A model generated the notes under the pieces. The model worked only from the letters and a program-made list of their open reading frames with translations, was not told the DNA's origin and searched no databases. Below are positions 1-64,000 of a DNA stretch of 64,000 nucleotides, piece after piece. The stretch spans positions 887 to 64,886 of IMG/VR virus record IMGVR_UViG_3300020171_000005; one strand, written 5' to 3'. The stretch is from a virus. Lineage: Duplodnaviria > Caudoviricetes. Each line of letters opens with the position of its first letter. Within the stretch, counting starts at the first letter, position 1. The translations under genes and the position numbers were made by a program.

Positions 1-837
1 TAATTCCTCAGAGGAATTCTCCAATGATGTTAATACTTTAGTAGCAACCTTAATGAATTCCACTTCAATGTAAGGGTCAAACTTCAACCTAGTGAACCTG
101 GACATAAGGTCCTTAGGTAACAGGTTAACTTTTATACCGGCAGCAAAGACCTTAGTGGTGAGCTCCATCATACGAGTCTTACCATACTTACTCTCTGAGA
201 TGATACCGGTGGCCATGAGGCTATTAAGCACTCCAACGTGTTCTCCAGACAAGCGTTCCACTTCGTCAATCAGTAGAAAGGCAGGTTGGTAAACGAAGAG
301 GAGATTAGCTAATCCGGCTTGGGTAGTAGTTTGAGCCAGACAGTAATATGCATCGGGTAAACGAGATAGCTCCATCAGGAATAACGTTTTGGCGCTAGCA
401 GGTGGACCTGATAACAGAAGGTGGACTGGCTTTGTGGCATCAATCGCGTACCTCACAATCGTTTTGATGTTATCGTGACCTACTATAACGTCAAAGAGGT
501 TGTCTGGGACGACACTAGGGGGTAACTCTAATGTAGGCTCTTCTAACGCTTTGATAACCTCAGTAACTAACTCAGGGTCCTTTACCTTGAAATGAGTACC
601 TGAACGAGTAGCGAGAGTTATGTCCAAGACCTTCTCGGTGACCATCTTGTGGAGGGTGGGTACTGGTGTGTGGACTTGGAACCACTCCCAGCCGTAATAC
701 TTACCATAACCTGCCTCCTCATATGCCTTCTTTCCATCTTTCTCCGCCTCAATGGCCTCCTTAAGTACATCTACCCAACCTTCGTGTTGAGTTAGAAGCT
801 GGTAGAGACGAAGCTTGTCTTCGGGATGTGGATTCAT
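1..837 (-). CDS. AAA+ ATPase (MCM/RuvB-like core), C-terminus runs off the window edge
   Basis: Not in the ORF track; hand translation from ATG at 837 (RBS GGAGG) gives MNPHPEDKLR...FDVIVGHD...LLLSGPPASAKT (Walker A)...LLIDEVE (Walker B)...LMSRF (Arg finger). Confidence 0.85.
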   Translation of the reverse strand, partial: MNPHPEDKLRLYQLLTQHEGWVDVLKEAIEAEKDGKKAYEEAGYGKYYGWEWFQVHTPVPTLHKMVTEKVLDITLATRSGTHFKVKDPELVTEVIKALEEPTLELPPSVVPDNLFDVIVGHDNIKTIVRYAIDATKPVHLLLSGPPASAKTLFLMELSRLPDAYYCLAQTTTQAGLANLLFVYQPAFLLIDEVERLSGEHVGVLNSLMATGIISESKYGKTRMMELTTKVFAAGIKVNLLPKDLMSRFTRLKFDPYIEVEFIKVATKVLTSLENSSEEL

Positions 838-860
838 AATGTGGATTACCTCCTCTACTT

Positions 861-1160
861 CTAACGGACTTTTAAGTCTCGCTCGAACCCTATAGGTCCA
901 TAGACTTCTACTGGGTCCTCATGGTCGTCCTCTATCCACCATTCCCTAACTTTCTTTGCTGTAATCGGCTCATTAGCCACAATATAAACGCATGGACCAT
1001 CCCACTTGAGCTGCTTAATGAACACTCCATTGATATACTCATCAAGCATCTGAGCCATCTCCTCAGCCGAGGTCTCATTGTCAATAGAGAATCTTCCTCT
1101 CTTATTACCCGATCCTAGCTTAATTGGTGGCCCCTCCCAGGGAGGTTGAAGTTTAGGCAT
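861..1160 (-). CDS. Hypothetical protein with N-terminal PPWEGPP motif
   Basis: ORF with AGGAGG RBS; begins MPKLQPPWEGPPIK. Confidence 0.75.
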   Translation of the reverse strand: MPKLQPPWEGPPIKLGSGNKRGRFSIDNETSAEEMAQMLDEYINGVFIKQLKWDGPCVYIVANEPITAKKVREWWIEDDHEDPVEVYGPIGFERDLKVR

Positions 1161-1206
1161 GTTATAATTCCTCCTAATGTTATTGACTATAACTTACCCT
1201 CAGGTA

Positions 1207-1410
1207 TTACTCTCTCCATCCTATTCTTTTACTTGCTCTGACAGCTTCTTCATCACCTATCTGTGACTGTTTCTCTGCCATCTTTTCCTTGTAATAGCTA
1301 CCCACTCCTCCTATAAACATTGGGTCACCTACTGGTGCAGAACGCCAACGCGATAGAAGTTGCTCGTAACTTGCATCATCGATCCACTTCTTCATTTCCT
1401 CTGAGTTCAT
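1207..1410 (-). CDS. Hypothetical protein
   Basis: 67-aa ORF, AGGAGG RBS, co-oriented with block. Confidence 0.7.
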   Translation of the reverse strand: MNSEEMKKWIDDASYEQLLSRWRSAPVGDPMFIGGVGSYYKEKMAEKQSQIGDEEAVRASKRIGWRE

Positions 1411-1454
1411 TCTGAGCTCTCCTCCTTAAGCTACAATCGCCTCATTCATTTTAT

Positions 1455-2111
1455 TCACCTGTAGGCATCCTCCCTCCTCATCCAGTCGTAAATCATCTTG
1501 GCCTTGGATGGGCCAATAAGCGGAACTTGCTCCAACTCAGCCTTTGAAGCTCCAGCTACCCCTTGAAGTGTTACAAAGTTCTTCAGGAGAGCGGTTCCTA
1601 GCTTCTTAGACACTCCGGGGATGGGCATTAAACTGGCTACCCTCCGATCTGTGGAGGCCTTTCTAGCCACTAAAGCAGAAGTATGTTCTTCCCTTTGGTA
1701 GTACGCATAGAGTTGATTGATGCGTAGGAAGGCATGGTCACGGGATGTGGCTAGTTGGAACCTAAGTCCACTATCCTGAAATGTCTGAATAAGGTTCCAG
1801 AGGTGGCCCCAGGTGAGATGTTCCTGACCACCAATAAGAATGTCATTGGAACGCCGTTGCCACCGGTTGAAGACTAACAGGATGGGGATGTCCACTGTGT
1901 CGATAAGTTGGGCCAGTTCCCTGCGAGCATCCCCAAGACGAGAGGTGAGGTCACCCACGGTTTTAGCTTCTATCCCAACTGTTTTATCATCACTAGCGTG
2001 AAAGAAAAAGTCACCAGCATCGAGATGTTGCCGGGACCATCCATAAGTGAGGAACTTCTCCACCCAATCTTTCCATAATTCCCCTCTTCCGTCTATTAAC
2101 TTAGGTAACAA
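1455..2111 (-). CDS. ERCC4/XPF-type structure-specific nuclease with C-terminal helix-hairpin-helix
   Basis: LDAGDF...GIEAKTVGDL matches GDxnERKxxxD; C-terminal IPGVSKK and VPLIGPSKA HhH motifs. Confidence 0.85.
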   Translation of the reverse strand: MLPKLIDGRGELWKDWVEKFLTYGWSRQHLDAGDFFFHASDDKTVGIEAKTVGDLTSRLGDARRELAQLIDTVDIPILLVFNRWQRRSNDILIGGQEHLTWGHLWNLIQTFQDSGLRFQLATSRDHAFLRINQLYAYYQREEHTSALVARKASTDRRVASLMPIPGVSKKLGTALLKNFVTLQGVAGASKAELEQVPLIGPSKAKMIYDWMRREDAYR

Positions 2112-2243
2112 CTCTCATCTCTCCTCTGCAACCGGGGGGCCTGGAGCCTCCCCCACTATTTCTCCAGCCCGGCACTCTCTAAGAGTTCTTGCACACCGCC
2201 CCCCGGTTTCGACTTCAAAGTTTGGGCTTTAAAGCACTGCCCT

Positions 2244-2759
2244 TTAGAATGGGGCTTCTTCTCCCCCGAGGTCCTCAATTTCTTCGGTAGCGGGTACAAT
2301 ACTTTGTATACGGGAGCGGGTCCTACCTTCAAAGGTCTGTTCTGTCCATACAGTTCTACAATCTGCACCCACACAGTCCATGGGGTCAAACCGGAACACC
2401 TTGTTCTCCTTGTCAATCTCGTAGGATACCCCCAAGGCCTCTAGCGTCTGGCAGATGTTCCACCAGGCCTTCGGTTTCCTTGAGCACCAGTACCGTCCCT
2501 CACGGTCCTCATATTCGGGGTATTCAGGGTCACGAATAGCAAACTGGAACTCAGTCTGCGGCTCCCCCTTACTGGACAGAGACTCTTTCGGCTCCTCAAT
2601 GCACTTGCTGAGATAGGTTCCAGGTGGGAGACCACCAAACTCAGCTCCGTCTGGGATTGGTATTGCCCAGGCCCCTGGCCCTACAGTCTTCTCTGCAATA
2701 TCTTCCCCCTCCACTTCCTCTGCCCCCACTACCTCCATGTCCTTGCTTTCCTTTGCCAT
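2244..2759 (-). CDS. DUF669-like putative ssDNA-binding protein
   Basis: LPPGTY...SSKGEP motif, acidic C-terminus ending EEAPF, directly downstream of Sak4-like ATPase. Confidence 0.7.
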   Translation of the reverse strand: MAKESKDMEVVGAEEVEGEDIAEKTVGPGAWAIPIPDGAEFGGLPPGTYLSKCIEEPKESLSSKGEPQTEFQFAIRDPEYPEYEDREGRYWCSRKPKAWWNICQTLEALGVSYEIDKENKVFRFDPMDCVGADCRTVWTEQTFEGRTRSRIQSIVPATEEIEDLGGEEAPF

Positions 2760-2864
2760 GATGTTATTGTCCCTCCTCTATGAGTTTATTTTTGGTGGGC
2801 TCTGCTGTCCCAGCGGCTTATCCAAGCAGGTATTGGCGCCGAGCTCACCAGATGCGCCCTTGGG

Positions 2865-3839
2865 TTATTCTTTCTCCTTCTCAGCAATCACTACCTTAGT
2901 AGCCTGGGGCCTCACAACCAAAGCCCGTGCCAGCTTCTGCTCTTGGGCACTAGGTAGGGATTTTTTGCCGTCTAAGGCCTCCAGGAAAGTCCTGAAGTTC
3001 GGGTTGATCATAACCTTACATAGACCAGTCCGGTCCTTTGTAGCAATGGCCTCATGAGGTTGAGTGGTGAGGCAATAGTAGGTATTTGCTCCCCAATGGG
3101 CTATATAGCTGTAACCTACCACTGAGAAATGGGCTGCGATTAGCTGCTGAAGTGACCCTTGGAGGCCTGGGTATATTTTAGTCCTACCGGTTTTGGGGTC
3201 ATCATCAGCTTCAGAAATACAGGTTACAATCTTATGCATGGGGAGCTTTAGAAATGGGTCAAGGAAATGCCTGGTCATCTCAAGGAGGTTACCCCAGTTC
3301 TGAATGGCCATCCGATGTTCACCCTTCATAGCTTCCTCCATGAATTTAGCCCCCACTCCCTCATTTCCAGAAAGTTCATAGTCCTTGGCAGCCTGTTGGA
3401 AGTCACCAAGACCATCGAGGATTACTCCAGAGTAGCCAAGTGGGTTCCTCCTAAGACTTAGATACAGAGGCCATAACTGCTTCTCATAGTTAGTTATGAC
3501 CTGGTAGTCATAGCCAGTCACCCCCCTCTGGTCAAGAGTCATGAGTTCATCTTCATTGAGAACGACATAAAGGACCTTAAGACCAGCCCCCACCATGTAC
3601 TTGACCATAGTACCACAGAACACAGTCTTACCAGCTCCACTATCTCCGTGGACTAAAATGCTCAAATGCTTAATTTTGTCCTTAGCACTCCTGGTCCTTA
3701 CCTGTGGGACCTTGGCCTTAGGTTGCTCCTCTACAGGTGGCTGAGCCTCAGTAGGTTGTTCAGCCAGAACCACCTCAGGTTGCTCCTCCTCAGTCTTCTC
3801 AGCCGCTCTTTGTGTCTCAGCTCCTTCCTCTACCATCAT
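2865..3839 (-). CDS. Sak4-like (AAA_24) recombination ATPase
   Basis: HGDSGAGKT Walker A, VILDGL Walker B, ATKDRTG C-terminal motif; flanked by SSB-like and nuclease genes. Confidence 0.8.
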   Translation of the reverse strand: MMVEEGAETQRAAEKTEEEQPEVVLAEQPTEAQPPVEEQPKAKVPQVRTRSAKDKIKHLSILVHGDSGAGKTVFCGTMVKYMVGAGLKVLYVVLNEDELMTLDQRGVTGYDYQVITNYEKQLWPLYLSLRRNPLGYSGVILDGLGDFQQAAKDYELSGNEGVGAKFMEEAMKGEHRMAIQNWGNLLEMTRHFLDPFLKLPMHKIVTCISEADDDPKTGRTKIYPGLQGSLQQLIAAHFSVVGYSYIAHWGANTYYCLTTQPHEAIATKDRTGLCKVMINPNFRTFLEALDGKKSLPSAQEQKLARALVVRPQATKVVIAEKEKE

Positions 3840-4657
3840 CCACCTCCTTTCTTGTCATGAGTATTCCGATATAATTCTGAGACTACATCATCCAAATCAA
3901 CTCCCTGTACTTCTGCGTTACATAGTTCCCAATAATCACAATAGCATCTCTTCATGGGCATAGGGTACAGACGATCAGGTGGCGTAGTCAATATATCCTC
4001 CCCGATGTGGATAAACATGTCCTTAAAGTAGTCTAGTTCATAGTTGGATCTCATGATGAGTTCTCTGTAGTATTTCATCTTACTGTATTCAAGGATATTA
4101 TAGATAGTACCTATTGAGTCAGAAACTATACACGAGGCTGCTGACTGGAGATCAATACCGAAGTCTCCAGAATGGTATCTACTCCTCACCTTATGTTCAA
4201 ATACCATCAGTGTATCCTCATCTACCTGCACTACGGCATCAGGGATTGCCAATAGGTGGATATTGGGAGTTAGTTCTACCTGTCGCCTAGCCTCTACCTG
4301 TACTACCTCAAAGGTATCCTTAGGTTGAGCACGCTGATGGTAGGTGGACAATAGCCTGGGTAGTACGGTCTCTATCTTATGCCACTCCTTAACCATCTTC
4401 GGCTTAGGATTCTCTCCCAATGCTATAGGCTTGGCCTTCTTAGTGGAAGCTTCTAGTTGAGTATCTATTAGCTCCTGGCTCCGGTTCTCACTGTCTACCC
4501 CGTAGTAGGCTGCAAGGACCTCACTCACTATGATACCTAATGAGAGAGGAGCAGTCTTTGTCAGGCGGACTAGGTGCCTATTGTAGCGCCAGTGATATGA
4601 CCTACGACACCTAACCCAACGGTTCAGCATTGTGGGACTAAGGACTATCTTGTCCAC
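3836..4657 (-). CDS. PD-(D/E)XK (Cas4/RecB-like) exonuclease
   Basis: LSPT...C.R..W.Y N-terminus, IPDAV...VFEHK catalytic motif, C-terminal CYCDYWELC. Confidence 0.8.
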   Translation of the reverse strand: MDKIVLSPTMLNRWVRCRRSYHWRYNRHLVRLTKTAPLSLGIIVSEVLAAYYGVDSENRSQELIDTQLEASTKKAKPIALGENPKPKMVKEWHKIETVLPRLLSTYHQRAQPKDTFEVVQVEARRQVELTPNIHLLAIPDAVVQVDEDTLMVFEHKVRSRYHSGDFGIDLQSAASCIVSDSIGTIYNILEYSKMKYYRELIMRSNYELDYFKDMFIHIGEDILTTPPDRLYPMPMKRCYCDYWELCNAEVQGVDLDDVVSELYRNTHDKKGGG

Positions 4658-4823
4658 TTAACACCGCCTTAAGTCTATCTAGCTCCTGTTCGGAAACGTA
4701 TGAGCGACCAGTTGGGAATTTCATTGCATGAATAAAACCTACCCTAGACCAACGATAAGCGGTCTTTGGGTTAATCCCCAATTCTTTGGAGACTCGAAAT
4801 AAACTGTATCCCTTTTTAATCAT
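4638..4823 (-). CDS. MerR/excisionase-like HTH DNA-binding protein
   Basis: VSKELGINPKTAYRW...G.I.A.K.PTGR pattern. Confidence 0.75.
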   Translation of the reverse strand: MIKKGYSLFRVSKELGINPKTAYRWSRVGFIHAMKFPTGRSYVSEQELDRLKAVLSGQDSP

Positions 4824-4832
4824 TACTAAGTA

Positions 4833-4861
4833 ATTATAACCCCTTTTATCCTGTTTGTCAA
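4833..4861 (-). promoter_or_regulatory. sigma70-type promoter for recombination operon
   Basis: TTGACA-17-TATAAT on minus strand just upstream of 4823. Confidence 0.75.
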
Positions 4862-5015
4862 ATGGAGTCGTCCTATACAGATCAGCCCTAATGTTGTTAA
4901 TAACACTAGAGCTGACCTGGAGCTAAAGGGTAAGGGGTAAGGGAGTTGTCCTGGGGTCGCAGACTGTGATGTGCCACTGCTACTGGTGCGCGACTCTCCG
5001 CTCTTCCCCAAGCTA

Positions 5016-5312
5016 TTATTCCTCTGCTGCTACCTCCTCTGCTGCCGCCTTCTCGGCCTTGGCTTTCTCGCTTCCAGCCTTAGCGGCCTTGATCTTGGCA
5101 ATCACCGCATTCACTTCACCTGGAGGGAACGCCCACCGAGCTCTCTTCTGGTCCTCACCCCGGACGTCAAGCTTTCTCAGGATAGACCGGGCCTCTCGAG
5201 GCTCCATGCCAATCTTCTTGGCGATGTCCTTGAGGGATACCATCTCCGGCTCTGCGGGTTTCTCCTTGGGTTTCTCCTCGGGTTTTTCTGTTTTCTTCGC
5301 TGCCTCTGCCAT
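5016..5312 (-). CDS. Small winged-HTH-like DNA-binding protein (paralog family)
   Basis: LKDIAKKIGMEPREARSILRK...RWAF with K/E/A-rich tails. Confidence 0.7.
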   Translation of the reverse strand: MAEAAKKTEKPEEKPKEKPAEPEMVSLKDIAKKIGMEPREARSILRKLDVRGEDQKRARWAFPPGEVNAVIAKIKAAKAGSEKAKAEKAAAEEVAAEE

Positions 5313-5367
5313 GATGTGGATTATCCTCCTTTGTTAAGATTTGAGATTCTTAATCTCTATTACTCTC

Positions 5368-5396
5368 ATTGTAACACACAACATCCTCGTTGTCAA
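5368..5396 (-). promoter_or_regulatory. sigma70-type promoter
   Basis: TTGACA-17-TACAAT. Confidence 0.65.
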
Positions 5397-5482
5397 TGTT
5401 AAAATTAAACTGGAATCTAAACGGGCTGTAACCTCCAAGTAACCTAACTAGATGTAGACCTCAACCTTCTGGTTTACTTCTA

Positions 5483-5671
5483 TCATAACTTACCTCCCTT
5501 CGTTTTCTGAGCTATGGCACGGATAGCCCTCAATTCCTCATGAGCTTTACTGCGGAGAGCCTGCAATTGTTCCTGTAATGTAGCTCTAGCCTTTTCTCTT
5601 GCCTCATGAGCTTGTTTGTCTATCTTGGCCATAGTCCCTTTGTATTGCAGATATACCTCATCCCTTGTCAA
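5483..5671 (-). CDS. Small coiled-coil hypothetical protein
   Basis: 62-aa helical ORF, RBS AGGAGG. Confidence 0.55.
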   Translation of the reverse strand: MTRDEVYLQYKGTMAKIDKQAHEAREKARATLQEQLQALRSKAHEELRAIRAIAQKTKGGKL

Positions 5672-5675
5672 CCCT

Positions 5676-6269
5676 TTACCTCCTGAAGTTCTTAGCTATC
5701 TCCTCGGCTTCAGTCTCAGAGAAGAACCAAGAGCTCCCCGCTTCTTCTGCCTTTCTCCAACCTACTTTCCTAAGCCAGGACCTAAGTTTTTTAGGTTCTA
5801 CCTTAAGGTTATCGGCCAAGGTAGACAGAGGAACTGCTCCCGATGGAATAGGCCTTGAGACCCTTGGAGTTCTCTGATAGGTAGGTGCACTCCCCCTGGG
5901 TCTTCTGGTCCTACCAGTTCCAGCTGGTGCACGATAGTCCATGAGCTCAAACTTGCCCCTGGGGCGGATACTCTCATTGGGGACTATCCTTCCACACTGT
6001 AAGCACTTCCACCCAGTCTTAGTCTTGTAAACAGTAGAAACATAGCTCTCAAACTTACAATGGGGACAAGTATAATCGAAGCCGAATTCAGATGGGTTTA
6101 TCCCTTCCATAGGTGGTTCCTCCTGAGTAATTGAGATTATAGAGCTCCCTTCATGTCTTAGTCCCCAAGCCACACCACAGCGGTCACATGACCTGTGGAC
6201 TAATGCGAACTCCTTATGTTGCTCTATCTCTCCTAGAAGGAGAGATATTCCACAGACGGGACAAAACAT
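5676..6269 (-). CDS. Double zinc-ribbon protein with C-terminal wHTH-like paralog domain
   Basis: Four CxxC pairs; C-terminal LADNLKVEPKKLRSWLRK...SWFF. Confidence 0.7.
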   Translation of the reverse strand: MFCPVCGISLLLGEIEQHKEFALVHRSCDRCGVAWGLRHEGSSIISITQEEPPMEGINPSEFGFDYTCPHCKFESYVSTVYKTKTGWKCLQCGRIVPNESIRPRGKFELMDYRAPAGTGRTRRPRGSAPTYQRTPRVSRPIPSGAVPLSTLADNLKVEPKKLRSWLRKVGWRKAEEAGSSWFFSETEAEEIAKNFRR

Positions 6270-6286
6270 TACTAAAGGCCCCCCTT

Positions 6287-6538
6287 TTAGGTTACTGCCT
6301 GGGCTTTTCTTGCTTCGGCTCTCCTCTTCCTCCTCTCTACTCTCTTGGACTTCTTTAACTCCGTCTGTTGGGACTTGAGTTCAGCGAGCTTTGTTTCACC
6401 ATCAGCTTGGGTCTCGGGGTTGTTGAGAAGTTGCCTGAGGATACTATGGTTAGCACCATCACATCCGCAAGTACACTCCTCTCGCTTAGCAGTTTGACAT
6501 TGAACCGGATTTGTACATTCTGGCATGATGTGGATCAC
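6287..6538 (-). CDS. Cys/His-rich hypothetical protein
   Basis: C..C.....CTCGCDGANH metal-binding-like motif; probable start at internal ATG after AGGAGG. Confidence 0.6.
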   Translation of the reverse strand: MIHIMPECTNPVQCQTAKREECTCGCDGANHSILRQLLNNPETQADGETKLAELKSQQTELKKSKRVERRKRRAEARKAQAVT

Positions 6539-6544
6539 CTCCTT

Positions 6545-6997
6545 TTAACATTTATACACTTCAAATACTTTCTTGAGGGTGGGGTCATTCTTAAGATCCT
6601 TTATAGGACCAGAACCTGGCTTCCAATCCTTCTTGAGGAGTGAGCTCATGAACAATATAGCAGGAACTATAAATTCCCTGCCTAGTTCCATGTCACTCCT
6701 TACCAAAGCGGATACCTGAGTAATGATATCCTTAGCAGTAGGGACATAATTCCCACGGACCCTAACCAATTGTAGGAAGGACCTGCCTGGCCTCATGTTA
6801 CCGCCTTCCCAAATCTCCATAACATTGGGATACTGAAGAGACCCAACCCTATTCCTACACTTAGGGCACTTGAAAGAGACTCTTGGGTTACCGTTGTAAC
6901 CGTGGTACTTTCGGGGGTAGGACCTCTTAAGTTCCTCAGGGGCCCATACTTCTCCGCACTGGTGACATAGGTATCTAAAGGATATTATCCTTGTCAT
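6545..6997 (-). CDS. Zinc-ribbon hypothetical protein
   Basis: CHQC...CPKC; likely start MTRIIS after GGAGG. Confidence 0.6.
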   Translation of the reverse strand: MTRIISFRYLCHQCGEVWAPEELKRSYPRKYHGYNGNPRVSFKCPKCRNRVGSLQYPNVMEIWEGGNMRPGRSFLQLVRVRGNYVPTAKDIITQVSALVRSDMELGREFIVPAILFMSSLLKKDWKPGSGPIKDLKNDPTLKKVFEVYKC

Positions 6998-7013
6998 AAT
7001 GTGGATCCCTCCT

Positions 7014-7328
7014 TCATGTTTTCTTGTAAATGGTGAAGCTGGTAAAAGCTCCAGCAGGCTTCTCAACTTTGAAACCATGTTGTGGCTGTATACCAGCAGT
7101 ACCAATAACAGCTACCTTACTGCCCATGTACATGATGGCTATATAGTTACCATCGCAGTGCTGAGATTCCTTGAACACAAGGGAGCAGCCTTTGGTAATA
7201 TCTGTCCATTCAGGTTCACTGAATTCCTTGCTTATCACCACTTCGTTACCTTGTATCTCCACCTGGTACTTCACGTCTTTCTCTAGGCATATGGGTACCC
7301 TGGTTACTTCCTTGAACTTCTTTACCAT
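7014..7328 (-). CDS. Hypothetical protein
   Basis: ORF with GGAGGTGA RBS. Confidence 0.65.
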   Translation of the reverse strand: MVKKFKEVTRVPICLEKDVKYQVEIQGNEVVISKEFSEPEWTDITKGCSLVFKESQHCDGNYIAIMYMGSKVAVIGTAGIQPQHGFKVEKPAGAFTSFTIYKKT

Positions 7329-7350
7329 GATGTTGTCACCTCCTCTTTAA

Positions 7351-7752
7351 TTAAAGGTCAAATAACTTTTGCAGGAATGATGAAAGGTCATTATCTTCCG
7401 AGTCACTCCATACAACTGTATAGCCCTTTCTTACTCCACTAGAGGGCTTGGTCCATAAGCTAAACGCATCATTCACCCCAACCCAGAATAACCCTGCTAG
7501 CACCTCAGCCTTAGATTTCATCTCAAAGGTTCTGGCGGAGTGCTCAACCGTATCAGCTATCTGGCCAAATCTAGCCTCGAGTTTGAGCTCCTCTGCCCTT
7601 CGTAAATAGGACATGTATAGTGTATAGAGCTTCTTGAGTTCATCACTCATAGTACCAACAGTGTGGTCATTATCACCCACTTCCACATGAGGCTCGGAGT
7701 AGGTCTTTATTTCCTGGAGCTCAAGTGGTAACAGTTTTAGGAAAGTACTCAT
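7351..7752 (-). CDS. Hypothetical protein
   Basis: 133-aa ORF with RBS, downstream of promoter. Confidence 0.7.
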   Translation of the reverse strand: MSTFLKLLPLELQEIKTYSEPHVEVGDNDHTVGTMSDELKKLYTLYMSYLRRAEELKLEARFGQIADTVEHSARTFEMKSKAEVLAGLFWVGVNDAFSLWTKPSSGVRKGYTVVWSDSEDNDLSSFLQKLFDL

Positions 7753-7803
7753 AATTAACCTCCGTTCAGACTATGTTTTAGGTACCTTCTTTAGTCTAAT
7801 GTT

Positions 7804-7833
7804 ATTATATCATTTCCGATCACTTATTGTCAA
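7804..7833 (-). promoter_or_regulatory. Early promoter CCACA-TTGACA-18-TATAAT with extended -10
   Basis: ccacaTTGACAataagtgatcggaaaTGaTATAAT. Confidence 0.8.
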
Positions 7834-7842
7834 TGTGGATAC

Positions 7843-8154
7843 CTACTTAATCTTTTCCCCCTTTTCCCTCCAATCACCAGGTAGATTATTGTAGAGAAAC
7901 TTGGCATAGAGAGGAAGAATCTTCCCATTGACGTCGTCCGCCTCCCCACAAGCCCTCATGAAGTCATTCTTAACTACTGCTACCATAAAGGGGTCTAGAT
8001 CATAGTTAGGAATGCCACCACCGTACCAGAGGACTATGTCCCTCAGGCAGAGGACTACATGAGCTGTCTCCTCAATGCTTAGATGTTCCCCTTCAGATTC
8101 TCTTCTAACCCATTCTCTAATCTCAGACTCTTTCCTAAAATCTCTCACAGGCAT
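7843..8154 (-). CDS. Hypothetical phage protein
   Basis: PF..AV..ND...A...AD..N pattern seen in phage early proteins; RBS. Confidence 0.65.
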   Translation of the reverse strand: MPVRDFRKESEIREWVRRESEGEHLSIEETAHVVLCLRDIVLWYGGGIPNYDLDPFMVAVVKNDFMRACGEADDVNGKILPLYAKFLYNNLPGDWREKGEKIK

Positions 8155-8191
8155 ATTAACCTCCTAATGTGGATACTTACCTACACTGCCC

Positions 8192-8677
8192 CTACCCATA
8201 CATTCCTGGGAAATCTACAGAGTCCAGGTCCTGCACCTGGGAGCTGATATTACTTATAGCCTTCCTGACCTCTCCAACTTCCTCCTCCGAGTAGGGCTCA
8301 AGGAAAGTCTCCAGGCAGCCTAGAGCTCCATCGATAACTGAGAGAGCATTGCTGAGTCGGTAGGCCCTAGAAGTTGACTGCCTCCTGCTCTTTGGCCTAA
8401 AGATGACTACCTGGTAAGTAAGAGCCTTAAGGCCCTCTTCAGTGAGAGACTCACTGTCTTCCATTACTTCCCAGATCTCCTCGAAGCGTATCTCGTCTAC
8501 ATTATCCAAAGTGTCCTTTGCATCAGATGCCATCTGATAGCGGTTCGTGTTCTCCAGGGCAGTCCCTCCCATGTTGTCCACCCACTCCTCCATCTCATCT
8601 CTTAGGCTCTCTATTTCAGAAAGATCCAGCCCATCCTCTACGGTGAGGGTCTCAGTAACCTGCTTGTACTTCCCCAT
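8192..8677 (-). CDS. Acidic helical hypothetical protein
   Basis: 161-aa ORF, RBS AGGAGG. Confidence 0.7.
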   Translation of the reverse strand: MGKYKQVTETLTVEDGLDLSEIESLRDEMEEWVDNMGGTALENTNRYQMASDAKDTLDNVDEIRFEEIWEVMEDSESLTEEGLKALTYQVVIFRPKSRRQSTSRAYRLSNALSVIDGALGCLETFLEPYSEEEVGEVRKAISNISSQVQDLDSVDFPGMYG

Positions 8678-8689
8678 AATGATACCTCC

Positions 8690-9079
8690 TTATCTGCTTT
8701 CAATTATAAGGCTATAATCCCGGTAGTTCTTAATAAACTTCTCAAACCTTTCACCCTCATGGTGCCTGGAAATAGGATTATTTCCGAAGCCAGATACTAT
8801 CTGGAGTCCACATTTTGAGCACTGCCAAAGGTCAGCATCCCAGAGGCTGGCGGGGCCGAAGTCTGCCATATCAAGGACTCCAACTCCATTCTTCTCTGGG
8901 TACATTTCCACTTGACAGGCTGTACATACTGGTCTGTGGTAACTCCTCCCCTTGTTAACCTCCTCGAGGAACTCTTCCAGAGCAACCCTCATACAGGAAG
9001 CCTCTTCACCATCGTTGGACTTCTCCCTGAGAAAGGTCTTCAGGGCCTTCCTAGCTAATGATTTACTGACTGTAGCCAT
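8690..9079 (-). CDS. Zinc-ribbon hypothetical protein
   Basis: CTAC...ADLWQCSKCG. Confidence 0.7.
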   Translation of the reverse strand: MATVSKSLARKALKTFLREKSNDGEEASCMRVALEEFLEEVNKGRSYHRPVCTACQVEMYPEKNGVGVLDMADFGPASLWDADLWQCSKCGLQIVSGFGNNPISRHHEGERFEKFIKNYRDYSLIIESR

Positions 9080-9091
9080 TATGTTACCTCC

Positions 9092-10267
9092 TTATGTTAT
9101 TTCATTACCACCTACTGGGAATAGTCTCTCCAGAGCTTCTTTAACCTCACCTTTTATGGTATATATTTGATTCCTGTGGGCAGTAGATACAGTCAACATC
9201 CTTCGGGCTATTTCATCATCGTGTGGAAGTTGGCTTGACTTAGCTGATACAACACAGACGAACTTGCGGTTTATATGGACTCTGAGGTCATTGGATATTA
9301 CCACCTCGTCCCCACCACCTTTCTTCCTCCATCCATCGCGGTTCTCCTCAAACCCCAACCTTAATGCAACGTCCCTTCTTAGATTCTCGGCCCTCTGGCC
9401 CACTTCTATGTGGAACCTTCGGAACAACTCTCCCAGAGTTACATTAAAGGCATTACCATGTTGAGGGTGCTCTTTGAGGATGTTTATTGTGGCAAAGTAT
9501 CTAGAAAGAACCAGTAGGAGGTCAGGGTCGAAATTGGGGGTTGCCTTGAAGCTGGAACTCCATAACTCTCTAAGGGTTACCTCTTGGACTAACCTACCAG
9601 TATCATGCTCCCACTTGAGGACTCCAGTAGCTGTAAGCTTGGAAGAGAGGAACCTGGCATAATCCACTATAAGAAGCTCCTGAGGTGTGTCGTCCCTGGA
9701 AGTAGACTGAGTTCTATCAACGAGGTTACTAACCAACCAGTATGGAATAGAGATCTCAGAGAGGGCATTTACATAGTTTAGGTGGTGGACGTAATAACAC
9801 TCTCCCCTTTTAATCAGACAGTATCGAGTCTCAAGAAGCCAATGACTGACACCGGGTAGGTCCTTAGACTCTTTGAACTCTCCATTGGAAAGGAGGACCA
9901 CAGTGTTGGACACACTTTTCCCCCTTGACCTCCCCCTCCAGTCACCCATTATCCTATGGAATACTAGGTCCTCAGTGGACCCAACAACCTTAATATGAAT
10001 GTCCTGGGGTTCAGCTTGGAGCTTCCTAACCTTATCGACCATACCAGGGCCAGCATGCCGACGAACAAGAGAGGGGACACACGTCCCCCCAGTTGTCCTT
10101 GTTGACCTCCCCCCCTCTCCCCCAAATCTCCACCTGACCTGCTCTACCTGTTGTTGGTCGAGATTCCACCTACCACCGGTCCCCACCTGGCCATATCTTG
10201 AGCGTAGGAACCTCCTAATATCCTTGGGGTCAACTCCCAGCTCAGAAGCCAGTATCGACACCCTCAT
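9092..10267 (-). CDS. 391-aa protein with N-terminal wHTH-like paralog domain, function unknown
   Basis: LASELGVDPKDIRRFLR...RWNL at N-terminus; long ORF. Confidence 0.75.
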   Translation of the reverse strand: MRVSILASELGVDPKDIRRFLRSRYGQVGTGGRWNLDQQQVEQVRWRFGGEGGRSTRTTGGTCVPSLVRRHAGPGMVDKVRKLQAEPQDIHIKVVGSTEDLVFHRIMGDWRGRSRGKSVSNTVVLLSNGEFKESKDLPGVSHWLLETRYCLIKRGECYYVHHLNYVNALSEISIPYWLVSNLVDRTQSTSRDDTPQELLIVDYARFLSSKLTATGVLKWEHDTGRLVQEVTLRELWSSSFKATPNFDPDLLLVLSRYFATINILKEHPQHGNAFNVTLGELFRRFHIEVGQRAENLRRDVALRLGFEENRDGWRKKGGGDEVVISNDLRVHINRKFVCVVSAKSSQLPHDDEIARRMLTVSTAHRNQIYTIKGEVKEALERLFPVGGNEIT

Positions 10268-10270
10268 GTT

Positions 10271-10504
10271 TTACCCCCCAGCCATAGGAGCAAACCGGAC
10301 GAGTTCTACTTCCTCCTGATGGTAATTATGGAGACCGGCTAGGAGCTCATCCCAGGAATGTATTACTTCCCCATTCGGAAGGACAGTAACCATCTTCTCG
10401 AAGTCAAGTTCACGGGCTTCCTCTACCTCAAGGGTAGCAATGTTGTCCCCATACTCCGGAAGGAGTTCCCTGATCCGTAGCCTCTTAACCTGAATCTCTG
10501 TCAT
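10271..10504 (-). CDS. Possible ubiquitin-like (MoaD/ThiS beta-grasp) protein
   Basis: 77 aa, ends VELVRFAPMAGG (C-terminal Gly-Gly). Confidence 0.55.
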   Translation of the reverse strand: MTEIQVKRLRIRELLPEYGDNIATLEVEEARELDFEKMVTVLPNGEVIHSWDELLAGLHNYHQEEVELVRFAPMAGG

Positions 10505-10540
10505 TGGATTTATCCCCCTTATGTTATTTAATCTAGTGCT

Positions 10541-10569
10541 ATTATATCACAAAGATTCCGAATAGTCAA
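10541..10569 (-). promoter_or_regulatory. sigma70-type promoter
   Basis: TTGACT-17-TATAAT with TGn extended -10. Confidence 0.65.
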
Positions 10570-10582
10570 AGAGGTTTCACCA

Positions 10583-10819
10583 TCATGTTAATGTGGGTTT
10601 ATCATCATGTTGAGCATTGTGTGGTACTGTTTCCCTGTAGGCCTTTTCTGCTAGGTGCAAAGCTTCTAGGTACTCTTGTTCTGGCCTTCTTGTAAGGCTA
10701 AGATAAAACCTCCTAGCTTCTTCCCAAGCCTTAACAGTGGCTCTTTCGTAGACCTCTTCGGCTTCGCTTGCTGCTCGGCTATAAGCTTTCCTAGCTGCTT
10801 TTCCTTTTACCTCTTGCAC
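10583..10819 (-). CDS. Helical hypothetical protein
   Basis: ORF with AGGAGG RBS and A/E/Y repeats. Confidence 0.6.
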   Translation of the reverse strand: MQEVKGKAARKAYSRAASEAEEVYERATVKAWEEARRFYLSLTRRPEQEYLEALHLAEKAYRETVPHNAQHDDKPTLT

Positions 10820-10981
10820 CTTCTACCTCCTTAGGTTAATTTAGACAATCCCAGGTCAATAATAAGGTAGGTGGAATATGATAGATGTAGATTACCATTA
10901 GATTGAAATTCAAGGCAGCCTATTATTGACCTGGGATCATTTAATTTAGACCTGGACAAAAGTACACCCCCATTCAATATG

Positions 10982-11299
10982 TTATAGATGGGGACGCTTG
11001 AGGTATTGATGATCACTGGCTAGAGTTTTCCACCTCTCAAGGACTACCACATCACCCACTATAATGTCACCAACACCAGGATACTTCGCCCAGTACATCA
11101 AGGTAGCTTTGGAGTTCTTCCCCCTGTCCTTAAGTTTGCCCTCTTCATCGAGAATAATAGTCACTGCTTTACCGTCTAGTGTACCATGGACGAACTCTAC
11201 CCAGCCACCAACAATCTTCTGGGCCTCCTCTAATGTAGGTCTGTGGTCCAGTTCCTCAGTGGTTCCGTCTACCTTTAGGACATAAGCTCTATTGGGCAT
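10982..11299 (-). CDS. DUF3846-like protein
   Basis: LEEAQKIVGGWVE...ILDEEGKL...N..AT...IVGDVVV. Confidence 0.75.
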   Translation of the reverse strand: MPNRAYVLKVDGTTEELDHRPTLEEAQKIVGGWVEFVHGTLDGKAVTIILDEEGKLKDRGKNSKATLMYWAKYPGVGDIIVGDVVVLERWKTLASDHQYLKRPHL

Positions 11300-11304
11300 G
11301 TGGA

Positions 11305-11514
11305 TTACCTCCTTATGTTACCCCCTCTTTTCTCGAGCTCAACTCTAGCCTCAACAACCTCTTCATGAAAACCATCATGACAAGGTACCCAGCTCTCAAG
11401 AGCCTCAATCTCCTCCAATGTAAATGAGAAAACAGCCTCTGGGACCCATTCTGTATAGCCGGCAAAGTCATTTACATAATGGCGGACTTTCCTATGCCGA
11501 ATTTCTGCTGTCAT
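11305..11514 (-). CDS. Hypothetical protein
   Basis: ORF overlapping stop of upstream gene. Confidence 0.55.
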   Translation of the reverse strand: MTAEIRHRKVRHYVNDFAGYTEWVPEAVFSFTLEEIEALESWVPCHDGFHEEVVEARVELEKRGGNIRR

Positions 11515-11798
11515 CTGTCTCTCCTTATTAACATCTTAGCCCGGGGAGCACAGGATTGAAGCTCCATATAAGAGTTAGTCATCTTGACAAAGGCCTTGAA
11601 TACCTCTAGGTCGAGCTCCTTCCTAAGGGTCTTCTGAACCAAATTCCTGACATACATCAACCTATCTTGTGGGAAAGTTGGCATCTTGTCAGCAAGCTTC
11701 CGGGCCTCCTCGTGGGTCTCTTCTCTGATGAGTAACCTATCGGCCTTCGTACCTTCAGCTTGTAATTGGATCATATGTGGTGGAGTTTTCTTGCCCAA
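11511..11798 (-). CDS. Hypothetical protein
   Basis: TTG start preceded by TAACATAAGGAGG leader. Confidence 0.6.
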   Translation of the reverse strand: MGKKTPPHMIQLQAEGTKADRLLIREETHEEARKLADKMPTFPQDRLMYVRNLVQKTLRKELDLEVFKAFVKMTNSYMELQSCAPRAKMLIRRDR

Positions 11799-11816
11799 GG
11801 TTATAACCTCCTTATG

Positions 11817-12077
11817 TTAGTGGCTAAAGCCTATTGCGAGGCCCAAGTCCACTAGGTCCTCATAAGTTATCTGCATGATCTGGTCATAAGGTACCTGAGC
11901 TACTACCTTAGCATTCTCCCAATGAGCCGAAGCATGAGGCATGGGGGCACCCAACTGAACTCTACAGAACACCTGCCAGTGGGGATATTCCTCTGAGTCG
12001 AAGTCCTCCAGGTCATCGGGTACCTTCATGCCAGCTTCTTTTGCTGCTGGGGCTATCATCTCAGGGAAGGCTAGCAT
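11817..12077 (-). CDS. Hypothetical protein
   Basis: RBS AAGGAGG, downstream of promoter. Confidence 0.7.
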   Translation of the reverse strand: MLAFPEMIAPAAKEAGMKVPDDLEDFDSEEYPHWQVFCRVQLGAPMPHASAHWENAKVVAQVPYDQIMQITYEDLVDLGLAIGFSH

Positions 12078-12112
12078 TTTGGTTCCTCCTTTCTCTATTC
12101 AATTCTAAGTCC

Positions 12113-12142
12113 ATTATATCATTCCCGATCACTTCCTGTCAA
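12113..12142 (-). promoter_or_regulatory. Early promoter CCACA-TTGACA-18-TATAAT
   Basis: ccacaTTGACAggaagtgatcgggaaTGaTATAAT, nearly identical to the 7804 copy. Confidence 0.8.
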
Positions 12143-12147
12143 TGTGG

Positions 12148-12348
12148 CTACTCATCCTGGCCCTCTTTCTGCCTCTGGATAAAATCCGCTTGGGCAGAAG
12201 CGTACTCCACCTTTATGTTTTTTGGAATGGATTCAAGAGGAATGAGGTTGACTATCGTCTTTCTCCCTCCACATCCTGGGCAACCTTTAGGGCCTCTTCC
12301 CTTACATTCTGGGCAGAATGACCATTGGTAGACCATTATCTCATCCAT
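12148..12348 (-). CDS. Small zinc-finger protein (DnaJ-like CxxCxGxG)
   Basis: CPECKGRG...CPGCGG; likely start MDEIMV after AGGAGGAG. Confidence 0.55.
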   Translation of the reverse strand: MDEIMVYQWSFCPECKGRGPKGCPGCGGRKTIVNLIPLESIPKNIKVEYASAQADFIQRQKEGQDE

Positions 12349-12541
12349 TACTATACTCCTCCTTAGGTTTATACAACCCTTTCCCAGGTCCACTTCCATC
12401 ATCCCCAAAAGCCTCAAGGGGAGGTACCCAGTTGTTCTGGCAGGTCTCATTAGCAATGTGTTCTAGGATTTGGTCACAGATCTCTTCAGGAGCCTCTCCT
12501 TCAAACCTGTATCCACATAATGGGCAGAAGTCCTTAAACAT
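12341..12541 (-). CDS. Small zinc-binding hypothetical protein
   Basis: CPLCG...H...C. Confidence 0.55.
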   Translation of the reverse strand: MFKDFCPLCGYRFEGEAPEEICDQILEHIANETCQNNWVPPLEAFGDDGSGPGKGLYKPKEEYSNG

Positions 12542-12574
12542 CTTCCTGACCCCCTTATGTTATTCCTTAGGTTA

Positions 12575-12766
12575 TTATAACCCTTTGGTTATGACTCGAT
12601 ACAACCTCCGGTGCCCAGCTTTCCTAACCCACTTCCCCCACCATTCCATTGCTTTGGACTGTTCTAGTAACTCCAGGTCTACCATATCTAGGTCGTTCTG
12701 GGCTTCTATTGCGGCAGCATCCATATCTGCCTTTTGTTGTTCTGGGTCTTTCTTCTCGTAGGGCAT
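12575..12766 (-). CDS. Hypothetical protein
   Basis: Leader TAACATAAGGAGG. Confidence 0.65.
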   Translation of the reverse strand: MPYEKKDPEQQKADMDAAAIEAQNDLDMVDLELLEQSKAMEWWGKWVRKAGHRRLYRVITKGL

Positions 12767-12785
12767 TTGGATTTACCTCCTTATG

Positions 12786-12980
12786 TTATTCCAATTTCTT
12801 GAGGGTATCGTACAGGTTTAGCCCCAGGACTTTTGGGTCCTCCATCTCTTTAGCAAACTTCTCAGCGTCTGCCTTGTAATGGAAGAGTCTACCAAACCTG
12901 CCGAGGTCCACCATTACCTCCCAACACCCTTCATCCTGGTTCTTCCTCACCAATATCTTGGGTTCAACACTAGCCCACAT
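12786..12980 (-). CDS. Hypothetical protein
   Basis: RBS GGGAGG. Confidence 0.55.
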   Translation of the reverse strand: MWASVEPKILVRKNQDEGCWEVMVDLGRFGRLFHYKADAEKFAKEMEDPKVLGLNLYDTLKKLE

Positions 12981-13012
12981 ACCCTACCTCCCTATGTAAT
13001 TATTTACCTCCT

Positions 13013-13246
13013 CTAGTCTTCGTCGGTCCACCCCTCAACTGGTTTCTTGAGCTCAGTGAGAAGCTCCATATCACTTTCTACCCTGTCTGCATTCACCTCC
13101 TCGATGGTCATCATCGTATGAACAGTAGAGTACTCGTATCCACATTCTATACAGTACCCCGAAACATCATCATGGTCTACTGAGCGCTCGAGTGACTCTA
13201 CTGATCCACATCTTGGGCAATCTACCGTTTCTGAATAACCGCTCAT
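13013..13246 (-). CDS. Zinc-ribbon protein
   Basis: CPRCG...CIECG. Confidence 0.65.
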   Translation of the reverse strand: MSGYSETVDCPRCGSVESLERSVDHDDVSGYCIECGYEYSTVHTMMTIEEVNADRVESDMELLTELKKPVEGWTDED

Positions 13247-13259
13247 TATGTTTACCTCC

Positions 13260-13445
13260 TTATAAGCTTAATAGGTCCTCTTCAAGCTGTTTGAAGCTCT
13301 GGGTTAGGGTGTCAAGGTCCTCTGAAATGTGCCTGAGGTCAGTAGCTATGGTATCTAGCTTGTCCTCATTAGTGGGCTCACCCAAGAGCTTGTAGAGAGC
13401 ATCTCTAAACAGCTTCTCTTCGGGGGACATCTCCATCTCATCCAC
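13260..13445 (-). CDS. Small coiled-coil hypothetical protein
   Basis: Heptad-like C-terminus, leader motif. Confidence 0.55.
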   Translation of the reverse strand: MDEMEMSPEEKLFRDALYKLLGEPTNEDKLDTIATDLRHISEDLDTLTQSFKQLEEDLLSL

Positions 13446-13461
13446 CTCCTTATGTTATTCC

Positions 13462-13656
13462 TTAGGCCTGTATTATCTTAAAGTTGGGCTTGAACCTTAA
13501 GAAGGCCACTCCATTGATGCAGACCCAAATCCTACCGTCCGTGGCAATTTGGATGCCAAGGGCACCCTCCATATAGCCAGGTGTTCGTAGTAGACCCACT
13601 GGCCAATTCTCGATGGAAATAAGCCCTTTCTGGGTAGTTTCCTTGAGTTCCTTCAT
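13462..13656 (-). CDS. Hypothetical protein
   Basis: Likely start MKELKE after AGGGG; GIQIATDGRIWVCINGVAFLRF. Confidence 0.55.
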   Translation of the reverse strand: MKELKETTQKGLISIENWPVGLLRTPGYMEGALGIQIATDGRIWVCINGVAFLRFKPNFKIIQA

Positions 13657-13687
13657 CCAGTTACCCCTTTCTATATCTCTCACTAAC

Positions 13688-13717
13688 ATTATAGCTAATG
13701 AAGTCACTTCCTGTCAA
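13688..13717 (-). promoter_or_regulatory. Early promoter CCACA-TTGACA-18-TATAAT
   Basis: ccacaTTGACAggaagtgacttcattagcTATAAT. Confidence 0.8.
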
Positions 13718-13731
13718 TGTGGAAGCCTACC

Positions 13732-13929
13732 TTAGAAATCCTGGCCCTGCTCCCTCTTTGTGGCACAGCTATCGCAGTAGCCGTAACTTGGAAGGATCTT
13801 AACAATTCTTCCACATCCTTGACACTTCTTCCTAACCGAGCGCTTCTGGACGTCTCGGTAGAACTCGATGTCATCCTCATCCTGGATGTCATAGGTACCG
13901 AAGTTATCGTCTACATAACTCCTATTCAC
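13732..13929 (-). CDS. Small zinc-binding phage protein
   Basis: YVDDNFG...KKCQGCG...YCDSCA. Confidence 0.6.
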   Translation of the reverse strand: MNRSYVDDNFGTYDIQDEDDIEFYRDVQKRSVRKKCQGCGRIVKILPSYGYCDSCATKREQGQDF

Positions 13930-13962
13930 GTTAGTCCACCCCCTTTTCCTAGGATTTACAAC

Positions 13963-14319
13963 CTAGTGGCTGTGTTCCGTAAACTGGTCAATGAAGTTAA
14001 GAGCTCTAGCCATCTCTTCAGCAGTACACCCTAGACCTACTAGCCTATTCCGGTACCCTGCTATGAAGTCCACAAAGAGTGAAAGGCTACCGTCGTAACG
14101 GAGTTGATGAACCTCTTCGGCCAACTTCTCTTCATCTTCGGTCATTCGTTTCCGGATCATATCCTCGAGCTTACCTTTTCCCCATTCCTCCTCCACTTCT
14201 TCATCGGTAAGGTCGAGGATATACCAACTGCCCCACTTACCCTCGGAGATAAACTTGCAGAATTGGTCTCGAAGGGCTGCAGCCGGTATCTGTCCCATAC
14301 TTTCTTCCATCTCTCTCAC
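13963..14319 (-). CDS. Hypothetical protein
   Basis: 118-aa ORF with RBS. Confidence 0.6.
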   Translation of the reverse strand: MREMEESMGQIPAAALRDQFCKFISEGKWGSWYILDLTDEEVEEEWGKGKLEDMIRKRMTEDEEKLAEEVHQLRYDGSLSLFVDFIAGYRNRLVGLGCTAEEMARALNFIDQFTEHSH

Positions 14320-14558
14320 CTCCTGTAACTGTTAGCCCACCTCCCCTAATTCACCTTGGATAGGATCTTCAGGGTAATAGCTAGTGTGGCTATCTCTGAA
14401 CCCAAGGTTTCTATCCTATCCCAATCCATCTTCCCAATAGTCTCAATTAGCTCATCCGTAGAGTCAATAATCCCTTGGAAAGCCTGTTTCATACCCTCTT
14501 CTCTGTCTTCTGCCATAATGTAGTTCCTCCCAATGTGGCTATTTCTATCTTATACCTA

Positions 14559-14588
14559 ATTATAGCTAATTCGGTCGTCTCCTGTCAA
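14559..14588 (-). promoter_or_regulatory. Early promoter CCACA-TTGACA-18-TATAAT
   Basis: ccacaTTGACAggagacgaccgaattagcTATAAT. Confidence 0.75.
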
Positions 14589-14602
14589 TGTGGCTACATG
14601 AC

Positions 14603-14812
14603 CTAAGGTGACCCCGCATTGGTTCCTGGCGGATAATCAGGCCCATTATAGGGCTCCTCATCACTGGGAACCACAAATACTTCGGTATGGCGGTCCCATA
14701 ATCCTGTTTGAAGGGCGAAATGAGCCAGCTTATGGCCCATTTCCTCCAGCTCCTTGGTGGTATGGGTCGCCGACTTTACAATGATTGTAATCTTCCCTTT
14801 CAGGTTCTCCAT
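14603..14812 (-). CDS. Hypothetical protein
   Basis: RBS GGAGGGGAG. Confidence 0.55.
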   Translation of the reverse strand: MENLKGKITIIVKSATHTTKELEEMGHKLAHFALQTGLWDRHTEVFVVPSDEEPYNGPDYPPGTNAGSP

Positions 14813-15143
14813 ATTCTCCCCTCCTGTGGCTATTTAGCCACCTACAATTATTATATATATCGCTAGGCTATCTTCCGTTCCCCATCCTGTCCTCTCTACC
14901 CCCACCCGAGCCTTTGTAACCTTGGGCCACAGCTACCACAAACCTTAGCGGTAGCTATGCCATACTGGCCCTTTAGCCTGAGGGTCACTATAGCATCAGG
15001 CCCTGTTGCCTCCTCAATAACCTTACCCTCAAACACGACTCTTTCCTTACCGCACCTTTGGCACTTCATCCTGTAATCCTCCTTCTTAGCTACCCCCCGA
15101 GGGGAAGCCGGGGGAGGTTTTATTCCTCCCCCTTTAGCTCTTC

Positions 15144-15449
15144 CTATTCTCCCTCCTCTTCCTCCCCCTCTTCCTCTTCACCTTCCTCCTTCTCTTCCTC
15201 TTCCTTCTCCTCCTCTTCCCCCTCGTGTAATTCCTTCTCTATCTGGGCCTTCTTCTCTGCCCCAGCCTGGGCCTTCTTTGCCTTGTATGCCTTCTCCACC
15301 TCCTTGGCCATAGCCGTGGGAATTTCCCATTTCTTCCCCTTCATCTCGGCTACCCTGGGCCTATCGGCTCTTAGCATTGCCCGTAGCCTCTTTGCCGAAA
15401 TTCCCAACTTGGCTGCAAGGACCTTGGGTTCCATTGTATTGGTTGTCAT
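15144..15449 (-). CDS. wHTH-like paralog with poly-Glu acidic tail
   Basis: LAAKLGISAKRLRAMLR...KWEI; C-terminal E-rich tract; start MTTNT after GGGGGTGA. Confidence 0.7.
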   Translation of the reverse strand: MTTNTMEPKVLAAKLGISAKRLRAMLRADRPRVAEMKGKKWEIPTAMAKEVEKAYKAKKAQAGAEKKAQIEKELHEGEEEEKEEEEKEEGEEEEGEEEEGE

Positions 15450-15684
15450 CCTGTTCACCCCCTTTGCCTTGTTAAATTTTGCCTCGGGTTTTGGCAAGTC
15501 AAGGACTTTTTCTATTTATACCTTATTTTAGCAAACTTTTGCCGAAAACTCAATGTTTGAAACAAATCTATCAAATATTCATAAATGAATTCTTTTTTAA
15601 TCGAATTCAAAAAAGACCAAAGGGACAAATAAATCAAAGGGGGACTCTATCTGGACCAGTACCTAGCTACTTCTACCCACTTCC

Positions 15685-15888
15685 TCATGTTTCACCTCTA
15701 CTCACCTCCTTAGGTGAATAGAACTCCTTTTGGTCTGCGATAAAGTAAGGATCATTGCGGATAGCTGCCCATCCTTGACAACCTTCATAGTCACAGGCAC
15801 AGGGCATAGTAACAAACCAACGCCTGTACTCCTCTGTTGTAATATGCTTCTGCTCACAGTAATCTCGTTCAAACTCTTCCCCATCCAC
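15685..15888 (-). CDS. Hypothetical protein
   Basis: PCACDYEGCQGWAA motif, RBS. Confidence 0.6.
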   Translation of the reverse strand: MDGEEFERDYCEQKHITTEEYRRWFVTMPCACDYEGCQGWAAIRNDPYFIADQKEFYSPKEVSRGET

Positions 15889-15971
15889 TGTCTCTTTAAC
15901 CTCCTCTTAATGTGTACCACTGGATGTACCTTTGGTTACCTCCCCCGCCAACTTCTCAACTTCCTCATGTT

Positions 15972-16175
15972 TCACCTCTCCCTCCCCTCTTGTCCTGACT
16001 TAGCCTTATACCTAGTAGGGCTGTTAGCGTTCTCCTTGACCAGCTTCACTATGTCATCCTTCCCCTGCTCAGTAAGCAGTAGGTGGAGGTGGTTAAGGAG
16101 ACAGCTCAGTTTCCTGGGTTCCAAGCAGATTATACATTCCTTTGGTTTATCTACGAAGATACACTCAGCCATCAC
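15972..16175 (-). CDS. Cys-rich hypothetical protein
   Basis: ORF co-oriented, RBS GGAGGGG. Confidence 0.5.
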   Translation of the reverse strand: MMAECIFVDKPKECIICLEPRKLSCLLNHLHLLLTEQGKDDIVKLVKENANSPTRYKAKSGQEGRER

Positions 16176-16371
16176 TTTCTTCCCCCTCCTTACCCACCTC
16201 CCTTAGAGCATCCGCTACCATTCTCCTGTCTATATACCTCTTTATGGCATCCAATCCTTCATATGAGTATAAGTCTTTCTCCATCCTCTTAGTAGCTGTC
16301 CATAGGGGAGAGGGGGATAGAGACTCATATATCCTCCAACCTCTATAAATCTCTGGTGGTATCATTCTCAT
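16165..16371 (-). CDS. Hypothetical protein
   Basis: RBS AAGGAG. Confidence 0.55.
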   Translation of the reverse strand: MRMIPPEIYRGWRIYESLSPSPLWTATKRMEKDLYSYEGLDAIKRYIDRRMVADALREVGKEGEESDG

Positions 16372-16380
16372 CTCCTTTTC

Positions 16381-16776
16381 TTACCCTTTACTGAATGGGA
16401 GCTTAAATGGAAATCCCTGCGTCTGTGGCCTCTGCTGTGTCTGTATTTGAACCGTAACTTCCTGCCAGAGGAGGTCTACTTCTCTCACGTATAACCTCTT
16501 GCAGTTCTTACAGATGGCAAGAAAAACCTTCAGAGTCGACACCTTGGGGGTACTACCTAACAAAGCCTGGGAGGCCATCTTCTGTAGCTTACGTGGGTCA
16601 TACAGAGGGAACCCAAGCGACAACCCATTGGCAAACATCTCTTCAGGTATCTTCCCCTTATCCTTCAATTCTCTGATAGTCTCAGCGCCAATACAGTCAG
16701 CACACCCACAGTCAGGGCAGACATCGTATCCCTTTATCGGGAATCCCATGTTAATGTTCTCTTCTCCCATACTCAT
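16381..16776 (-). CDS. Zinc-binding hypothetical protein
   Basis: CPDCG...CKNC; RBS AGGAGG. Confidence 0.65.
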   Translation of the reverse strand: MSMGEENINMGFPIKGYDVCPDCGCADCIGAETIRELKDKGKIPEEMFANGLSLGFPLYDPRKLQKMASQALLGSTPKVSTLKVFLAICKNCKRLYVREVDLLWQEVTVQIQTQQRPQTQGFPFKLPFSKG

Positions 16777-16906
16777 TTTACCTCCTTATGTTTTATCCCT
16801 TCTTCTTCCCCTTCTTGGTATATTTCTCGGTGTGTCCCCGGGTCGCTATACGCTGTTTCCTATACTGGAGCTTACGCTTCGCCATGTCTCACCTATCCTT
16901 CTTCTT

Positions 16907-17248
16907 CTACCTTGGAGTCTCTATCTTAATGTAGTCAATCTCCATGTTCTCTTTTACCGGCCTCTTTGGAACTAAACCTTGTTTTGCCTTTTTGTCATAG
17001 GCTTTGAGTATTTCCTGCCACCATTGGGCAAAGGGTTTATGGATGTTAGCCATTAGTTGCCAAATAAGCTCATCTCCGTCCTGAGACAGTAATATCCTCG
17101 GGCAACAACCCTCGAAGCAGTCGACAAAGACCGACTTTTCATCCCAAGAAGGCCAATTGTGCAGTAATTCCTCAATGTTCTTAGCAAACGCAATTAGGGA
17201 GAAGCAGTGAGTACACATAACATTGAACTGTTCCCCGGTTATTAGCAT
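16907..17248 (-). CDS. Hypothetical protein
   Basis: CTHC...CC; coupled to upstream gene. Confidence 0.55.
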   Translation of the reverse strand: MLITGEQFNVMCTHCFSLIAFAKNIEELLHNWPSWDEKSVFVDCFEGCCPRILLSQDGDELIWQLMANIHKPFAQWWQEILKAYDKKAKQGLVPKRPVKENMEIDYIKIETPR

Positions 17249-17251
17249 TAC

Positions 17252-17593
17252 TTACCCCCTATCAACGGATTCGCTCCATAGTTCTCTTCTTCCAACCCAC
17301 TCCTTGAGTTTGGCTTGCCAGTCGTTCTCATCCACCCAACGGTACTCATTAAAATATGACATAACATCTGGGTCACACCTTTCAAGTTGGCTATATTTCT
17401 TAAACCACTCCACCACTTCCCTTCTGTTCGCTTCTTCACCTGCTTTGAAGGCTATCTCCCAGGTGCGTTTGGCTTGTGCTTCTCGCTCGCATTGAACTTT
17501 ATCTTCTATTCCAAACTCCTCACCACAATGAGGACACCAGATAGATTCACTATGACGTTCTACTTTACTCACTGTCTCTTCCCAACTATTCAT
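17252..17593 (-). CDS. Hypothetical protein with CPxCG motif
   Basis: WCPHCG...AFKAG; RBS GGAGGG. Confidence 0.6.
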   Translation of the reverse strand: MNSWEETVSKVERHSESIWCPHCGEEFGIEDKVQCEREAQAKRTWEIAFKAGEEANRREVVEWFKKYSQLERCDPDVMSYFNEYRWVDENDWQAKLKEWVGRRELWSESVDRG

Positions 17594-17716
17594 TCCTTCC
17601 CTCCTTCATAATCCTCAACCAGATGAAGAATGCTCGCTTCCGTAAGTCTGACAATTTATGTCGGTTTTCCCAGAACCAACTTAATGTTGCTCGATACATC
17701 CTTCTCTCCTATCTGG

Positions 17717-17997
17717 TGGGTGGGGGTTACCGATTAACTAACAACGCCTCATAGCATCGCTTTCACCCCCACCCATTCCCTCCTACGCCTGAGCCATCCC
17801 GCAATCTTCAAACGACCTACTTCATAGCGCTTGGCTCATCAGGAGATGGTCTATCCTGCGGAAGCTATCTCCTTAGCTCGGCTCAGGCTTTCCCCCGAAG
17901 GGGAGCCAGCTAGTAGCATATTCGGCAGCAACTACTACACGTTACCAACACTACGATTGGCTTGCGTACCTATCCCTTTCGGGTAGCTGGCACTCCC
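17717..17997 (-). ncRNA. Candidate structured non-coding RNA (three stem-closed domains)
   Basis: ORF-free; stems 17717-17727/17765-17775, 17787-17795/17880-17888, 17901-17912/17984-17997; cUUCGg and cccGAAAggg tetraloops read on minus strand. Confidence 0.55.
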
Positions 17998-18008
17998 ACG
18001 CTGGCTCT

Positions 18009-18905
18009 CTAACCTCTACTACTTGCATCTTCAACTCCCTTCCTGATTAGGGGGTTACCCTCGTAGGACTCCTTCTCAAGCACTTCTGGTTTCAGCCTGC
18101 TGTATATCTCAGGCATTCTGGCACTTTTCCAGCCGTGGAGTTTCTGTATTCTCATTGAGTCCATGCCCGCACTAGCTTCCCAAGTAACACAGGTCCTCCT
18201 CAAGCTATGCATTCCACATCCCTTAGGCTTCCCCAATGTTATCATATACCCCCTGAACCTCTTCGTCAGTGTACTATCTGGCATCCTGTTTCCACGTGGG
18301 GAAAGGAAAAGAGGAGCATCACTATGTCTATACTTCCCATTCCAGAACATCCTTGGTCCTGCTATGTAATCATCCAACGCTTTAACAGTCTCCACATCAA
18401 GGGTTCTCACCCTACGCTCTCCGTGCTTCTTCGTCTCTATCTTCAGCCTCGGTGGGCTGTAATCACTTAAATTCAACTCCCTTAACTCCCTCTTCCGTAT
18501 TCCAGTAACCAAATCTAATCTAAACATAGCGTAGTCCATCGGGTCAGCCTTAGCAAGCTCCAATAACATTTGAGCTTCATCCGTCTCCAGGTATGGACGT
18601 TCTGGTTCCACCTCGCCAGGTAGATCACCTATATCTATGTTGAGGGAATTCCACTCCTCTTCACTTCTAGTAATCTTGAAGAACCCACGTACCACCTGGA
18701 AAGCCCATCTTATGTAGTTAGCTGAGTTCCTTTCCTCTAAGCTCTCAAAGTAGGCCAGTATGCTCTCTTGGTTTAGCTCACCATTAGTAAACATAATAAG
18801 AGAATTCACCACACGGAGATACCTGTACTGGGTTTCAGGTACAAGTCTCTGTATCTTCTTACTGTCCACATACTTGCGATATTCAGGGCTTAATGTAGTT
18901 ACCAT
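18009..18905 (-). CDS. Tyrosine recombinase/integrase (XerC/D-like)
   Basis: TGIRKREL (R), HSLRR (HxxR), LHGW, terminal EIYSR (Y). Confidence 0.9.
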   Translation of the reverse strand: MVTTLSPEYRKYVDSKKIQRLVPETQYRYLRVVNSLIMFTNGELNQESILAYFESLEERNSANYIRWAFQVVRGFFKITRSEEEWNSLNIDIGDLPGEVEPERPYLETDEAQMLLELAKADPMDYAMFRLDLVTGIRKRELRELNLSDYSPPRLKIETKKHGERRVRTLDVETVKALDDYIAGPRMFWNGKYRHSDAPLFLSPRGNRMPDSTLTKRFRGYMITLGKPKGCGMHSLRRTCVTWEASAGMDSMRIQKLHGWKSARMPEIYSRLKPEVLEKESYEGNPLIRKGVEDASSRG

Positions 18906-19083
18906 TATCTCTGTCCCCTATTGGTTCTCCTCTCAATGTCACTCTTACAGTGCATGGACATGGGCCGCCATTAGGTAACTGGTCATTACAGCCTATCCAG
19001 TCATGGTAACCTCTTCTATGTCCACACTCAGTACATATATCATCCGCCCAAGTACCCAGTGGACTATATGGAGTTTCTGGCAT
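18883..19083 (-). CDS. Small Cys/His metal-binding protein
   Basis: CTECGH...H...C...CPC. Confidence 0.5.
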   Translation of the reverse strand: MPETPYSPLGTWADDICTECGHRRGYHDWIGCNDQLPNGGPCPCTVRVTLRGEPIGDRDNGNYIKP

Positions 19084-19111
19084 TATAATCTCTCCTTAAT
19101 GTACCCACCAT

Positions 19112-19423
19112 CTAGTCATCCTTCGTTTGTTGTGTCAGGTTGTCAGCATATTTCAGGAATCTCTGTATGGTCTTGATGTTCTTTCTCATCTTAAGTGCTA
19201 TGTCATTTGTGCTCGACCCTGCCTTTGCCATCCTCTGAGCCTCTAGAGCTGACTCATGTTTACCGGAGTGGATGATGTTGGGGCCTCTCTCTACCATGAT
19301 GCATCTGTCATAGGGGCAACATTGGGTGCAGAAGTCTATCCCTGCCTGTGAAACTGGGTCGGAGATACCCTCTTTGGTCAGTGCTCCACAGGGTCGGTAA
19401 GCATTGCTTCCTCTCCCCATCAT
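19112..19423 (-). CDS. Cys-cluster plus C-terminal HTH regulator
   Basis: CTQCCPYDRC; GSSTNDIALKMRKNIKTIQRFL HTH. Confidence 0.65.
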   Translation of the reverse strand: MMGRGSNAYRPCGALTKEGISDPVSQAGIDFCTQCCPYDRCIMVERGPNIIHSGKHESALEAQRMAKAGSSTNDIALKMRKNIKTIQRFLKYADNLTQQTKDD

Positions 19424-19845
19424 ATTCTCCTGATGTACTCACCATAAGTCGCGTATTCCCACTCAAAGGGTCGATACCATAATCTCAGTGGGTGGTTCCA
19501 AACATACTCTGGGGCTCTATCTCCCTTCCTAGTCAGCCTAAAATATACCTTAGGCTCTAAATCCTCATGTATAGGATCTCCTATTGGGTTATCAGCCTCT
19601 TCTGACCTTTCTGTTCTCTCGATTAACCCAGCTCTAGCTAAAGACCTAATGTATACCAGTTGAGAGCGATAGGTCCCCAATCTGTAAATATTTCCCTTTG
19701 TGGTCTTAGCCCCTCTGTAGGTCCTCTTATACTCCTGATGAATATCAGTGGGAGAGCCCTCACCATGTTCTCGGAGGAAGTCACGGATGAATACTCCCAA
19801 AGGGGGAGGAGTATCTATTACCTCTAACGTTATTTCTTCAGCCAT
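19420..19845 (-). CDS. Putative winged-helix DNA-binding protein
   Basis: YIRSLARAGLIER...YFRLTRKG pattern. Confidence 0.65.
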   Translation of the reverse strand: MAEEITLEVIDTPPPLGVFIRDFLREHGEGSPTDIHQEYKRTYRGAKTTKGNIYRLGTYRSQLVYIRSLARAGLIERTERSEEADNPIGDPIHEDLEPKVYFRLTRKGDRAPEYVWNHPLRLWYRPFEWEYATYGEYIRRI

Positions 19846-20031
19846 CGTTCATGCCTCTCTTTTACCCAAGTCCAGTCATCACTCTCTAATAACTTCGGGA
19901 GGGGGAAGCTTATACCATGTCTACATAGCAAGTAGTTTCCCCCAAAGCCAGGAAACCTTATTGAGCAGTCCAGTAACTTATTAAGTTTACTCCCCAAGGA
20001 GTCCATCTCATTCCACTTATCCTGTTGTATG

Positions 20032-20424
20032 TTAATCTCCTTCTAAGAACAAATAATATGATTCGGACATGGGGAAATCTATTAGCGGTTCATCATAGCC
20101 ACAATGCTGGCAAAAGATGTAAGGGTAACCGATAATTATTTGGGTTGAATAGCAACGTGGGCATCTTCTTGTTAAGGGTGATTCTGGCTCTGGCTCTACT
20201 TTATCCTCATTCTCCCATCTCCAGATTGTGAACTCAGGGTATTCAACTTTAATCCAGGCTCCATCCGGATGCTCGAGTTCTATTTCTTGAACCTCAGCCT
20301 CGAAGAAACCCGGCTCCCCAGGAACTATCATGTGGAATTGATAGACCTTAACATTTGGCCATTCGGTAGGATTGAAAGGCTCTTCTGGGACGATTATTAA
20401 ATCTTTAACCATCTGGTGTTTCAT
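20032..20424 (-). CDS. Zinc-ribbon hypothetical protein
   Basis: CPRC...CQHCG. Confidence 0.6.
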   Translation of the reverse strand: MKHQMVKDLIIVPEEPFNPTEWPNVKVYQFHMIVPGEPGFFEAEVQEIELEHPDGAWIKVEYPEFTIWRWENEDKVEPEPESPLTRRCPRCYSTQIIIGYPYIFCQHCGYDEPLIDFPMSESYYLFLEGD

Positions 20425-20493
20425 TTTCCGCCATTGCTTCCTCTTCTATGTCTTATACTCTATACTCTCCCTTTATTAGATTCTCAGCGGGGG

Positions 20494-20949
20494 CTACCGG
20501 CTGGCTAAGGTAAATGGCTTTGACAGATTATTAACTGATAGAGTAGATGGTTCCCAATCCTCACCATTCCTGTAGAGCAAATAACATGCAGAAATGAGAG
20601 TGGTGATAAGCGGCGAAGTAACGTTCTTCTTTTGGCCGGCAGCTAATTCTACCGATTGTGTATCCTCCAATATTTTCCCAACTCCGTCCTCGGTATAAGT
20701 ATAGACGAATGTAACATCATATACTCCTTTTGTCCCGCCTGTATTTTGGACGTCGACACTAACGACTTCACAAGGCATGTCAGCGTCACTATCTATCACT
20801 ACCTGTAAGTTGTCCACAATGAACTCGGCTGGCATTAGTTCCTCAACGGTTGGCTCTTCCACCACTGGTCCACTGATTGGCGCTGTACCACAGCCCATTG
20901 CGAACACAGTCAACACTAGCATGATTGCGATTAGTAACCTTTTCTTCAT
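20494..20949 (-). CDS. Predicted lipoprotein with CARDB/Ig-like domain
   Basis: MKKRLLIAIMLVLTVFAMG-C lipobox; VSVDVQNTGG...VELAAGQKKNV. Confidence 0.7.
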   Translation of the reverse strand: MKKRLLIAIMLVLTVFAMGCGTAPISGPVVEEPTVEELMPAEFIVDNLQVVIDSDADMPCEVVSVDVQNTGGTKGVYDVTFVYTYTEDGVGKILEDTQSVELAAGQKKNVTSPLITTLISACYLLYRNGEDWEPSTLSVNNLSKPFTLASR

Positions 20950-21127
20950 TTTCTCCTCTCCATCCTTATGCAATGCTTACAAGTAACTTCCTCAGTGGTC
21001 TCTCTGACATCTTTATTGTCTTGCCAAAGCAAGCCACAAACTGTATCATTACGACCCTCATGTATCTTATGAACAGGCCATCTTTTCCCATTCCGCTTTA
21101 TATTCATCTTGACCCCTTACACTCGGT

Positions 21128-21421
21128 TCATCCCCACCGGCGGGCTTGGCCAATCAAATCTCTTAATGGGACAAGTTTATTATGGTAGTAAGTTCCTTCA
21201 AGCTCGGGGAAGGAGACCCATACGTAGGGCTCTCTACGTGAGAGGGTTGCTTTAGGAGCTATTCCAGTAATAGTACCTGGTCTTACTTGACCTCTGTGGA
21301 AGGCCTTTACTTCAAGCCCCTTAGGTATTCTACTTTCCAATCTCTTAAACCAGGGAGCCTCTCTCACGAGTCTAAGTGGAGGGTATGGTGGCGCTGGGAT
21401 ATAGTCTTTCAAATTCTCCAT
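21128..21421 (-). CDS. Hypothetical (SH3/KOW-like) protein with Pro-rich N-terminus
   Basis: First gene of leftward block; DYIPAPPYPPLR; G.I.GI...VWVSF. Confidence 0.6.
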   Translation of the reverse strand: MENLKDYIPAPPYPPLRLVREAPWFKRLESRIPKGLEVKAFHRGQVRPGTITGIAPKATLSRREPYVWVSFPELEGTYYHNKLVPLRDLIGQARRWG

Positions 21422-21483
21422 GTTCTCCTCCTTAGGTTATCCACCTTTGAGTTCATTCCTATAAAACTAATAGTATCATATCA

Positions 21484-21584
21484 AATATAGCAAACGTTAT
21501 CCGCTATGTCAAATGATGTGGAAGGTGGATTTACATCCCACCTCCTAGCCACCTTTGACATATGGGTCATAAATATTGTATAAT
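21484..21584. promoter_or_regulatory. Divergent promoter pair
   Basis: Plus: TTGACA(21555)-18-TATAAT(21579). Minus: TTGACA(21507-21512)-17-TATATT. Confidence 0.7.
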
Positions 21585-21612
21585 TACGTAAACAAATGAA
21601 AGGAGGTACCTA

Positions 21613-21825
21613 ATGAAAGACCAATTGAGTGCTAGGAATGTAGCTTATGTCAATAGCCAGATAGCCTGTGCGATGGTGGAGCTAGAAGCCATGAAGGCAG
21701 AGAATGCCCAAAGGGAAAGGAACGGTGAGGCCCTGGCTTGGAGCTATAATGAATTCCTCAACCTCATTGATAAGTACCAGATGAGCCACAATGCTACACT
21801 AGCCAATCTTAATGCCGGTCAGTAA
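21613..21825 (+). CDS. Hypothetical phage protein
   Basis: AGGAGG RBS; MKAENAQRE...G.ALAW motif. Confidence 0.7.
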   Translation: MKDQLSARNVAYVNSQIACAMVELEAMKAENAQRERNGEALAWSYNEFLNLIDKYQMSHNATLANLNAGQ

Positions 21826-21849
21826 TAAATAACATAAGGAGGAACCCAA

Positions 21850-22188
21850 ATGAAAGACCCGTATGGAGTATTAGAACTTACCCGTAAGCTGGACAGGGAG
21901 CCCAACATAGACACTGCACTCCATATCATAATGTGGGAGCTGGGGGATTTGGCTAAGTCTCATGTCTATTCTAACTGGCATCCTGACCTAGCTACTTCCT
22001 ACAGAGCAGAAGCTAAGCTAGCCCTGGCAAGTCTACTCTTCCAAGTCCACGTAGTGGCTGCTCTCCTCGAGGCCTCTCCTACAGAGCTCCTTAACATTGG
22101 GATAGCTACAGTCCAGGACCGGATCAATGAGATGGAGAAGAAGATAGGGAGATTTGAGCATTATATAGGAGAGAAGAAGGATGAGTGA
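21850..22188 (+). CDS. MazG-like all-alpha NTP pyrophosphatase homolog (possibly degenerate)
   Basis: WELGDLAK...LASLLFQV; position in nucleotide operon. Confidence 0.5.
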   Translation: MKDPYGVLELTRKLDREPNIDTALHIIMWELGDLAKSHVYSNWHPDLATSYRAEAKLALASLLFQVHVVAALLEASPTELLNIGIATVQDRINEMEKKIGRFEHYIGEKKDE

Positions 22189-22729
22189 ATGTAGAACATG
22201 TGAGTCATTTAGAGGTTACCTCATCCACTCTAGTCCCCATATAGGGAGTTGTTACAGAGAAGGCAAATGGAGGAAGTGGATCTCTAAGCCTGATTACAGA
22301 GGACCCGTTGACTGTCCACATTATCAGTTTAAACCGGAATACCCAGCAGCTTCCTTTAAGCCAGATACCATAGAAGAGCTATTCTCCATGCAACAGGTTA
22401 TAATGGACCACGTCCCTGGAGGTGACACCCCTGAAGCTATGGCCCACCAAATTACCTGTGGGTTAGGAATCATCGAGGAAACGATGGAGTACCTTAACTC
22501 TATTGGTCGTAAGCCCTGGAGGCCAGTTCCTCTTCCTCCTGAGAAACAACTTGAGGAGCTGGTAGACATCCTCCACTTCTACCTGGAGCTGATCCTCAGG
22601 TCTCCATTTGACTGGGGAGACCTAGTAATAGAATACAAGCGTAAGCATGCAATAAACCTTCAACGTTATGAAGCTGGTTCTAGGGGGGATTTCTCGTGGG
22701 ACGATAAAGGTATGAAGGGGGAGCTATGA
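22181..22729 (+). CDS. Dimeric (all-alpha) dUTPase/dCTPase family
   Basis: IEETME...KPW...LEELVDILHF...YKRKHAINLQR. Confidence 0.8.
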   Translation: MSECRTCESFRGYLIHSSPHIGSCYREGKWRKWISKPDYRGPVDCPHYQFKPEYPAASFKPDTIEELFSMQQVIMDHVPGGDTPEAMAHQITCGLGIIEETMEYLNSIGRKPWRPVPLPPEKQLEELVDILHFYLELILRSPFDWGDLVIEYKRKHAINLQRYEAGSRGDFSWDDKGMKGEL

Positions 22730-23145
22730 CTGATTTCAAAGGCTATGATGTAGGCCCAAAGCCTAAGATTATCTGCCTGTGTGGATCTACCAGGTTCATA
22801 GAACAGTTCGCAATAACATCCTGGGAGCTTGAGAAACAGGGGCACATCACCGTAGGTTGCCACTACCTACCCCCTTCTTACTTTGAAAGTAAAGGCAAGC
22901 TGGTAGTTACTGACCACCTAGCAGAAAGTGAAGGTGAAGACTGTAAGGAACATATGGACAGGCTCCACTTCAGGAAGATAGAACTAGCTGACGAGATTTT
23001 TGTCCTCAATGTAGGTGGCTACGTTGGGGAGTCAACGCAGAGGGAGATAAATTACGCGAGGTCATTGGGGAAGAAGGTGAGGTGGTTCGAGCACAACATA
23101 CCACTCTGGAAGAAAACTCTAAATAGGATAAGGGGGGAGTTATAA
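22726..23145 (+). CDS. Nucleoside 2-deoxyribosyltransferase-like / DUF4406-type protein
   Basis: ICLCGSTRF...HFRKIELADEIFVLNVGGYVGESTQREINYA. Confidence 0.7.
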   Translation: MTDFKGYDVGPKPKIICLCGSTRFIEQFAITSWELEKQGHITVGCHYLPPSYFESKGKLVVTDHLAESEGEDCKEHMDRLHFRKIELADEIFVLNVGGYVGESTQREINYARSLGKKVRWFEHNIPLWKKTLNRIRGEL

Positions 23146-23777
23146 TGGAGATCATTTCACCAAGCCATAAAATCATGAGTCCCATAGACACAGACCTGAT
23201 AATGTTGAAGTTGGAGGAATGTGGTAGGACTGCTTATAAGTCAGAAGACAAGATAACTCCAGGCTCTGCTGAGAAATTCATTAAGTCTATAATGAAGCGT
23301 GGGCATGAGAGTGTCATAGAGCATGTTAGTCTTACCGTGAGGTTTATCTGTGACCGTGGAGTTACCCATGAATTAGTAAGGCACAGGTTAGTAGCTTATA
23401 CTCAGGAATCTACCAGATACTGCAACTACCACAAAAGGGGAATACAGGTAATCAGGCCACCTTTCTGGCACAATGAATATCATCTCTATAGCCACTGGAT
23501 TCACGCAATGGAGTTCGCAGAGACAGCATATGATTACCTTATAGAGAATGGTGCTACTCCCCAAGAGGCAAGATCAGTTCTACCTAATTCCCTTAAGACT
23601 GAGATAGTATGTACTACCAACTTAAGAGAGTGGAGACACATACTCAAACTGAGGACCTCTAAGGCTGCTCACCCCCAGATGAGAGAGTTAATGGTCCCCT
23701 TACTTAGAGAACTTCAGGAGAAACTTCCGGTGATCTTCGGAGACATCGGGGAAGAGGAGGATCCACATAATGAATAA
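23145..23777 (+). CDS. thyX: FAD-dependent thymidylate synthase ThyX
   Basis: GHESVIEH, HELVRHRLVAYTQESTRY (RHRx7S motif), EARSVLP, NLREW, AHPQMR. Confidence 0.95.
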   Translation: MEIISPSHKIMSPIDTDLIMLKLEECGRTAYKSEDKITPGSAEKFIKSIMKRGHESVIEHVSLTVRFICDRGVTHELVRHRLVAYTQESTRYCNYHKRGIQVIRPPFWHNEYHLYSHWIHAMEFAETAYDYLIENGATPQEARSVLPNSLKTEIVCTTNLREWRHILKLRTSKAAHPQMRELMVPLLRELQEKLPVIFGDIGEEEDPHNE

Positions 23778-23931
23778 GGACCAGTCTAAGAAGCTGGCTG
23801 AAGAGCATTGGAAGTGGCTTGAGTCTGTACTTGCAGTGCAGAGGGAGATGGAGAAGAAATTATTCATTGATGGTTGGGTCCATGGAGCTAAACACCAAAA
23901 GGAGTCCACTGATGCTAAACGTCCAAACTAG
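23770..23931 (+). CDS. Small hypothetical protein (53 aa)
   Basis: Hand translation MNKDQSKKLAEEHWKWL...; RBS GAGGAGG; bridges thyX and the next gene. Confidence 0.55.
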   Translation: MNKDQSKKLAEEHWKWLESVLAVQREMEKKLFIDGWVHGAKHQKESTDAKRPN

Positions 23932-24649
23932 TAACCTCAACGACCTATTCACCACATCTATGTCCGAGCTAATGAACAACCCACAACATTGGGACGCACA
24001 GCAGACCCCTCGTCTCCTGTCCTACAGTAACCTACTCCAGGCTGAATCCACATCCTTCGACTTTGACCTATCCCATGTTGGCTTCACTAAAACCCGTTGG
24101 GCTCGTTATTGCCATCAATACCTTGATAAGGAAGCCCTCGACGTATGGCTGGAGAACCTCAAGTATATATCTAAACGAGGAGATAATCTATTCCGGTCTA
24201 AGGATGCAGTCCGCCGTCTCCGTGAGCATGCTCATGGATCCTGTTGGCTGGGTCTATCCTACCGTAACCAGCCACGTACTCTTGTTCTATACTCACGGGT
24301 TGCAGAGTTCCCCACAAGAGCAGCTCTTGAGCTTACTATGTGCCACTTAGTTGGACAGGAGATAAAGAAGAGATTAGGTAATGATGAACCAATCCGCCTC
24401 GTGTGGTTTATTTCGTCTTTGTTCTTGAGCTGTCTTCACATGCTACCTTGGTTGGCTAGGAATAACATCCTTGAGGAGACTTACGCCAGAGACGATCCTG
24501 TGGGGCATTTTGTCAGGCACCAAATAGACCACATAGCAAAAGGGAACGTCCGCTATGGGCCCACAAAACGTATGGCTAGAAGACTTGAACAGCTTAGAGA
24601 AGGAATTGTAGTCCCAGTTCCTATTAAGGAATTGAGTCTATGGATATAG
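23912..24649 (+). CDS. Degenerate thymidylate-synthase-fold protein
   Basis: HGSCWLG...LVLYSRVAE resembles PC...YxRSxD core; start reassigned to ATG 23912 after AAGGAG. Confidence 0.5.
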   Translation: MLNVQTSNLNDLFTTSMSELMNNPQHWDAQQTPRLLSYSNLLQAESTSFDFDLSHVGFTKTRWARYCHQYLDKEALDVWLENLKYISKRGDNLFRSKDAVRRLREHAHGSCWLGLSYRNQPRTLVLYSRVAEFPTRAALELTMCHLVGQEIKKRLGNDEPIRLVWFISSLFLSCLHMLPWLARNNILEETYARDDPVGHFVRHQIDHIAKGNVRYGPTKRMARRLEQLREGIVVPVPIKELSLWI

Positions 24650-24671
24650 TAACATAAGGAGGAAAAACATC

Positions 24672-25469
24672 ATGGAGTACGAGTTAGATAGTCTCGGCCA
24701 AGCAGTCCACATCTCGGCACTTGGGTTACTTACTGCTGGCCAGATAGTAAGTACCAGTGGGTGGCAGGGCTTAAAGGCTATTAGGAGTGAATTTGATACC
24801 TTCGAGATAACCAACTGGAATTTCTCTGCTCCGGTAGTCCCATCCCTTGACTCTCTACGTGAGATGATAAAGCCTAATCTACCCTGGGCTGATGATCATT
24901 TCCTAGAACGTATAGGTGAAGAACCTCTAAACCCAGGAGTTCAATATCAAAACTGGCCTTACTACACTCCCGGCAGCTTTAAGAAGGGAGATAAATTCAC
25001 TCATACCTACATGGAAAGGTTCTGGCCCAAATTCGCTGAAGTTCCTATGGGGTCCACCTTCGGCGTGCCAAGGAATGGAATCCGTTATCCCTACGGTGAC
25101 CTCAATGACGTGGTCGACCTCCTACTCAGAGACCCGCTTACTCGCCAAGCATACTTCCCTATCTGGTTCCCAGAGGACACAGGAGCAGTTCACGGAGGTA
25201 GAGTCCCGTGTACATTAGGATACTACTTCCTCTGTCGTAATAACAAGCTCCACATATTCTACTCCATACGTTCCTGCGACCTTTTCCGCCATTTCCAGGA
25301 TGACCTTTACTTGGCTTGTAGGTTACTTCACTGGGTATACATGAAACTGGAGAATGAATTTTGGAGTAAGGTTGGCCTCGGTAGTATCACTATGAACATA
25401 TACTCCTTACACATATTCGCTAGCGAAGTGGATAAACTAAGAGATAAAATACTTAAGGGGGAATTATAA
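24672..25469 (+). CDS. Thymidylate-synthase-family enzyme, probably dCMP (hydroxy)methylase
   Basis: TRQAY, VPCT (catalytic Cys), IRSCDLFRHFQDD (Asp at the TS Asn position), SLHIF. Confidence 0.8.
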   Translation: MEYELDSLGQAVHISALGLLTAGQIVSTSGWQGLKAIRSEFDTFEITNWNFSAPVVPSLDSLREMIKPNLPWADDHFLERIGEEPLNPGVQYQNWPYYTPGSFKKGDKFTHTYMERFWPKFAEVPMGSTFGVPRNGIRYPYGDLNDVVDLLLRDPLTRQAYFPIWFPEDTGAVHGGRVPCTLGYYFLCRNNKLHIFYSIRSCDLFRHFQDDLYLACRLLHWVYMKLENEFWSKVGLGSITMNIYSLHIFASEVDKLRDKILKGEL

Positions 25470-25915
25470 TGGCAGACAGAATCTCCAGAGAAGAAGCCCT
25501 GATGCAAACGGCTGAACTTTGGGCAAAGAGGTCTACCTGCTTAAAACCTAATGGAGCTGTCATAGCTAGAGACGGGAGGGTAATTGCGATAGGTTACAAT
25601 GGGTCTCCTGCCGGACATCCACATTGTTTAGATGTAGGTTGTGATCCAGGGCCTGATGGGGGATGTCAAAGAACACTCCATGCGGAGGCCAATGCTATTG
25701 CGATGGCAGCCAGATTCGGTATATCCACAGAAGGGTCGTCTATGTATTGTACTTCCTCTCCATGCCCTATGTGCTCTAAGCTTATCATCAATACGGGGAT
25801 CTCGGAACTGATTTACCGTAATCCTTACAGACTTACCCAGGGACTAGACCTGTTGACTAAGTCTGGAATAAAAGTAAGCTGGTTACATAAGGAGAAGAAG
25901 GATGAGGAACGGTAA
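25469..25915 (+). CDS. dCMP deaminase
   Basis: RSTC, GYNG, HAEANA, PCPMC zinc motifs. Confidence 0.9.
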   Translation: MADRISREEALMQTAELWAKRSTCLKPNGAVIARDGRVIAIGYNGSPAGHPHCLDVGCDPGPDGGCQRTLHAEANAIAMAARFGISTEGSSMYCTSSPCPMCSKLIINTGISELIYRNPYRLTQGLDLLTKSGIKVSWLHKEKKDEER

Positions 25916-26396
25916 GAGAATCTCTGAAGAGGTAATTGCTCAGATTAAAGATCTTAAGAGTCAGGGGATGACACGCAATGAGATTGCCCAGGCTGTTAAT
26001 GTTAGTAAGACCACAGTAAGACGGTATCTTCGCCCTGAGGTGTTAGCTTTAATACGGAGTAGAAGAATCCACAGTCGAGTAAGGACTACTATCAATGGTA
26101 TAACGGGCTTTTACAGAGTTCAGAAGAGACCTAGACCAGAAAATTGTGAGATCTGTGGAGCCTATTGCCCCTCAGGTAAGAAGTTCTTACATTGGCACCA
26201 TTGGGATGACTACCACTTAGAATTAGGGATGTGGTTATGTACTTGGTGTCATATCTTTGGTAATGGAGTAGAGAATGGTAGATATGAAAAGTACTTAGAG
26301 TTAAAGGAGAAAGTATATGAACTGGCAGGACCTCTGGGACCAGATAAGGAACCAGAATTGCTCTCTATGCGACCTATCATCACAAAACCGGCATGA
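25902..26396 (+). CDS. HTH plus HNH-like (CxxC...HH...CxxCH) endonuclease
   Basis: N-terminal EIAQAVNVSKTTVRRYL; CEICG...WHHWDD...WLCTWCH. Confidence 0.6.
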   Translation: MRNGKRISEEVIAQIKDLKSQGMTRNEIAQAVNVSKTTVRRYLRPEVLALIRSRRIHSRVRTTINGITGFYRVQKRPRPENCEICGAYCPSGKKFLHWHHWDDYHLELGMWLCTWCHIFGNGVENGRYEKYLELKEKVYELAGPLGPDKEPELLSMRPIITKPA

Positions 26397-28746
26397 GAAG
26401 GTCTGTCTCCTGGGAATAGGACCAGTTCCATGTGACCTTATGGTTGTTGGGGAGGCTCCTGGAAGGAGAGAGGTAGAGGTTGAGAAACCTTTCAGCGGTC
26501 CAGTAGGGAAGTATCTAGATTTAATCCTAGAGAATGTCGGTTTGGATAGGGACTCCCTTTATATCACAAATGCCGTTAGATGCCATCCTCCTGGAGATAG
26601 GAGCCCTTCTATGCAGGAACTTAAGGCCTGTAAAGGATATCTCATAGAGGAGATTAAAAGAGTAAGACCGAAGAAGATACTTGCTCTGGGTAATGCCCCT
26701 CTTGGGTCTCTTACAGGTAAATCTGGGATCACTAAACATCGTGGGTCTCCTGTAGTCATCTCCTTTGATGATCTGCAGGTAGAGGTATTGCCTACCTTCC
26801 ATCCTGGGTTTACAAGACGCTATCCCAAGAACTACCCCGTTCTGTATACTGACCTATTGAAGTTCAAGGGAGGTAACAATAATCTTATCATCAAGAACTA
26901 CACTCCAGTTACCGATATAGCACACTTCCGTAGAGTAGCTAGGGAGTTACTCACCTCTCCTGAGATATCCTACGACTACGAGACTGAAGCTCTAGACCCA
27001 CATACCGGGGCCAGGATGATTAGTATAGGTCTCAGTCCACATGAGGGTACAGCTTACTCCATTCCTCTTGATACAGAACTAGCTCCATGGACTGACCTCG
27101 AAAGAAAGGAAGTCCACAGGTTACTGGGGGCTATTCTGTCCAGGCCTAGCTGTTTCCACACTGCCTTCAACAGCTGTTTTGAGCTTAAGTGGTCCAAGTC
27201 TAATGCTATTGACTCCAAATGTGATTGGGATCCAATGGTAGCAGCTGGTCTACTCGATGAGAACCTACCCCATGATTTAGGTACTTCAGTTCAAATGTAT
27301 GTGGATCCTGACTTTATCAAGTTGGATTCAGCGAAGATCACTACTTGGTCCTGGGATAATGTATGGCCTTATAACTGTGGAGATGCTGATTACAACTTGC
27401 GTCTTGCTCATGCTCTGAAACCTCGTTTGGAGAAGGAACCCAGTTCTCAAATCCTCTATGATAACTTACTCCATCCCTTCCAAACCAAAGTAGTTCCCAA
27501 GTTAGAGCTCAACGGTATCTACATACATGAAGATAAGCTTCAACAAGCTGAGGAGAGATGTATTCCTGAGATAAAGAAATGGTCTGACAAGATCCTCAGT
27601 TATGTACCCTCTGACTATGTCCTCCCAGTTAAGTCCAGGAAGGCCCTTAAGAGGGGATTTAATCCTGGGTCACCTAAACAACTTGGCAACCTCCTGTTTG
27701 ATGTCCTAGGGTTACCCCCTGGGCCTCTTACTGGCGGTGGAGATTGGTCTACAGGTGAGTCAGTACTTCTAGAACTCAAGGGCAAACATCCTATCATAGA
27801 GCCCATCATTGAGTTCAGAGGCATTGAGAAGCTATTGGATTTCCTTAACTCCTGGAGACAACTCAAGGACTCCAATGGCTTCATCCACCCTCATTACCAC
27901 TTGAGGCCGGTCACAGGTAGGTTATCATGCACTGATCCGAACCTCCAGCAAGTTCCCAGGATTCTTTACATCCGAAATGTTATTGGAGCTCCTCCGGGGT
28001 ATGTTCTCCTAAGCTTTGACTATTCTCAGATTGAGCTACGGATAGTAGCCCACTATAGCCGGGATTTGGAGATGATCAGAGCCTTTATGAATCATGAGGA
28101 TATTCACCTGCTCACTGCTTCTGACATCTCAGGTATTCCTATGGAGGAACTTAGGTTAAAGATAGAGAGTGGAGATGAGTGGGCTAAGGAGATGAGGAAG
28201 AAAGCTAAGGCCGTCAACTTTGGGCTGGTATTTGAGATGGGGGCCTTTGGGTTAAAACAGTATGCTAAGGAGAAGTATGGGGTTGAACTTACCATGCAGG
28301 AAGCTACCTTGTGGAGGAACAAGTTCTTTGAGAGACATAATCAAATTCCAGTCTGGCATCAAAAGCAGATCGCTGATGTCCACCTTAACCGACAGGTTGT
28401 GTCTATGATCGGGAGGGTAAGGCACCTTAATAACATCCTGTCCTCGGATGCTGATATAGTAGCAGAGGCCGAGAGGCAAAGTATCAATAGTCCTGTTCAG
28501 GGATTAGCTTCAGATTTTAATCTAATGGCAGCAGTAGAAGTAGATAAGGTCCTTCCACCTAGAGATGGGCACCTAGCAGGGTTGGTCCATGATGAGGCCA
28601 TTTATATCATTAAAGAGGATAAGGTTTCTTATTGGGAAAAGCGTATAAAGGATATAATGGAAAATCCCCCAATACATAAATTTACTACTGAGAAATTCCT
28701 CATTCCTTTAGAGGTGGAGTCTACTGTGTCATCATATTGGGCCTAA
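26317..28746 (+). CDS. polA: Family A DNA polymerase with N-terminal family-4 uracil-DNA glycosylase and 3'-5' exonuclease domains
   Basis: UDG: GEAPG..E, NAVRCHPP, TFHP. Exo: DYETE. Pol: TGRLS, NLQQVP, DYSQIELR, KAVNFG, VHDE. Confidence 0.95.
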   Translation: MNWQDLWDQIRNQNCSLCDLSSQNRHEKVCLLGIGPVPCDLMVVGEAPGRREVEVEKPFSGPVGKYLDLILENVGLDRDSLYITNAVRCHPPGDRSPSMQELKACKGYLIEEIKRVRPKKILALGNAPLGSLTGKSGITKHRGSPVVISFDDLQVEVLPTFHPGFTRRYPKNYPVLYTDLLKFKGGNNNLIIKNYTPVTDIAHFRRVARELLTSPEISYDYETEALDPHTGARMISIGLSPHEGTAYSIPLDTELAPWTDLERKEVHRLLGAILSRPSCFHTAFNSCFELKWSKSNAIDSKCDWDPMVAAGLLDENLPHDLGTSVQMYVDPDFIKLDSAKITTWSWDNVWPYNCGDADYNLRLAHALKPRLEKEPSSQILYDNLLHPFQTKVVPKLELNGIYIHEDKLQQAEERCIPEIKKWSDKILSYVPSDYVLPVKSRKALKRGFNPGSPKQLGNLLFDVLGLPPGPLTGGGDWSTGESVLLELKGKHPIIEPIIEFRGIEKLLDFLNSWRQLKDSNGFIHPHYHLRPVTGRLSCTDPNLQQVPRILYIRNVIGAPPGYVLLSFDYSQIELRIVAHYSRDLEMIRAFMNHEDIHLLTASDISGIPMEELRLKIESGDEWAKEMRKKAKAVNFGLVFEMGAFGLKQYAKEKYGVELTMQEATLWRNKFFERHNQIPVWHQKQIADVHLNRQVVSMIGRVRHLNNILSSDADIVAEAERQSINSPVQGLASDFNLMAAVEVDKVLPPRDGHLAGLVHDEAIYIIKEDKVSYWEKRIKDIMENPPIHKFTTEKFLIPLEVESTVSSYWA

Positions 28747-28805
28747 TCTTTCTTTTGAGGCCAGTGCTAATGTTTATACCTGCGAATTTACGCCTGGGTG
28801 CGTCT

Positions 28806-29525
28806 TTAGAAGCTGGGTATTCCTGAAATTGATGGAGGTAGCGGCGGCCTGGCAGCCAGTATAAAACTCAGTGAATCAGTTATTACTGTTTTCCCTAAGA
28901 TTGCAATCTCAACGTAAAGGACATAGGTAGTTTCAGTGAAGATTATGCCGGGGAACCTGTAGTCAAAGAAGATATCCTTACCTGCTCTTCCTGGCTCCAG
29001 CGTAAACGGCTGAGCTATTTGCCTCAGGCTTTCGTCTAATGGCGGGGATAGCTCTTGCAGCGGTTGCCCAGGGAATAGGGGGGTGATACGTGCCTTGACT
29101 GAGACCCCTCTAATATCGGAGGTTCCTCCATTCCTCAAGGTAAATCCCAGATGGGTTACTTTTGAATATTGTTCAAAGTTCATATCCCACAGGTCTCTAA
29201 CCATGTACCCGTTGTAAATAACCAAGAAGTTGATTATCTCTATTGAATAGGCAATCACTACATCTTCAGTAGCAGTAAAAGTCCCAACGACCACACCTCC
29301 ACAGAGAATCCGGATAAATACTGGGTAGGTCCCAGTAACACTTGGCATGCTTACCTGAAAGTCAACAGGCTTCAACTCCCCGCCAGCCAGATGAAAAGAG
29401 GCCGTGGCCATTACTGTCCATTCAGCTCCCATACAGAGATCGGCAACATAGTCAAAGCCTGCCGTCTTGGGATTGGTAAGTGTTACCGTAGCCCGGTGTA
29501 CGCTGCTTGGCGCGAACTGAGGCAT
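28806..29525 (-). CDS. Ig-like beta-rich putative virion protein
   Basis: N-terminal domain paralogous to 29535..29951 (TNPKT..FDY...VDF.V.MP...ATEDV). Confidence 0.65.
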   Translation of the reverse strand: MPQFAPSSVHRATVTLTNPKTAGFDYVADLCMGAEWTVMATASFHLAGGELKPVDFQVSMPSVTGTYPVFIRILCGGVVVGTFTATEDVVIAYSIEIINFLVIYNGYMVRDLWDMNFEQYSKVTHLGFTLRNGGTSDIRGVSVKARITPLFPGQPLQELSPPLDESLRQIAQPFTLEPGRAGKDIFFDYRFPGIIFTETTYVLYVEIAILGKTVITDSLSFILAARPPLPPSISGIPSF

Positions 29526-29534
29526 AATGCTCCT

Positions 29535-29951
29535 TTAATCCCAGGTTATTTGAGTTACTTTAATGGCAGGGATAATGTATACTGCCACATCTTCGGTAGC
29601 GACAAAGGTTATGAGCAGCGTGCCAAGATGCTTGACTTCAAGGTAGACGTGGAAGGCATCATCCGGGATTGTCAGCACTGGCATATTTACCGAGAAATCC
29701 ACTGACTTGGAGCCCCCCGCAAGTATGGTGAAGTTAATTGCCCCCGATGTGGACACTTTGTTCCCTACAACTTTCCCCAAGTATAACTCAGCCGTGTAAT
29801 CAAATGATGATGTCTTAGGGTTGGTGAATAGGGCGTGAGCCACATGGACCGTCTCCGACTCAAATGAAGGGTCTTCCATCGTCATCTTCTCTATCCTGAC
29901 CTCATCCTCACTACCAGATAGCTTGTTCATCTTCAACTCCATTTCTTTCAT
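29535..29951 (-). CDS. Ig-like beta-rich putative virion protein
   Basis: Paralog of the N-terminus of 28806..29525. Confidence 0.65.
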   Translation of the reverse strand: MKEMELKMNKLSGSEDEVRIEKMTMEDPSFESETVHVAHALFTNPKTSSFDYTAELYLGKVVGNKVSTSGAINFTILAGGSKSVDFSVNMPVLTIPDDAFHVYLEVKHLGTLLITFVATEDVAVYIIPAIKVTQITWD

Positions 29952-29967
29952 TTCCTTTTCCCTCCTC

Positions 29968-30564
29968 TTAAATTACATACCATGGCCAGTAAATCCCAAG
30001 CAGCCTAGGGAGTGGTGGCCCTTCCCAAGGACTCATTGGCAGAAAATCACTAAAGGAAGAGCCATAGTGTTCTCGCCAGGTTTCCTCTGATGCAAGCATT
30101 ATTTGCACTCGGCTGGTCTCTTGAATAACCTCGGCTATGCTGTCGGTCAACCTCAAAAGTAGCATCCGTAGCCCAAAAACACAATCGCAAGCCGATGAGC
30201 TGAACTCAACTGTGGTGAAGGCAGGCTCAGGGGATTGTGGTGGCAAGTAGAAGGCTTGGAATTGTGTTGAGTCCGCCATAAACGTTAGCAGGTCCTCCTC
30301 AACTAGCTGCCCCTCTGGGTCTAAGAAGTAATACATTATGGCATATAGCCTTATCTCAGGCGTAGGGTTGGACATCTCAACGTAGGCCTTGACATTGGTA
30401 TTGGGCACGTATTTTATCATCTCTGGCAAGTCCCAAACTATCTTGCCCAGTTTCTCAGCCTCGGATGGCGGCTCGATTGGGTAGGTAGGGATTTGTAATC
30501 CAACAATAGGCCGTAATTCTATGCCTACAGGCATAGTTGACATTCTTGCTATCTTTACGCCCAC
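29968..30564 (-). CDS. Beta-rich protein with C-terminal PWEGPPLPR...WPW motif
   Basis: Ends DFLPMSPWEGPPLPRLLGIYWPWYVI. Confidence 0.7.
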   Translation of the reverse strand: MGVKIARMSTMPVGIELRPIVGLQIPTYPIEPPSEAEKLGKIVWDLPEMIKYVPNTNVKAYVEMSNPTPEIRLYAIMYYFLDPEGQLVEEDLLTFMADSTQFQAFYLPPQSPEPAFTTVEFSSSACDCVFGLRMLLLRLTDSIAEVIQETSRVQIMLASEETWREHYGSSFSDFLPMSPWEGPPLPRLLGIYWPWYVI

Positions 30565-30570
30565 TTTACT

Positions 30571-30843
30571 TTACTCCCACTCAATTTCAATCTTCCCTAT
30601 TGGCGGTTCGTCAGGATGTACTAATGCCACATGGCTTATCAGCTCATCAAGAGTATCAAACGTTTCAGTACAGTAAGGACAGCTGTAGGCTCCAGGTGGT
30701 GGTGGTGGAGGTGGAGGAGGTGGTGGTGGTTCTTCCTCTTCGTACCAAGGCCATGTCAACCCCATCCACTTTGGGAGTGGGGGGCCTACGAGAGGTGAAG
30801 TGGGGAACCACTCTTCTAGTGTATGTCCCATTAGGTCATCCAT
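30571..30843 (-). CDS. GPPLP-motif, poly-Pro linker and C2H2 zinc-finger protein
   Basis: FPTSPLVGPPLPKWMGLTWPW, poly-Pro run, CPYC...HVALVH. Confidence 0.7.
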   Translation of the reverse strand: MDDLMGHTLEEWFPTSPLVGPPLPKWMGLTWPWYEEEEPPPPPPPPPPPPGAYSCPYCTETFDTLDELISHVALVHPDEPPIGKIEIEWE

Positions 30844-31035
30844 TTATCGCCTCCTGTTCCTCCTCACTAAAGCCCAACCAAACAGAGGCCCCCCGACTCC
30901 AAACAACCCAGCAGTTAACTTCATTATCAGAAAGTAGGTGGGCTCATTAGTGGCAATTTCCATGGCCACGGCAAAGAGTATCCCCACCACACCGGCTGAC
31001 ATTACTGCTATGCTTGTGGCTAGTAGCTTATTCAC
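30844..31035 (-). CDS. Small 2-TM membrane protein
   Basis: Two hydrophobic segments, basic C-terminus. Confidence 0.65.
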   Translation of the reverse strand: MNKLLATSIAVMSAGVVGILFAVAMEIATNEPTYFLIMKLTAGLFGVGGPLFGWALVRRNRRR

Positions 31036-31328
31036 TGGGTGTCTCCTTTCTTCAGGCTGGATCTGATAGCCCCCGATATCCTGTTGCCAAGCACGTCAAA
31101 ACCGGCACCCCCCAGGAATGAGTAAAGGATATCCAGGGGTGCCAGGTGATTGCTGTAGTTAAAAGCTATGGCAAACCCCACGGCAGCGATAACCGCGCGG
31201 ATGATGCTGCTGGCGAACTTTCTAGGGACGAAGGTCTCATTGGAGTCCACCCAGCCGAGCGTGGCGGCTACCAGACCCCCCATTAAGGCCGAAACCGCAA
31301 TCCAGATGATGTTCATTATAAGACACAT
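31032..31328 (-). CDS. Small multi-TM (holin-like or virion membrane) protein
   Basis: Three hydrophobic segments. Confidence 0.6.
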   Translation of the reverse strand: MCLIMNIIWIAVSALMGGLVAATLGWVDSNETFVPRKFASSIIRAVIAAVGFAIAFNYSNHLAPLDILYSFLGGAGFDVLGNRISGAIRSSLKKGDTQ

Positions 31329-31567
31329 TATTTCTCCAATGCAGCTACTTTAGCTTTGAGTTCATTCTGTATTGCCTTGAGTTCGTCTATTTCAGTTAGG
31401 ATGTTTCTAGGTATCGAAGCCTTCACATCTTCTCTAGATATACCTAGTTTAGCTAACTCTTCAGCAGTTACGTTTTCGCTGTCGACTTCAACTATTCCGT
31501 TAGGAGTATGAAACTGTACTATCATGCTGTCCTCCAAAACGCATATTCCTGTAAGTCGCACTGCCAT
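31328..31567 (-). CDS. Hypothetical protein with C-terminal coiled coil
   Basis: RNILTEIDELKAIQNELKAKVAALEK. Confidence 0.6.
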   Translation of the reverse strand: MAVRLTGICVLEDSMIVQFHTPNGIVEVDSENVTAEELAKLGISREDVKASIPRNILTEIDELKAIQNELKAKVAALEK

Positions 31568-32121
31568 TTAGTAGATGAGGCATGCTTACCATCACAAACA
31601 ACCCTAACAACTACCATCGCCGGAGCAGCTACAACAATCCCTGGAATATTGAGAACATTATTAAAAGCAGTCGCTGCCGCATAGGTGTCAATTGACCCTT
31701 CTTCCGTACCATCCACATAAACGTCTACAATACCACCAGCAACAGTTTTTGTGAATAGCAACCTCAAGGTATATGTACCTGCCGCTAAACCAACCAAGTA
31801 ATTAACCTCGTCGGCATTGGCTCCGGTGCTATTCCGTAGAAAACCGCCGCCAGCACACATGTCGTTAATATGCGACCATGTTCCTTGAATAATGGCACTG
31901 TACATGTCTGGCAATACCGTAATATGACCACCACCACCAGCAGGCACATCTATCTCAGTCGGGTCAGCACCAGCACCAGCACCCAAGAGGAGCTTGGCAG
32001 CAGTCCATTCATAAAAGCCTTTACCAAGACGGTCTTCTTCAGTAGGCTTATTAGCAACACCTTTCCAAAGCCTATCAGTAGTCAGTTTTGTGCTTCTATA
32101 TTCTAGTCCTTCTAATCCCAT
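31522..32121 (-). CDS. CBM/galactose-binding-like beta-sandwich, putative receptor-binding protein
   Basis: LAAGTYTLRL...GGIVDVYVDG...IDTY pattern. Confidence 0.6.
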   Translation of the reverse strand: MGLEGLEYRSTKLTTDRLWKGVANKPTEEDRLGKGFYEWTAAKLLLGAGAGADPTEIDVPAGGGGHITVLPDMYSAIIQGTWSHINDMCAGGGFLRNSTGANADEVNYLVGLAAGTYTLRLLFTKTVAGGIVDVYVDGTEEGSIDTYAAATAFNNVLNIPGIVVAAPAMVVVRVVCDGKHASSTKWQCDLQEYAFWRTA

Positions 32122-33972
32122 TTACGGCCCCCACGTGAGCGTTAGTACGCCCCTGCTTCGATACGTTATGGTTACCTGGTCGATTTGGTCATTCGCCCCA
32201 TCATTGGTAAACTGGAGATAGGCATTAAAGGGTATGCCGAAAGGCTTTAATAACCCACCCTCGGTATCCGCAGCCGCATAGATTATAACATCTCTCCTGT
32301 CAGCAGCGGCTGGAGCAGCCACAGCGTCGGCAGCTGGTACATAAGTGGCAAGTGTCCAGTCATGTCCTATCAGTCCACTGATGGTGATGCTCAATATCTC
32401 GGCGCCGTTTGTCCCGCTATCTATGTGAAGCCACTCGGTAGCAGCGGCAAGGATTGCTTGCACACCAGACTGAATTACCCTTATCTGGGAGTCAAGAAGA
32501 ATATTATCAGTGGTTAGAGGAAGATTGGCAGCGGCCAGCTCATCCAGATATCCACCTCTAGCTGCGGTATAAGCTGCTAGGGCTGTAGCCAGAGCATTTG
32601 TCCAGGTAGCATTAGTTAATGCCGTAGCTCCTGGTGCTCTGCTGCTTATAGCGGCGTCCAGAAATGCAGCCCTGGCAGCCGTCAGCTTATTGTGAAGAGT
32701 AGTCGCTCCTTCAATAGCGCCGATAGCAGCCTTTAAGGTATCGACGTCGGCTGGGACATTGCCAGCATCGAGTTCCCCAAGTCGGGCAGCGGTGCAGACA
32801 GAAGCCAGTGCTACTGCCGCAGTGAGGTATCCCGCTTTGGCATCAGTCCATGTGGCATTTGAAAGGGCAGTTGCAGCAGCAGCTCTACTAGATATAGCCA
32901 CATCTAGGAAAGCCGCTTTGGCGGCGGTATAGTTTCCGAGGGCCGTAGCCAGAGCAGCCGTCCATGAGGCTGCCAAGGCGGCACCATCAGTACCTCTCAT
33001 CGCTGCTCCAGCTAGTCCTTCAACCTCAGCCTTGATTGCTGCTAAGCCATTGACAGCATCGTCAATCAAATCAACATAAGCGATAATATTGGCAAGGTCA
33101 GTAGGTATATTCCCCGCATCCAGCTCTGCCAGCCTGAGGGCTGTAATCTGGTCCAAGAGAGCCGCCCTGGCAGCGGTGACTTGTAAGAGCCCAGCCTGGT
33201 TAATATTGTCCAGGTAGCCAGCCCTAGCGGCGGTATAGTTTCCGAGGGCCGTGGCAAGGGCAGCCGTCCAACTTGCTGCAAGGGCGACAGCACCGGCAGA
33301 GAGGTTGTCAAGGTAGCCAATTCTGGCAGCACTGAGTGTTGAGATATTTGGAACTGTAGATAAGTTGGCGTTATTGATATTGTTCAAGTAACCAGCTCTA
33401 GCAGCAGTTAGTTCCCCAGCGCCACCGGCAGCTATGAGGGATAAGCGGTCTATGAGAAGCCCCCTGGCAGCTGTTATTTGGTCAAGGAGGGCTGCCCTGG
33501 CCGCAGTAACCTGTAATAGGCCAACTTGGTTGATGTTGTCGAGATAACCTACTCTAGCCACAGTGAGCTCACCAGCACCACCAGCAGCCAAAAGCGTTAA
33601 TCTATCAATATAACCAAGGCGGGCGGCTGTGATATTGATTAGCTGAGCATTATTGATGTTGTCCAGATAACCGATTCTGGCAGCGGTAAGTGTAGACAGG
33701 TTAGGGATATTCAGCAATTGAGCATTGCCGATGTTATCTAGATAGCCTGCTCTGGCAGCGGTAACCTGAAGAAGCCCCGCCTGGTTAATATTATCAAGGT
33801 AGCCTATTCTAGCTGCGGATAAAGTAGACAGGTTAGGCACAACAAGCAGCTGGGCATTATTGATGTTGTCTAAGTAACCTGCACGAGCCGCCGTGAGCTT
33901 ATCAGCCAACGAGGTTGCTCCCTGATAGCCCAGATAATTCTTTAAGAGTTGTAGCCAGTTAGTATTGCCCAC
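32122..33972 (-). CDS. Ala-rich repeat protein (TAARxGYLDNI repeats), putative spike/fibre
   Basis: More than 15 copies of TAAR(A/I/L)(G/A)(Y/L)LD; C-terminal beta domain. Confidence 0.75.
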   Translation of the reverse strand: MGNTNWLQLLKNYLGYQGATSLADKLTAARAGYLDNINNAQLLVVPNLSTLSAARIGYLDNINQAGLLQVTAARAGYLDNIGNAQLLNIPNLSTLTAARIGYLDNINNAQLINITAARLGYIDRLTLLAAGGAGELTVARVGYLDNINQVGLLQVTAARAALLDQITAARGLLIDRLSLIAAGGAGELTAARAGYLNNINNANLSTVPNISTLSAARIGYLDNLSAGAVALAASWTAALATALGNYTAARAGYLDNINQAGLLQVTAARAALLDQITALRLAELDAGNIPTDLANIIAYVDLIDDAVNGLAAIKAEVEGLAGAAMRGTDGAALAASWTAALATALGNYTAAKAAFLDVAISSRAAAATALSNATWTDAKAGYLTAAVALASVCTAARLGELDAGNVPADVDTLKAAIGAIEGATTLHNKLTAARAAFLDAAISSRAPGATALTNATWTNALATALAAYTAARGGYLDELAAANLPLTTDNILLDSQIRVIQSGVQAILAAATEWLHIDSGTNGAEILSITISGLIGHDWTLATYVPAADAVAAPAAADRRDVIIYAAADTEGGLLKPFGIPFNAYLQFTNDGANDQIDQVTITYRSRGVLTLTWGP

Positions 33973-34194
33973 TTATTCCCCTTTAAAGTTCAGATAGGCG
34001 ATTATTCCCTTTCTTTCTGCTATAGCAAGAAGGAGCAGCTCTCTGTCGTTTGCGAGACTGGCTCTCTTTGCCCACTCCAATTCGACAGCTTGAAGTTGCA
34101 TGGTTAATTCCTTTATTTCCGCCAGGTATTTCTCTCTATCGGTAATCGGCGTCTCAACTGGTTCTTCCCTAACCTCAGCCCCTTTTTTAGCCAT
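33973..34194 (-). CDS. Small coiled-coil protein
   Basis: RBS GGGAGG, abuts next gene. Confidence 0.65.
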   Translation of the reverse strand: MAKKGAEVREEPVETPITDREKYLAEIKELTMQLQAVELEWAKRASLANDRELLLLAIAERKGIIAYLNFKGE

Positions 34195-34305
34195 TTAAAT
34201 CCTCCCTAATCATATTCGTGTTGACTGATGAGAAAATCAAGAGTCGCATTATTGCTCGCATTTTTATCTCTTGCCCAGCTCCGCCATCGTTTCTCCTTTA
34301 TCTCC

Positions 34306-34746
34306 TTAAATCTGCTCATATTCATGATAGAATACTTTAACTTTGCAGCTACCATCACCTACGCTGTCCATCATCTTTGCCCTGATTCTAGAGCCAGCTG
34401 ATAGTAATTCCGTTTGTAGTGGAAAGGTAAATGACCTCTCCAAGACACTAGCTCGTGAGAAGCCTACTCTGCATATTTCCACATCGGTAGCTCCAGCATA
34501 AAACACAATTTCATATTCAGCGTTAATACTTGGCTCTGCAATATCTACCCAGTGAAGGTCAAAAACATGGTCGACAAATCCATCGGCAAGTATATCATTG
34601 CTGAAGTCACCTAAAGCCCAAGAACCAGCACCAGAGGTGACTGTTACTGCTACTGCTCCAGTGGGCGCAATCTTCTGAGGAGAGTGTATGTGCTCGTTGA
34701 CTACTCTCATTAGTCTGTCCCAATTGTATTTTAGAGGATAAACCAT
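34306..34746 (-). CDS. Beta-sandwich putative virion protein
   Basis: Alternating beta pattern ending KVKVFYHEY. Confidence 0.65.
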   Translation of the reverse strand: MVYPLKYNWDRLMRVVNEHIHSPQKIAPTGAVAVTVTSGAGSWALGDFSNDILADGFVDHVFDLHWVDIAEPSINAEYEIVFYAGATDVEICRVGFSRASVLERSFTFPLQTELLSAGSRIRAKMMDSVGDGSCKVKVFYHEYEQI

Positions 34747-34754
34747 CTATCTCC

Positions 34755-35504
34755 TCATACATTAGTCTTGCCATGTGAATATTGTCCATCTAAAGTATAC
34801 GGACCGGCAGCACTCCCCGTGGCGCTGACTCGTATGGAATCTCCAGCTACATATGGGACACCGAACATATCCATGAGGGAGTGATACGTCCCGAAGTTGG
34901 CATTAGTAATAACAAAGGTATCCACAGCCGTTTCCACGCCATTGATAAGAGTGTAGAGTGTGATAGTAACGGTGTTAGCGGCGGTCGGATCTTCGCACTT
35001 TACCCTCAAGTCTCTCAGTATGTAACGAGTATCCGCAACGTTGAGAGTAACGATAAATGTCTCAGCAGCAACAATCTCCTCGGTGAACCCTGCGTCAGCC
35101 TGCTCGTGGAAGATACCGGTAGCTCCCTCAATATCAGCAACCAGAGCGATGACAAGTGCTGTCAGAGCAGCCACCTCAGCGGGGACGAATCTGAAGGTGA
35201 CTATCTTATAGGCAACTCCGGCCGGTATAGCAGCAGCCACTCCCTTATAAGCCCCTGCGTATGTCACCTCACCGGTTACGTTATTGAAGGCCGTAATATC
35301 CTGGGAGTCCACATTAAGCGGCTGTCCAGGATAAAGAACCATCAACATACTGACAAAGCTATTTGGCCCTGCTCCTATCAAGCCAGCATCTATTATCGAA
35401 GTTCCAGCTGCTGCTCCGGCAAAGGTAGTTACCCCTTCAGCGGCTATCGTAGCCTGGAAAAGTGAAAGCCATTCATCCAATGGTGGCCTTTTACTCATTA
35501 CCAT
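34755..35504 (-). CDS. Two-domain beta-rich putative virion protein
   Basis: A/G/T/V-rich with jelly-roll-like C-terminus. Confidence 0.65.
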   Translation of the reverse strand: MVMSKRPPLDEWLSLFQATIAAEGVTTFAGAAAGTSIIDAGLIGAGPNSFVSMLMVLYPGQPLNVDSQDITAFNNVTGEVTYAGAYKGVAAAIPAGVAYKIVTFRFVPAEVAALTALVIALVADIEGATGIFHEQADAGFTEEIVAAETFIVTLNVADTRYILRDLRVKCEDPTAANTVTITLYTLINGVETAVDTFVITNANFGTYHSLMDMFGVPYVAGDSIRVSATGSAAGPYTLDGQYSHGKTNV

Positions 35505-35513
35505 TATATTACC

Positions 35514-36197
35514 TCACATCTGATAAGTGAATGCTGCAATGACAAAGGTAACTGGCCTTGCAGGATCCAAGTTCTCTATGAGTACCTTAAGGTTTCTGGG
35601 GTCAGATAAGTATGGTCTGGTCTGCCTAATAAAGGTCCCAGCTACAAAAGCTGGTGACCAAACATCAAAGTCCTCAGAGTCGTAACCAGCCCCATTGATG
35701 TAATAGATATCCCCGGTATTCCACACATTAGCAATTCCACCACCTAGAGCTGCGGTAACTGTGTTTATGGTATTGGCGGTGATAGGTGCAGTACTACCAT
35801 CTGTGGAGTTAACTACTGTCAGGTCTTCTAAGCCATCGGGGATAGGAAAGTGGTTATTAACATCGGTAAGTACCGCTACCCCCATCCCACCTGTATGAGT
35901 ACCACCAGTGCTGTCACCATAGGATGAAATCACATGAACTCTGATGCCAGCAGTAGCTATTGCATCATACATAACTTCTATGGTGAGGCATAGCTGTTTT
36001 GGGCAATCACTGAGATCCAACGCCACGCAATCATATAATCTAGTAGTAACTCCCGCCAAGATAGTCGCTTGGTCAAGTACCCCAGCAGAGCCCTTACCAC
36101 CTGCTGTCTCGGTTACTGGCAGCGGGTTTAGAGCACTTATATCGGCGCCGCCACCGAAGACGGCTCTTAATACTCTTTGGAACACTGATTCTAGCAC
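35514..36197 (-). CDS. Beta-rich putative virion protein
   Basis: NPLPVT, ITANT...WNTGDIY motifs typical of virion fibres. Confidence 0.65.
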   Translation of the reverse strand: MLESVFQRVLRAVFGGGADISALNPLPVTETAGGKGSAGVLDQATILAGVTTRLYDCVALDLSDCPKQLCLTIEVMYDAIATAGIRVHVISSYGDSTGGTHTGGMGVAVLTDVNNHFPIPDGLEDLTVVNSTDGSTAPITANTINTVTAALGGGIANVWNTGDIYYINGAGYDSEDFDVWSPAFVAGTFIRQTRPYLSDPRNLKVLIENLDPARPVTFVIAAFTYQM

Positions 36198-36496
36198 TAC
36201 ATCTCCCTTAACTTATCTGCATATTTTTGGAGGCGTCCTGGTACCACAGACGTAAAAACACTCATAAATGGTAAAATAAACCAGTGGTAATTGACTAATG
36301 CCTGCGCTAGCTCCCTGAAGTATTTGGCATCTGATTCCAGCCAGCCAGCTACTTTAAGCTGAATCTCCATATCGTCGCCACCTTCTAGCCAATTATAAAC
36401 CCTATCGCGTTCACTGATTAAGATGAATCCCTCCCCATTGAAGTAATTAGCATCAGCCCTGATTATATCGTCGACCAGTTTACTTACTCTCAACAT
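36197..36496 (-). CDS. Hypothetical protein
   Basis: Likely start MLRVSK after GGGGG. Confidence 0.6.
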   Translation of the reverse strand: MLRVSKLVDDIIRADANYFNGEGFILISERDRVYNWLEGGDDMEIQLKVAGWLESDAKYFRELAQALVNYHWFILPFMSVFTSVVPGRLQKYADKLREM

Positions 36497-37163
36497 TCCC
36501 CCCAAGCGGATATACAATAAATAATTCTCCGCATTTCGGGCACATTATAGTCGTTGCCTCACTTGGAACATCAAACTCATGACCACACCACTTACATTTC
36601 ACGGTTTTTGTTGGAGGCAGAGGCGGAGTGCCTACGGCTTCTAATATCATGTATGCTCCCACTTGACCTTCCATATTAGCCCCGCCAAGGTTAGTTACTT
36701 GAAGGTCAAAATCAAAGGAAACCGACCCTGTAGGGTCAAAAGTGGCACTTGAAAACTGAACAACCTCCGGCACATAAAATGGTGTCCCACCTGCTAGTTT
36801 TGCTAAACACAGATGGCGCCATACTCCAGGGACAGGTGGTATTCGTAGTAATAACCAAACCTCTACGTCCTGGTCACAGGCAATCCCAATAGAAATCATG
36901 GTTAATGTATAGCCTACAGGTGTTGAGTATGGTAAATCTATAGCAGTTACGCCATTAACACAATGCACCATAGCTCCTGCAGCAAGGGGGGCTTTGAACC
37001 ATGAGAAGACAGAGGCGACACCGCTAAATGATACCAGGAAGGCAAGTAATGTCTGGTTATACTTGAGAGAGTATCCTGGTCTAATTTCGCCAGAAGAAAG
37101 CTCATCTGTGTAATCAGGCTTACCGATGCCTCTTACTGGAGCATTCCCTTGAACTATTCTCAT
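36480..37163 (-). CDS. Beta-sandwich protein with C-terminal zinc ribbon
   Basis: CKWCGH...CPKCG. Confidence 0.65.
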   Translation of the reverse strand: MRIVQGNAPVRGIGKPDYTDELSSGEIRPGYSLKYNQTLLAFLVSFSGVASVFSWFKAPLAAGAMVHCVNGVTAIDLPYSTPVGYTLTMISIGIACDQDVEVWLLLRIPPVPGVWRHLCLAKLAGGTPFYVPEVVQFSSATFDPTGSVSFDFDLQVTNLGGANMEGQVGAYMILEAVGTPPLPPTKTVKCKWCGHEFDVPSEATTIMCPKCGELFIVYPLGGNVESK

Positions 37164-37678
37164 ACTGCTGCTCCCTCAAGCGCTATTGTCACGGTTATCG
37201 CATGCGTGAACCCACCATCAGTGTTTACCATCTCTACCCATATCTCCTCGTGGTCCTCTACTCGTTCATTGAAGGGGTACGTCGGGGTAGCATTATTGAG
37301 TGATAAGAAATTCTCATTTGGGCAAAACTGCTTAACGCCATGCCCTACTCTAACGTCCACAAGGGCATTACATCCATTCGGCCAATGCGGAGTTATAGAC
37401 TTAATATACCCAGCAAATGGAGCATTCTCCGTCAGCATAGCCCGTGAGCCTACTGCTGGGGGTATCGCTAGGTTAAAGACAAATGGTATCTGCTCAATCT
37501 GTACAGGCATAACTACCCCTCCTAGGCTCTCAATTGCACTTCCTAGACTGCTGACCCTCTCAGCAAGGGCAACTATCCTAGGACCAAGAAAGTCAAGTCG
37601 GTTGTCTATCGAGGTAAACGGTTCTGGGACCCGCTCTCTCTTCGAGATACTTTTGACAAAATCCTCGTATTCTCCCAT
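37160..37678 (-). CDS. Putative single jelly-roll (penton/decoration-like) protein
   Basis: Short N-terminal coiled coil then about 8 beta strands (GYIKSIT...VDVRVG...IWVEMVN...ITVTIAL). Confidence 0.5.
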   Translation of the reverse strand: MGEYEDFVKSISKRERVPEPFTSIDNRLDFLGPRIVALAERVSSLGSAIESLGGVVMPVQIEQIPFVFNLAIPPAVGSRAMLTENAPFAGYIKSITPHWPNGCNALVDVRVGHGVKQFCPNENFLSLNNATPTYPFNERVEDHEEIWVEMVNTDGGFTHAITVTIALEGAAV

Positions 37679-37770
37679 TTCCTACCCTCTATCTTATTAA
37701 CAGGGGGAGAGGTACTATTTAACTCCCCCTCCCCCTAAGGGTTACTTCTTCACCAGGTTACCGTTTAAGC

Positions 37771-38610
37771 CTAGTCCACAGGCTCAAGATCCACAGTGAC
37801 ACATAATCCCGCAAGGGTACCAAGATTACCATCCACCGGGTCAAGGGCTATCCTGTCACCTACTTCGAGTATCTGGGCCCCGGTAGCAACTATTGTACCA
37901 TCCTGCACGGTCTCAGCAACTCCATTACCGTCAAAACCGCCTCCGGCGTTGTCCGTTAGCAGGTTGTCTCCCGTTCCTGGTACCTCTATGCCTTGAAGTC
38001 TCTCAACTTGGATCATGCCGAGTGCATCAGCTGTTGCGGTAGTAAAGACACATCTGGCGGCAACTACCTGGCATCGCTTAGTGGCAGTGAAGAACTTGTC
38101 GTGCATCGCCGCTGTCTGGGGTTGAGCTCCATATAGTATCGCCGTAACGATTACCCGTTCAGTCTCCGCTACTGCTAACCTTGCCCTTATGGGGACCAGC
38201 TCCTCCAGCTCTATGGTTACCTGGACGTTCCTGAGAGCCGCGGGGTTTCCTGTATCCAGTAGACAGATGCGGTCTCCAGCACCCAGGGTCCTGTTGACAA
38301 CGGTAATACCAGTAATGCTACCGTACTGGGGAGTTTCTGCCGCCAGCTGCATGTTAAAGGCCGCTGCAAGCAGAGCATCACCCGCTCCTGGGGCTTCAGC
38401 TGGTTCCAGCTTCTCTGCAGTAAGTGTACAGGCAGCCCCGGCAGCAACGGTATAGACTACCTCCATCCCGACAAAGATATAGCGGTTGGCTGCAGGACAG
38501 ATGAAGATAACTCCGTAGTTAGCTGCCGTCCCCGCTATGGCATCTGGAAGGTGGATTGGGAGTAAAAGCCTCCGGGTTTCGTACATTGCAGTTTTATTTC
38601 TCAGTGTCAT
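37771..38610 (-). CDS. Tandem-duplicated beta-sandwich putative capsid decoration protein
   Basis: Two internal repeats (EKL..EAPGAGD.LL...GDRI.L...VTIEL) shared with 38612..39016. Confidence 0.65.
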   Translation of the reverse strand: MTLRNKTAMYETRRLLLPIHLPDAIAGTAANYGVIFICPAANRYIFVGMEVVYTVAAGAACTLTAEKLEPAEAPGAGDALLAAAFNMQLAAETPQYGSITGITVVNRTLGAGDRICLLDTGNPAALRNVQVTIELEELVPIRARLAVAETERVIVTAILYGAQPQTAAMHDKFFTATKRCQVVAARCVFTTATADALGMIQVERLQGIEVPGTGDNLLTDNAGGGFDGNGVAETVQDGTIVATGAQILEVGDRIALDPVDGNLGTLAGLCVTVDLEPVD

Positions 38611-38611
38611 G

Positions 38612-39016
38612 CTATACCTCCACCAGTTCTACAGTAACACAGACTCCAACCAAAGCGACTAAGCCCACGACATTATCAATCAGGTTAAGCCTGTCCCCAA
38701 CCGCCAACACCATCACTGCCCCTCCAGTTATCGCCGGAAACAGGGGAGTATTGTTTGCTGACGTTAGGAGTGTTTCTGCTGCCAGCGCGTCACCAGCTCC
38801 TGATACCTCAACTCCCTGGAGGCGCTCAAGAATCACCCCTGCTCCTGCGCTAGTGCTTAGGGTTTCGTGGGACTCAGAGACTGATAGCACCTCACATGTG
38901 CGGTCAGCAACGTAGATCTTACCCCAGTTAACGGCAGCCTGAGCCTGAGTTCCCGGAAGGATAGCCACGACACAGAAGCGCCTGGCGGCCCCATAAGTAC
39001 TTCTCTTACTTCTCAT
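38612..39016 (-). CDS. Single-domain paralog of 37771..38610
   Basis: LERLQGVEVSGAGDAL...VGDRLNL...VCVTVEL. Confidence 0.65.
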   Translation of the reverse strand: MRSKRSTYGAARRFCVVAILPGTQAQAAVNWGKIYVADRTCEVLSVSESHETLSTSAGAGVILERLQGVEVSGAGDALAAETLLTSANNTPLFPAITGGAVMVLAVGDRLNLIDNVVGLVALVGVCVTVELVEV

Positions 39017-39044
39017 GCTCTACCTCCTCGCTTATTCATTCGGC

Positions 39045-39773
39045 CTACCTGTTCTGCCAGACCTTGACATAGTCAACGGTCAGTAACCGGATATTGGCAG
39101 CCTTATTACGAAGAATTATCCAGGGGGTCAGGGGGTCGGCTGGGGTTATAGCGAGCAGGTGTGTGGCTAACAGAACCCCGTTTACATAGTAGTATGCGTT
39201 CCCAAGCGCATCCAATTGGACCCTGAGGACATAGAAAGTCCCACCTACAGGGAGAATCCCCAGGTCAGTAGCCGCAGGCGCTACGGTGTTTATCACGTTG
39301 ACAGCGGTGAAATTGGGGAAGTTGGCGGCGCTATCAAGTGGGTCGAAACCGATTATCACTGCATCGGCGGAGACGGGAGTTGGGAGAGCAGCTCCGGTTA
39401 GGTTGTAGTCATCGAATGCCGAACCCTGTGCTTCTGTCAGGGAATCATTGAAGCCCAGCTCAATGGTACAACCGGTGGCGACATTCAGGTTTAACCTAGC
39501 TTCAATACCGCAGGCTCGGTTCGCGGTCCAGTTTAGCCCGTGTGCCAGCGTAGCCCAGTCGTCATTAACTGCAGTGGTGGTGTGGACGACAGTTCCATTT
39601 GGGGCAGCTGCAATGGCGATGGTACAACCGGCATCAACATCAACAGCCCATTCATCCTTAAGGATATCACCAAGGAAGTCGTCCTTCAGGAATTGGGTAC
39701 GCTGCAGAGAGGGCTCCCAGTCACCTAATTGCCAGATTCTTGAGCCAGCAATAAAGCCTATCTTTTTTGTCAT
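39045..39773 (-). CDS. Concanavalin/LamG-like beta-sandwich putative virion protein
   Basis: DDFLG...FYVLRV...YYVNGVL.ATH...VDYVKVWQNR. Confidence 0.65.
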   Translation of the reverse strand: MTKKIGFIAGSRIWQLGDWEPSLQRTQFLKDDFLGDILKDEWAVDVDAGCTIAIAAAPNGTVVHTTTAVNDDWATLAHGLNWTANRACGIEARLNLNVATGCTIELGFNDSLTEAQGSAFDDYNLTGAALPTPVSADAVIIGFDPLDSAANFPNFTAVNVINTVAPAATDLGILPVGGTFYVLRVQLDALGNAYYYVNGVLLATHLLAITPADPLTPWIILRNKAANIRLLTVDYVKVWQNR

Positions 39774-39882
39774 GTTTCTCCCTTTGAACTACTTCCCCCT
39801 ATTCAGGAGCATTTTAACTTCAGGGTAGTTCTCCTTACTACAGGTAACATATAAGATTTATGCTACCCGAACCTTATTCACT

Positions 39883-40233
39883 TTACTCCGCATCCTCATA
39901 CACAAGGTAAACCATGATGTTACCAGCGGCGCTGGCAATCCCATATGGCTGTGAACCTGCTGGTATGATATAGAGAGGGAGTGAATCCCCCTTCAACTCC
40001 TCTGGGTCGTTCCACATCTCGTATTGAGTCGCATGCTCTATCCAGTCAAGGATAACGTTAGCGGGAACGGCAGTCTGATGGCCGAATTGTAACTGGTTTG
40101 GTCCAGCAAATTGGTTGGCGGTTTTTATCTTGTAAACATACCGCCTCATGTTGGCTGGGACATGGGAACCGAAGGCAACACCTGCGTTAGTGATGACTCC
40201 TAGAACCGAATTCAGTCCTCTCTTATCTGGCAT
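39883..40233 (-). CDS. Small beta-sandwich putative virion protein
   Basis: VPANMRRYVYKI...VYLVYED jelly-roll-like pattern. Confidence 0.55.
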   Translation of the reverse strand: MPDKRGLNSVLGVITNAGVAFGSHVPANMRRYVYKIKTANQFAGPNQLQFGHQTAVPANVILDWIEHATQYEMWNDPEELKGDSLPLYIIPAGSQPYGIASAAGNIMVYLVYEDAE

Positions 40234-40937
40234 TAGCCGCCCTCCTGTATCACAGATTTACTGTAGGCAAGCAAGCCATCCCCAACAAGCTCCGAAAGCC
40301 AGTCTGGTATCCTCGCCGGCTCTGGGTCAATACCGCCCATAGTATGCAGACTTCCTGGCCGCCTCAACGTGAGAATATCCCTGACGAGGTCTCTGTTCTT
40401 TATGATGACGTAGGAGTACCTCATGACATCAAAGTTCAGCATAACATTGTCCATGGTATCAAGCAGAGGATTGTAGCACTGGAAGGCGGGGTAAAGCTCA
40501 TGGACGGAGAAGATTTGGCTCTTCAGAGAGAACGGTCCGTCGAAGGGGCTCATCTCACCATCGACGTAGCCAACGTCACCAACTATGGTACGCTGTATGG
40601 CAACTAGGTTCATTCGGTCTTGCCTGGTGGGGTACTGGAAGAAAATCCTAGCCTTCGGCTTGTTAACCCCATAGAAGCTGTGGTAAATCCACCTCTCTTC
40701 TGGGGGCATCAAGTAACGCCGGCCACCGGCATCAGTTACCTCATCCCAGGCAGCGAGGTTACTGGTGGCCGCCAATGGGTAGTCAGCGGCCACCCCAAGA
40801 GAATATGGCTTCACATTGGAAGGTTCCCAGCCTAGGATCCTAAAACAGACCCAACCTTGAGCAAACTGGAGAGCCAAAAGGTAACCCTCTTTCAAGAATC
40901 GATTCTCGTGGCTCTCCTTCACTAGAGCTACGTCCAT
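40233..40937 (-). CDS. Putative capsid-associated protein (candidate second major capsid protein)
   Basis: 234 aa, beta-rich, directly downstream of 41007..41714. Confidence 0.45.
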   Translation of the reverse strand: MDVALVKESHENRFLKEGYLLALQFAQGWVCFRILGWEPSNVKPYSLGVAADYPLAATSNLAAWDEVTDAGGRRYLMPPEERWIYHSFYGVNKPKARIFFQYPTRQDRMNLVAIQRTIVGDVGYVDGEMSPFDGPFSLKSQIFSVHELYPAFQCYNPLLDTMDNVMLNFDVMRYSYVIIKNRDLVRDILTLRRPGSLHTMGGIDPEPARIPDWLSELVGDGLLAYSKSVIQEGG

Positions 40938-41006
40938 ATGTACCTCCTCTTTTCTCTGTGTCTAACAGAGAAGGTTTATTCTAACCAGGTAAGTAACCAG
41001 CAAAGA

Positions 41007-41714
41007 CTATAACCAGGCTGGTACTTCAGGGTTGAGTAGGCGTCCAAGCCCAACTACCAAGCCACCCAGTTTCAGGTGCTCAGCTCCCACCTCACCATTG
41101 GCAGTTACTAAGAGCTGATCCTCAGGCAACACAATCTTGGTTGGGATTGGAAATACCGGGACCCCATTTACATTGTCACCAATGAGAATGTCACTGACAT
41201 CCTCGGGAATCAGGTTAACACGGCCAATCTGGAAGTGTACCTCCCGGACAAAGGGGACTGGAGCTGTCTGGCTAACCAGATGGGTGATAATAAGGCCGTG
41301 GTCCTCAGACAATGGGAAAGGTGTGGCGGCGTTAAGACCATCCAGGTAGGCTACCCAGGTCCCTATAGCAGCAAAGTTGACCAGCCAGTTGAGCCTTCGG
41401 TTTACTGCGAGAACTCCCCCTGTTTTGGTATGGACTGGTCTTATGAACCCGAAGCCAATCTCTGCATCACCCGGGTTCATGCCGCGGAACTTGCGCCCGT
41501 TAAGCTTTTCCTTGATAGCCATGACACCGGCAACGATGGTGTCAACCCGCTCCTCGAAGATTCGCCTAACCTGGCTGTCAGTGGTAGCCATTAACTTGTT
41601 GAAGTTGTCCTCAAAGATGGCTTGTTCCTCACCATCTAATGCGGCCAGGCTGAACTTCTGCCCATATAGGCTGAGTTCTCTTTTACTTAATGCAGATAGT
41701 CCTGCTATTCTCAT
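41007..41714 (-). CDS. Candidate major capsid protein (helical N-terminus plus jelly-roll-like C-terminus)
   Basis: 235 aa, strong RBS GGGAGG, near head of structural operon; fold inferred only. Confidence 0.45.
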   Translation of the reverse strand: MRIAGLSALSKRELSLYGQKFSLAALDGEEQAIFEDNFNKLMATTDSQVRRIFEERVDTIVAGVMAIKEKLNGRKFRGMNPGDAEIGFGFIRPVHTKTGGVLAVNRRLNWLVNFAAIGTWVAYLDGLNAATPFPLSEDHGLIITHLVSQTAPVPFVREVHFQIGRVNLIPEDVSDILIGDNVNGVPVFPIPTKIVLPEDQLLVTANGEVGAEHLKLGGLVVGLGRLLNPEVPAWL

Positions 41715-41758
41715 GCTTTCCTCCCTATGTTAATATTTCTCTTTACCTTATGTTTACC

Positions 41759-42055
41759 TTATGACAGGATTTCCTGCCCCAGCGGCCTCTGGGTTACCAT
41801 TGACGATGCTGGTACCTCCCTTACCGTGGTGACAGCACGTCCTCTCCCCGCCCTTCGGAGTGCAGGTTGTGCAGGCATCTCAGGCGGTGCCGGCAGGTCT
41901 GGAATCGCCATCGGGAAATCCGGTACAACGGGGATCTGTTCTGCGGCGTCTAGAAGCATCGTGGAAACAACCGGCGCCCCGGCAGGTAACGCTGCTTCTA
42001 CTGCGGCCGGATACGCTGCTCCTTGGACTAGAATCTCTTTAATATTTGTCGCCAT
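41759..42055 (-). CDS. Pro/Ala-rich small protein, paralog of 42066..42380
   Basis: Shared K.ILV...LP..AP.VS and C-terminal PLG.EILS. Confidence 0.7.
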   Translation of the reverse strand: MATNIKEILVQGAAYPAAVEAALPAGAPVVSTMLLDAAEQIPVVPDFPMAIPDLPAPPEMPAQPALRRAGRGRAVTTVREVPASSMVTQRPLGQEILS

Positions 42056-42065
42056 GTCATCCTCC

Positions 42066-42380
42066 CTATGATAGTATTTCTTCCCCTAGAGGTTTCAGGC
42101 TAATATCTAGTGTTGGAGTCGCTGGAGTAATCTCAACTTTGGTATTGGGATTAAGAGAGATAGGCTCCTCAATACCTCTAATAGGGCCAACTGTAGCCTC
42201 AGAGGTCTGAGAGAATCCTCTAGAGTCTAGTGGCAGCTCAGGAAGGTTAGGGTTTACTGGTAAAGCAGCAGCAATATTGACCATTAACTGAGATACCTTT
42301 GGGGCATTAAGAGGAAGATTCTTCTCGATGTTCCCCGGAACCCCAGCCTGCTTAACCAAGATATCCTTCAATGAAGGCAT
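42066..42380 (-). CDS. Pro-rich small protein, paralog of 41759..42055
   Basis: Ends KPLGEEILS versus RPLGQEILS. Confidence 0.7.
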   Translation of the reverse strand: MPSLKDILVKQAGVPGNIEKNLPLNAPKVSQLMVNIAAALPVNPNLPELPLDSRGFSQTSEATVGPIRGIEEPISLNPNTKVEITPATPTLDISLKPLGEEILS

Positions 42381-42397
42381 AATTTCACTCCCCCACC

Positions 42398-42751
42398 TTA
42401 TCTTAGCTGTTTCTCTACCTCAGACTTAAACTTTCTCACCACCTCTCCCCCAATAGCTTGGTCGACCTGGGAGAGTACCGTATTACAAGCCCGGTCTATG
42501 TCCCCTCGGACCTTTTCAATGGTGGACTTGCCAATTTCAACATCTCTCTTAATCACACTGACAACCCCTTTGACCCCCTCGTCCATTACTCTGGCTCCAC
42601 CTTCGATGGACTGAAACAGGGCTTGCCTCATTCCCTCTGCTATGTCCATCCCAACTCCTACTCCCCCCTGAGCAAACGTCTTTACTACCTCGGCTCCCGA
42701 GGCTGCTATCTTAGTGGGGTCAGGTACATCCGGTAATCTACCAAGTGGCAT
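42398..42751 (-). CDS. Amphipathic helical hypothetical protein
   Basis: First gene after promoter 42791-42819; GGAGGTGA RBS. Confidence 0.7.
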   Translation of the reverse strand: MPLGRLPDVPDPTKIAASGAEVVKTFAQGGVGVGMDIAEGMRQALFQSIEGGARVMDEGVKGVVSVIKRDVEIGKSTIEKVRGDIDRACNTVLSQVDQAIGGEVVRKFKSEVEKQLR

Positions 42752-42790
42752 ATTTCACCTCCACATTATTGCTATATACCTCATACTCTC

Positions 42791-42819
42791 ATTTTACCAC
42801 AAATAGAATCCCTTGTCAA
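42791..42819 (-). promoter_or_regulatory. sigma70-type promoter heading the putative capsid operon
   Basis: TTGACA-17-TAAAAT with TGn extension. Confidence 0.65.
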
Positions 42820-42841
42820 GGTAGTGAAAAGATCATTTTCA

Positions 42842-43519
42842 TTACATAATCCCACCCCCAAAAAGAGGAATGAGGGGTGGTGGAGGGAAAGGGAATGCTA
42901 CCTTTGGCCTTGCCCTTACCGATGCAGCGGGGTCACCTAATAGTATAGCGTTATTATGGTTGAATTGCAGACAGCTTTTTATCAACTCATCTTCCTCGAC
43001 CTCAATGTTCCTTAAGTAACCTTCAAGTTCCACATTCAACGCCTCCCCAGCTGTCTCACCATTGAGTAAAGTGTTGAGTCCCTCAACCACTGGCATCAAG
43101 CTAGTAGCTGCCATCTTATCATCCCAAGGGGTTGAGGCATAGTCAGAATCCATCACCCAAACGTAATCGTCCATATAGCCCATGAAGGCAACACAACCAT
43201 TCCTCACTAAATCTGGCCCTAGCTCTACTCCACACTGGCAGGATATAAGTTTAATTACCTTGCCCTTGACTTCCTTAGGATCGTACTTCCCAACCTCAAG
43301 AAGTACATCCTCATGTTGGCCAGTAAAAGCATCCACATCGCCATGACCAGCTCCAACAATGATATCAGACTGGGGAACAGCCAGTCTAAACGGCAAACGC
43401 CGTACCAAAACAGAAAGGAGCTGAACTGGTTCCACCCTAGGAGCGATATACCTCAGGAGGAAACCAGAGGCACTTCTCGTAGCCAAGTCAAAATCCGCCA
43501 TGCATAGTGTAATTGGCAT
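42842..43519 (-). CDS. Clan CD (caspase/gingipain/CHAT-like) cysteine protease homolog
   Basis: IIVGAGHG (His-Gly), IKLISCQCG (Cys), AFMGY, LLGDP as in gingipain-like C25 proteins. Confidence 0.65.
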   Translation of the reverse strand: MPITLCMADFDLATRSASGFLLRYIAPRVEPVQLLSVLVRRLPFRLAVPQSDIIVGAGHGDVDAFTGQHEDVLLEVGKYDPKEVKGKVIKLISCQCGVELGPDLVRNGCVAFMGYMDDYVWVMDSDYASTPWDDKMAATSLMPVVEGLNTLLNGETAGEALNVELEGYLRNIEVEEDELIKSCLQFNHNNAILLGDPAASVRARPKVAFPFPPPPLIPLFGGGIM

Positions 43520-43552
43520 TTATCTCGTCTCTCCTTTTACACTTTCACAACT

Positions 43553-44008
43553 TCACACCCTGAAGCTTGCCTTAGGAGACGTGAGCCTTCTATCGCCATG
43601 GCTCCACATTTGGGTTGGCGTTGCTCCTTCCCAGCTTCCTACTCCATGTACTGCTGCCAGCTCAAGCATTGACGCAGGGTCAGTAGGCAGTTTGTCAATT
43701 TTGGCTGTCCAAATAGTAACCGCACATTCCTCTGCGCCGAAGACTCCAGGATTTCCAGACTTAACATCAGCTATCATCCTTTGAACCTCCAAAGGGGCAA
43801 GAAACGGCTCTGTTCGATAAAGACCATTTGAGCCCTGAATGTATGCCATCGGGGCACTATCAAGGTACTTAGAATCATCTTGATTGAAGAGGCTAACGAC
43901 AACAGTAGCTGTGCTTACAGGCATACCAGCATCATCCAGAACTTGAGCGTAAATTATCGCTGCCTCTCCTGGAGTATATTCACTTCCGAAGACCTTTATC
44001 GTTGCCAT
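43553..44008 (-). CDS. Ig-like domain protein
   Basis: EYTPGE...AQVLD..G.PV..ATV...GLYR. Confidence 0.6.
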   Translation of the reverse strand: MATIKVFGSEYTPGEAAIIYAQVLDDAGMPVSTATVVVSLFNQDDSKYLDSAPMAYIQGSNGLYRTEPFLAPLEVQRMIADVKSGNPGVFGAEECAVTIWTAKIDKLPTDPASMLELAAVHGVGSWEGATPTQMWSHGDRRLTSPKASFRV

Positions 44009-45169
44009 TTATTCTCCTGCATACAATAATTTTCTCCACCCTGTTCCAGCTTCTCGCTTCAGCTGGTTCCAAGCATAAGGGGTTGGTGGTTCAGAAGCAT
44101 ACTGTAGTTGCTTCCACTCCGCTCCTACCTCAATATCCCCATAGCCATAAAGACTAATTGCATAACCAACGACCCAGGTATACGTTGCCTCATCGCCTGG
44201 GTCTATATGTTCACCTAACACCACCCACACACCAGTACCTCCAGAGGTGTCCATCTCTATAGCACCAACAGCATAATAGCATCCGATGTAATCGCCTTCT
44301 TGTACCGCAATGGAAAGCTCGGTAAATGTTCGCTCTGCACCAGCCACTACATCACCTATAAGTTCACTATCTCGGCATTTGAGTGTATCGCCGCTCACAA
44401 CATAGAAAGTCCCGACTATTAAATATGTCATATTAACGTATGGGTAGACTTTTATACTATGAATTATGCCACTAGCGTTGGCAGGATTAGCCTTGTCAAC
44501 ACGAGTGCCACCAGATGAATAGTAAGTCGCTCGGTCAATAGAAATTGAGCCAACATCAATGTCTGATACTGGTGGCTCCCAAGGTGTTTCAACTCGCTCC
44601 GCCACTCCCTCATTGACCACCATGATGGAGCCAACGGTAGCCTTTTTGCCAGCAGTAGTAACCTTCCAGTTCAGGATAATAAAGATATATTCGTCTGTTA
44701 AAGTAAGGTTCTGGTTGCAATTGACGGTTACAGTCCCCGTCTTTATCTCACCCGCAGTAGCAGCAAAGGAAATCGTGGCAGAAACCCCGTCTGCCGAGTT
44801 CATCTTGGTTAGTTGAGCTGTGGTTGGATTGGCATAGCTGGTGCGATAGACACGAACATTTATTGTGCCTTCATGAGCATTTGCATCTTTATTTCTGAGC
44901 TTATAGGCTATCGCCCAGTTACCTGAAGGGAATGTCTTATTGTAAATATTCTCTGAACGCCAGCCATGAGCACCATCAGCATCACCTTCAATGAAACTGG
45001 CACCGTAAGTAGCACCATTGGCGATACCAGGTACATAAGCAAAGTAATTGCCCGAACTGACCTTGCCATTTACGATGCTGGTGGCTTCATTGGCACTATC
45101 AGGAGCAACTTCGGACAATCTCCATACTTTAGTGGAGAGTTCAACACTCTCAAAGTATAGTGTTGTCAT
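44009..45169 (-). CDS. Two-domain beta-rich putative receptor-binding/virion protein
   Basis: T/G/S/A-rich beta composition. Confidence 0.65.
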   Translation of the reverse strand: MTTLYFESVELSTKVWRLSEVAPDSANEATSIVNGKVSSGNYFAYVPGIANGATYGASFIEGDADGAHGWRSENIYNKTFPSGNWAIAYKLRNKDANAHEGTINVRVYRTSYANPTTAQLTKMNSADGVSATISFAATAGEIKTGTVTVNCNQNLTLTDEYIFIILNWKVTTAGKKATVGSIMVVNEGVAERVETPWEPPVSDIDVGSISIDRATYYSSGGTRVDKANPANASGIIHSIKVYPYVNMTYLIVGTFYVVSGDTLKCRDSELIGDVVAGAERTFTELSIAVQEGDYIGCYYAVGAIEMDTSGGTGVWVVLGEHIDPGDEATYTWVVGYAISLYGYGDIEVGAEWKQLQYASEPPTPYAWNQLKREAGTGWRKLLYAGE

Positions 45170-45434
45170 CTTTTTCTATCACCCTGAATCCACATTTCGG
45201 AGGCACTTGTCCAGGAGAATAGGGGAAGTTCTTTCGCTGGTCTAGGTCGCAGTTTCCAATCTGTATGTCTTTGTCAAACACCTTGCAGTTGGAGATGAGT
45301 GCCCCATAATCCTTGCCCGATTGCATGACCTCCCCCTTCTTAATAACTCTTAAAGCTACCCACTCAAATTCAGGGCAATGGTTGTCACAGCATCGCCCGC
45401 ACTGCCGACATTCACCAGTGCGTATGTAAAGCAT
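45150..45434 (-). CDS. YkgJ/CxxCxxCC-type Zn/Fe-S protein
   Basis: GECRQCGRCC...C...C...C...FP...CGF. Confidence 0.7.
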   Translation of the reverse strand: MLYIRTGECRQCGRCCDNHCPEFEWVALRVIKKGEVMQSGKDYGALISNCKVFDKDIQIGNCDLDQRKNFPYSPGQVPPKCGFRVIEKDDNTIL

Positions 45435-45513
45435 AAAAACCTCCTATGCTAAGTCAAACGCTATTCCGCCCTCACGAAGACAGCACTACTGCAATTGCCT
45501 ACCTTAACCAGCA

Positions 45514-45762
45514 TTATTCAGTCTCTTCTATTTTCTTTATTGGTGGCTTATCCGTTAGCTTCACAACGCCCATTACCTCTCTATACTTGGCTTCCATCAG
45601 CTCAAACCTGATAAGGTCAAGCACAAAGAGGGTATTCTGGATTGTTGCCCTTTGCTCCTGGACTACTCCGACCAAGGCGTTGTGTAGCTCCTCGCACTCC
45701 TTTGCCCGTGCTTGCTCATAGGCTCTCTCAAGGCTTGCGAATAGCTCTTCCTTCTTAGCCAT
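45514..45762 (-). CDS. Helical hypothetical protein
   Basis: RBS AGGAGG. Confidence 0.65.
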   Translation of the reverse strand: MAKKEELFASLERAYEQARAKECEELHNALVGVVQEQRATIQNTLFVLDLIRFELMEAKYREVMGVVKLTDKPPIKKIEETE

Positions 45763-45777
45763 ATTTACTTCCTCCTG

Positions 45778-46374
45778 TTATGCTCCTACCCAAACATAGG
45801 CATGCTTGTCAGCAATACCAGTGTCAAAGTAGACCTGACCTTCCACTTCTGTGCCTAAGTCTGGCGGAGTATCAACTGCTTCAAGAACCAAGCCATCAGC
45901 TTGCTGCTTATTGAGGTTTACTGCTGCGGTGGGTAAACCAAGCTCATTGAGCAAAATAGCATCACCGCCAGCTAGCTTATGGTCAGCAGCATGTAGCTTA
46001 GGGACACTAACGCCCCTAGAGGCTGCATCCAAGCCCATGTAACCGCTGGCTGCATCCTTGTGAACAAGTTCCTCAAGTCCTGCTTCAGCCGCCGTCTTGT
46101 TAATCCATGTGCCTACCTCATAAGACAGAACCTCATCGTCAGCTGGTGTAGTGATAGTAACATCTGTCTGCCCAGCATCCAATGCGTGAGCACCAGCACT
46201 TTCAGCTGCCCAAGCTGGGTCAGCAGAAGCACCACCAGACTTCAGCACGTATCCGGATGCACCATGCACCAACTCAATTACAGCACCAGTTGAATCAATA
46301 AGTAGCATCCTGTAGGCTGTTCCCTTTAACTCTGTAGCCAGGTCTCCTGCTAGTAAAATCTTTGTCCAAGCCAT
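45778..46374 (-). CDS. Fibre-like putative virion protein
   Basis: GYVLKSGGASADPAW, DVTITTPADDEVLSY, HAADH..GGD, EGQVYFDT motifs typical of phage fibres. Confidence 0.65.
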   Translation of the reverse strand: MAWTKILLAGDLATELKGTAYRMLLIDSTGAVIELVHGASGYVLKSGGASADPAWAAESAGAHALDAGQTDVTITTPADDEVLSYEVGTWINKTAAEAGLEELVHKDAASGYMGLDAASRGVSVPKLHAADHKLAGGDAILLNELGLPTAAVNLNKQQADGLVLEAVDTPPDLGTEVEGQVYFDTGIADKHAYVWVGA

Positions 46375-46375
46375 T

Positions 46376-46615
46376 CTAGTCCTCCTTCCTAATTATTTTT
46401 CTCTCACCATTCGTAGGATTAACATATATTGCCTGTGTCTCAGATAGGAAAACTCGTCTATCTGTATCATCTCGTGCATAGAACACTTCCTCTACAGAAT
46501 CATAGTCTATCGCAACGTCCCAAATATTGACAGGTGGAACTGCAGCTAATCTCACGACCACTAATATACCCCCCTTATCCGCACCTCCACCTCTCCTCAA
46601 AATAAAATGCTGCAC
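46376..46615 (-). CDS. Hypothetical protein
   Basis: GTG start with GAGGAG RBS. Confidence 0.55.
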   Translation of the reverse strand: MQHFILRRGGGADKGGILVVVRLAAVPPVNIWDVAIDYDSVEEVFYARDDTDRRVFLSETQAIYVNPTNGERKIIRKED

Positions 46616-46635
46616 TTATCATAATGTCTCCTCTT

Positions 46636-47091
46636 CTAATACTTCCCTACTACTCTAACCGATGCTGTATTGCCGGGGTTACACCAATAGTAAACAGCCT
46701 CAATTCTCCTGTCCGCTTTAGTGAAATCAAGTGACAGAGTCTCAGCCAGGTTAAGAGTAGCTGGCTTAGCCAGGCCGTTAATAGCTATGAATACAGAGTT
46801 TGGGCCATCATTAACTGCCGTGGCAGTTGCCCAAGGGACATTTGGGTACTGATCCAGTTCTAAACACTGAACAACATCAGTAGCACCAAAAGTCCTTGGG
46901 TCCAGCTCTCCCTCAAACTCTTCCTTCTCAAGAGACTTCCGTATTTTGGTTAGCTGCCCCAGTGTGGCAAGCTGGGTAATCGCCTGGATCACATCCGGGC
47001 GAACTATCTCCTTACCATCCTCAATGACTCTTATCTGAGGGATGGCAAGTTGCTTGCCCAGTTCACTCGGGTTGATTATGGTCTTATCCGT
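46636..47091 (-). CDS. Beta-sandwich putative virion protein (start uncertain: ACG at 47091 or GTG at 46992)
   Basis: NDGPNSVFIAIN...L...ETL jelly-roll-like; frame open back to 47091 with GGAGG upstream. Confidence 0.6.
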   Translation of the reverse strand, partial: TDKTIINPSELGKQLAIPQIRVIEDGKEIVRPDVIQAITQLATLGQLTKIRKSLEKEEFEGELDPRTFGATDVVQCLELDQYPNVPWATATAVNDGPNSVFIAINGLAKPATLNLAETLSLDFTKADRRIEAVYYWCNPGNTASVRVVGKY

Positions 47092-47371
47092 TTTTCACAG
47101 CCTCCCTATGTACTACGACTTTAGTAGGCAACCCCTCTGAACTCCACTCAATCTCCCAACTCTCTTCATTTTGATAGGTAGCCAAGGGGGCCTGCCGCTG
47201 GACTATATCTGTTTCTGTTTCCTCAACCCCAGTGAAAAATTGATGGGGAGTCGGAAGAGAAAGGAACCCAAGTGACTGCTGTTGAGGCCAATATATCCCT
47301 AGGAACCGAGGCAATGGAGGCCCTTCCCATGGTAACATCGGTAGTAAATCGGCTATATTGAACTGCATCAT
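47084..47371 (-). CDS. Protein with N-terminal PWEGPPLPR...WP motif
   Basis: DLLPMLPWEGPPLPRFLGIYWP; C-terminal YQNEESWEIEW. Confidence 0.7.
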   Translation of the reverse strand: MMQFNIADLLPMLPWEGPPLPRFLGIYWPQQQSLGFLSLPTPHQFFTGVEETETDIVQRQAPLATYQNEESWEIEWSSEGLPTKVVVHREAVKNG

Positions 47372-47631
47372 TTACCCCCAGCCACAATCCTCCTCATCAG
47401 GTCAAAGAACTCAGGATTTTTCTCCAACTCATCAGGTATGTTATCCAACGGTACCGCATTGGGATACCTCTTTGCTTTCGTACTCAAGTTCACCAAAATA
47501 GGTCTTGAGCCATGTCCACCTTCTAGCCTCTTGACTTCCTGGTATCTCCTGAAGGCTTCAGCAGCGGCTGCCCGATCACCCCGGCGTAGAGCTTCCTGAT
47601 ACTTTTGCCATTCCTCTTTTGAGCTAGCCAA
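47368..47631 (-). CDS. Hypothetical protein
   Basis: Coupled ORF with RBS. Confidence 0.6.
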   Translation of the reverse strand: MASSKEEWQKYQEALRRGDRAAAAEAFRRYQEVKRLEGGHGSRPILVNLSTKAKRYPNAVPLDNIPDELEKNPEFFDLMRRIVAGGK

Positions 47632-47635
47632 TTCT

Positions 47636-49642
47636 TCACTCCTCCTTCATCATCAAAGCTAAATCTGGTATCCCAGAGTAGTAAGCGCCAAAGTCAAAGA
47701 CATATTTCTTTCCGTTTCTTAATTGAAATGGGAATTGATACCGGGCAATCGTCGGGGCATAGCCGTCCTCCCATGGGCCAGCTGCGGTAATAGACAGGTC
47801 ATTTACGGTCTCCGGCACGAGCTCCCCCCACTCCCAGATATAATACAGTGGCTGCAGGACTGGCATATAAGGTAAAGCACCTCCGGCTCCACAGACTGCT
47901 CTCCATTGCGTCGCCCCAGCGGGAGCGTTAATAACCCTCAATTGGAATCCGGGTGTAACTATGCTCACGGTCTTGAAAGTCCTATCTACTCCGTAATCGT
48001 CGCCAAGGGTAGTGTGAGCCACCGCCCTGAAATGATACGTTGTATTGGGCTGCAGCCCAGTGAGTTTGGCTGTAAACTCCTGACCAGAATGTAAATAGAT
48101 ATAAGTAGTTTTAGAGCCATAGCTGGTAGTTTTACCCCACTCGAAATGGCAACGCGCCTCATCATGGCTACCAGCGCTGACAAGTCTACCATTAAGGTCG
48201 GCACTATCCCCACCAATACTGGTTGCAGGTAGGGTCTCAACGGTAGGGGCTTCGTAAGCAGCTTCCTTGAAATGAGCTGTAATTAGTCTATGCTCCGTCA
48301 TGGGATAAACCGGTGCAGTTATCTTAGTCGTATCCGTCATCTCCCCTGACCACCGGTCGAAAGCATAGCCCGCATAAGGGTGGGCAGTAACATAGACAGT
48401 GGTGCCACGGGGGAATTGCCAGTTATGCTGTATTCCGCCCGAAGGTGCAGGGTCAGTAGTTACATAGCCAGACCCAGCAGGGTCAATTTTGACCTGAAGA
48501 GTCTCTAGTACCTCTTCGACGACATAATAGACGTCATCCCATTCACCCTCTTTAATGAGATCCCCAGAAACATATATCTGGACTCCGACGTCTCTCCTGT
48601 CTATGGTGCCGGCAACGGCGATGTCATAGAAGCTGTCGACCGTTGCTGTTATACCAGGAGATATGATAAAGTCTGCAGTTTTGGTAGTCAGCAGTGTGCC
48701 ATGAGTCGCGTAAATACTCCCCTCATAAATTAAGACCTTGATGGTGATTGATTGTTGCTTGGTGCATTTGGAAGTCACATTAAAGATGATTTTTACCGTA
48801 TCTCCAGGTTTTGCTTGAGAAGGTGATGCTGTCGGCTGGGTGAGGTCGAAATCGATTACCTCCTCTGGAGCCTTCACATAGTAGACGTCGTCCCACTCAC
48901 TATCCTTTACCATCTGACCGCCGACATAGACTTCAACCTCAACATCTCGCCGGTCTATAGTACCGGCTACGGTGGTATGGGAGAAGTTGAACGTCTTAGT
49001 CTCCCCAGGAGCGATAGCCGTAGCAGGCGAAGTGTACTGTGCCAGCTTGGCACCATGACCGGGCATAAGGCTGCCCTCGTAGATAATGCACTTGACTGTG
49101 ATGTTATAGGACTCAGTGGACTCTGATGTCACCGGGCACATGATTTTAATGACCGTACCCGGACTAACAGGGCTGGCCAGGCTGATTGTCGGTCTAGTTA
49201 AACTGAAACCAAGCTCTTCCTCTGGCACCTCACCGGCAACAATGAAGGTCGTCTTCTCGCTGGCTATTGGGGGGAAAGGTGGCAGCACTATGCTGTCCAA
49301 GCTGTACGTTGGCCCAAGGTAAACCGCTACTTCGAGGATAAACTCCCCCTCACGGTCGAAGCCTTTAGGGAACTTAATCTCGAAGTTACCACCAAAAACG
49401 GTAGCCCCCTCACTTATTGTGGGCCCACCAATTATTGGGATTATCTCCTCCCACCAGCTTTCGGGATAGGTGACCTTAGCTTGCACCCAGACTGGTGCTA
49501 AGAATAGTAGTCCAAATAATTCTACCTTACCTTTTACAGTGAAAGGCTCTTTCAGTCTTGGTGCTTCAGGTGTGTAGGTTATATCCTCCAGGGAGAAAAG
49601 CATATCGCCTGATATTTGAGGGAGTTTAGTCGGTTGTTGCAT
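47636..49642 (-). CDS. Multi-domain Ig-like / InlB-B-repeat / FN3 surface protein
   Basis: Two repeats (IYEGS...HG...GTIDRRDV...EWDDVYYV); A.P..GY.FDRWSG; LTGLQPNTTYHFRAVA FN3. Confidence 0.75.
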   Translation of the reverse strand: MQQPTKLPQISGDMLFSLEDITYTPEAPRLKEPFTVKGKVELFGLLFLAPVWVQAKVTYPESWWEEIIPIIGGPTISEGATVFGGNFEIKFPKGFDREGEFILEVAVYLGPTYSLDSIVLPPFPPIASEKTTFIVAGEVPEEELGFSLTRPTISLASPVSPGTVIKIMCPVTSESTESYNITVKCIIYEGSLMPGHGAKLAQYTSPATAIAPGETKTFNFSHTTVAGTIDRRDVEVEVYVGGQMVKDSEWDDVYYVKAPEEVIDFDLTQPTASPSQAKPGDTVKIIFNVTSKCTKQQSITIKVLIYEGSIYATHGTLLTTKTADFIISPGITATVDSFYDIAVAGTIDRRDVGVQIYVSGDLIKEGEWDDVYYVVEEVLETLQVKIDPAGSGYVTTDPAPSGGIQHNWQFPRGTTVYVTAHPYAGYAFDRWSGEMTDTTKITAPVYPMTEHRLITAHFKEAAYEAPTVETLPATSIGGDSADLNGRLVSAGSHDEARCHFEWGKTTSYGSKTTYIYLHSGQEFTAKLTGLQPNTTYHFRAVAHTTLGDDYGVDRTFKTVSIVTPGFQLRVINAPAGATQWRAVCGAGGALPYMPVLQPLYYIWEWGELVPETVNDLSITAAGPWEDGYAPTIARYQFPFQLRNGKKYVFDFGAYYSGIPDLALMMKEE

Positions 49643-49671
49643 TTCAGTTAACCTCCCGCCTAGAACATTAT

Positions 49672-50007
49672 CTACCTCTTCACAAAGCTATATAATAGAG
49701 CTAGACCGTTTGAAGGTATCTTCTTATCCTCCTCAATGAACCTATCTAGCTCCCCAGGAGTTAGTATTTTCCTTAATTCTGCGTAGTGCAGGTCGGATAT
49801 CTGTCCAGCAAGCAAAGAGCCAACATAAGGAACAATACTGAGTACCCCACTAAGATCAGTAGCCACAGCGTGCTTAACCGCCTTCTTACGACGGTCGTCC
49901 ACACTAGGCAGGCGCATTATGGGAGTTTCTATCCTCGGTAGGTTAATCCCTCCAAAAGGAGTAGGAAGTCCTCTAGCCGGAAGAATCTGCCTAATCCCTC
50001 CAAACAT
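49672..50007 (-). CDS. Hypothetical protein, possibly membrane-associated
   Basis: LSIVPYVGSLLAG segment. Confidence 0.6.
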   Translation of the reverse strand: MFGGIRQILPARGLPTPFGGINLPRIETPIMRLPSVDDRRKKAVKHAVATDLSGVLSIVPYVGSLLAGQISDLHYAELRKILTPGELDRFIEEDKKIPSNGLALLYSFVKR

Positions 50008-50360
50008 TATTTACCTCCTTCAAGAGCACTCAAAAAACTCTCAAGTGAGTTAGCTTTACTTAGCAACTTATTAAGGGTCTCATTATCAGGTAGCTTTTCC
50101 AACATAGGGAGGGCACTGGCCAACCTATCAAGGGTTTTTGCATCAGGGACCTTCTTCAAGAGCCTCTCCATGTTCTTGATGTTCCCATCACCTAGTAGCT
50201 TTTCTAACTGGGGGATAAAAGGGACCAGGCTATTGATAGTAGTATTCAGTTGCTGAAGAGTACTATCACTGGGAAGTTTCTCAGCTAGTTCCAGGAACTT
50301 TTTAATATTACTTGGCCCAGACTGAACCACATCTTTAAGTAAATCTTGCAGAGCGCCCAT
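50007..50360 (-). CDS. Helical repeat protein (DUF1641-like)
   Basis: Three EKLP(S/D)..TL..L repeats. Confidence 0.6.
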   Translation of the reverse strand: MGALQDLLKDVVQSGPSNIKKFLELAEKLPSDSTLQQLNTTINSLVPFIPQLEKLLGDGNIKNMERLLKKVPDAKTLDRLASALPMLEKLPDNETLNKLLSKANSLESFLSALEGGK

Positions 50361-50380
50361 ATCAGTTCACCTCTTACCTA

Positions 50381-51328
50381 TTATATTATATCCTCTTTAT
50401 TGTCCTTTGTCAAGGTTAACATATTTATAATCGTTTCGTGGATAAAGTCCTTAGTAACCAAAGGGTGATCCTTCAAGTGGCTAGGAAATGAATCTCCCAG
50501 AAGGTAAGGCTTAAAGGCAGATACCATCTTGGTAACCAGAGCTTCTATAGGAGTCTCATGGAAGCCCTCTAGTTGAATTCTGAACCTAACCATTATGAAC
50601 TCACCAATCCAGTCAGCCAACTGCCTCAGAGTAGGGGGATTTGGATTGGTAAGCCAGTAAGTACCTGCCGTATGGGGCCTAGCTATCTCGTTAACAACCT
50701 GTTCCACCATAACCAAGTTAAGATAACCCTCAGGATCACCCCTTATCCTGAATACAGGTTCTACAACAGGTAACCTAAGAGTCCCCTCAACCTTGCGGCG
50801 AATGACCTCTGCTCTCCCATGTACTTTTATGAGAATTGAAATGAATTGGGAAAAATGACCTGGGTAAGGATTTTCCCTTGTCCCCATAACGATAGATGGC
50901 TTGAAGATTACAATCTTGGGTATGCCAGAGCTACTCACCATCTTATCACATTCGATCTTTGACTTTTCGTAAACATTTCTGCCATCATCCACGGTATAGG
51001 CCGTAGAACAGAAGTAAAGTTGATTTATCTCATGTTTACAACAAAAGGCTATAACGCTCTTGGTTCCAGCAACGTTAGTCTTCCAGATGTTACCATTCTT
51101 GTCCCTACCAAGATGATGGACGGCAGCCAGGTGGTAGACTCTATCTATCCCACGTGGGGCTACCTCGAGGCCAAGGTTAGGTTCAGTAATGTCTCCCACG
51201 AGTGGGATAACATTTTTAGAGGGATGTGGGGGATGCCTCGAGAGGGCATAAACTGTGTTACAGGCAGCTAACTTGGGCAGTAGGACTTTCCCGATGAACC
51301 CACTAGCGCCCGTCAATAAAATCTTCAT
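50381..51328 (-). CDS. Extended SDR / fatty-acyl(thioester) reductase-like (NAD_binding_4)
   Basis: LTGASGFIG, GDITEPNLGL, HLAA, STAY, YEKSK, KPSIVMG. Confidence 0.85.
   Translation of the reverse strand: MKILLTGASGFIGKVLLPKLAACNTVYALSRHPPHPSKNVIPLVGDITEPNLGLEVAPRGIDRVYHLAAVHHLGRDKNGNIWKTNVAGTKSVIAFCCKHEINQLYFCSTAYTVDDGRNVYEKSKIECDKMVSSSGIPKIVIFKPSIVMGTRENPYPGHFSQFISILIKVHGRAEVIRRKVEGTLRLPVVEPVFRIRGDPEGYLNLVMVEQVVNEIARPHTAGTYWLTNPNPPTLRQLADWIGEFIMVRFRIQLEGFHETPIEALVTKMVSAFKPYLLGDSFPSHLKDHPLVTKDFIHETIINMLTLTKDNKEDII
50385..50413 (-). promoter_or_regulatory. sigma70-type promoter inside the 3' end of the SDR gene
   Basis: TTGACA-17-TATAAT. Confidence 0.7.
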
Positions 51329-51384
51329 AATTTCTTCCTTATCCCAATAGCCTTCATTGCTTCTATGTTACTAGCATCTTCATC

Positions 51385-51741
51385 TTACCCCTCCCCCTTG
51401 AGGATACCCTCAAGTAGGGTTACTACTCTCATTCTTTCTGCTCTACTCTCAAATGAGGTTGTCCCTACTGTACGTCCTTTATCTTCTCTAATCACCTTAA
51501 TCTGCCCCCTACCAGTAGAAGACTCCTTCCAGACTATTCTCCACGGCCAGACCATCTTGCTCCCAGTAGACACAATCTCCCTTCTACGCCTCTTAGGAAG
51601 ACCCTCTTCTTCCTCTCCCCTCGGGAAGAACTTCGGAGGAGTAGGAGGTCTAATAACTCTGAAGAGCCTACGCATTACTTCATCTGGGCTGGGAGGAAAC
51701 TTAGGCATCGGCCACCTCCAGCCTATCAGTCTGAATCTCAA
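51385..51741 (-). CDS. Basic Pro/Arg-rich hypothetical protein
   Basis: Likely start MPKFPPSP after GGAGG. Confidence 0.55.
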   Translation of the reverse strand: MRFRLIGWRWPMPKFPPSPDEVMRRLFRVIRPPTPPKFFPRGEEEEGLPKRRRREIVSTGSKMVWPWRIVWKESSTGRGQIKVIREDKGRTVGTTSFESRAERMRVVTLLEGILKGEG

Positions 51742-52045
51742 AGGGAACTAACCCCAACTTGATGGAAACTTGAAGGGGCTTCTCGTCAAAGGTTACTGAC
51801 CAACAATCAGTACCGAAAGGACCAATGTGATCAGTGGCCTCTCGATAGTTCCCATCTGAACCCACATAAACTCCATATAGGAGAGGAAGAGGAAGCCCGT
51901 TACGTACTTGGAACTTAAAAGTACTTCCTTCCCAAGAATGAGCCCCATAAAAACGTAAGATTGGCTGGGGAGGGCGAGCTAAGAACTCCGCTATCTTATC
52001 CCCAATGGACCTGGGAACGTCATTCTCAATGATGTTTATTATCAC
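51701..52045 (-). CDS. Hypothetical beta-rich protein
   Basis: Coupled ORF. Confidence 0.55.
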   Translation of the reverse strand: MIINIIENDVPRSIGDKIAEFLARPPQPILRFYGAHSWEGSTFKFQVRNGLPLPLLYGVYVGSDGNYREATDHIGPFGTDCWSVTFDEKPLQVSIKLGLVPFEIQTDRLEVADA

Positions 52046-52253
52046 TTTAGACCTCTAGTACATTCCTGACATAGTCTTATCTTCCCCATCTTGACAACCT
52101 GTTCTCCAGCTCTCAGTTCCCTTCCACATCCACTACATCTCCACTTTGAACCCCCAGGAACTGTTACTACTTTCACGGCCATCTTTTTCATAATCCCCTT
52201 TGGGATAGGGGGGAAGGGGAACCTTGTTGGTAAAAAGTCATCTTTACTTGGCA
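52042..52253 (-). CDS. Small zinc-finger protein with Pro-rich N-terminus
   Basis: MPSKDDFLPTRFPFPPIPKG...CSGCG...LCQEC. Confidence 0.6.
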
Positions 52254-52592
52254 TCACCAATTCCCCCTCAGTAGTTCCTTCGGCCATGTAAAGGGTGGAT
52301 AACTCGCCGGCGGTAACCAAATGGTACACCAGCCTCGAGGTGAGATCCTTCCTCCAACTACTGAACAGGCGTTGGGGTCCCTCCAAAACCTACATTTCTT
52401 ACACTTGTAGTCCCAGAATACAGGAGGTGGGGAGAAGGGTAGATAACCTACTTGGAGTTTAGTGAACTTCCCCTCAGTAATCGCTCTCGAGGTTATCTTA
52501 TCCACCCAGGGTTGTAGGACTCCAGGCTTAAAGGTGGAATTGGCAGCTGCCTTACTAACCGAACTGACTAACATCGAAACAGCATTCATCAT
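52254..52592 (-). CDS. High-potential iron-sulfur protein (HiPIP)-like
   Basis: KCKKCRFW....ACSVVGGRISPRGWCTIW matches the HiPIP Cys/GWC pattern. Confidence 0.7.
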   Translation of the reverse strand: MMNAVSMLVSSVSKAAANSTFKPGVLQPWVDKITSRAITEGKFTKLQVGYLPFSPPPVFWDYKCKKCRFWRDPNACSVVGGRISPRGWCTIWLPPASYPPFTWPKELLRGNW

Positions 52593-52603
52593 GTTACCAC
52601 CCC

Positions 52604-52864
52604 CTAAATATGATCCTCCCAGGTATATGGCCAGCCCTCAAACATATACTCTTTAGGAATGGGCTCTCCGGCTATAAGACATGAAGCACTTATCTTGGAC
52701 TTTTCATAAAACCTACCAACCTTAGTTACCACCCCAGGTTCCTTTCCCTTCGTCCACTCAGGCCACATTATAAAATAGCGATGGGGCAAAGGAGGACCCA
52801 TGTCTGGGGGCAGGGGAGTCCAACCATATAGCTTTCCAGCCAAATTCCTTCTAAAGTCTCCCAT
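52604..52864 (-). CDS. Protein with GPPLP...WP motif
   Basis: WTPLPPDMGPPLPHRYFIMWP. Confidence 0.65.
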   Translation of the reverse strand: MGDFRRNLAGKLYGWTPLPPDMGPPLPHRYFIMWPEWTKGKEPGVVTKVGRFYEKSKISASCLIAGEPIPKEYMFEGWPYTWEDHI

Positions 52865-52875
52865 TATTCACCTCC

Positions 52876-53094
52876 CTATTCTGGCTTTGCTCTTCTAAAC
52901 CAGAACTGATTAACATTTCCTGCCCAGTTAATCAAGGCCCCTAGAAGTACATTGGCGCCTGCTGAAGCCAAGACGTCCACAGCTTGTAACTCCGTGCAGG
53001 CCCTGTATGTTATCCATACGCAGAAGACTGCCCACCCGACAGTTACACTCAGAACAAAGAAAGAATATGCCTGCTTGAACTTTTCGTCATTCAT
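52876..53094 (-). CDS. Small 2-TM membrane protein
   Basis: Two hydrophobic helices; start MNDEKF. Confidence 0.65.
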   Translation of the reverse strand: MNDEKFKQAYSFFVLSVTVGWAVFCVWITYRACTELQAVDVLASAGANVLLGALINWAGNVNQFWFRRAKPE

Positions 53095-53095
53095 G

Positions 53096-53992
53096 TTAAC
53101 TCCCCACCGCTTGCCCAATTACTAAAAGTATGGGGTAGCACGCACCGGTGACGACAAACCAAGGAGCGAACTTATCAAATGACCCCTTGAGCATGACTAA
53201 CAGCCCCATGAAGATAGGTACTAGTAGGAAAGTAATTCCGGTAAGCGGATGGAATATATCCACCGTAATCAAAAATACCTGATAAGTATACATCAGGGCA
53301 AACCAAATTCCAAGATAAGCACTCAGGTCGAACTTGTATTCCCACACTTTGTAAGCTATGCTTTTAACACCTTTCTTCAAATTTGCTTCAGCATCTGGCC
53401 ACTCATCTAACGCTAACCCCAAAAAGGATAATATGATTGCGATAGGGATACTGGCTATCAAGCCATCTACCCATGGAGGTGATCCACTTACTGAGAACAT
53501 CCCAAGGAGTACTGATATAGGTCCAACGCCCATTCCCAGAGCTAATTCATGAGTGTAATTGAACTTGGCCTTGGAATACCAAAAAGTCACTAACATCCCA
53601 AGAAAAGCCAGCAGAATAACCCAAGGGGAAACCATAACCGACAACATAATAATAGGAATAAGTGCGATAACATACCACCCGATAGCGTTATATAGGACCT
53701 CCCTAGAGGAGACCACTCCCTGGGCTATAAGACTCTGTCCACCTGTATATGACTTCTCGGCACTGCGTTGGTCCACTTCCCCTTTATCCACCCCCGTCCA
53801 CTCGTAATCGAGGTACGAGTTGAAAGAGTGGCCACCAGCCATTATGAGAAGGCCGGCTATAAGGCCCAGCCAGGGGTAGAGGGTTGATAGGTCACCTCCA
53901 GCCAGGATTACCCCCATCATGATACTGGCCCCAAAGAAAGGTATAGCAAATGGCCTAGGTAAAGTCCACAAGTGGATCTTTAGTTTATTCAT
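53096..53992 (-). CDS. UbiA/MenA-family prenyltransferase
   Basis: Polytopic; FNSYLDYEWTGVD (NxxxD), WYS, LDEWPDAEANLKKGVKSIA second acidic motif. Confidence 0.85.
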   Translation of the reverse strand: MNKLKIHLWTLPRPFAIPFFGASIMMGVILAGGDLSTLYPWLGLIAGLLIMAGGHSFNSYLDYEWTGVDKGEVDQRSAEKSYTGGQSLIAQGVVSSREVLYNAIGWYVIALIPIIMLSVMVSPWVILLAFLGMLVTFWYSKAKFNYTHELALGMGVGPISVLLGMFSVSGSPPWVDGLIASIPIAIILSFLGLALDEWPDAEANLKKGVKSIAYKVWEYKFDLSAYLGIWFALMYTYQVFLITVDIFHPLTGITFLLVPIFMGLLVMLKGSFDKFAPWFVVTGACYPILLVIGQAVGS

Positions 53993-54002
53993 GTCTTACC
54001 TC

Positions 54003-54731
54003 CTACTCTTTATTATATTCCTTTAGAAACTCCATGAGATAGCCCCTAGACAATTCATCTATTCCCCCCTCCACCCCGAATAATTGACCCATCTCTAGTA
54101 CATCCTTAACATACTGTACTGAACCTACAACATAGGGCCTAACTACTCTCAATAAAACCGCAAATCTCATTCCCCGTCTAATGGCATCCAACTCATGCAA
54201 AACTGGAGTAGGGATTCTTGCCTCTTCTCGGTCTTGCACAAAATGGCCAAGTTCATGACATAACCTAATCCTAAGTCTAGTCAAGCTAGGAGGATTGGTC
54301 AGAGCTATATCTATGCCCCCACTCTTACCTCGACCCCATGGTCTAGCTTGATACATACTTTGGTCAGAAAAATAGGGCATGTAAGGTAAGTTCAAGTCAG
54401 GGGGTCTACCTGGGGCCCAACCTTGAGACCAACCCCTTCTGGTTTTAGGGGGGTTCCATAGGATTACCCTGACCTCCATTGGACTTCCAAAGTTATTCAC
54501 CAACCCGCTGGCTTCATTAGTAGCTAGTGTCGAGAGAAAAGGGTCTATCCACGGGATACCTAATCTCTCTCTAGTTTTTCTGTCCAAAGTCCTTTTAGAG
54601 CTAAGTTGATTATACTGCTCAAAGGTAATCCTCTCAGAAAGATAATCATTCCTAAGACTTGCAGACTCATTAAGATAGGCCTTCAGTTCAGGATCCATCT
54701 TAACATCAGGGACCATCTTGGCTCTAGGCAT
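54003..54731 (-). CDS. Zincin-type (HExxH) metallopeptidase-like protein
   Basis: LCHELGHF...HELDA. Confidence 0.6.
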   Translation of the reverse strand: MPRAKMVPDVKMDPELKAYLNESASLRNDYLSERITFEQYNQLSSKRTLDRKTRERLGIPWIDPFLSTLATNEASGLVNNFGSPMEVRVILWNPPKTRRGWSQGWAPGRPPDLNLPYMPYFSDQSMYQARPWGRGKSGGIDIALTNPPSLTRLRIRLCHELGHFVQDREEARIPTPVLHELDAIRRGMRFAVLLRVVRPYVVGSVQYVKDVLEMGQLFGVEGGIDELSRGYLMEFLKEYNKE

Positions 54732-54742
54732 CTACTCACCCC

Positions 54743-55042
54743 CTAATGCCATCTCAAGTCTTTTAACATCGTCTGGATGTTTAACATGTGCCTGTGTTCA
54801 TCTTCTGCCATTGACTGCAACGTGGCAGCTATATCCGGCCTACCGATATTATAGGAATCATCAGCCAGCCGGGAGTAATCCTTGAAGGCCGTCTGTTCGT
54901 CCTCAACGTACGGAGTTAGTTTCCTGTTCAACTCCAACTCCTCGATTGGGGTACTTCTGTGTATGCCTGGAGTAAATATCCCAGACCCTCTCCCCAAGGT
55001 AAAGGGGATCTTAGGTGGGAACTCCGGTAGCTTTGGCATCAT
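54743..55042 (-). CDS. Ferritin/rubrerythrin-like four-helix protein with Pro-rich N-terminus
   Basis: EDEQTAFKDY...LQSMAEDEHRH (ExxH). Confidence 0.7.
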   Translation of the reverse strand: MMPKLPEFPPKIPFTLGRGSGIFTPGIHRSTPIEELELNRKLTPYVEDEQTAFKDYSRLADDSYNIGRPDIAATLQSMAEDEHRHMLNIQTMLKDLRWH

Positions 55043-56085
55043 TCACCTCCTCCAAAACGTAATAAGGTTGCTCCGGCAGCTAATCCCGCTCCAAGGCTAA
55101 TCACCACGATGTAATCATTAAGCTTAATATCCTCGCTCATCAATAACTTGCCGACTATACCTATAGAAGAAGAAGAGCAGTTACCATAAGTTCTTAACGC
55201 TTCTCTTGATAATGATAACTTCCCCTCAGGTAGACCAATAACATCTCGGATATTATCTAATACGGTCTTTCCTCCCGGGTGAATAACCCACCAGGAGATG
55301 TTATCAATCTCTAAACCGTTCCGCTGTAATAACCTATCAACTACAATCTTAGCTCCCAATGGAGCTACCTTAGGCACCTGACGAGACAACAAGCAACGTA
55401 GCCTTCCATCCTGCCAAAGAAAGCCCAAGTGGTGCATGTTCTCAGGGTCGAAGTAACTCTCAAAGTCGATAATATGTGGATGCCTCCAGTTGTTATCGAA
55501 GCCTACAAGGACTGATGAAGCACCATCCCCAAAGATAGCGTTAGCCCTAAGAAGCTCATAATCCCGAGTTTTATCAGGATGTGGCCCATCCTCAGGGAAA
55601 TGACACACACTGCAGATTTCACAACTCACCGCCAACGAGGGTTTTTGATGGGCCACAGTATAGTCAAAAGCCCTTCTGAGAGCAGGGTATCCACCTTCAC
55701 ACCCATGACCTAAGACGCTGGTATAGACCACATCCGAAGCAAACTCCATTTCACCCGCAAGTCTATGGATTATACTGGGACACTCGTACCCAGTACAGGA
55801 AGCGAAGGAGATACTCCCACATGTGGAAGGAGCACGGCCATCCAGACATAACTCTATGACTTTCCTTGATAACCATATAGCCCCTTTCTTATACTCCTCC
55901 ACAGCTTCCTGCCAGGAGGTTATCTCCCACATGGGGACCCAAAAATGGCGTTTTTCTATCTCAGCTCCATTAAAAATGGACCACCATCGTAAGGGGTATC
56001 CTAAGGCATCAAAAACCTCTCGTTGGGTATATGAGTTAGGTGGAACTGCAAACCCTATACTTATTACCTTAGGCAGGTTGTCCAT
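55039..56085 (-). CDS. Type III polyketide synthase (chalcone synthase family)
   Basis: Triad GHGCEGG (Cys), IHPGG (His), YGNCSS (Asn); SCTG, CEICS, IFGDGAS, LGAGL. Confidence 0.92.
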   Translation of the reverse strand: MDNLPKVISIGFAVPPNSYTQREVFDALGYPLRWWSIFNGAEIEKRHFWVPMWEITSWQEAVEEYKKGAIWLSRKVIELCLDGRAPSTCGSISFASCTGYECPSIIHRLAGEMEFASDVVYTSVLGHGCEGGYPALRRAFDYTVAHQKPSLAVSCEICSVCHFPEDGPHPDKTRDYELLRANAIFGDGASSVLVGFDNNWRHPHIIDFESYFDPENMHHLGFLWQDGRLRCLLSRQVPKVAPLGAKIVVDRLLQRNGLEIDNISWWVIHPGGKTVLDNIRDVIGLPEGKLSLSREALRTYGNCSSSSIGIVGKLLMSEDIKLNDYIVVISLGAGLAAGATLLRFGGGE

Positions 56086-56717
56086 AACACCCCCATAACC
56101 GCTAAACTCGATACTATTATTGTCCAGTTATCATCTACCCAGGTCCTTGACAACCCACTGTACTTCTCAACCAATGTGGCTACTACTGCTCCAATGGCAG
56201 CTACCCAGTAAGGTGTAAATAACGTACCAACAAGTAGGCATGTTACTAACATCCCAACACTACCCCAATTACCTTTGACCTCTCTTCCGTAGACCTTAGC
56301 TCTTATAAGGCCGGTTACCATATCACCCCAAGCCATAAAGAGAATGGGGACAATAGCAAGATGTGGATTATCTAGCCATACCCACCCAATACATAGTGAT
56401 AGCGTCCCCGCGAGTGGAAACCAGATCTCGGCGAGTGCATGTTGACGTGAGGTGCCACCAACACCTCTAAAGGTGGAAGGTCTTATAAGTCTGGCCCCCA
56501 ATAGCAGCAAAGTAAATCCAGCTGAGAGGATAAGAGGGTACCAGGGGGTGGAAAACAACAACACACACAAGAGGTAGCCTAGGCCCCCTACACCATGGCC
56601 CACCTTACGGGATATGTATTGAGGTACATGGTGGTCGTAGAGGATGTTACTGAGATAAAGACCTACCAGTACTGCTGCAGTTATGATAAATAGACCTGGG
56701 AGTTCGGAAATTAACAT
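56064..56717 (-). CDS. CTP-dependent polyprenol/phytol/diacylglycerol kinase-like membrane protein
   Basis: SRKVGH, WGDMVTGLI, GSVG, VEK...DDN motifs of the dolichol/phytol kinase family. Confidence 0.8.
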   Translation of the reverse strand: MLISELPGLFIITAAVLVGLYLSNILYDHHVPQYISRKVGHGVGGLGYLLCVLLFSTPWYPLILSAGFTLLLLGARLIRPSTFRGVGGTSRQHALAEIWFPLAGTLSLCIGWVWLDNPHLAIVPILFMAWGDMVTGLIRAKVYGREVKGNWGSVGMLVTCLLVGTLFTPYWVAAIGAVVATLVEKYSGLSRTWVDDNWTIIVSSLAVMGVLWTTCLR

Positions 56718-56847
56718 CTTCTCTCCTCTTCTTCACTCTACACTCTTCAGAAAATCCCTGTAGTCAAATTCTGGCCACTTAGCCATTTTATCCACCTCCA
56801 GGTAATAATTTCCTAGCCCAACTAATAGCCTCAAGTAGACTCCAATC

Positions 56848-57027
56848 CCTAATGGATTTTCTTCTCTACTTCCGACATGATCCTCACCACTGTATTCTCA
56901 AGGAGTTCGTCCAAGTAAGCAGCAAAATCTGGAGTATTGATTGGTATCTGACGTCTAATATCAGCCTCATGTCTCATGAAGTCCAATAGCTTTAATTTCA
57001 ACCTATTTGATAATGGGGGTAATGTCA
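56848..57027 (-). CDS. Small hypothetical protein (59 aa)
   Basis: Hand translation MTLPPLSNRLKLKLLDF...; GGAGGTGA RBS. Confidence 0.5.
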
Positions 57028-57465
57028 TTACTCACCTCCAAGTTTCACATCATAACTGCTCAATATCCTCCCAACTTTCGACAACAACCTATTGAAGATA
57101 CTCAGATCCCTTATTGCGTAATTCCCCACCACTTTGACATCCCCTTTGGCTCTTGCTCTTGAAAAGGCCACAGGGTTACCATTAAGTAGTTCCTGACATA
57201 CATTAACGAAAGGATCCACTCCCTCAAAGACAATTACAGTCCGGGTGTTATCTAGGCTCTCGGTAGGGATCAACCTCCCACCTTTTACCTCAAAGATCTT
57301 AGTCCATTTGTTATCTCCACGAATCATTATAACACCCTTACGACCTTCACCAAGCTCAGTTTCCTCGGAAGTAACTACCTCAGGGGCAAAGCGATCTTGA
57401 ACCTTGAGAATAAAATCAAAGAGGTCTTCGACCTCAGCTAACTTCTCAACGTCAGTCTTTGGCAT
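57028..57465 (-). CDS. SCP2 sterol/lipid carrier-like protein
   Basis: L.GNPV.F.RA.AKGDVKVVGNY C-terminal SCP2 signature. Confidence 0.65.
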   Translation of the reverse strand: MPKTDVEKLAEVEDLFDFILKVQDRFAPEVVTSEETELGEGRKGVIMIRGDNKWTKIFEVKGGRLIPTESLDNTRTVIVFEGVDPFVNVCQELLNGNPVAFSRARAKGDVKVVGNYAIRDLSIFNRLLSKVGRILSSYDVKLGGE

Positions 57466-57800
57466 CAGTCCTCCTTGTCCTCTTCTTCGAACTTCTCTAC
57501 TTCATCATACTCTCCTGCCCATGTTTCTAGTAGAGTTCGACGTCTGTCTAGGTACGTCTCCTGAGCAATCACCATCTGCATCTCCACCTGGCTTTTACCA
57601 GCACGCTTGGCTTCTGCCACCAAGAGTGGATGCCCTATGGGGTATTTCACCTCTGTCTCTTTCAAAGCATTGCGCCATATCTCTTTTACCTCTGGTGCTG
57701 CCGTTTTAGGAGGACCATACTCTCTCTTCTGCATGGCAATCTTAGGGACTGGGGGACCCTCCCAAGGTGGCTGAGGAAGAAAGTCGCTAAGCTTTGGCAC
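57465..57800 (-). CDS. Protein with N-terminal PPWEGPPVP motif
   Basis: MPKLSDFLPQPPWEGPPVPK. Confidence 0.7.
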   Translation of the reverse strand: MPKLSDFLPQPPWEGPPVPKIAMQKREYGPPKTAAPEVKEIWRNALKETEVKYPIGHPLLVAEAKRAGKSQVEMQMVIAQETYLDRRRTLLETWAGEYDEVEKFEEEDKED

Positions 57801-58599
57801 TTTTTCTCCTTCTTGCTAAAGTCAATAGAATTCGGTACGGGAGATTGGAAACCGGAGTAACCTTCAAGTAAGTAGGATCCACCTCCATCAGGTTATCTAC
57901 AACTCCATCTAAGGTCGGAAATCCCATACTTGGGAGTACATGAGGAATGGAACCGAGGTAAGGAATCCCTTGAGACTCACAAAAGGCTTTTATATCCTCC
58001 TCGCCCAGATCATAGAGGTCAATCTTCTCTCCATCATGTGGACATTCTACATACACTTGGTTACCAATAAGACCCAATACCGGAACATGAAGATCTTTAA
58101 GAAGAGATACAGTTCTAAGAAGATCCGCTATGGCTGTCGTTGCCGGTTGGGTTACAAGGACTACCCCAAAGAGACCTTTAATCATCAATGCAGCATGAAC
58201 GAATTTGGCAGTAGTCGGAGGAGTATCCATTATGAGGTAATCAAGAGGACCATCCACATCCCAATTTATTACCCCTGGGGTGGTTATCTCCATAATATCC
58301 TTTATGGTAGATTCCTCGTCCATAGAGACTGCTTGGTCTGAAGGGAATATAAAGGCAGAAGATACCAATGGGAAACCCTCTGGAGAAATAATTGGTTGTA
58401 TAATGTCGCCCACTCCAGCATCGAGGACTAACCCGTGACGTGGGTCAATTCCAAGTTCCACATGAAGATTCGGGGCTACCCAGTCCGTATCTAAGAACCC
58501 GACTTTGAGGTTTTTGCTTTTGAGGGCTCGACCGAGAGCTACACATACTTTGGATTTCCCAACTCCACCCTTGGTAGCCATCACTGGTATCGTCCTCAT
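57787..58599 (-). CDS. Mrp/NBP35 (ApbC-like) P-loop ATPase
   Basis: KGGVGKS, FLDTD, INW...LDYLIMDTPP, VTQP, VLGLIGN...CPH. Confidence 0.8.
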   Translation of the reverse strand: MRTIPVMATKGGVGKSKVCVALGRALKSKNLKVGFLDTDWVAPNLHVELGIDPRHGLVLDAGVGDIIQPIISPEGFPLVSSAFIFPSDQAVSMDEESTIKDIMEITTPGVINWDVDGPLDYLIMDTPPTTAKFVHAALMIKGLFGVVLVTQPATTAIADLLRTVSLLKDLHVPVLGLIGNQVYVECPHDGEKIDLYDLGEEDIKAFCESQGIPYLGSIPHVLPSMGFPTLDGVVDNLMEVDPTYLKVTPVSNLPYRILLTLARRRKSAKA

Positions 58600-58643
58600 A
58601 AGCCATACTCCTAATGTTATTGCTGGCGTTCTTATAGTTCCAT

Positions 58644-58725
58644 ATTATCATACTATTACCTCCCTTGTCAAGGTCTAATTCTGACTTTAGCCCTCCTTGA
58701 CAAGTTACATTATATGTAGTACAAT
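58644..58725. promoter_or_regulatory. Divergent promoter pair
   Basis: Plus: TTGACA(58697)-17-TACAAT. Minus: TTGACA(58666-58671) with a weaker -10. Confidence 0.6.
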
Positions 58726-58753
58726 AATAGAAAGTAACCTAAGGAGGCTAACT

Positions 58754-58939
58754 ATGTCCCCAGAAGCCCGCGTGTTCCGCCCAAGATCAGAGACTGAAGA
58801 CAAAATGATAACCAGCTTACTGAAGGTTCATCACTTAGAAGGTCATATACAGAGGCCAAGTTGGACACAACTCGTTTCGTATCTTCTGAATAGGGACCTA
58901 TCTGAGATACGAAACAAGCGTAAGCAGAGAGTAAAATAG
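58754..58939 (+). CDS. Small putative ribbon-helix-helix regulator
   Basis: ATG 58754 after AAGGAGG; RVFRP...SWTQLVSYLL. Confidence 0.55.
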   Translation: MSPEARVFRPRSETEDKMITSLLKVHHLEGHIQRPSWTQLVSYLLNRDLSEIRNKRKQRVK

Positions 58940-58957
58940 CATCAGGAGGTTATTAGA

Positions 58958-60181
58958 ATGGTAACATCTACGCAACGCTGTTATATCTGTCCGGCCCACC
59001 CTGAAAAGCCCTATTCTTCATGGAGAAAATTCAGGGGGCACTGGAGCACCCAACACAAAGGCCAGGAGTGTCCTCCACGTGAGGAATTCCTGCAGGAGGT
59101 GGAAAGAGAGGAGTTCTTAGAACAGAAGAAGGAGTTTAAGAGGGAAGGTGGATTCCCTCCTGAGGTGGAAACAACCTATGGTAAAGATATACCTAATGTT
59201 GGAGGAGGAGGAGAACTACCTGAGGACCCAGTACTAAGGCTAGCTACCATCCTAGATGTCCATGGAGTAGAGAAAGCTGCCAGAGACAACCTCCTGGCCA
59301 TATTCCAACTTCATCCAGGCTACAAGGATAATCCAGTCAACCTTCATTACTTGTTAACTGCGAAGTTAGCCAGAAGATTCCACTCAAGCATCCCCATGAT
59401 GATAAGTGAGTTTACTGCTCAAGAGGCCAGCTACCCCGAGGGTATCCCATTTGCGGGAATGCAACCTGGAGGTGGATATGGGTCAATGCCACCTTTTATG
59501 ATGGGCGGAGGATATCAACCTTACTATCCACCTAACTATTATCCTAGACAGCCTATAGGTGGAAGAGAAATGGCAGAAGAAGAACCTAGACACAGGGCTC
59601 GTGAGTCCAATCCAGTACAGGACGCAGTAGCTCTACTGGGGACCATAATTAAGCTCAAGGATGATCTAATCCCGGATGATAGGGGAGTAGGCCAGCAGGT
59701 CCAGGAGATTTTTGAGGGCTTTAGAGCTACTGTTGAAGAAGTAACTAAGGACTCCAGAGACCAACAGGACAAGCTGCTCGAGAGAATGGAGAGGATGGAG
59801 GAGAAAAATAAGGAGAACCTCGAGTCCATCAAAGAAGAGCTTCATAGGGCTGAGACAGGAAGACTCCAAGATAGGATCACATCCCTAGAGGAATCAAAGG
59901 ATGAAGAAAGGAGTGAGGGACTGGGTTCTTTGCTTAAAGAAGCAGGTGAGGGGATAGGTACCCAGGTGGATGGGCTAAGGCAAAGTGTTTCTCAAGGGAT
60001 GGATAAACTCGGTACATTGGCCGAGAAGATAGTTACTGTAGAGGGGCTCCCCAGTGCCCCCATCGGGAGAGTAAAGGGAAAGACCAGCGCCTCTAGGACC
60101 ATAAATGATGCTTCAGAGTTGATGAGGGCTGAAGAGGAGGTAGAGGCTCTAGCCAAGGAGCTAGAAGGGACAGTTTCTTAA
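58958..60181 (+). CDS. C2H2 zinc finger, low-complexity and coiled-coil protein
   Basis: CYIC...H...H N-terminus; G/P/Y/M-rich middle; E/K-rich heptads. Confidence 0.75.
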   Translation: MVTSTQRCYICPAHPEKPYSSWRKFRGHWSTQHKGQECPPREEFLQEVEREEFLEQKKEFKREGGFPPEVETTYGKDIPNVGGGGELPEDPVLRLATILDVHGVEKAARDNLLAIFQLHPGYKDNPVNLHYLLTAKLARRFHSSIPMMISEFTAQEASYPEGIPFAGMQPGGGYGSMPPFMMGGGYQPYYPPNYYPRQPIGGREMAEEEPRHRARESNPVQDAVALLGTIIKLKDDLIPDDRGVGQQVQEIFEGFRATVEEVTKDSRDQQDKLLERMERMEEKNKENLESIKEELHRAETGRLQDRITSLEESKDEERSEGLGSLLKEAGEGIGTQVDGLRQSVSQGMDKLGTLAEKIVTVEGLPSAPIGRVKGKTSASRTINDASELMRAEEEVEALAKELEGTVS

Positions 60182-60195
60182 GGAGGTAAGCCACA

Positions 60196-60450
60196 GTGGG
60201 CATAATGGACAACATTCTAAGAGAGGTAGGATTAAGTAGAACAAGGAGGACCAAGAGGAGGTCTGGCTTGCATTTCCCCCCTAGTCCTGGAGAAATTAAA
60301 GAACAAGCTGAGAAGATTATGAGTGGCTTGAGCGAGTTAAAGGAAGTACCTAAAGCCCTAATGGACAAAGCGGTAGAGGCTGAAGAGGAGTTTAGGAGTG
60401 CAGATAAGGCATTTAGGGGCACGAGGTTCAAGGGGAAGGGGAGGAGATAG
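60196..60450 (+). CDS. Small basic hypothetical protein
   Basis: AAGGAGG RBS, GTG start. Confidence 0.6.
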   Translation: MGIMDNILREVGLSRTRRTKRRSGLHFPPSPGEIKEQAEKIMSGLSELKEVPKALMDKAVEAEEEFRSADKAFRGTRFKGKGRR

Positions 60451-60619
60451 AGCAGGACTCTCTCCACCGCTCTAGCTTTTCCAGTTCGTTCACAATCTCA
60501 CAGTGTCTCTGGTACCTATCAGGCATCTCCTTATTTGACGCGTCGTAGATTATCTTTTTCTGTTCAAGGAGGTGGCTCCTGGCTTTCCCGTACCAACTGT
60601 TATTGTTAGAGACTCCCAC
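60428..60619 (-). CDS. Small hypothetical protein
   Basis: Overlaps helicase end. Confidence 0.4.
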   Translation of the reverse strand: MGVSNNNSWYGKARSHLLEQKKIIYDASNKEMPDRYQRHCEIVNELEKLERWRESCSISSPSP

Positions 60620-62195
60620 TTCTCACTGCCTCACGCCACCAAGAAGGAAAGATATGTCCACTTCTAGCTACTAATTCACCAAACTGAGCATCATAGATGT
60701 AGCTTACAGACCAATCCCCAAGGCTCCGAGTAGCTCTACCAGTCATTTGGACTAACGTACGCGCTGTTCTCCTAGCATACCAAAGAGGGCCATCAGAGAA
60801 GGCATGCAACCTCCGGTTTACCTGGGGACTACCCAAGTTGGGGTAGGGGATCTTCGGTACCATTATTACCCTACAGAGATCCCCTGGAAGGTCTACCCCA
60901 CGGTCCATACTGGGGGAAATAAACACGATGGGTTTATTATACCCCTTGAACCTCTCTAGGGCTTGGGCTCTGTCATCCTTATCATGCGTCATCAGTCCAT
61001 GGTATTGAGGACGAAGATAGTCCATCAGGAAGTTCCTAAGGTCATAGCTTACTGCATGTATTAGGACTTTCTCCTTAGGGTATTCCTTCAAGGTTGTCTC
61101 TATTGCATCACCCAACTTAGGATATGCACTACCCTTAGTATTATGAGTCACACTTGCCACTGGGATGTAATTTACCCACCTAGACTCCGCCGGGAATGGA
61201 GAGTCGAGGGATACAGAGTCCACATCCCAGGAATGTAAACCCAACTCAATTGCCATAGCTTGTGGTCCCATTATAGTAGCGCTCATACCGAGAGACCTTT
61301 GAGTGTGCCCCCAGAGATTACTTGGAGCAAAACCTCCGATTTTTACTGGCTTAAAGACTATAGGTCCAAGGGACTTACGGTACTTATTCTCCTCTTGCTC
61401 CATTACCCAGTTGTCATTCAAGCTGCTAGAGAGGAACTCCAACCTACGGCTAGTCCTCTTTAACCTCATAAGATCTTTGAGCTTAGCTGGACTAAGACTA
61501 TTAGGTGGACCTACCTTCTCTATCTCCTTGATAATTCTAAGCGCTACCTCTTTTATCCATTCCACCCAGGAATCTAATTTGGTCTTATAACGTGGAGGGC
61601 CTATGTCTAGCCTTTTCATGAGATAGGGAGTTATCGAGACCTCTATAAAGCTCATTAGGTGATCTTCAATTCGGTCACACTCATCCATTATAAGGTAACT
61701 GAGGTTACTAAAGCCGCCAACGTAATTTGCCTCAGAAAGAAATAGAGGGTAATTGAGTACGCACATCGGAGCCCTTAATGCCTTACGTTTCTGTTTCAGG
61801 TAAGGACAATCTGCCTCAAAGTCACAGTCATCTCCATGCAGATAGTCAGAGCAGATCTCAGAAGTCACCCCTCTCCCATCATCAAATAGAGCTGGAAAAT
61901 GTAGACAGGGGTAGTTGTTACGGCCCTTCAGAGTGGGGACATTGAAGTCAATTTCTATCTGGTCTTGAAGTTGCTTCGTTGAGACCAGATAGACGGATCG
62001 TGGTCGGTCCATTAGGGCGTGGGAGGTCATAGCAAGAAGAGACTTACCGATGCCAGTCGGGGCTTCTACCGAATACAGAGGTTTATCTGAGACAATTATC
62101 TTCTGGGCAACCTCCAGTTGGTTTTCTCGGTAGGATGGGAACTTCTGTGCATCAAACCCAAAGTCAGCAGGGACTACCATTTTCCTCCTATCCAT
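60606..62195 (-). CDS. DinG/XPD(Rad3)-family SF2 helicase
   Basis: Q motif YRENQ, APTGIGKS, LKGRNNYPC with Fe-S cysteines, DECD, SAT, GVDLPG, QMTGRATR. Confidence 0.9.
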   Translation of the reverse strand: MDRRKMVVPADFGFDAQKFPSYRENQLEVAQKIIVSDKPLYSVEAPTGIGKSLLAMTSHALMDRPRSVYLVSTKQLQDQIEIDFNVPTLKGRNNYPCLHFPALFDDGRGVTSEICSDYLHGDDCDFEADCPYLKQKRKALRAPMCVLNYPLFLSEANYVGGFSNLSYLIMDECDRIEDHLMSFIEVSITPYLMKRLDIGPPRYKTKLDSWVEWIKEVALRIIKEIEKVGPPNSLSPAKLKDLMRLKRTSRRLEFLSSSLNDNWVMEQEENKYRKSLGPIVFKPVKIGGFAPSNLWGHTQRSLGMSATIMGPQAMAIELGLHSWDVDSVSLDSPFPAESRWVNYIPVASVTHNTKGSAYPKLGDAIETTLKEYPKEKVLIHAVSYDLRNFLMDYLRPQYHGLMTHDKDDRAQALERFKGYNKPIVFISPSMDRGVDLPGDLCRVIMVPKIPYPNLGSPQVNRRLHAFSDGPLWYARRTARTLVQMTGRATRSLGDWSVSYIYDAQFGELVARSGHIFPSWWREAVRSGSL

Positions 62196-62211
62196 TTGTC
62201 TATACTATATT

Positions 62212-62270
62212 GTACCTACACTGTAGGTGTGTAGGTAGCCTACGTACCTACACTGTAGGTGTGTAGGTAG
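62212..62270. repeat. Two perfect 27-bp direct repeats with internal palindrome
   Basis: GTACCTACACTGTAGGTGTGTAGGTAG at 62212-62238 and 62244-62270; contains ACCTACA-C-TGTAGGT. Confidence 0.9.
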
Positions 62271-62298
62271 GATTGTTATGTAAACTTGTAGATACACA

Positions 62299-62907
62299 CT
62301 ATCCACGTCTCAACCACTTCTCGAAAAACTGTATTTCCTGAATAAACGACTCCCTCCACTTGAGCGGAACCCAAGCTGGGTCAAGTGATTGAGCCAAACC
62401 TGTGACTAAGCAAAGTATAGCAATTTTGCTCTTCGGTAACCCAATATCTTCCGCCATGTTACTAACTCTTGAAGTAAAGTTCTTGTTCCTTGCGTAGATA
62501 CTGTGACTGCTTATTTCTTGTGGACCAAGCGAGAAAGGGTATACTCCTCCTCTCCTAATCCTAAATTCTCTTAGCCCGTCATCTGCAGAAAACATAATGG
62601 CTTGGTCCAATCTATTAGCAAGACCAGGATTCCTACCAACCAAATCCTCTATGATGGGGACACCTACACAAAGAGTTATTCTTTCTACATTAGCCAGGCT
62701 TCTAGGGTACATCTCAGCTACTCTCCTGATGTGGGCCATTATCGCGACAATTACTGTAGGTAGGCCCCTTACAGCTATCCTAACATCATCCTCATCATTT
62801 TCACCCCCTTGTGGACTACTACTAAATGACCACTCAAGTGAGGGTCCTCCAAATGGGGTGGCAGGCCCAGTATACGCACCGAAGGGTATTGGAAGTTCCA
62901 TAACCAT
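62299..62907 (-). CDS. Hypothetical protein
   Basis: 202-aa ORF with GGGGTGA RBS. Confidence 0.65.
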   Translation of the reverse strand: MVMELPIPFGAYTGPATPFGGPSLEWSFSSSPQGGENDEDDVRIAVRGLPTVIVAIMAHIRRVAEMYPRSLANVERITLCVGVPIIEDLVGRNPGLANRLDQAIMFSADDGLREFRIRRGGVYPFSLGPQEISSHSIYARNKNFTSRVSNMAEDIGLPKSKIAILCLVTGLAQSLDPAWVPLKWRESFIQEIQFFEKWLRRG

Positions 62908-62975
62908 GTGATCACCCCTTTAACTCTTATCTTTACCATTTAGCTCAAATCTGTAAAGTAAAATTGTCTACAGGA

Positions 62976-63254
62976 TCAGTCACCATTGACTTTCTCGAAG
63001 CGATAAAGGAGTTCATCACCGCCCCCATAGTAAACAACAGCCCGGTACTGTTCTATAAATTCCCCATAAGAAATACCAGCCTTCCTAGCCAATTTCCTTA
63101 TGAAATCACGAGGCACTGATACCTCAACTGTATTAGAGGCTGGGAAAGCTCTTCTAAGTTTATACTTCTTAATTAGAGAGTCTTCTATGGGAAACTCAAT
63201 TATCTTCCTATGGGATATTACCAAGTCCTTTATCCTTTCATTTAGTGTAATCAT
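62976..63254 (-). CDS. AbrB-like (swapped-hairpin) regulator
   Basis: YKLRR...TVEVSVPRDFIRKL; possibly leaderless from ATG 63254. Confidence 0.55.
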   Translation of the reverse strand: MITLNERIKDLVISHRKIIEFPIEDSLIKKYKLRRAFPASNTVEVSVPRDFIRKLARKAGISYGEFIEQYRAVVYYGGGDELLYRFEKVNGD

Positions 63255-63258
63255 ATAT

Positions 63259-63369
63259 ATTATATCACTATTGGAACCTCGTGTCAATGTAAGCCGATAT
63301 ACTTTATTCAGAACCTACAGAGCCCTAACTTCCACCTACCTTGACAGCGTGAATAACATGTGATAGAAT
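63259..63369. promoter_or_regulatory. Divergent promoter pair
   Basis: Minus: TTGACA(63282-63287)-17-TATAAT. Plus: TTGACA(63341)-17-TAGAAT. Confidence 0.75.
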
Positions 63370-63391
63370 GGTAATATAGAGGTAGAGGTGG

Positions 63392-63643
63392 ATGAACTGG
63401 ATAGACCTAGGACTGCCTAGTTTCTTGATCCCGGCTCCTCCGCCCTTTTTGCCAATCCCAAGAGGACTGGTGATGAAGGTAGAGGGATTAGATGAGTGGG
63501 AGGCCTATGCTTTAAGAGGCACTATGATGGAATCTCTTGGTAGTGTATACGGAGAGGACGAAGAGGAAGCGATAGAGGCTGCTGAAAACTTAGCCAGGGT
63601 AAACGGTAATGGATTTTCAGCAGTGAGGGTAACGAGAAAATGA
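63392..63643 (+). CDS. Hypothetical protein with Pro-rich N-terminus
   Basis: LIPAPPPFLPIPRGL; RBS GAGGTG. Confidence 0.65.
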   Translation: MNWIDLGLPSFLIPAPPPFLPIPRGLVMKVEGLDEWEAYALRGTMMESLGSVYGEDEEEAIEAAENLARVNGNGFSAVRVTRK

Positions 63644-63879
63644 AATTCCCATCACTGCTACCACCTGGCTTTCCTAGACCTCCATTCTCCCGAGAGGAAG
63701 ATGAAGAAGAGGAGGACGATGAAGAACATACAGATGGGGACTTCAGAAGAAAGCTAAGGTCAGAGGGATTTGACCCTGAACTTGTAGAAATGGGGATTAA
63801 GGTAGCGAACAATCATTCTCGGAGTAGAGAGGATGCTCTTAGGATAGGTGAGAACTACATAAGGGGGATGGCCAAATGA
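63640..63879 (+). CDS. Hypothetical protein, Pro-rich N-terminus and acidic tract
   Basis: ATGA coupling with previous gene. Confidence 0.6.
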   Translation: MKFPSLLPPGFPRPPFSREEDEEEEDDEEHTDGDFRRKLRSEGFDPELVEMGIKVANNHSRSREDALRIGENYIRGMAK

Positions 63880-64000
63880 GACTACCAGATCTTAAACCGC
63901 AGGACCCTTCTATGGGGCCACCACTTCCCAAGGAACTTATGCTAATATGGCCTAAGGAACTAAAGGGCCCTCCTATGTCATTATCCTACAGAGCCCAATC
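63876..64000 (+). CDS. Partial protein with GPPLP...WP motif
   Basis: Hand translation MRLPDLKPQDPSMGPPLPKELMLIWPKELKGPP... Confidence 0.6.
   Translation, partial: MRLPDLKPQDPSMGPPLPKELMLIWPKELKGPPMSLSYRAQ

Follow-up and report, generated by a model that had tools for sequence, protein, structure and literature searches.

Gene content of the co-oriented block

The window analyzed here is a stretch of 64,000 nucleotides that lacks only the first 886 bases of a 64,886-bp IMG/VR record, leaving just 759 unique bases outside it. The record carries an exact 127-bp direct terminal repeat at its ends, is assigned to the DTR class in IMG/VR, and has a CheckV completeness of 100%. A first-pass annotation of the window had cautioned that the genome continues beyond it, a caveat that can be withdrawn given the terminal repeat and the completeness estimate. 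The source is most likely a complete 65-kb uncultured bacterial virus with circular or terminally redundant dsDNA.

The block under study comprises 38 minus-strand open reading frames spanning 20,784 of its 21,555 bases, with a GGAGG-type ribosome-binding site ahead of almost every one (Table 1). The earlier description of about 35 co-oriented genes, mostly of 110-280 aa, is confirmed, with a count of 38 genes, of which 22 encode products in that size range. A perfect sigma-70 consensus promoter precedes the first gene, and a second promoter-like site lies upstream of an internal run of genes encoding proteins of 117, 104, 98, 235, 234, and 116 aa, although the 20 promoter-like sites in total are not above the number in shuffled sequence (15.0, sd 4.6). 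Three small genes intervene between this second site and the 235/234-aa pair, and the pair therefore does not directly follow a promoter, as had been proposed. Only 3 of the 38 proteins have a hydrophobic stretch beginning within the first 20 residues, which indicates that the module set is not secreted; we count the absence of secreted-type N-termini as support for cytoplasmic assembly. A lipid-type biosynthesis cassette adjoins the module.

Table 1. Features of the co-oriented gene block and its promoters (positions in the window; basis or supporting observation in the last column).
Feature	Position	Strand	Basis
Putative virion/morphogenesis operon, 38 co-oriented genes, 96% coding	28806..50360	-	ORF layout; hallmark families absent
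Sigma-70 consensus promoter TTGACA-17-TATAAT, 12/12, upstream of first operon gene	50385..50413	-	Promoter scan
668-aa protein, putative adhesin/surface protein	47636..49642	-	Repeated beta domains, InlB B-repeat, FN3-like domain; homologues in 14 loci
225-aa enzyme-like protein, very strongly conserved	42842..43519	-	Invariant D52, H59, C94, D118, D124, D126, D134, C183
Second promoter-like site, 11/12, extended -10 TG	42791..42819	-	Promoter scan
Two paralogous small proteins, 104 and 98 aa, directly upstream of 235-aa gene	41759..42380	-	Common C-terminal PLGxEILS ending
235-aa core protein, candidate major capsid protein	41007..41714	-	N-terminal helices and 8-strand jelly-roll sandwich
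234-aa core protein, candidate second capsid protein	40233..40937	-	Always downstream neighbor of 235-aa gene
116-aa core protein, candidate vertex or minor capsid protein	39883..40233	-	Abuts/overlaps 234-aa gene
242-aa beta-rich protein	39045..39773	-	Family in 9 loci
134-aa and 279-aa genes, candidate spike, turret, or cement protein	37771..39016	-	Three homologous jelly-roll domains
172-aa protein (37160..37678) and paralogous 227-aa proteins, one with C-terminal zinc ribbon	35514..37678	-	Pfam; comparison with 59-kb relative
616-aa fiber-like protein	32122..33972	-	14 AAR-x-G-Y-L-D-type repeats, then beta-rich C-terminal domain
Two small membrane proteins, putatively holin-like or virion membrane	31032-31328 (98 aa); 30844-31035 (63 aa, basic C-terminus)	-	Hydrophobicity scan
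Two paralogous beta-rich proteins (239 and 138 aa), operon end	28806..29951	-	Paralogy

Elsewhere the genome encodes a phage-type PolA, Sak4, an exonuclease, ThyX, a dCMP deaminase, and an integrase. The UDG-PolA protein is 30-36% identical to siphophage polymerases, bearing out the view that a virion-like module is paired here with tailed-phage-type replication genes. The fiber-like repeats noted earlier were likewise recovered, as the 14 motif copies of the 616-aa protein. Small transmembrane proteins are present as described, but only two clear examples were found among the 38 products; these two, at the operon end, may be holins as readily as virion membrane proteins.

The 134-aa and 279-aa products correspond to a single chain of about 415-424 aa in eight relatives, and the best structural matches of their triple jelly-roll domains include tailed-phage cement proteins and tail-fiber tips. 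The 225-aa protein belongs to a family of 453 proteins, and its sole PDB hint is a non-significant match to VPS29, of metallophosphoesterase fold; on our own reading of the residue pattern it may be a Cys/His protease. The 104/98-aa family occurs in 32 loci and, judged by position, contains candidate scaffold-like or internal proteins.

A conserved three-gene cassette and its relatives

The 235-aa gene is followed, after a gap of about 58 nt, by the 234-aa gene and then by the abutting 116-aa gene, an order conserved in about 57 metagenomic loci. The 234-aa gene follows the 235-aa gene in 57 of 57 loci with a gap of 11-303 nt, and the 116-aa gene abuts or overlaps the 234-aa gene in 47 of 48. 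This invariant 235-234-116 cassette is the defining trait of the lineage. Relatives of the genome include a complete 59-kb genome, about 80 metagenomic loci, and 106 representative clusters of the 235-aa family; the core families are uncharacterized, sizeable, and found in sediment and groundwater metagenomes.

Structure prediction gives the 235-aa protein, the most widespread of the putative particle proteins, a helical N-terminal arm joined to a jelly-roll sandwich. Its top structural match is an icosahedral shell protein, and no HK97 capsid protein was among the fold-search matches listed. Of the four candidate proteins for which a jelly-roll fold had been anticipated, this is the one that was modeled, and it has that fold. 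Profile searches of the PDB with the 235-aa family found nothing, tblastn searches of 50,697 phage records with the 235- and 234-aa proteins gave no match, and no kinship between these two families was detectable.

The complete relative (G001; 59,359 bp with a 109-bp repeat) is likewise handled as a complete virus by IMG/VR and CheckV. By BLAST, the two genomes have in common only the genes for the 235-, 234-, 116-, and 172-aa proteins, precisely the four singled out in the first-pass annotation. The resemblance to the 172-aa protein lies in its C-terminal domain, and iterated HMM searches add the 227-aa family. The replication genes of G001 are different and comprise DnaB, RecT, RusA, Ku, and ligase.

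These comparisons bear on whether the block encodes a virion. Its products could instead form an intracellular, adhesive, or cell-surface assembly, in which case the genome would be a plasmid-like or integrative element equipped with replication genes of phage type. The circular replicon does carry a ParA/Mrp-like ATPase and an integrase, and structural matches of the module proteins include Ena endospore appendages, exosporium ExsFA/BclA, carbohydrate-binding modules, and adhesin-type domains. Nevertheless, the module proteins lack signal-peptide-like N-termini, PHROGs and Pfam searches of the genome ORFs found no conjugation or secretion families, and the genes for replication and nucleotide metabolism are of kinds usual in phages. 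The module has moreover been exchanged onto different replication modules in the manner of viral structural modules, and IMG/VR and CheckV rate both genomes as complete viruses. We consider a non-virion assembly unlikely.

The virus probably infects a bacterium of the Chloroflexota (Dehalococcoidia). Six of seven genome-collection matches fall in Chloroflexota/Dehalococcoidia bins, one relative of the 225-aa protein is labeled Dehalococcoidales, and the perfect sigma-70 promoter is counted with this evidence. Host labels are mixed, with one match in an Aenigmatarchaeota bin and single proteins labeled Thorarchaeota and Gammaproteobacteria, and a sample of 401 genomes from the class yielded the 235-aa family only once, in the genome already known to carry it.

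Packaging, capsid, and tail families

Among the 38 module proteins, PHROGs gave a single weak match (E 0.00099) to a family of unknown function, Pfam gave only zinc-finger and InlB-B-repeat/FN3-like matches, and NCBIfam gave none for the 14 proteins searched. No terminase, portal, HK97 capsid, or tail family was found by PHROGs and Pfam among 87 ORFs from this genome. Searches of all six frames of the complete sequence at E<=1, in which control genomes gave matches, returned no TerL_ATPase, Terminase_6N, HK97 Phage_capsid (PF05065), Phage_portal (PF04860), FtsK_SpoIIIE, or Pox_A32; other portal families were covered by the PHROGs and Pfam ORF scans, without a match. For the large terminase (PF03354, PF03237) and the FtsK/HerA-A32 packaging ATPase (PF01580, PF04665), the same searches also gave no matches in G001. 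Terminase, portal, and capsid families were equally absent from the 79 ORFs of G001, from 55 ORFs of at least 280 aa in 17 large loci, and from a 35.8-kb contig. A Walker-A scan of the whole genome identified as P-loop proteins only a ParA/Mrp-like protein, an AAA+ protein, a DinG/XPD-like helicase, and a Sak4-like protein. The first-pass statements that the block lacks terminase, portal, HK97 capsid, and tail genes and that no A32/FtsK-type ATPase is visible thus extend to the complete genome, where a search for a terminase/portal set versus an FtsK-HerA ATPase found neither. No candidate for a DNA-condensing or nucleocapsid protein was identified in the genome.

Could this be a tailed phage in which the capsid, portal, terminase, and tail genes have become too divergent to recognize? 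The structural protein with the strongest conservation does not adopt the HK97 fold, and the TerL, portal, and HK97 searches were negative in six frames of two complete genomes. The only ORFs longer than 407 aa encode PolA, the helicase, the 616-aa fiber, and the 668-aa Ig-type protein; the ORFs of 386, 391, and 407 aa lack a P-loop, and neither a helical protein as long as a tape measure nor a sheath or tube family was found. We regard a diverged tailed phage as highly improbable on these grounds, even though the replication genes are nearest to those of siphophages, some jelly-roll matches are tailed-phage cement and tail-fiber proteins, and the order of enzyme-like gene, small proteins, core protein, fibers, and holin-like genes recalls a tailed-phage late operon.

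The absence of a packaging ATPase of any kind is also what might be expected of a virion of another architecture, whether enveloped, pleomorphic, filamentous, or otherwise unknown, in which the jelly-rolls would be spikes, fibers, or matrix rather than an icosahedral shell. The jelly-roll domains match capsid proteins no better than they match fiber tips, cement proteins, and TNF/C1q-like knobs, the lipid-type cassette stands beside the module, and Dehalococcoides hosts the non-tailed IME1 elements, proposed to be filamentous or budding (bioRxiv 10.64898/2026.09.15.751708). Set against this are the top structural match of the core protein to an icosahedral shell protein, the paucity of membrane proteins (2 clear among 38), and general Pfam and PHROGs scans of the genome ORFs that list no pI/Zot-type ATPase. 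Some 35 soluble beta-rich proteins would, in addition, exceed the repertoire of the pleomorphic and filamentous viruses generally known. Another architecture is accordingly rather unlikely in our estimation.

Particle assembly and comparison with known viruses

The genome probably belongs to a new bacterial virus lineage, large, tailless, and of jelly-roll type, a conclusion we hold with guarded confidence. The 21.5-kb block would be the late, particle-building operon of a 64.8-kb dsDNA bacterial virus from an undescribed lineage without HK97-capsid, portal, and terminase machinery. The shell would be formed by the 235-aa protein, with the 234-aa protein as its probable partner and the 116-aa protein in a minor role or at the vertices. 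Host-binding surface spikes may be provided by the triple jelly-roll protein, the 616-aa repeat fiber, and the 668-aa Ig/FN3-type protein, and the 225-aa enzyme-like protein and the small proteins encoded upstream of the 235-aa gene may act in assembly. The two terminal small membrane proteins could function in lysis or line a membrane. Because neither a terminase nor an FtsK/A32 ATPase is present, the DNA would probably be enclosed through condensation and co-assembly, as in Sulfolobus polyhedral virus 1 (SPV1), and not pumped into a preformed shell.

To our knowledge, nearly all bacterial dsDNA viruses larger than 40 kb are tailed phages, and the tailless jelly-roll bacterial viruses we know of have genomes of about 10-44 kb and, in nearly all cases, a packaging ATPase. 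Descriptions of the jelly-roll shell design are so far known only from viruses whose genomes are much smaller. The UDG-PolA siphophages of Serratia, Pseudomonas, and others resemble this virus in the polymerase at 30-36% identity, the adjacent dCMP deaminase, Sak4, exonuclease, and ThyX, but none of their structural genes are found here.

The Helvetiavirae (Sphaerolipoviridae, Simuloviridae, and Matshushitaviridae, including SH1, HCIV-1, and P23-77) are tailless dsDNA viruses with two adjacent capsid genes encoding roughly 170-290 aa, an FtsK/HerA-type packaging ATPase, and genomes of 16-31 kb. The present genome is two to four times larger and has no FtsK/HerA ATPase, and for want of this defining feature the analogy to Sphaerolipoviridae drawn in the first-pass annotation fails. 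The FtsK/HerA-A32 type of packaging ATPase is likewise a hallmark of the Bamfordvirae (PRD1, PM2, and STIV type), from which the present genome differs in the same respect. SSIP-1 is tailless with a large genome of about 44 kb. In PMC6356626, SSIP-1 is described as a membrane-containing bacterial virus with two capsid-protein types and hardly any similarity to GenBank entries, and P23-77 as having two single-beta-barrel capsid proteins. IME1 of Dehalococcoides is a proposed non-tailed lineage from the same host class without tailed-phage hallmark genes; its elements are 21-28 kb, with a pI-like ATPase and numerous small membrane proteins as defining features (bioRxiv 10.64898/2026.09.15.751708), in contrast to a 65-kb genome with a mostly soluble beta-rich module in which general Pfam and PHROGs ORF scans list no pI/Zot.

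SPV1 (Portogloboviridae, PDB 6OJ0) has circular dsDNA and a shell of single-jelly-roll VP4 hexamers and VP10 pentamers, and its published gene list does not include a DNA-packaging ATPase (PMC8459092). Its shell protein resembles the 235-aa protein by a weak structural match, with no sequence similarity. Portogloboviruses are further characterized by an inner lipid layer and by a nucleoprotein core with A-form DNA. SPV1 has hyperthermophilic archaeal hosts, a 20-kb genome, and no polymerase of its own (PMC8459092), whereas the present genome is 64.8 kb, with its own PolA, bacterial-type promoters, and six of seven binned relatives in Chloroflexota. It is possible, although doubtful, that these viruses form a new high-rank lineage of large tailless Chloroflexota dsDNA viruses with a portoglobovirus-akin single-jelly-roll shell, enclosing 60-65 kb without a packaging motor, and hence by condensation and co-assembly in place of ATP-driven packaging, and combining the same particle module with unrelated replication modules. 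Neither PHROGs nor Pfam detects the core families, and standard virome pipelines would therefore mislabel or miss such viruses, for which the 235-234-116 cassette offers a ready marker. If correct, a 65-kb jelly-roll bacterial virus without terminase, portal, or packaging ATPase would widen the size range of this build, raise the question of how DNA enters the particle, and tie bacterial viruses to the archaeal shell type of SPV1.

Genome layout and the search for hallmark genes

The record is a single contig of 64,886 bp, almost all of it inside the window, with 64,759 unique bases. Because 127 bases are identical at both ends as a direct terminal repeat, the genome is complete and either circular or terminally redundant; IMG/VR classes it under direct terminal repeats, and CheckV completeness is 100%. 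Examination of the module revealed 38 ORFs covering 96% of the stretch, 22 of them encoding proteins of 110-280 aa, and a GGAGG-type ribosome-binding site lies before almost every one. Two promoter candidates were located on the same strand, and promoter-like sites overall were not above chance (20 versus 15.0, sd 4.6, in shuffles). The window contains no tRNA genes. Among the sequencing runs searched, the stretch was present only in the probable source sample, a groundwater metagenome, and no RNA runs containing it were listed.

Features of the genome (positions in the window unless stated otherwise; sizes in aa serve as gene names)
Feature	Position	Strand	Remark
Module (putative late operon)	28806-50360	minus	38 ORFs
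Promoter TTGACA-17-TATAAT	50413-50385	minus	perfect; directly ahead of first module gene
Promoter-like site	42819-42791	minus	11/12, extended -10; ahead of 117-104-98-235-234-116 aa run
668-aa protein	47636-49642	minus	
225-aa protein	42842-43519	minus	directly upstream of second promoter
235-aa protein	41007-41714	minus	
234-aa protein	40233-40937	minus	
116-aa protein	39883-40233	minus	
Triple jelly-roll genes (134 + 279 aa)	37771-39016	minus	279-aa gene in other frame, 1 base apart
616-aa protein	32122-33972	minus	
Small membrane proteins	31032-31328, 30844-31035	minus	near operon end
Peptide-bearing ORFs	47084-47371, 29968-30564, 30571-30843, 52604-52864, 57465-57800		peptide at C-terminus in 29968-30564
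Peptide-bearing ORF	genome bases 3-218		within terminal repeat
Nucleotide-metabolism cluster	22181-25915		
Second, divergent ThyA-like gene	24672-25469		under Pfam cut-off
Biosynthetic cassette	50381-56717		directly upstream of module
Type III polyketide synthase (PKS)-like gene	55039-56085		
UbiA/MenA-type prenyltransferase	53096-53992		
Thioester-reductase/OleD-like SDR	50381-51328		
Polytopic membrane protein	56064-56717		

The 38 module proteins drew no named family from PHROGs, Pfam or, for the 14 of them submitted to it, NCBIfam, except for zinc fingers, InlB-B-repeat/FN3-like matches in the 668-aa protein and a single weak match (E 0.00099) to a PHROG of no known function. Six-frame searches of the whole genome with TerL_ATPase, Terminase_6N, HK97 Phage_capsid, Phage_portal, FtsK_SpoIIIE and Pox_A32 returned nothing at E<=1, and control genomes were matched in the same searches. 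The first-pass annotation had recognized neither a terminase or portal nor an FtsK-type ATPase in the module, and its observation extends to the flanks, as neither is found anywhere in the complete genome at that threshold. A Walker-A scan of the genome found only four NTPases, these being ParA/Mrp-like, AAA+, DinG/XPD-like helicase and Sak4-like proteins. The only ORFs longer than 407 aa encode PolA, the helicase, the 668-aa protein and the 616-aa fibre, and those of 386, 391 and 407 aa are without a P-loop.

Outside the module lie phage-type replication genes (UDG-PolA, the Sak4-like protein, a PD-(D/E)XK exonuclease and the DinG/XPD-like helicase), nucleotide genes, a tyrosine integrase, and the ParA/Mrp-like ATPase and AAA+ protein. 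PolA is 30-36% identical to siphophage polymerases, and in those siphophages the dCMP deaminase also adjoins PolA. A tailed phage could carry such a replication set, yet one whose virion genes have diverged beyond recognition by searches that matched the control genomes is, in our judgement, highly improbable. The nucleotide-metabolism cluster comprises MazG/dUTPase-like, ThyX, 276-aa (phrog_13667), ThyA-like and dCMP deaminase genes, and its two adjacent thymidylate-synthase-type enzymes hint that the DNA carries a modified pyrimidine.

The 235-234-116 cassette and its relatives

The 235-aa protein had 130 relatives at E<=0.001 in a set of 5.8 billion proteins, most of them sharing 60-85% identity with it and originating in sediment, subsurface and groundwater metagenomes. 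A profile search of 1.84 billion representatives gave 106 clusters at E<=0.001, of which 67 passed 1e-10 and 28 passed 1e-30. Two apparent relatives were set aside: P0135, a lysozyme-like N-terminus joined mid-domain to the 235 family on a 1.6-kb contig, was treated as a probable assembly chimera, and P0196, a 5,282-aa adhesin, was a repeat artefact of the profile search. Among 84 family members there was no real match to PHROGs, one member having matched an unrelated family at E 0.0074. PDB profile searches with the 235, 234 and 225 families gave nothing significant, and neither 235 nor 234 matched any of 50,697 phage records by tblastn. The ESM Atlas contains both proteins, without structures; the feature matches of 235 were unnamed clusters labelled viral, and all feature scores for 234 were below 0.85. 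By hhalign, the 235, 234, 116 and triple-jelly-roll families showed no relation to one another, and the 234-, 116- and 172-aa proteins had no profile similarity to the two families modelled here. Complex prediction with the 235 and 234 families (score 0.00, mark 0.32) spoke neither for nor against binding.

Gene order was compared in 90 non-redundant loci, 8 of 98 having been left out as duplicates (BLAST database). The 234 gene lies downstream of 235 on the same strand in all 57 loci with both, at gaps of 11-303 nt, and the 116 gene abuts or overlaps 234 in 47 of 48. Where a 235-family gene had at least 900 nt downstream, a 234-family gene was in the locus in 51 of 53 cases, the exceptions being L019 and L069. 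A 24-kb IMG/VR contig (L001/L004) encodes a 235 protein only 41% identical to ours beside neighbours at 53-77% (234, 53%; 116, 76%; 242, 63%; 279, 68%), a mosaicism suggesting that sub-lineages have exchanged this gene for one another's 235.

A second complete genome of the lineage, G001 (59,359 bp, 109-bp repeat, CheckV 100%), has in common with ours only the 235, 234, 116 and 172-aa genes by BLAST, and additionally a 227-aa family by iterated HMM. Its replication genes are entirely different (DnaB, RecT, RusA, Ku and an ATP-dependent ligase), which indicates that a conserved particle-type cassette moves between unrelated replication modules, in the manner of viral structural modules. Terminase, portal and capsid families were found in none of the 79 G001 ORFs, in none of 55 ORFs measuring 280 aa or more in 17 large loci, and neither on a 35.8-kb contig from a Dehalococcoidia bin nor in a related element on another contig of that bin. 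A rival reading, in which a plasmid-like element carries genes for a protein assembly that is not viral, we consider rather unlikely. Among the 38 module proteins, only 3 show a hydrophobic stretch that begins within the first 20 residues, which argues against a secreted surface structure. G001 (L015-L016) and a further relative, L099, also carry an E2/JAB/ThiF gene triad (ubiquitin-like conjugation), and G001 a MoxR-VWA pair besides its Ku and ligase; our genome lacks all of these.

Predicted folds and a candidate particle

The 235-aa protein was modelled from an alignment of 61 sequences (pLDDT 88.2, pTM 0.87) as an eight-strand sandwich preceded by helices at residues 28-70. Foldseek placed birnavirus VP2 at the top (E 3e-4, TM 0.29), and BFVD returned generic beta-sandwich matches only. 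The 134-aa protein is paralogous to each half of the 279-aa protein, and in 8 of 28 relatives (P0003, P0005, P0009, P0011, P0016, P0017, P0020 and P0021) the two genes are fused into a single 414-424-aa ORF, so that the two forms are a natural split/fusion pair. The P0005 fusion was modelled as three jelly-roll domains (pLDDT 81.2, pTM 0.83), with single-chain TNF/C1q trimers as top Foldseek matches (E 6e-6, TM 0.21). A TNF-like pseudo-trimer was not supported at this TM, with VIA aligning one domain only; since no chain matched more than one domain, the three-domain arrangement is without a solved counterpart among the structures searched.

With somewhat more confidence than doubt, we read the module as the late operon of a large tailless bacterial virus from a new lineage, in which the 235-aa jelly-roll protein, probably joined by 234 and 116, serves as a shell protein. 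A virion of another architecture, built from the same operon, is an unlikely alternative. For the tailless jelly-roll virus, the particle surface would bear spikes of the jelly-roll type, a fibre with repeats and Ig-type adhesins. Because neither a terminase nor an FtsK/A32 ATPase is present, the probable way of enclosing the DNA, by our inference, is condensation and co-assembly, the route of Sulfolobus polyhedral virus 1 (SPV1). The 616-aa protein is fibre-like, with 14 AAR-x-G-Y-L-D-type repeats and a beta-rich C-terminal domain, and the 668-aa protein contains repeated beta domains.

The 225-aa protein is the most strongly conserved of the group. Its family numbers 453 proteins, with identities of 68% or more throughout the best 120; Asp, His and Cys residues are invariant, and the tail is Pro-rich. 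The protein had no Pfam match and belongs to no known family; its best PDB profile match, VPS29 (metallophosphoesterase fold), was non-significant at E 0.094. From pattern-reading, H59 and C94 are a possible protease dyad. The two small membrane proteins could be holins or virion membrane proteins. PHROGs and Pfam identified no endolysin family, which would be compatible with a Dehalococcoidia host devoid of a cell wall.

One peptide, roughly 25 residues long (LPMxPxEGPPLP[RK]xLxIxWPW[RK][RK]), is found at either the N- or the C-terminus in six otherwise unrelated small ORFs, and in 11 ORFs from 5 of the 90 related loci, mostly at the extreme C-terminus (0 in 20 shuffles). One of the six, a 90-aa ORF (30571-30843), combines its GPPLP..WP motif with a 12-proline run and a C2H2 zinc finger under Pfam cut-offs. 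The peptide looks like a shared targeting or docking tag, and one idea is that it loads cargo into the particle. The PKS and SDR genes of the neighbouring biosynthetic cassette also adjoin the module in L028 and in contig C116 of the Dehalococcoidia bin G002. From its gene families, the cassette could make a prenylated phenolic lipid or quinone; a link to a virion membrane is speculation.

Host and comparison with known viruses

In a species-genome collection, six of seven matches fell in Dehalococcoidales, Dehalococcoidia or Chloroflexota bins and one in an Aenigmatarchaeota bin, binning of viral contigs being unreliable. Single-protein labels were Dehalococcoidales, Thorarchaeota and Gammaproteobacteria. 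Of 401 genomes sampled from the class, just one contained the 235 family, the one already known, and integrase-flanking DNA gave only two chance-level matches of 27-35 nt against these 401. The 35.8-kb contig is without host genes. The consensus sigma-70 promoter, like the resemblance of PolA to bacterial-phage enzymes, speaks for a bacterial host. An archaeal host, raised by weak C2H2 zinc-finger/HVO-type matches, was dropped in view of that promoter and the Chloroflexota bins. G002 holds two different elements of the lineage, on contigs C25 (L010/L099) and C116 (L102/L103). The ParA, PKS, SDR, 114-aa, 668-like, 225 and 98-aa genes of our genome are also on C116, together with a diverged 235; after them come metabolic genes, some for sugar nucleotides, which may belong to the host.

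No published description of the lineage came up in full-text searches of the literature. The genome is set apart from Caudoviricetes by having no terminase, portal or HK97 capsid, and from the ATPase-bearing jelly-roll viruses of Helvetiavirae and Bamfordvirae by lacking that ATPase. The smaller IME1 elements of Dehalococcoides, for which a pI-like ATPase is the defining feature (bioRxiv 10.64898/2026.09.15.751708), belong to a separate lineage. From Portogloboviridae, the family of SPV1, our genome differs in host, in genome size and in having its own polymerase.
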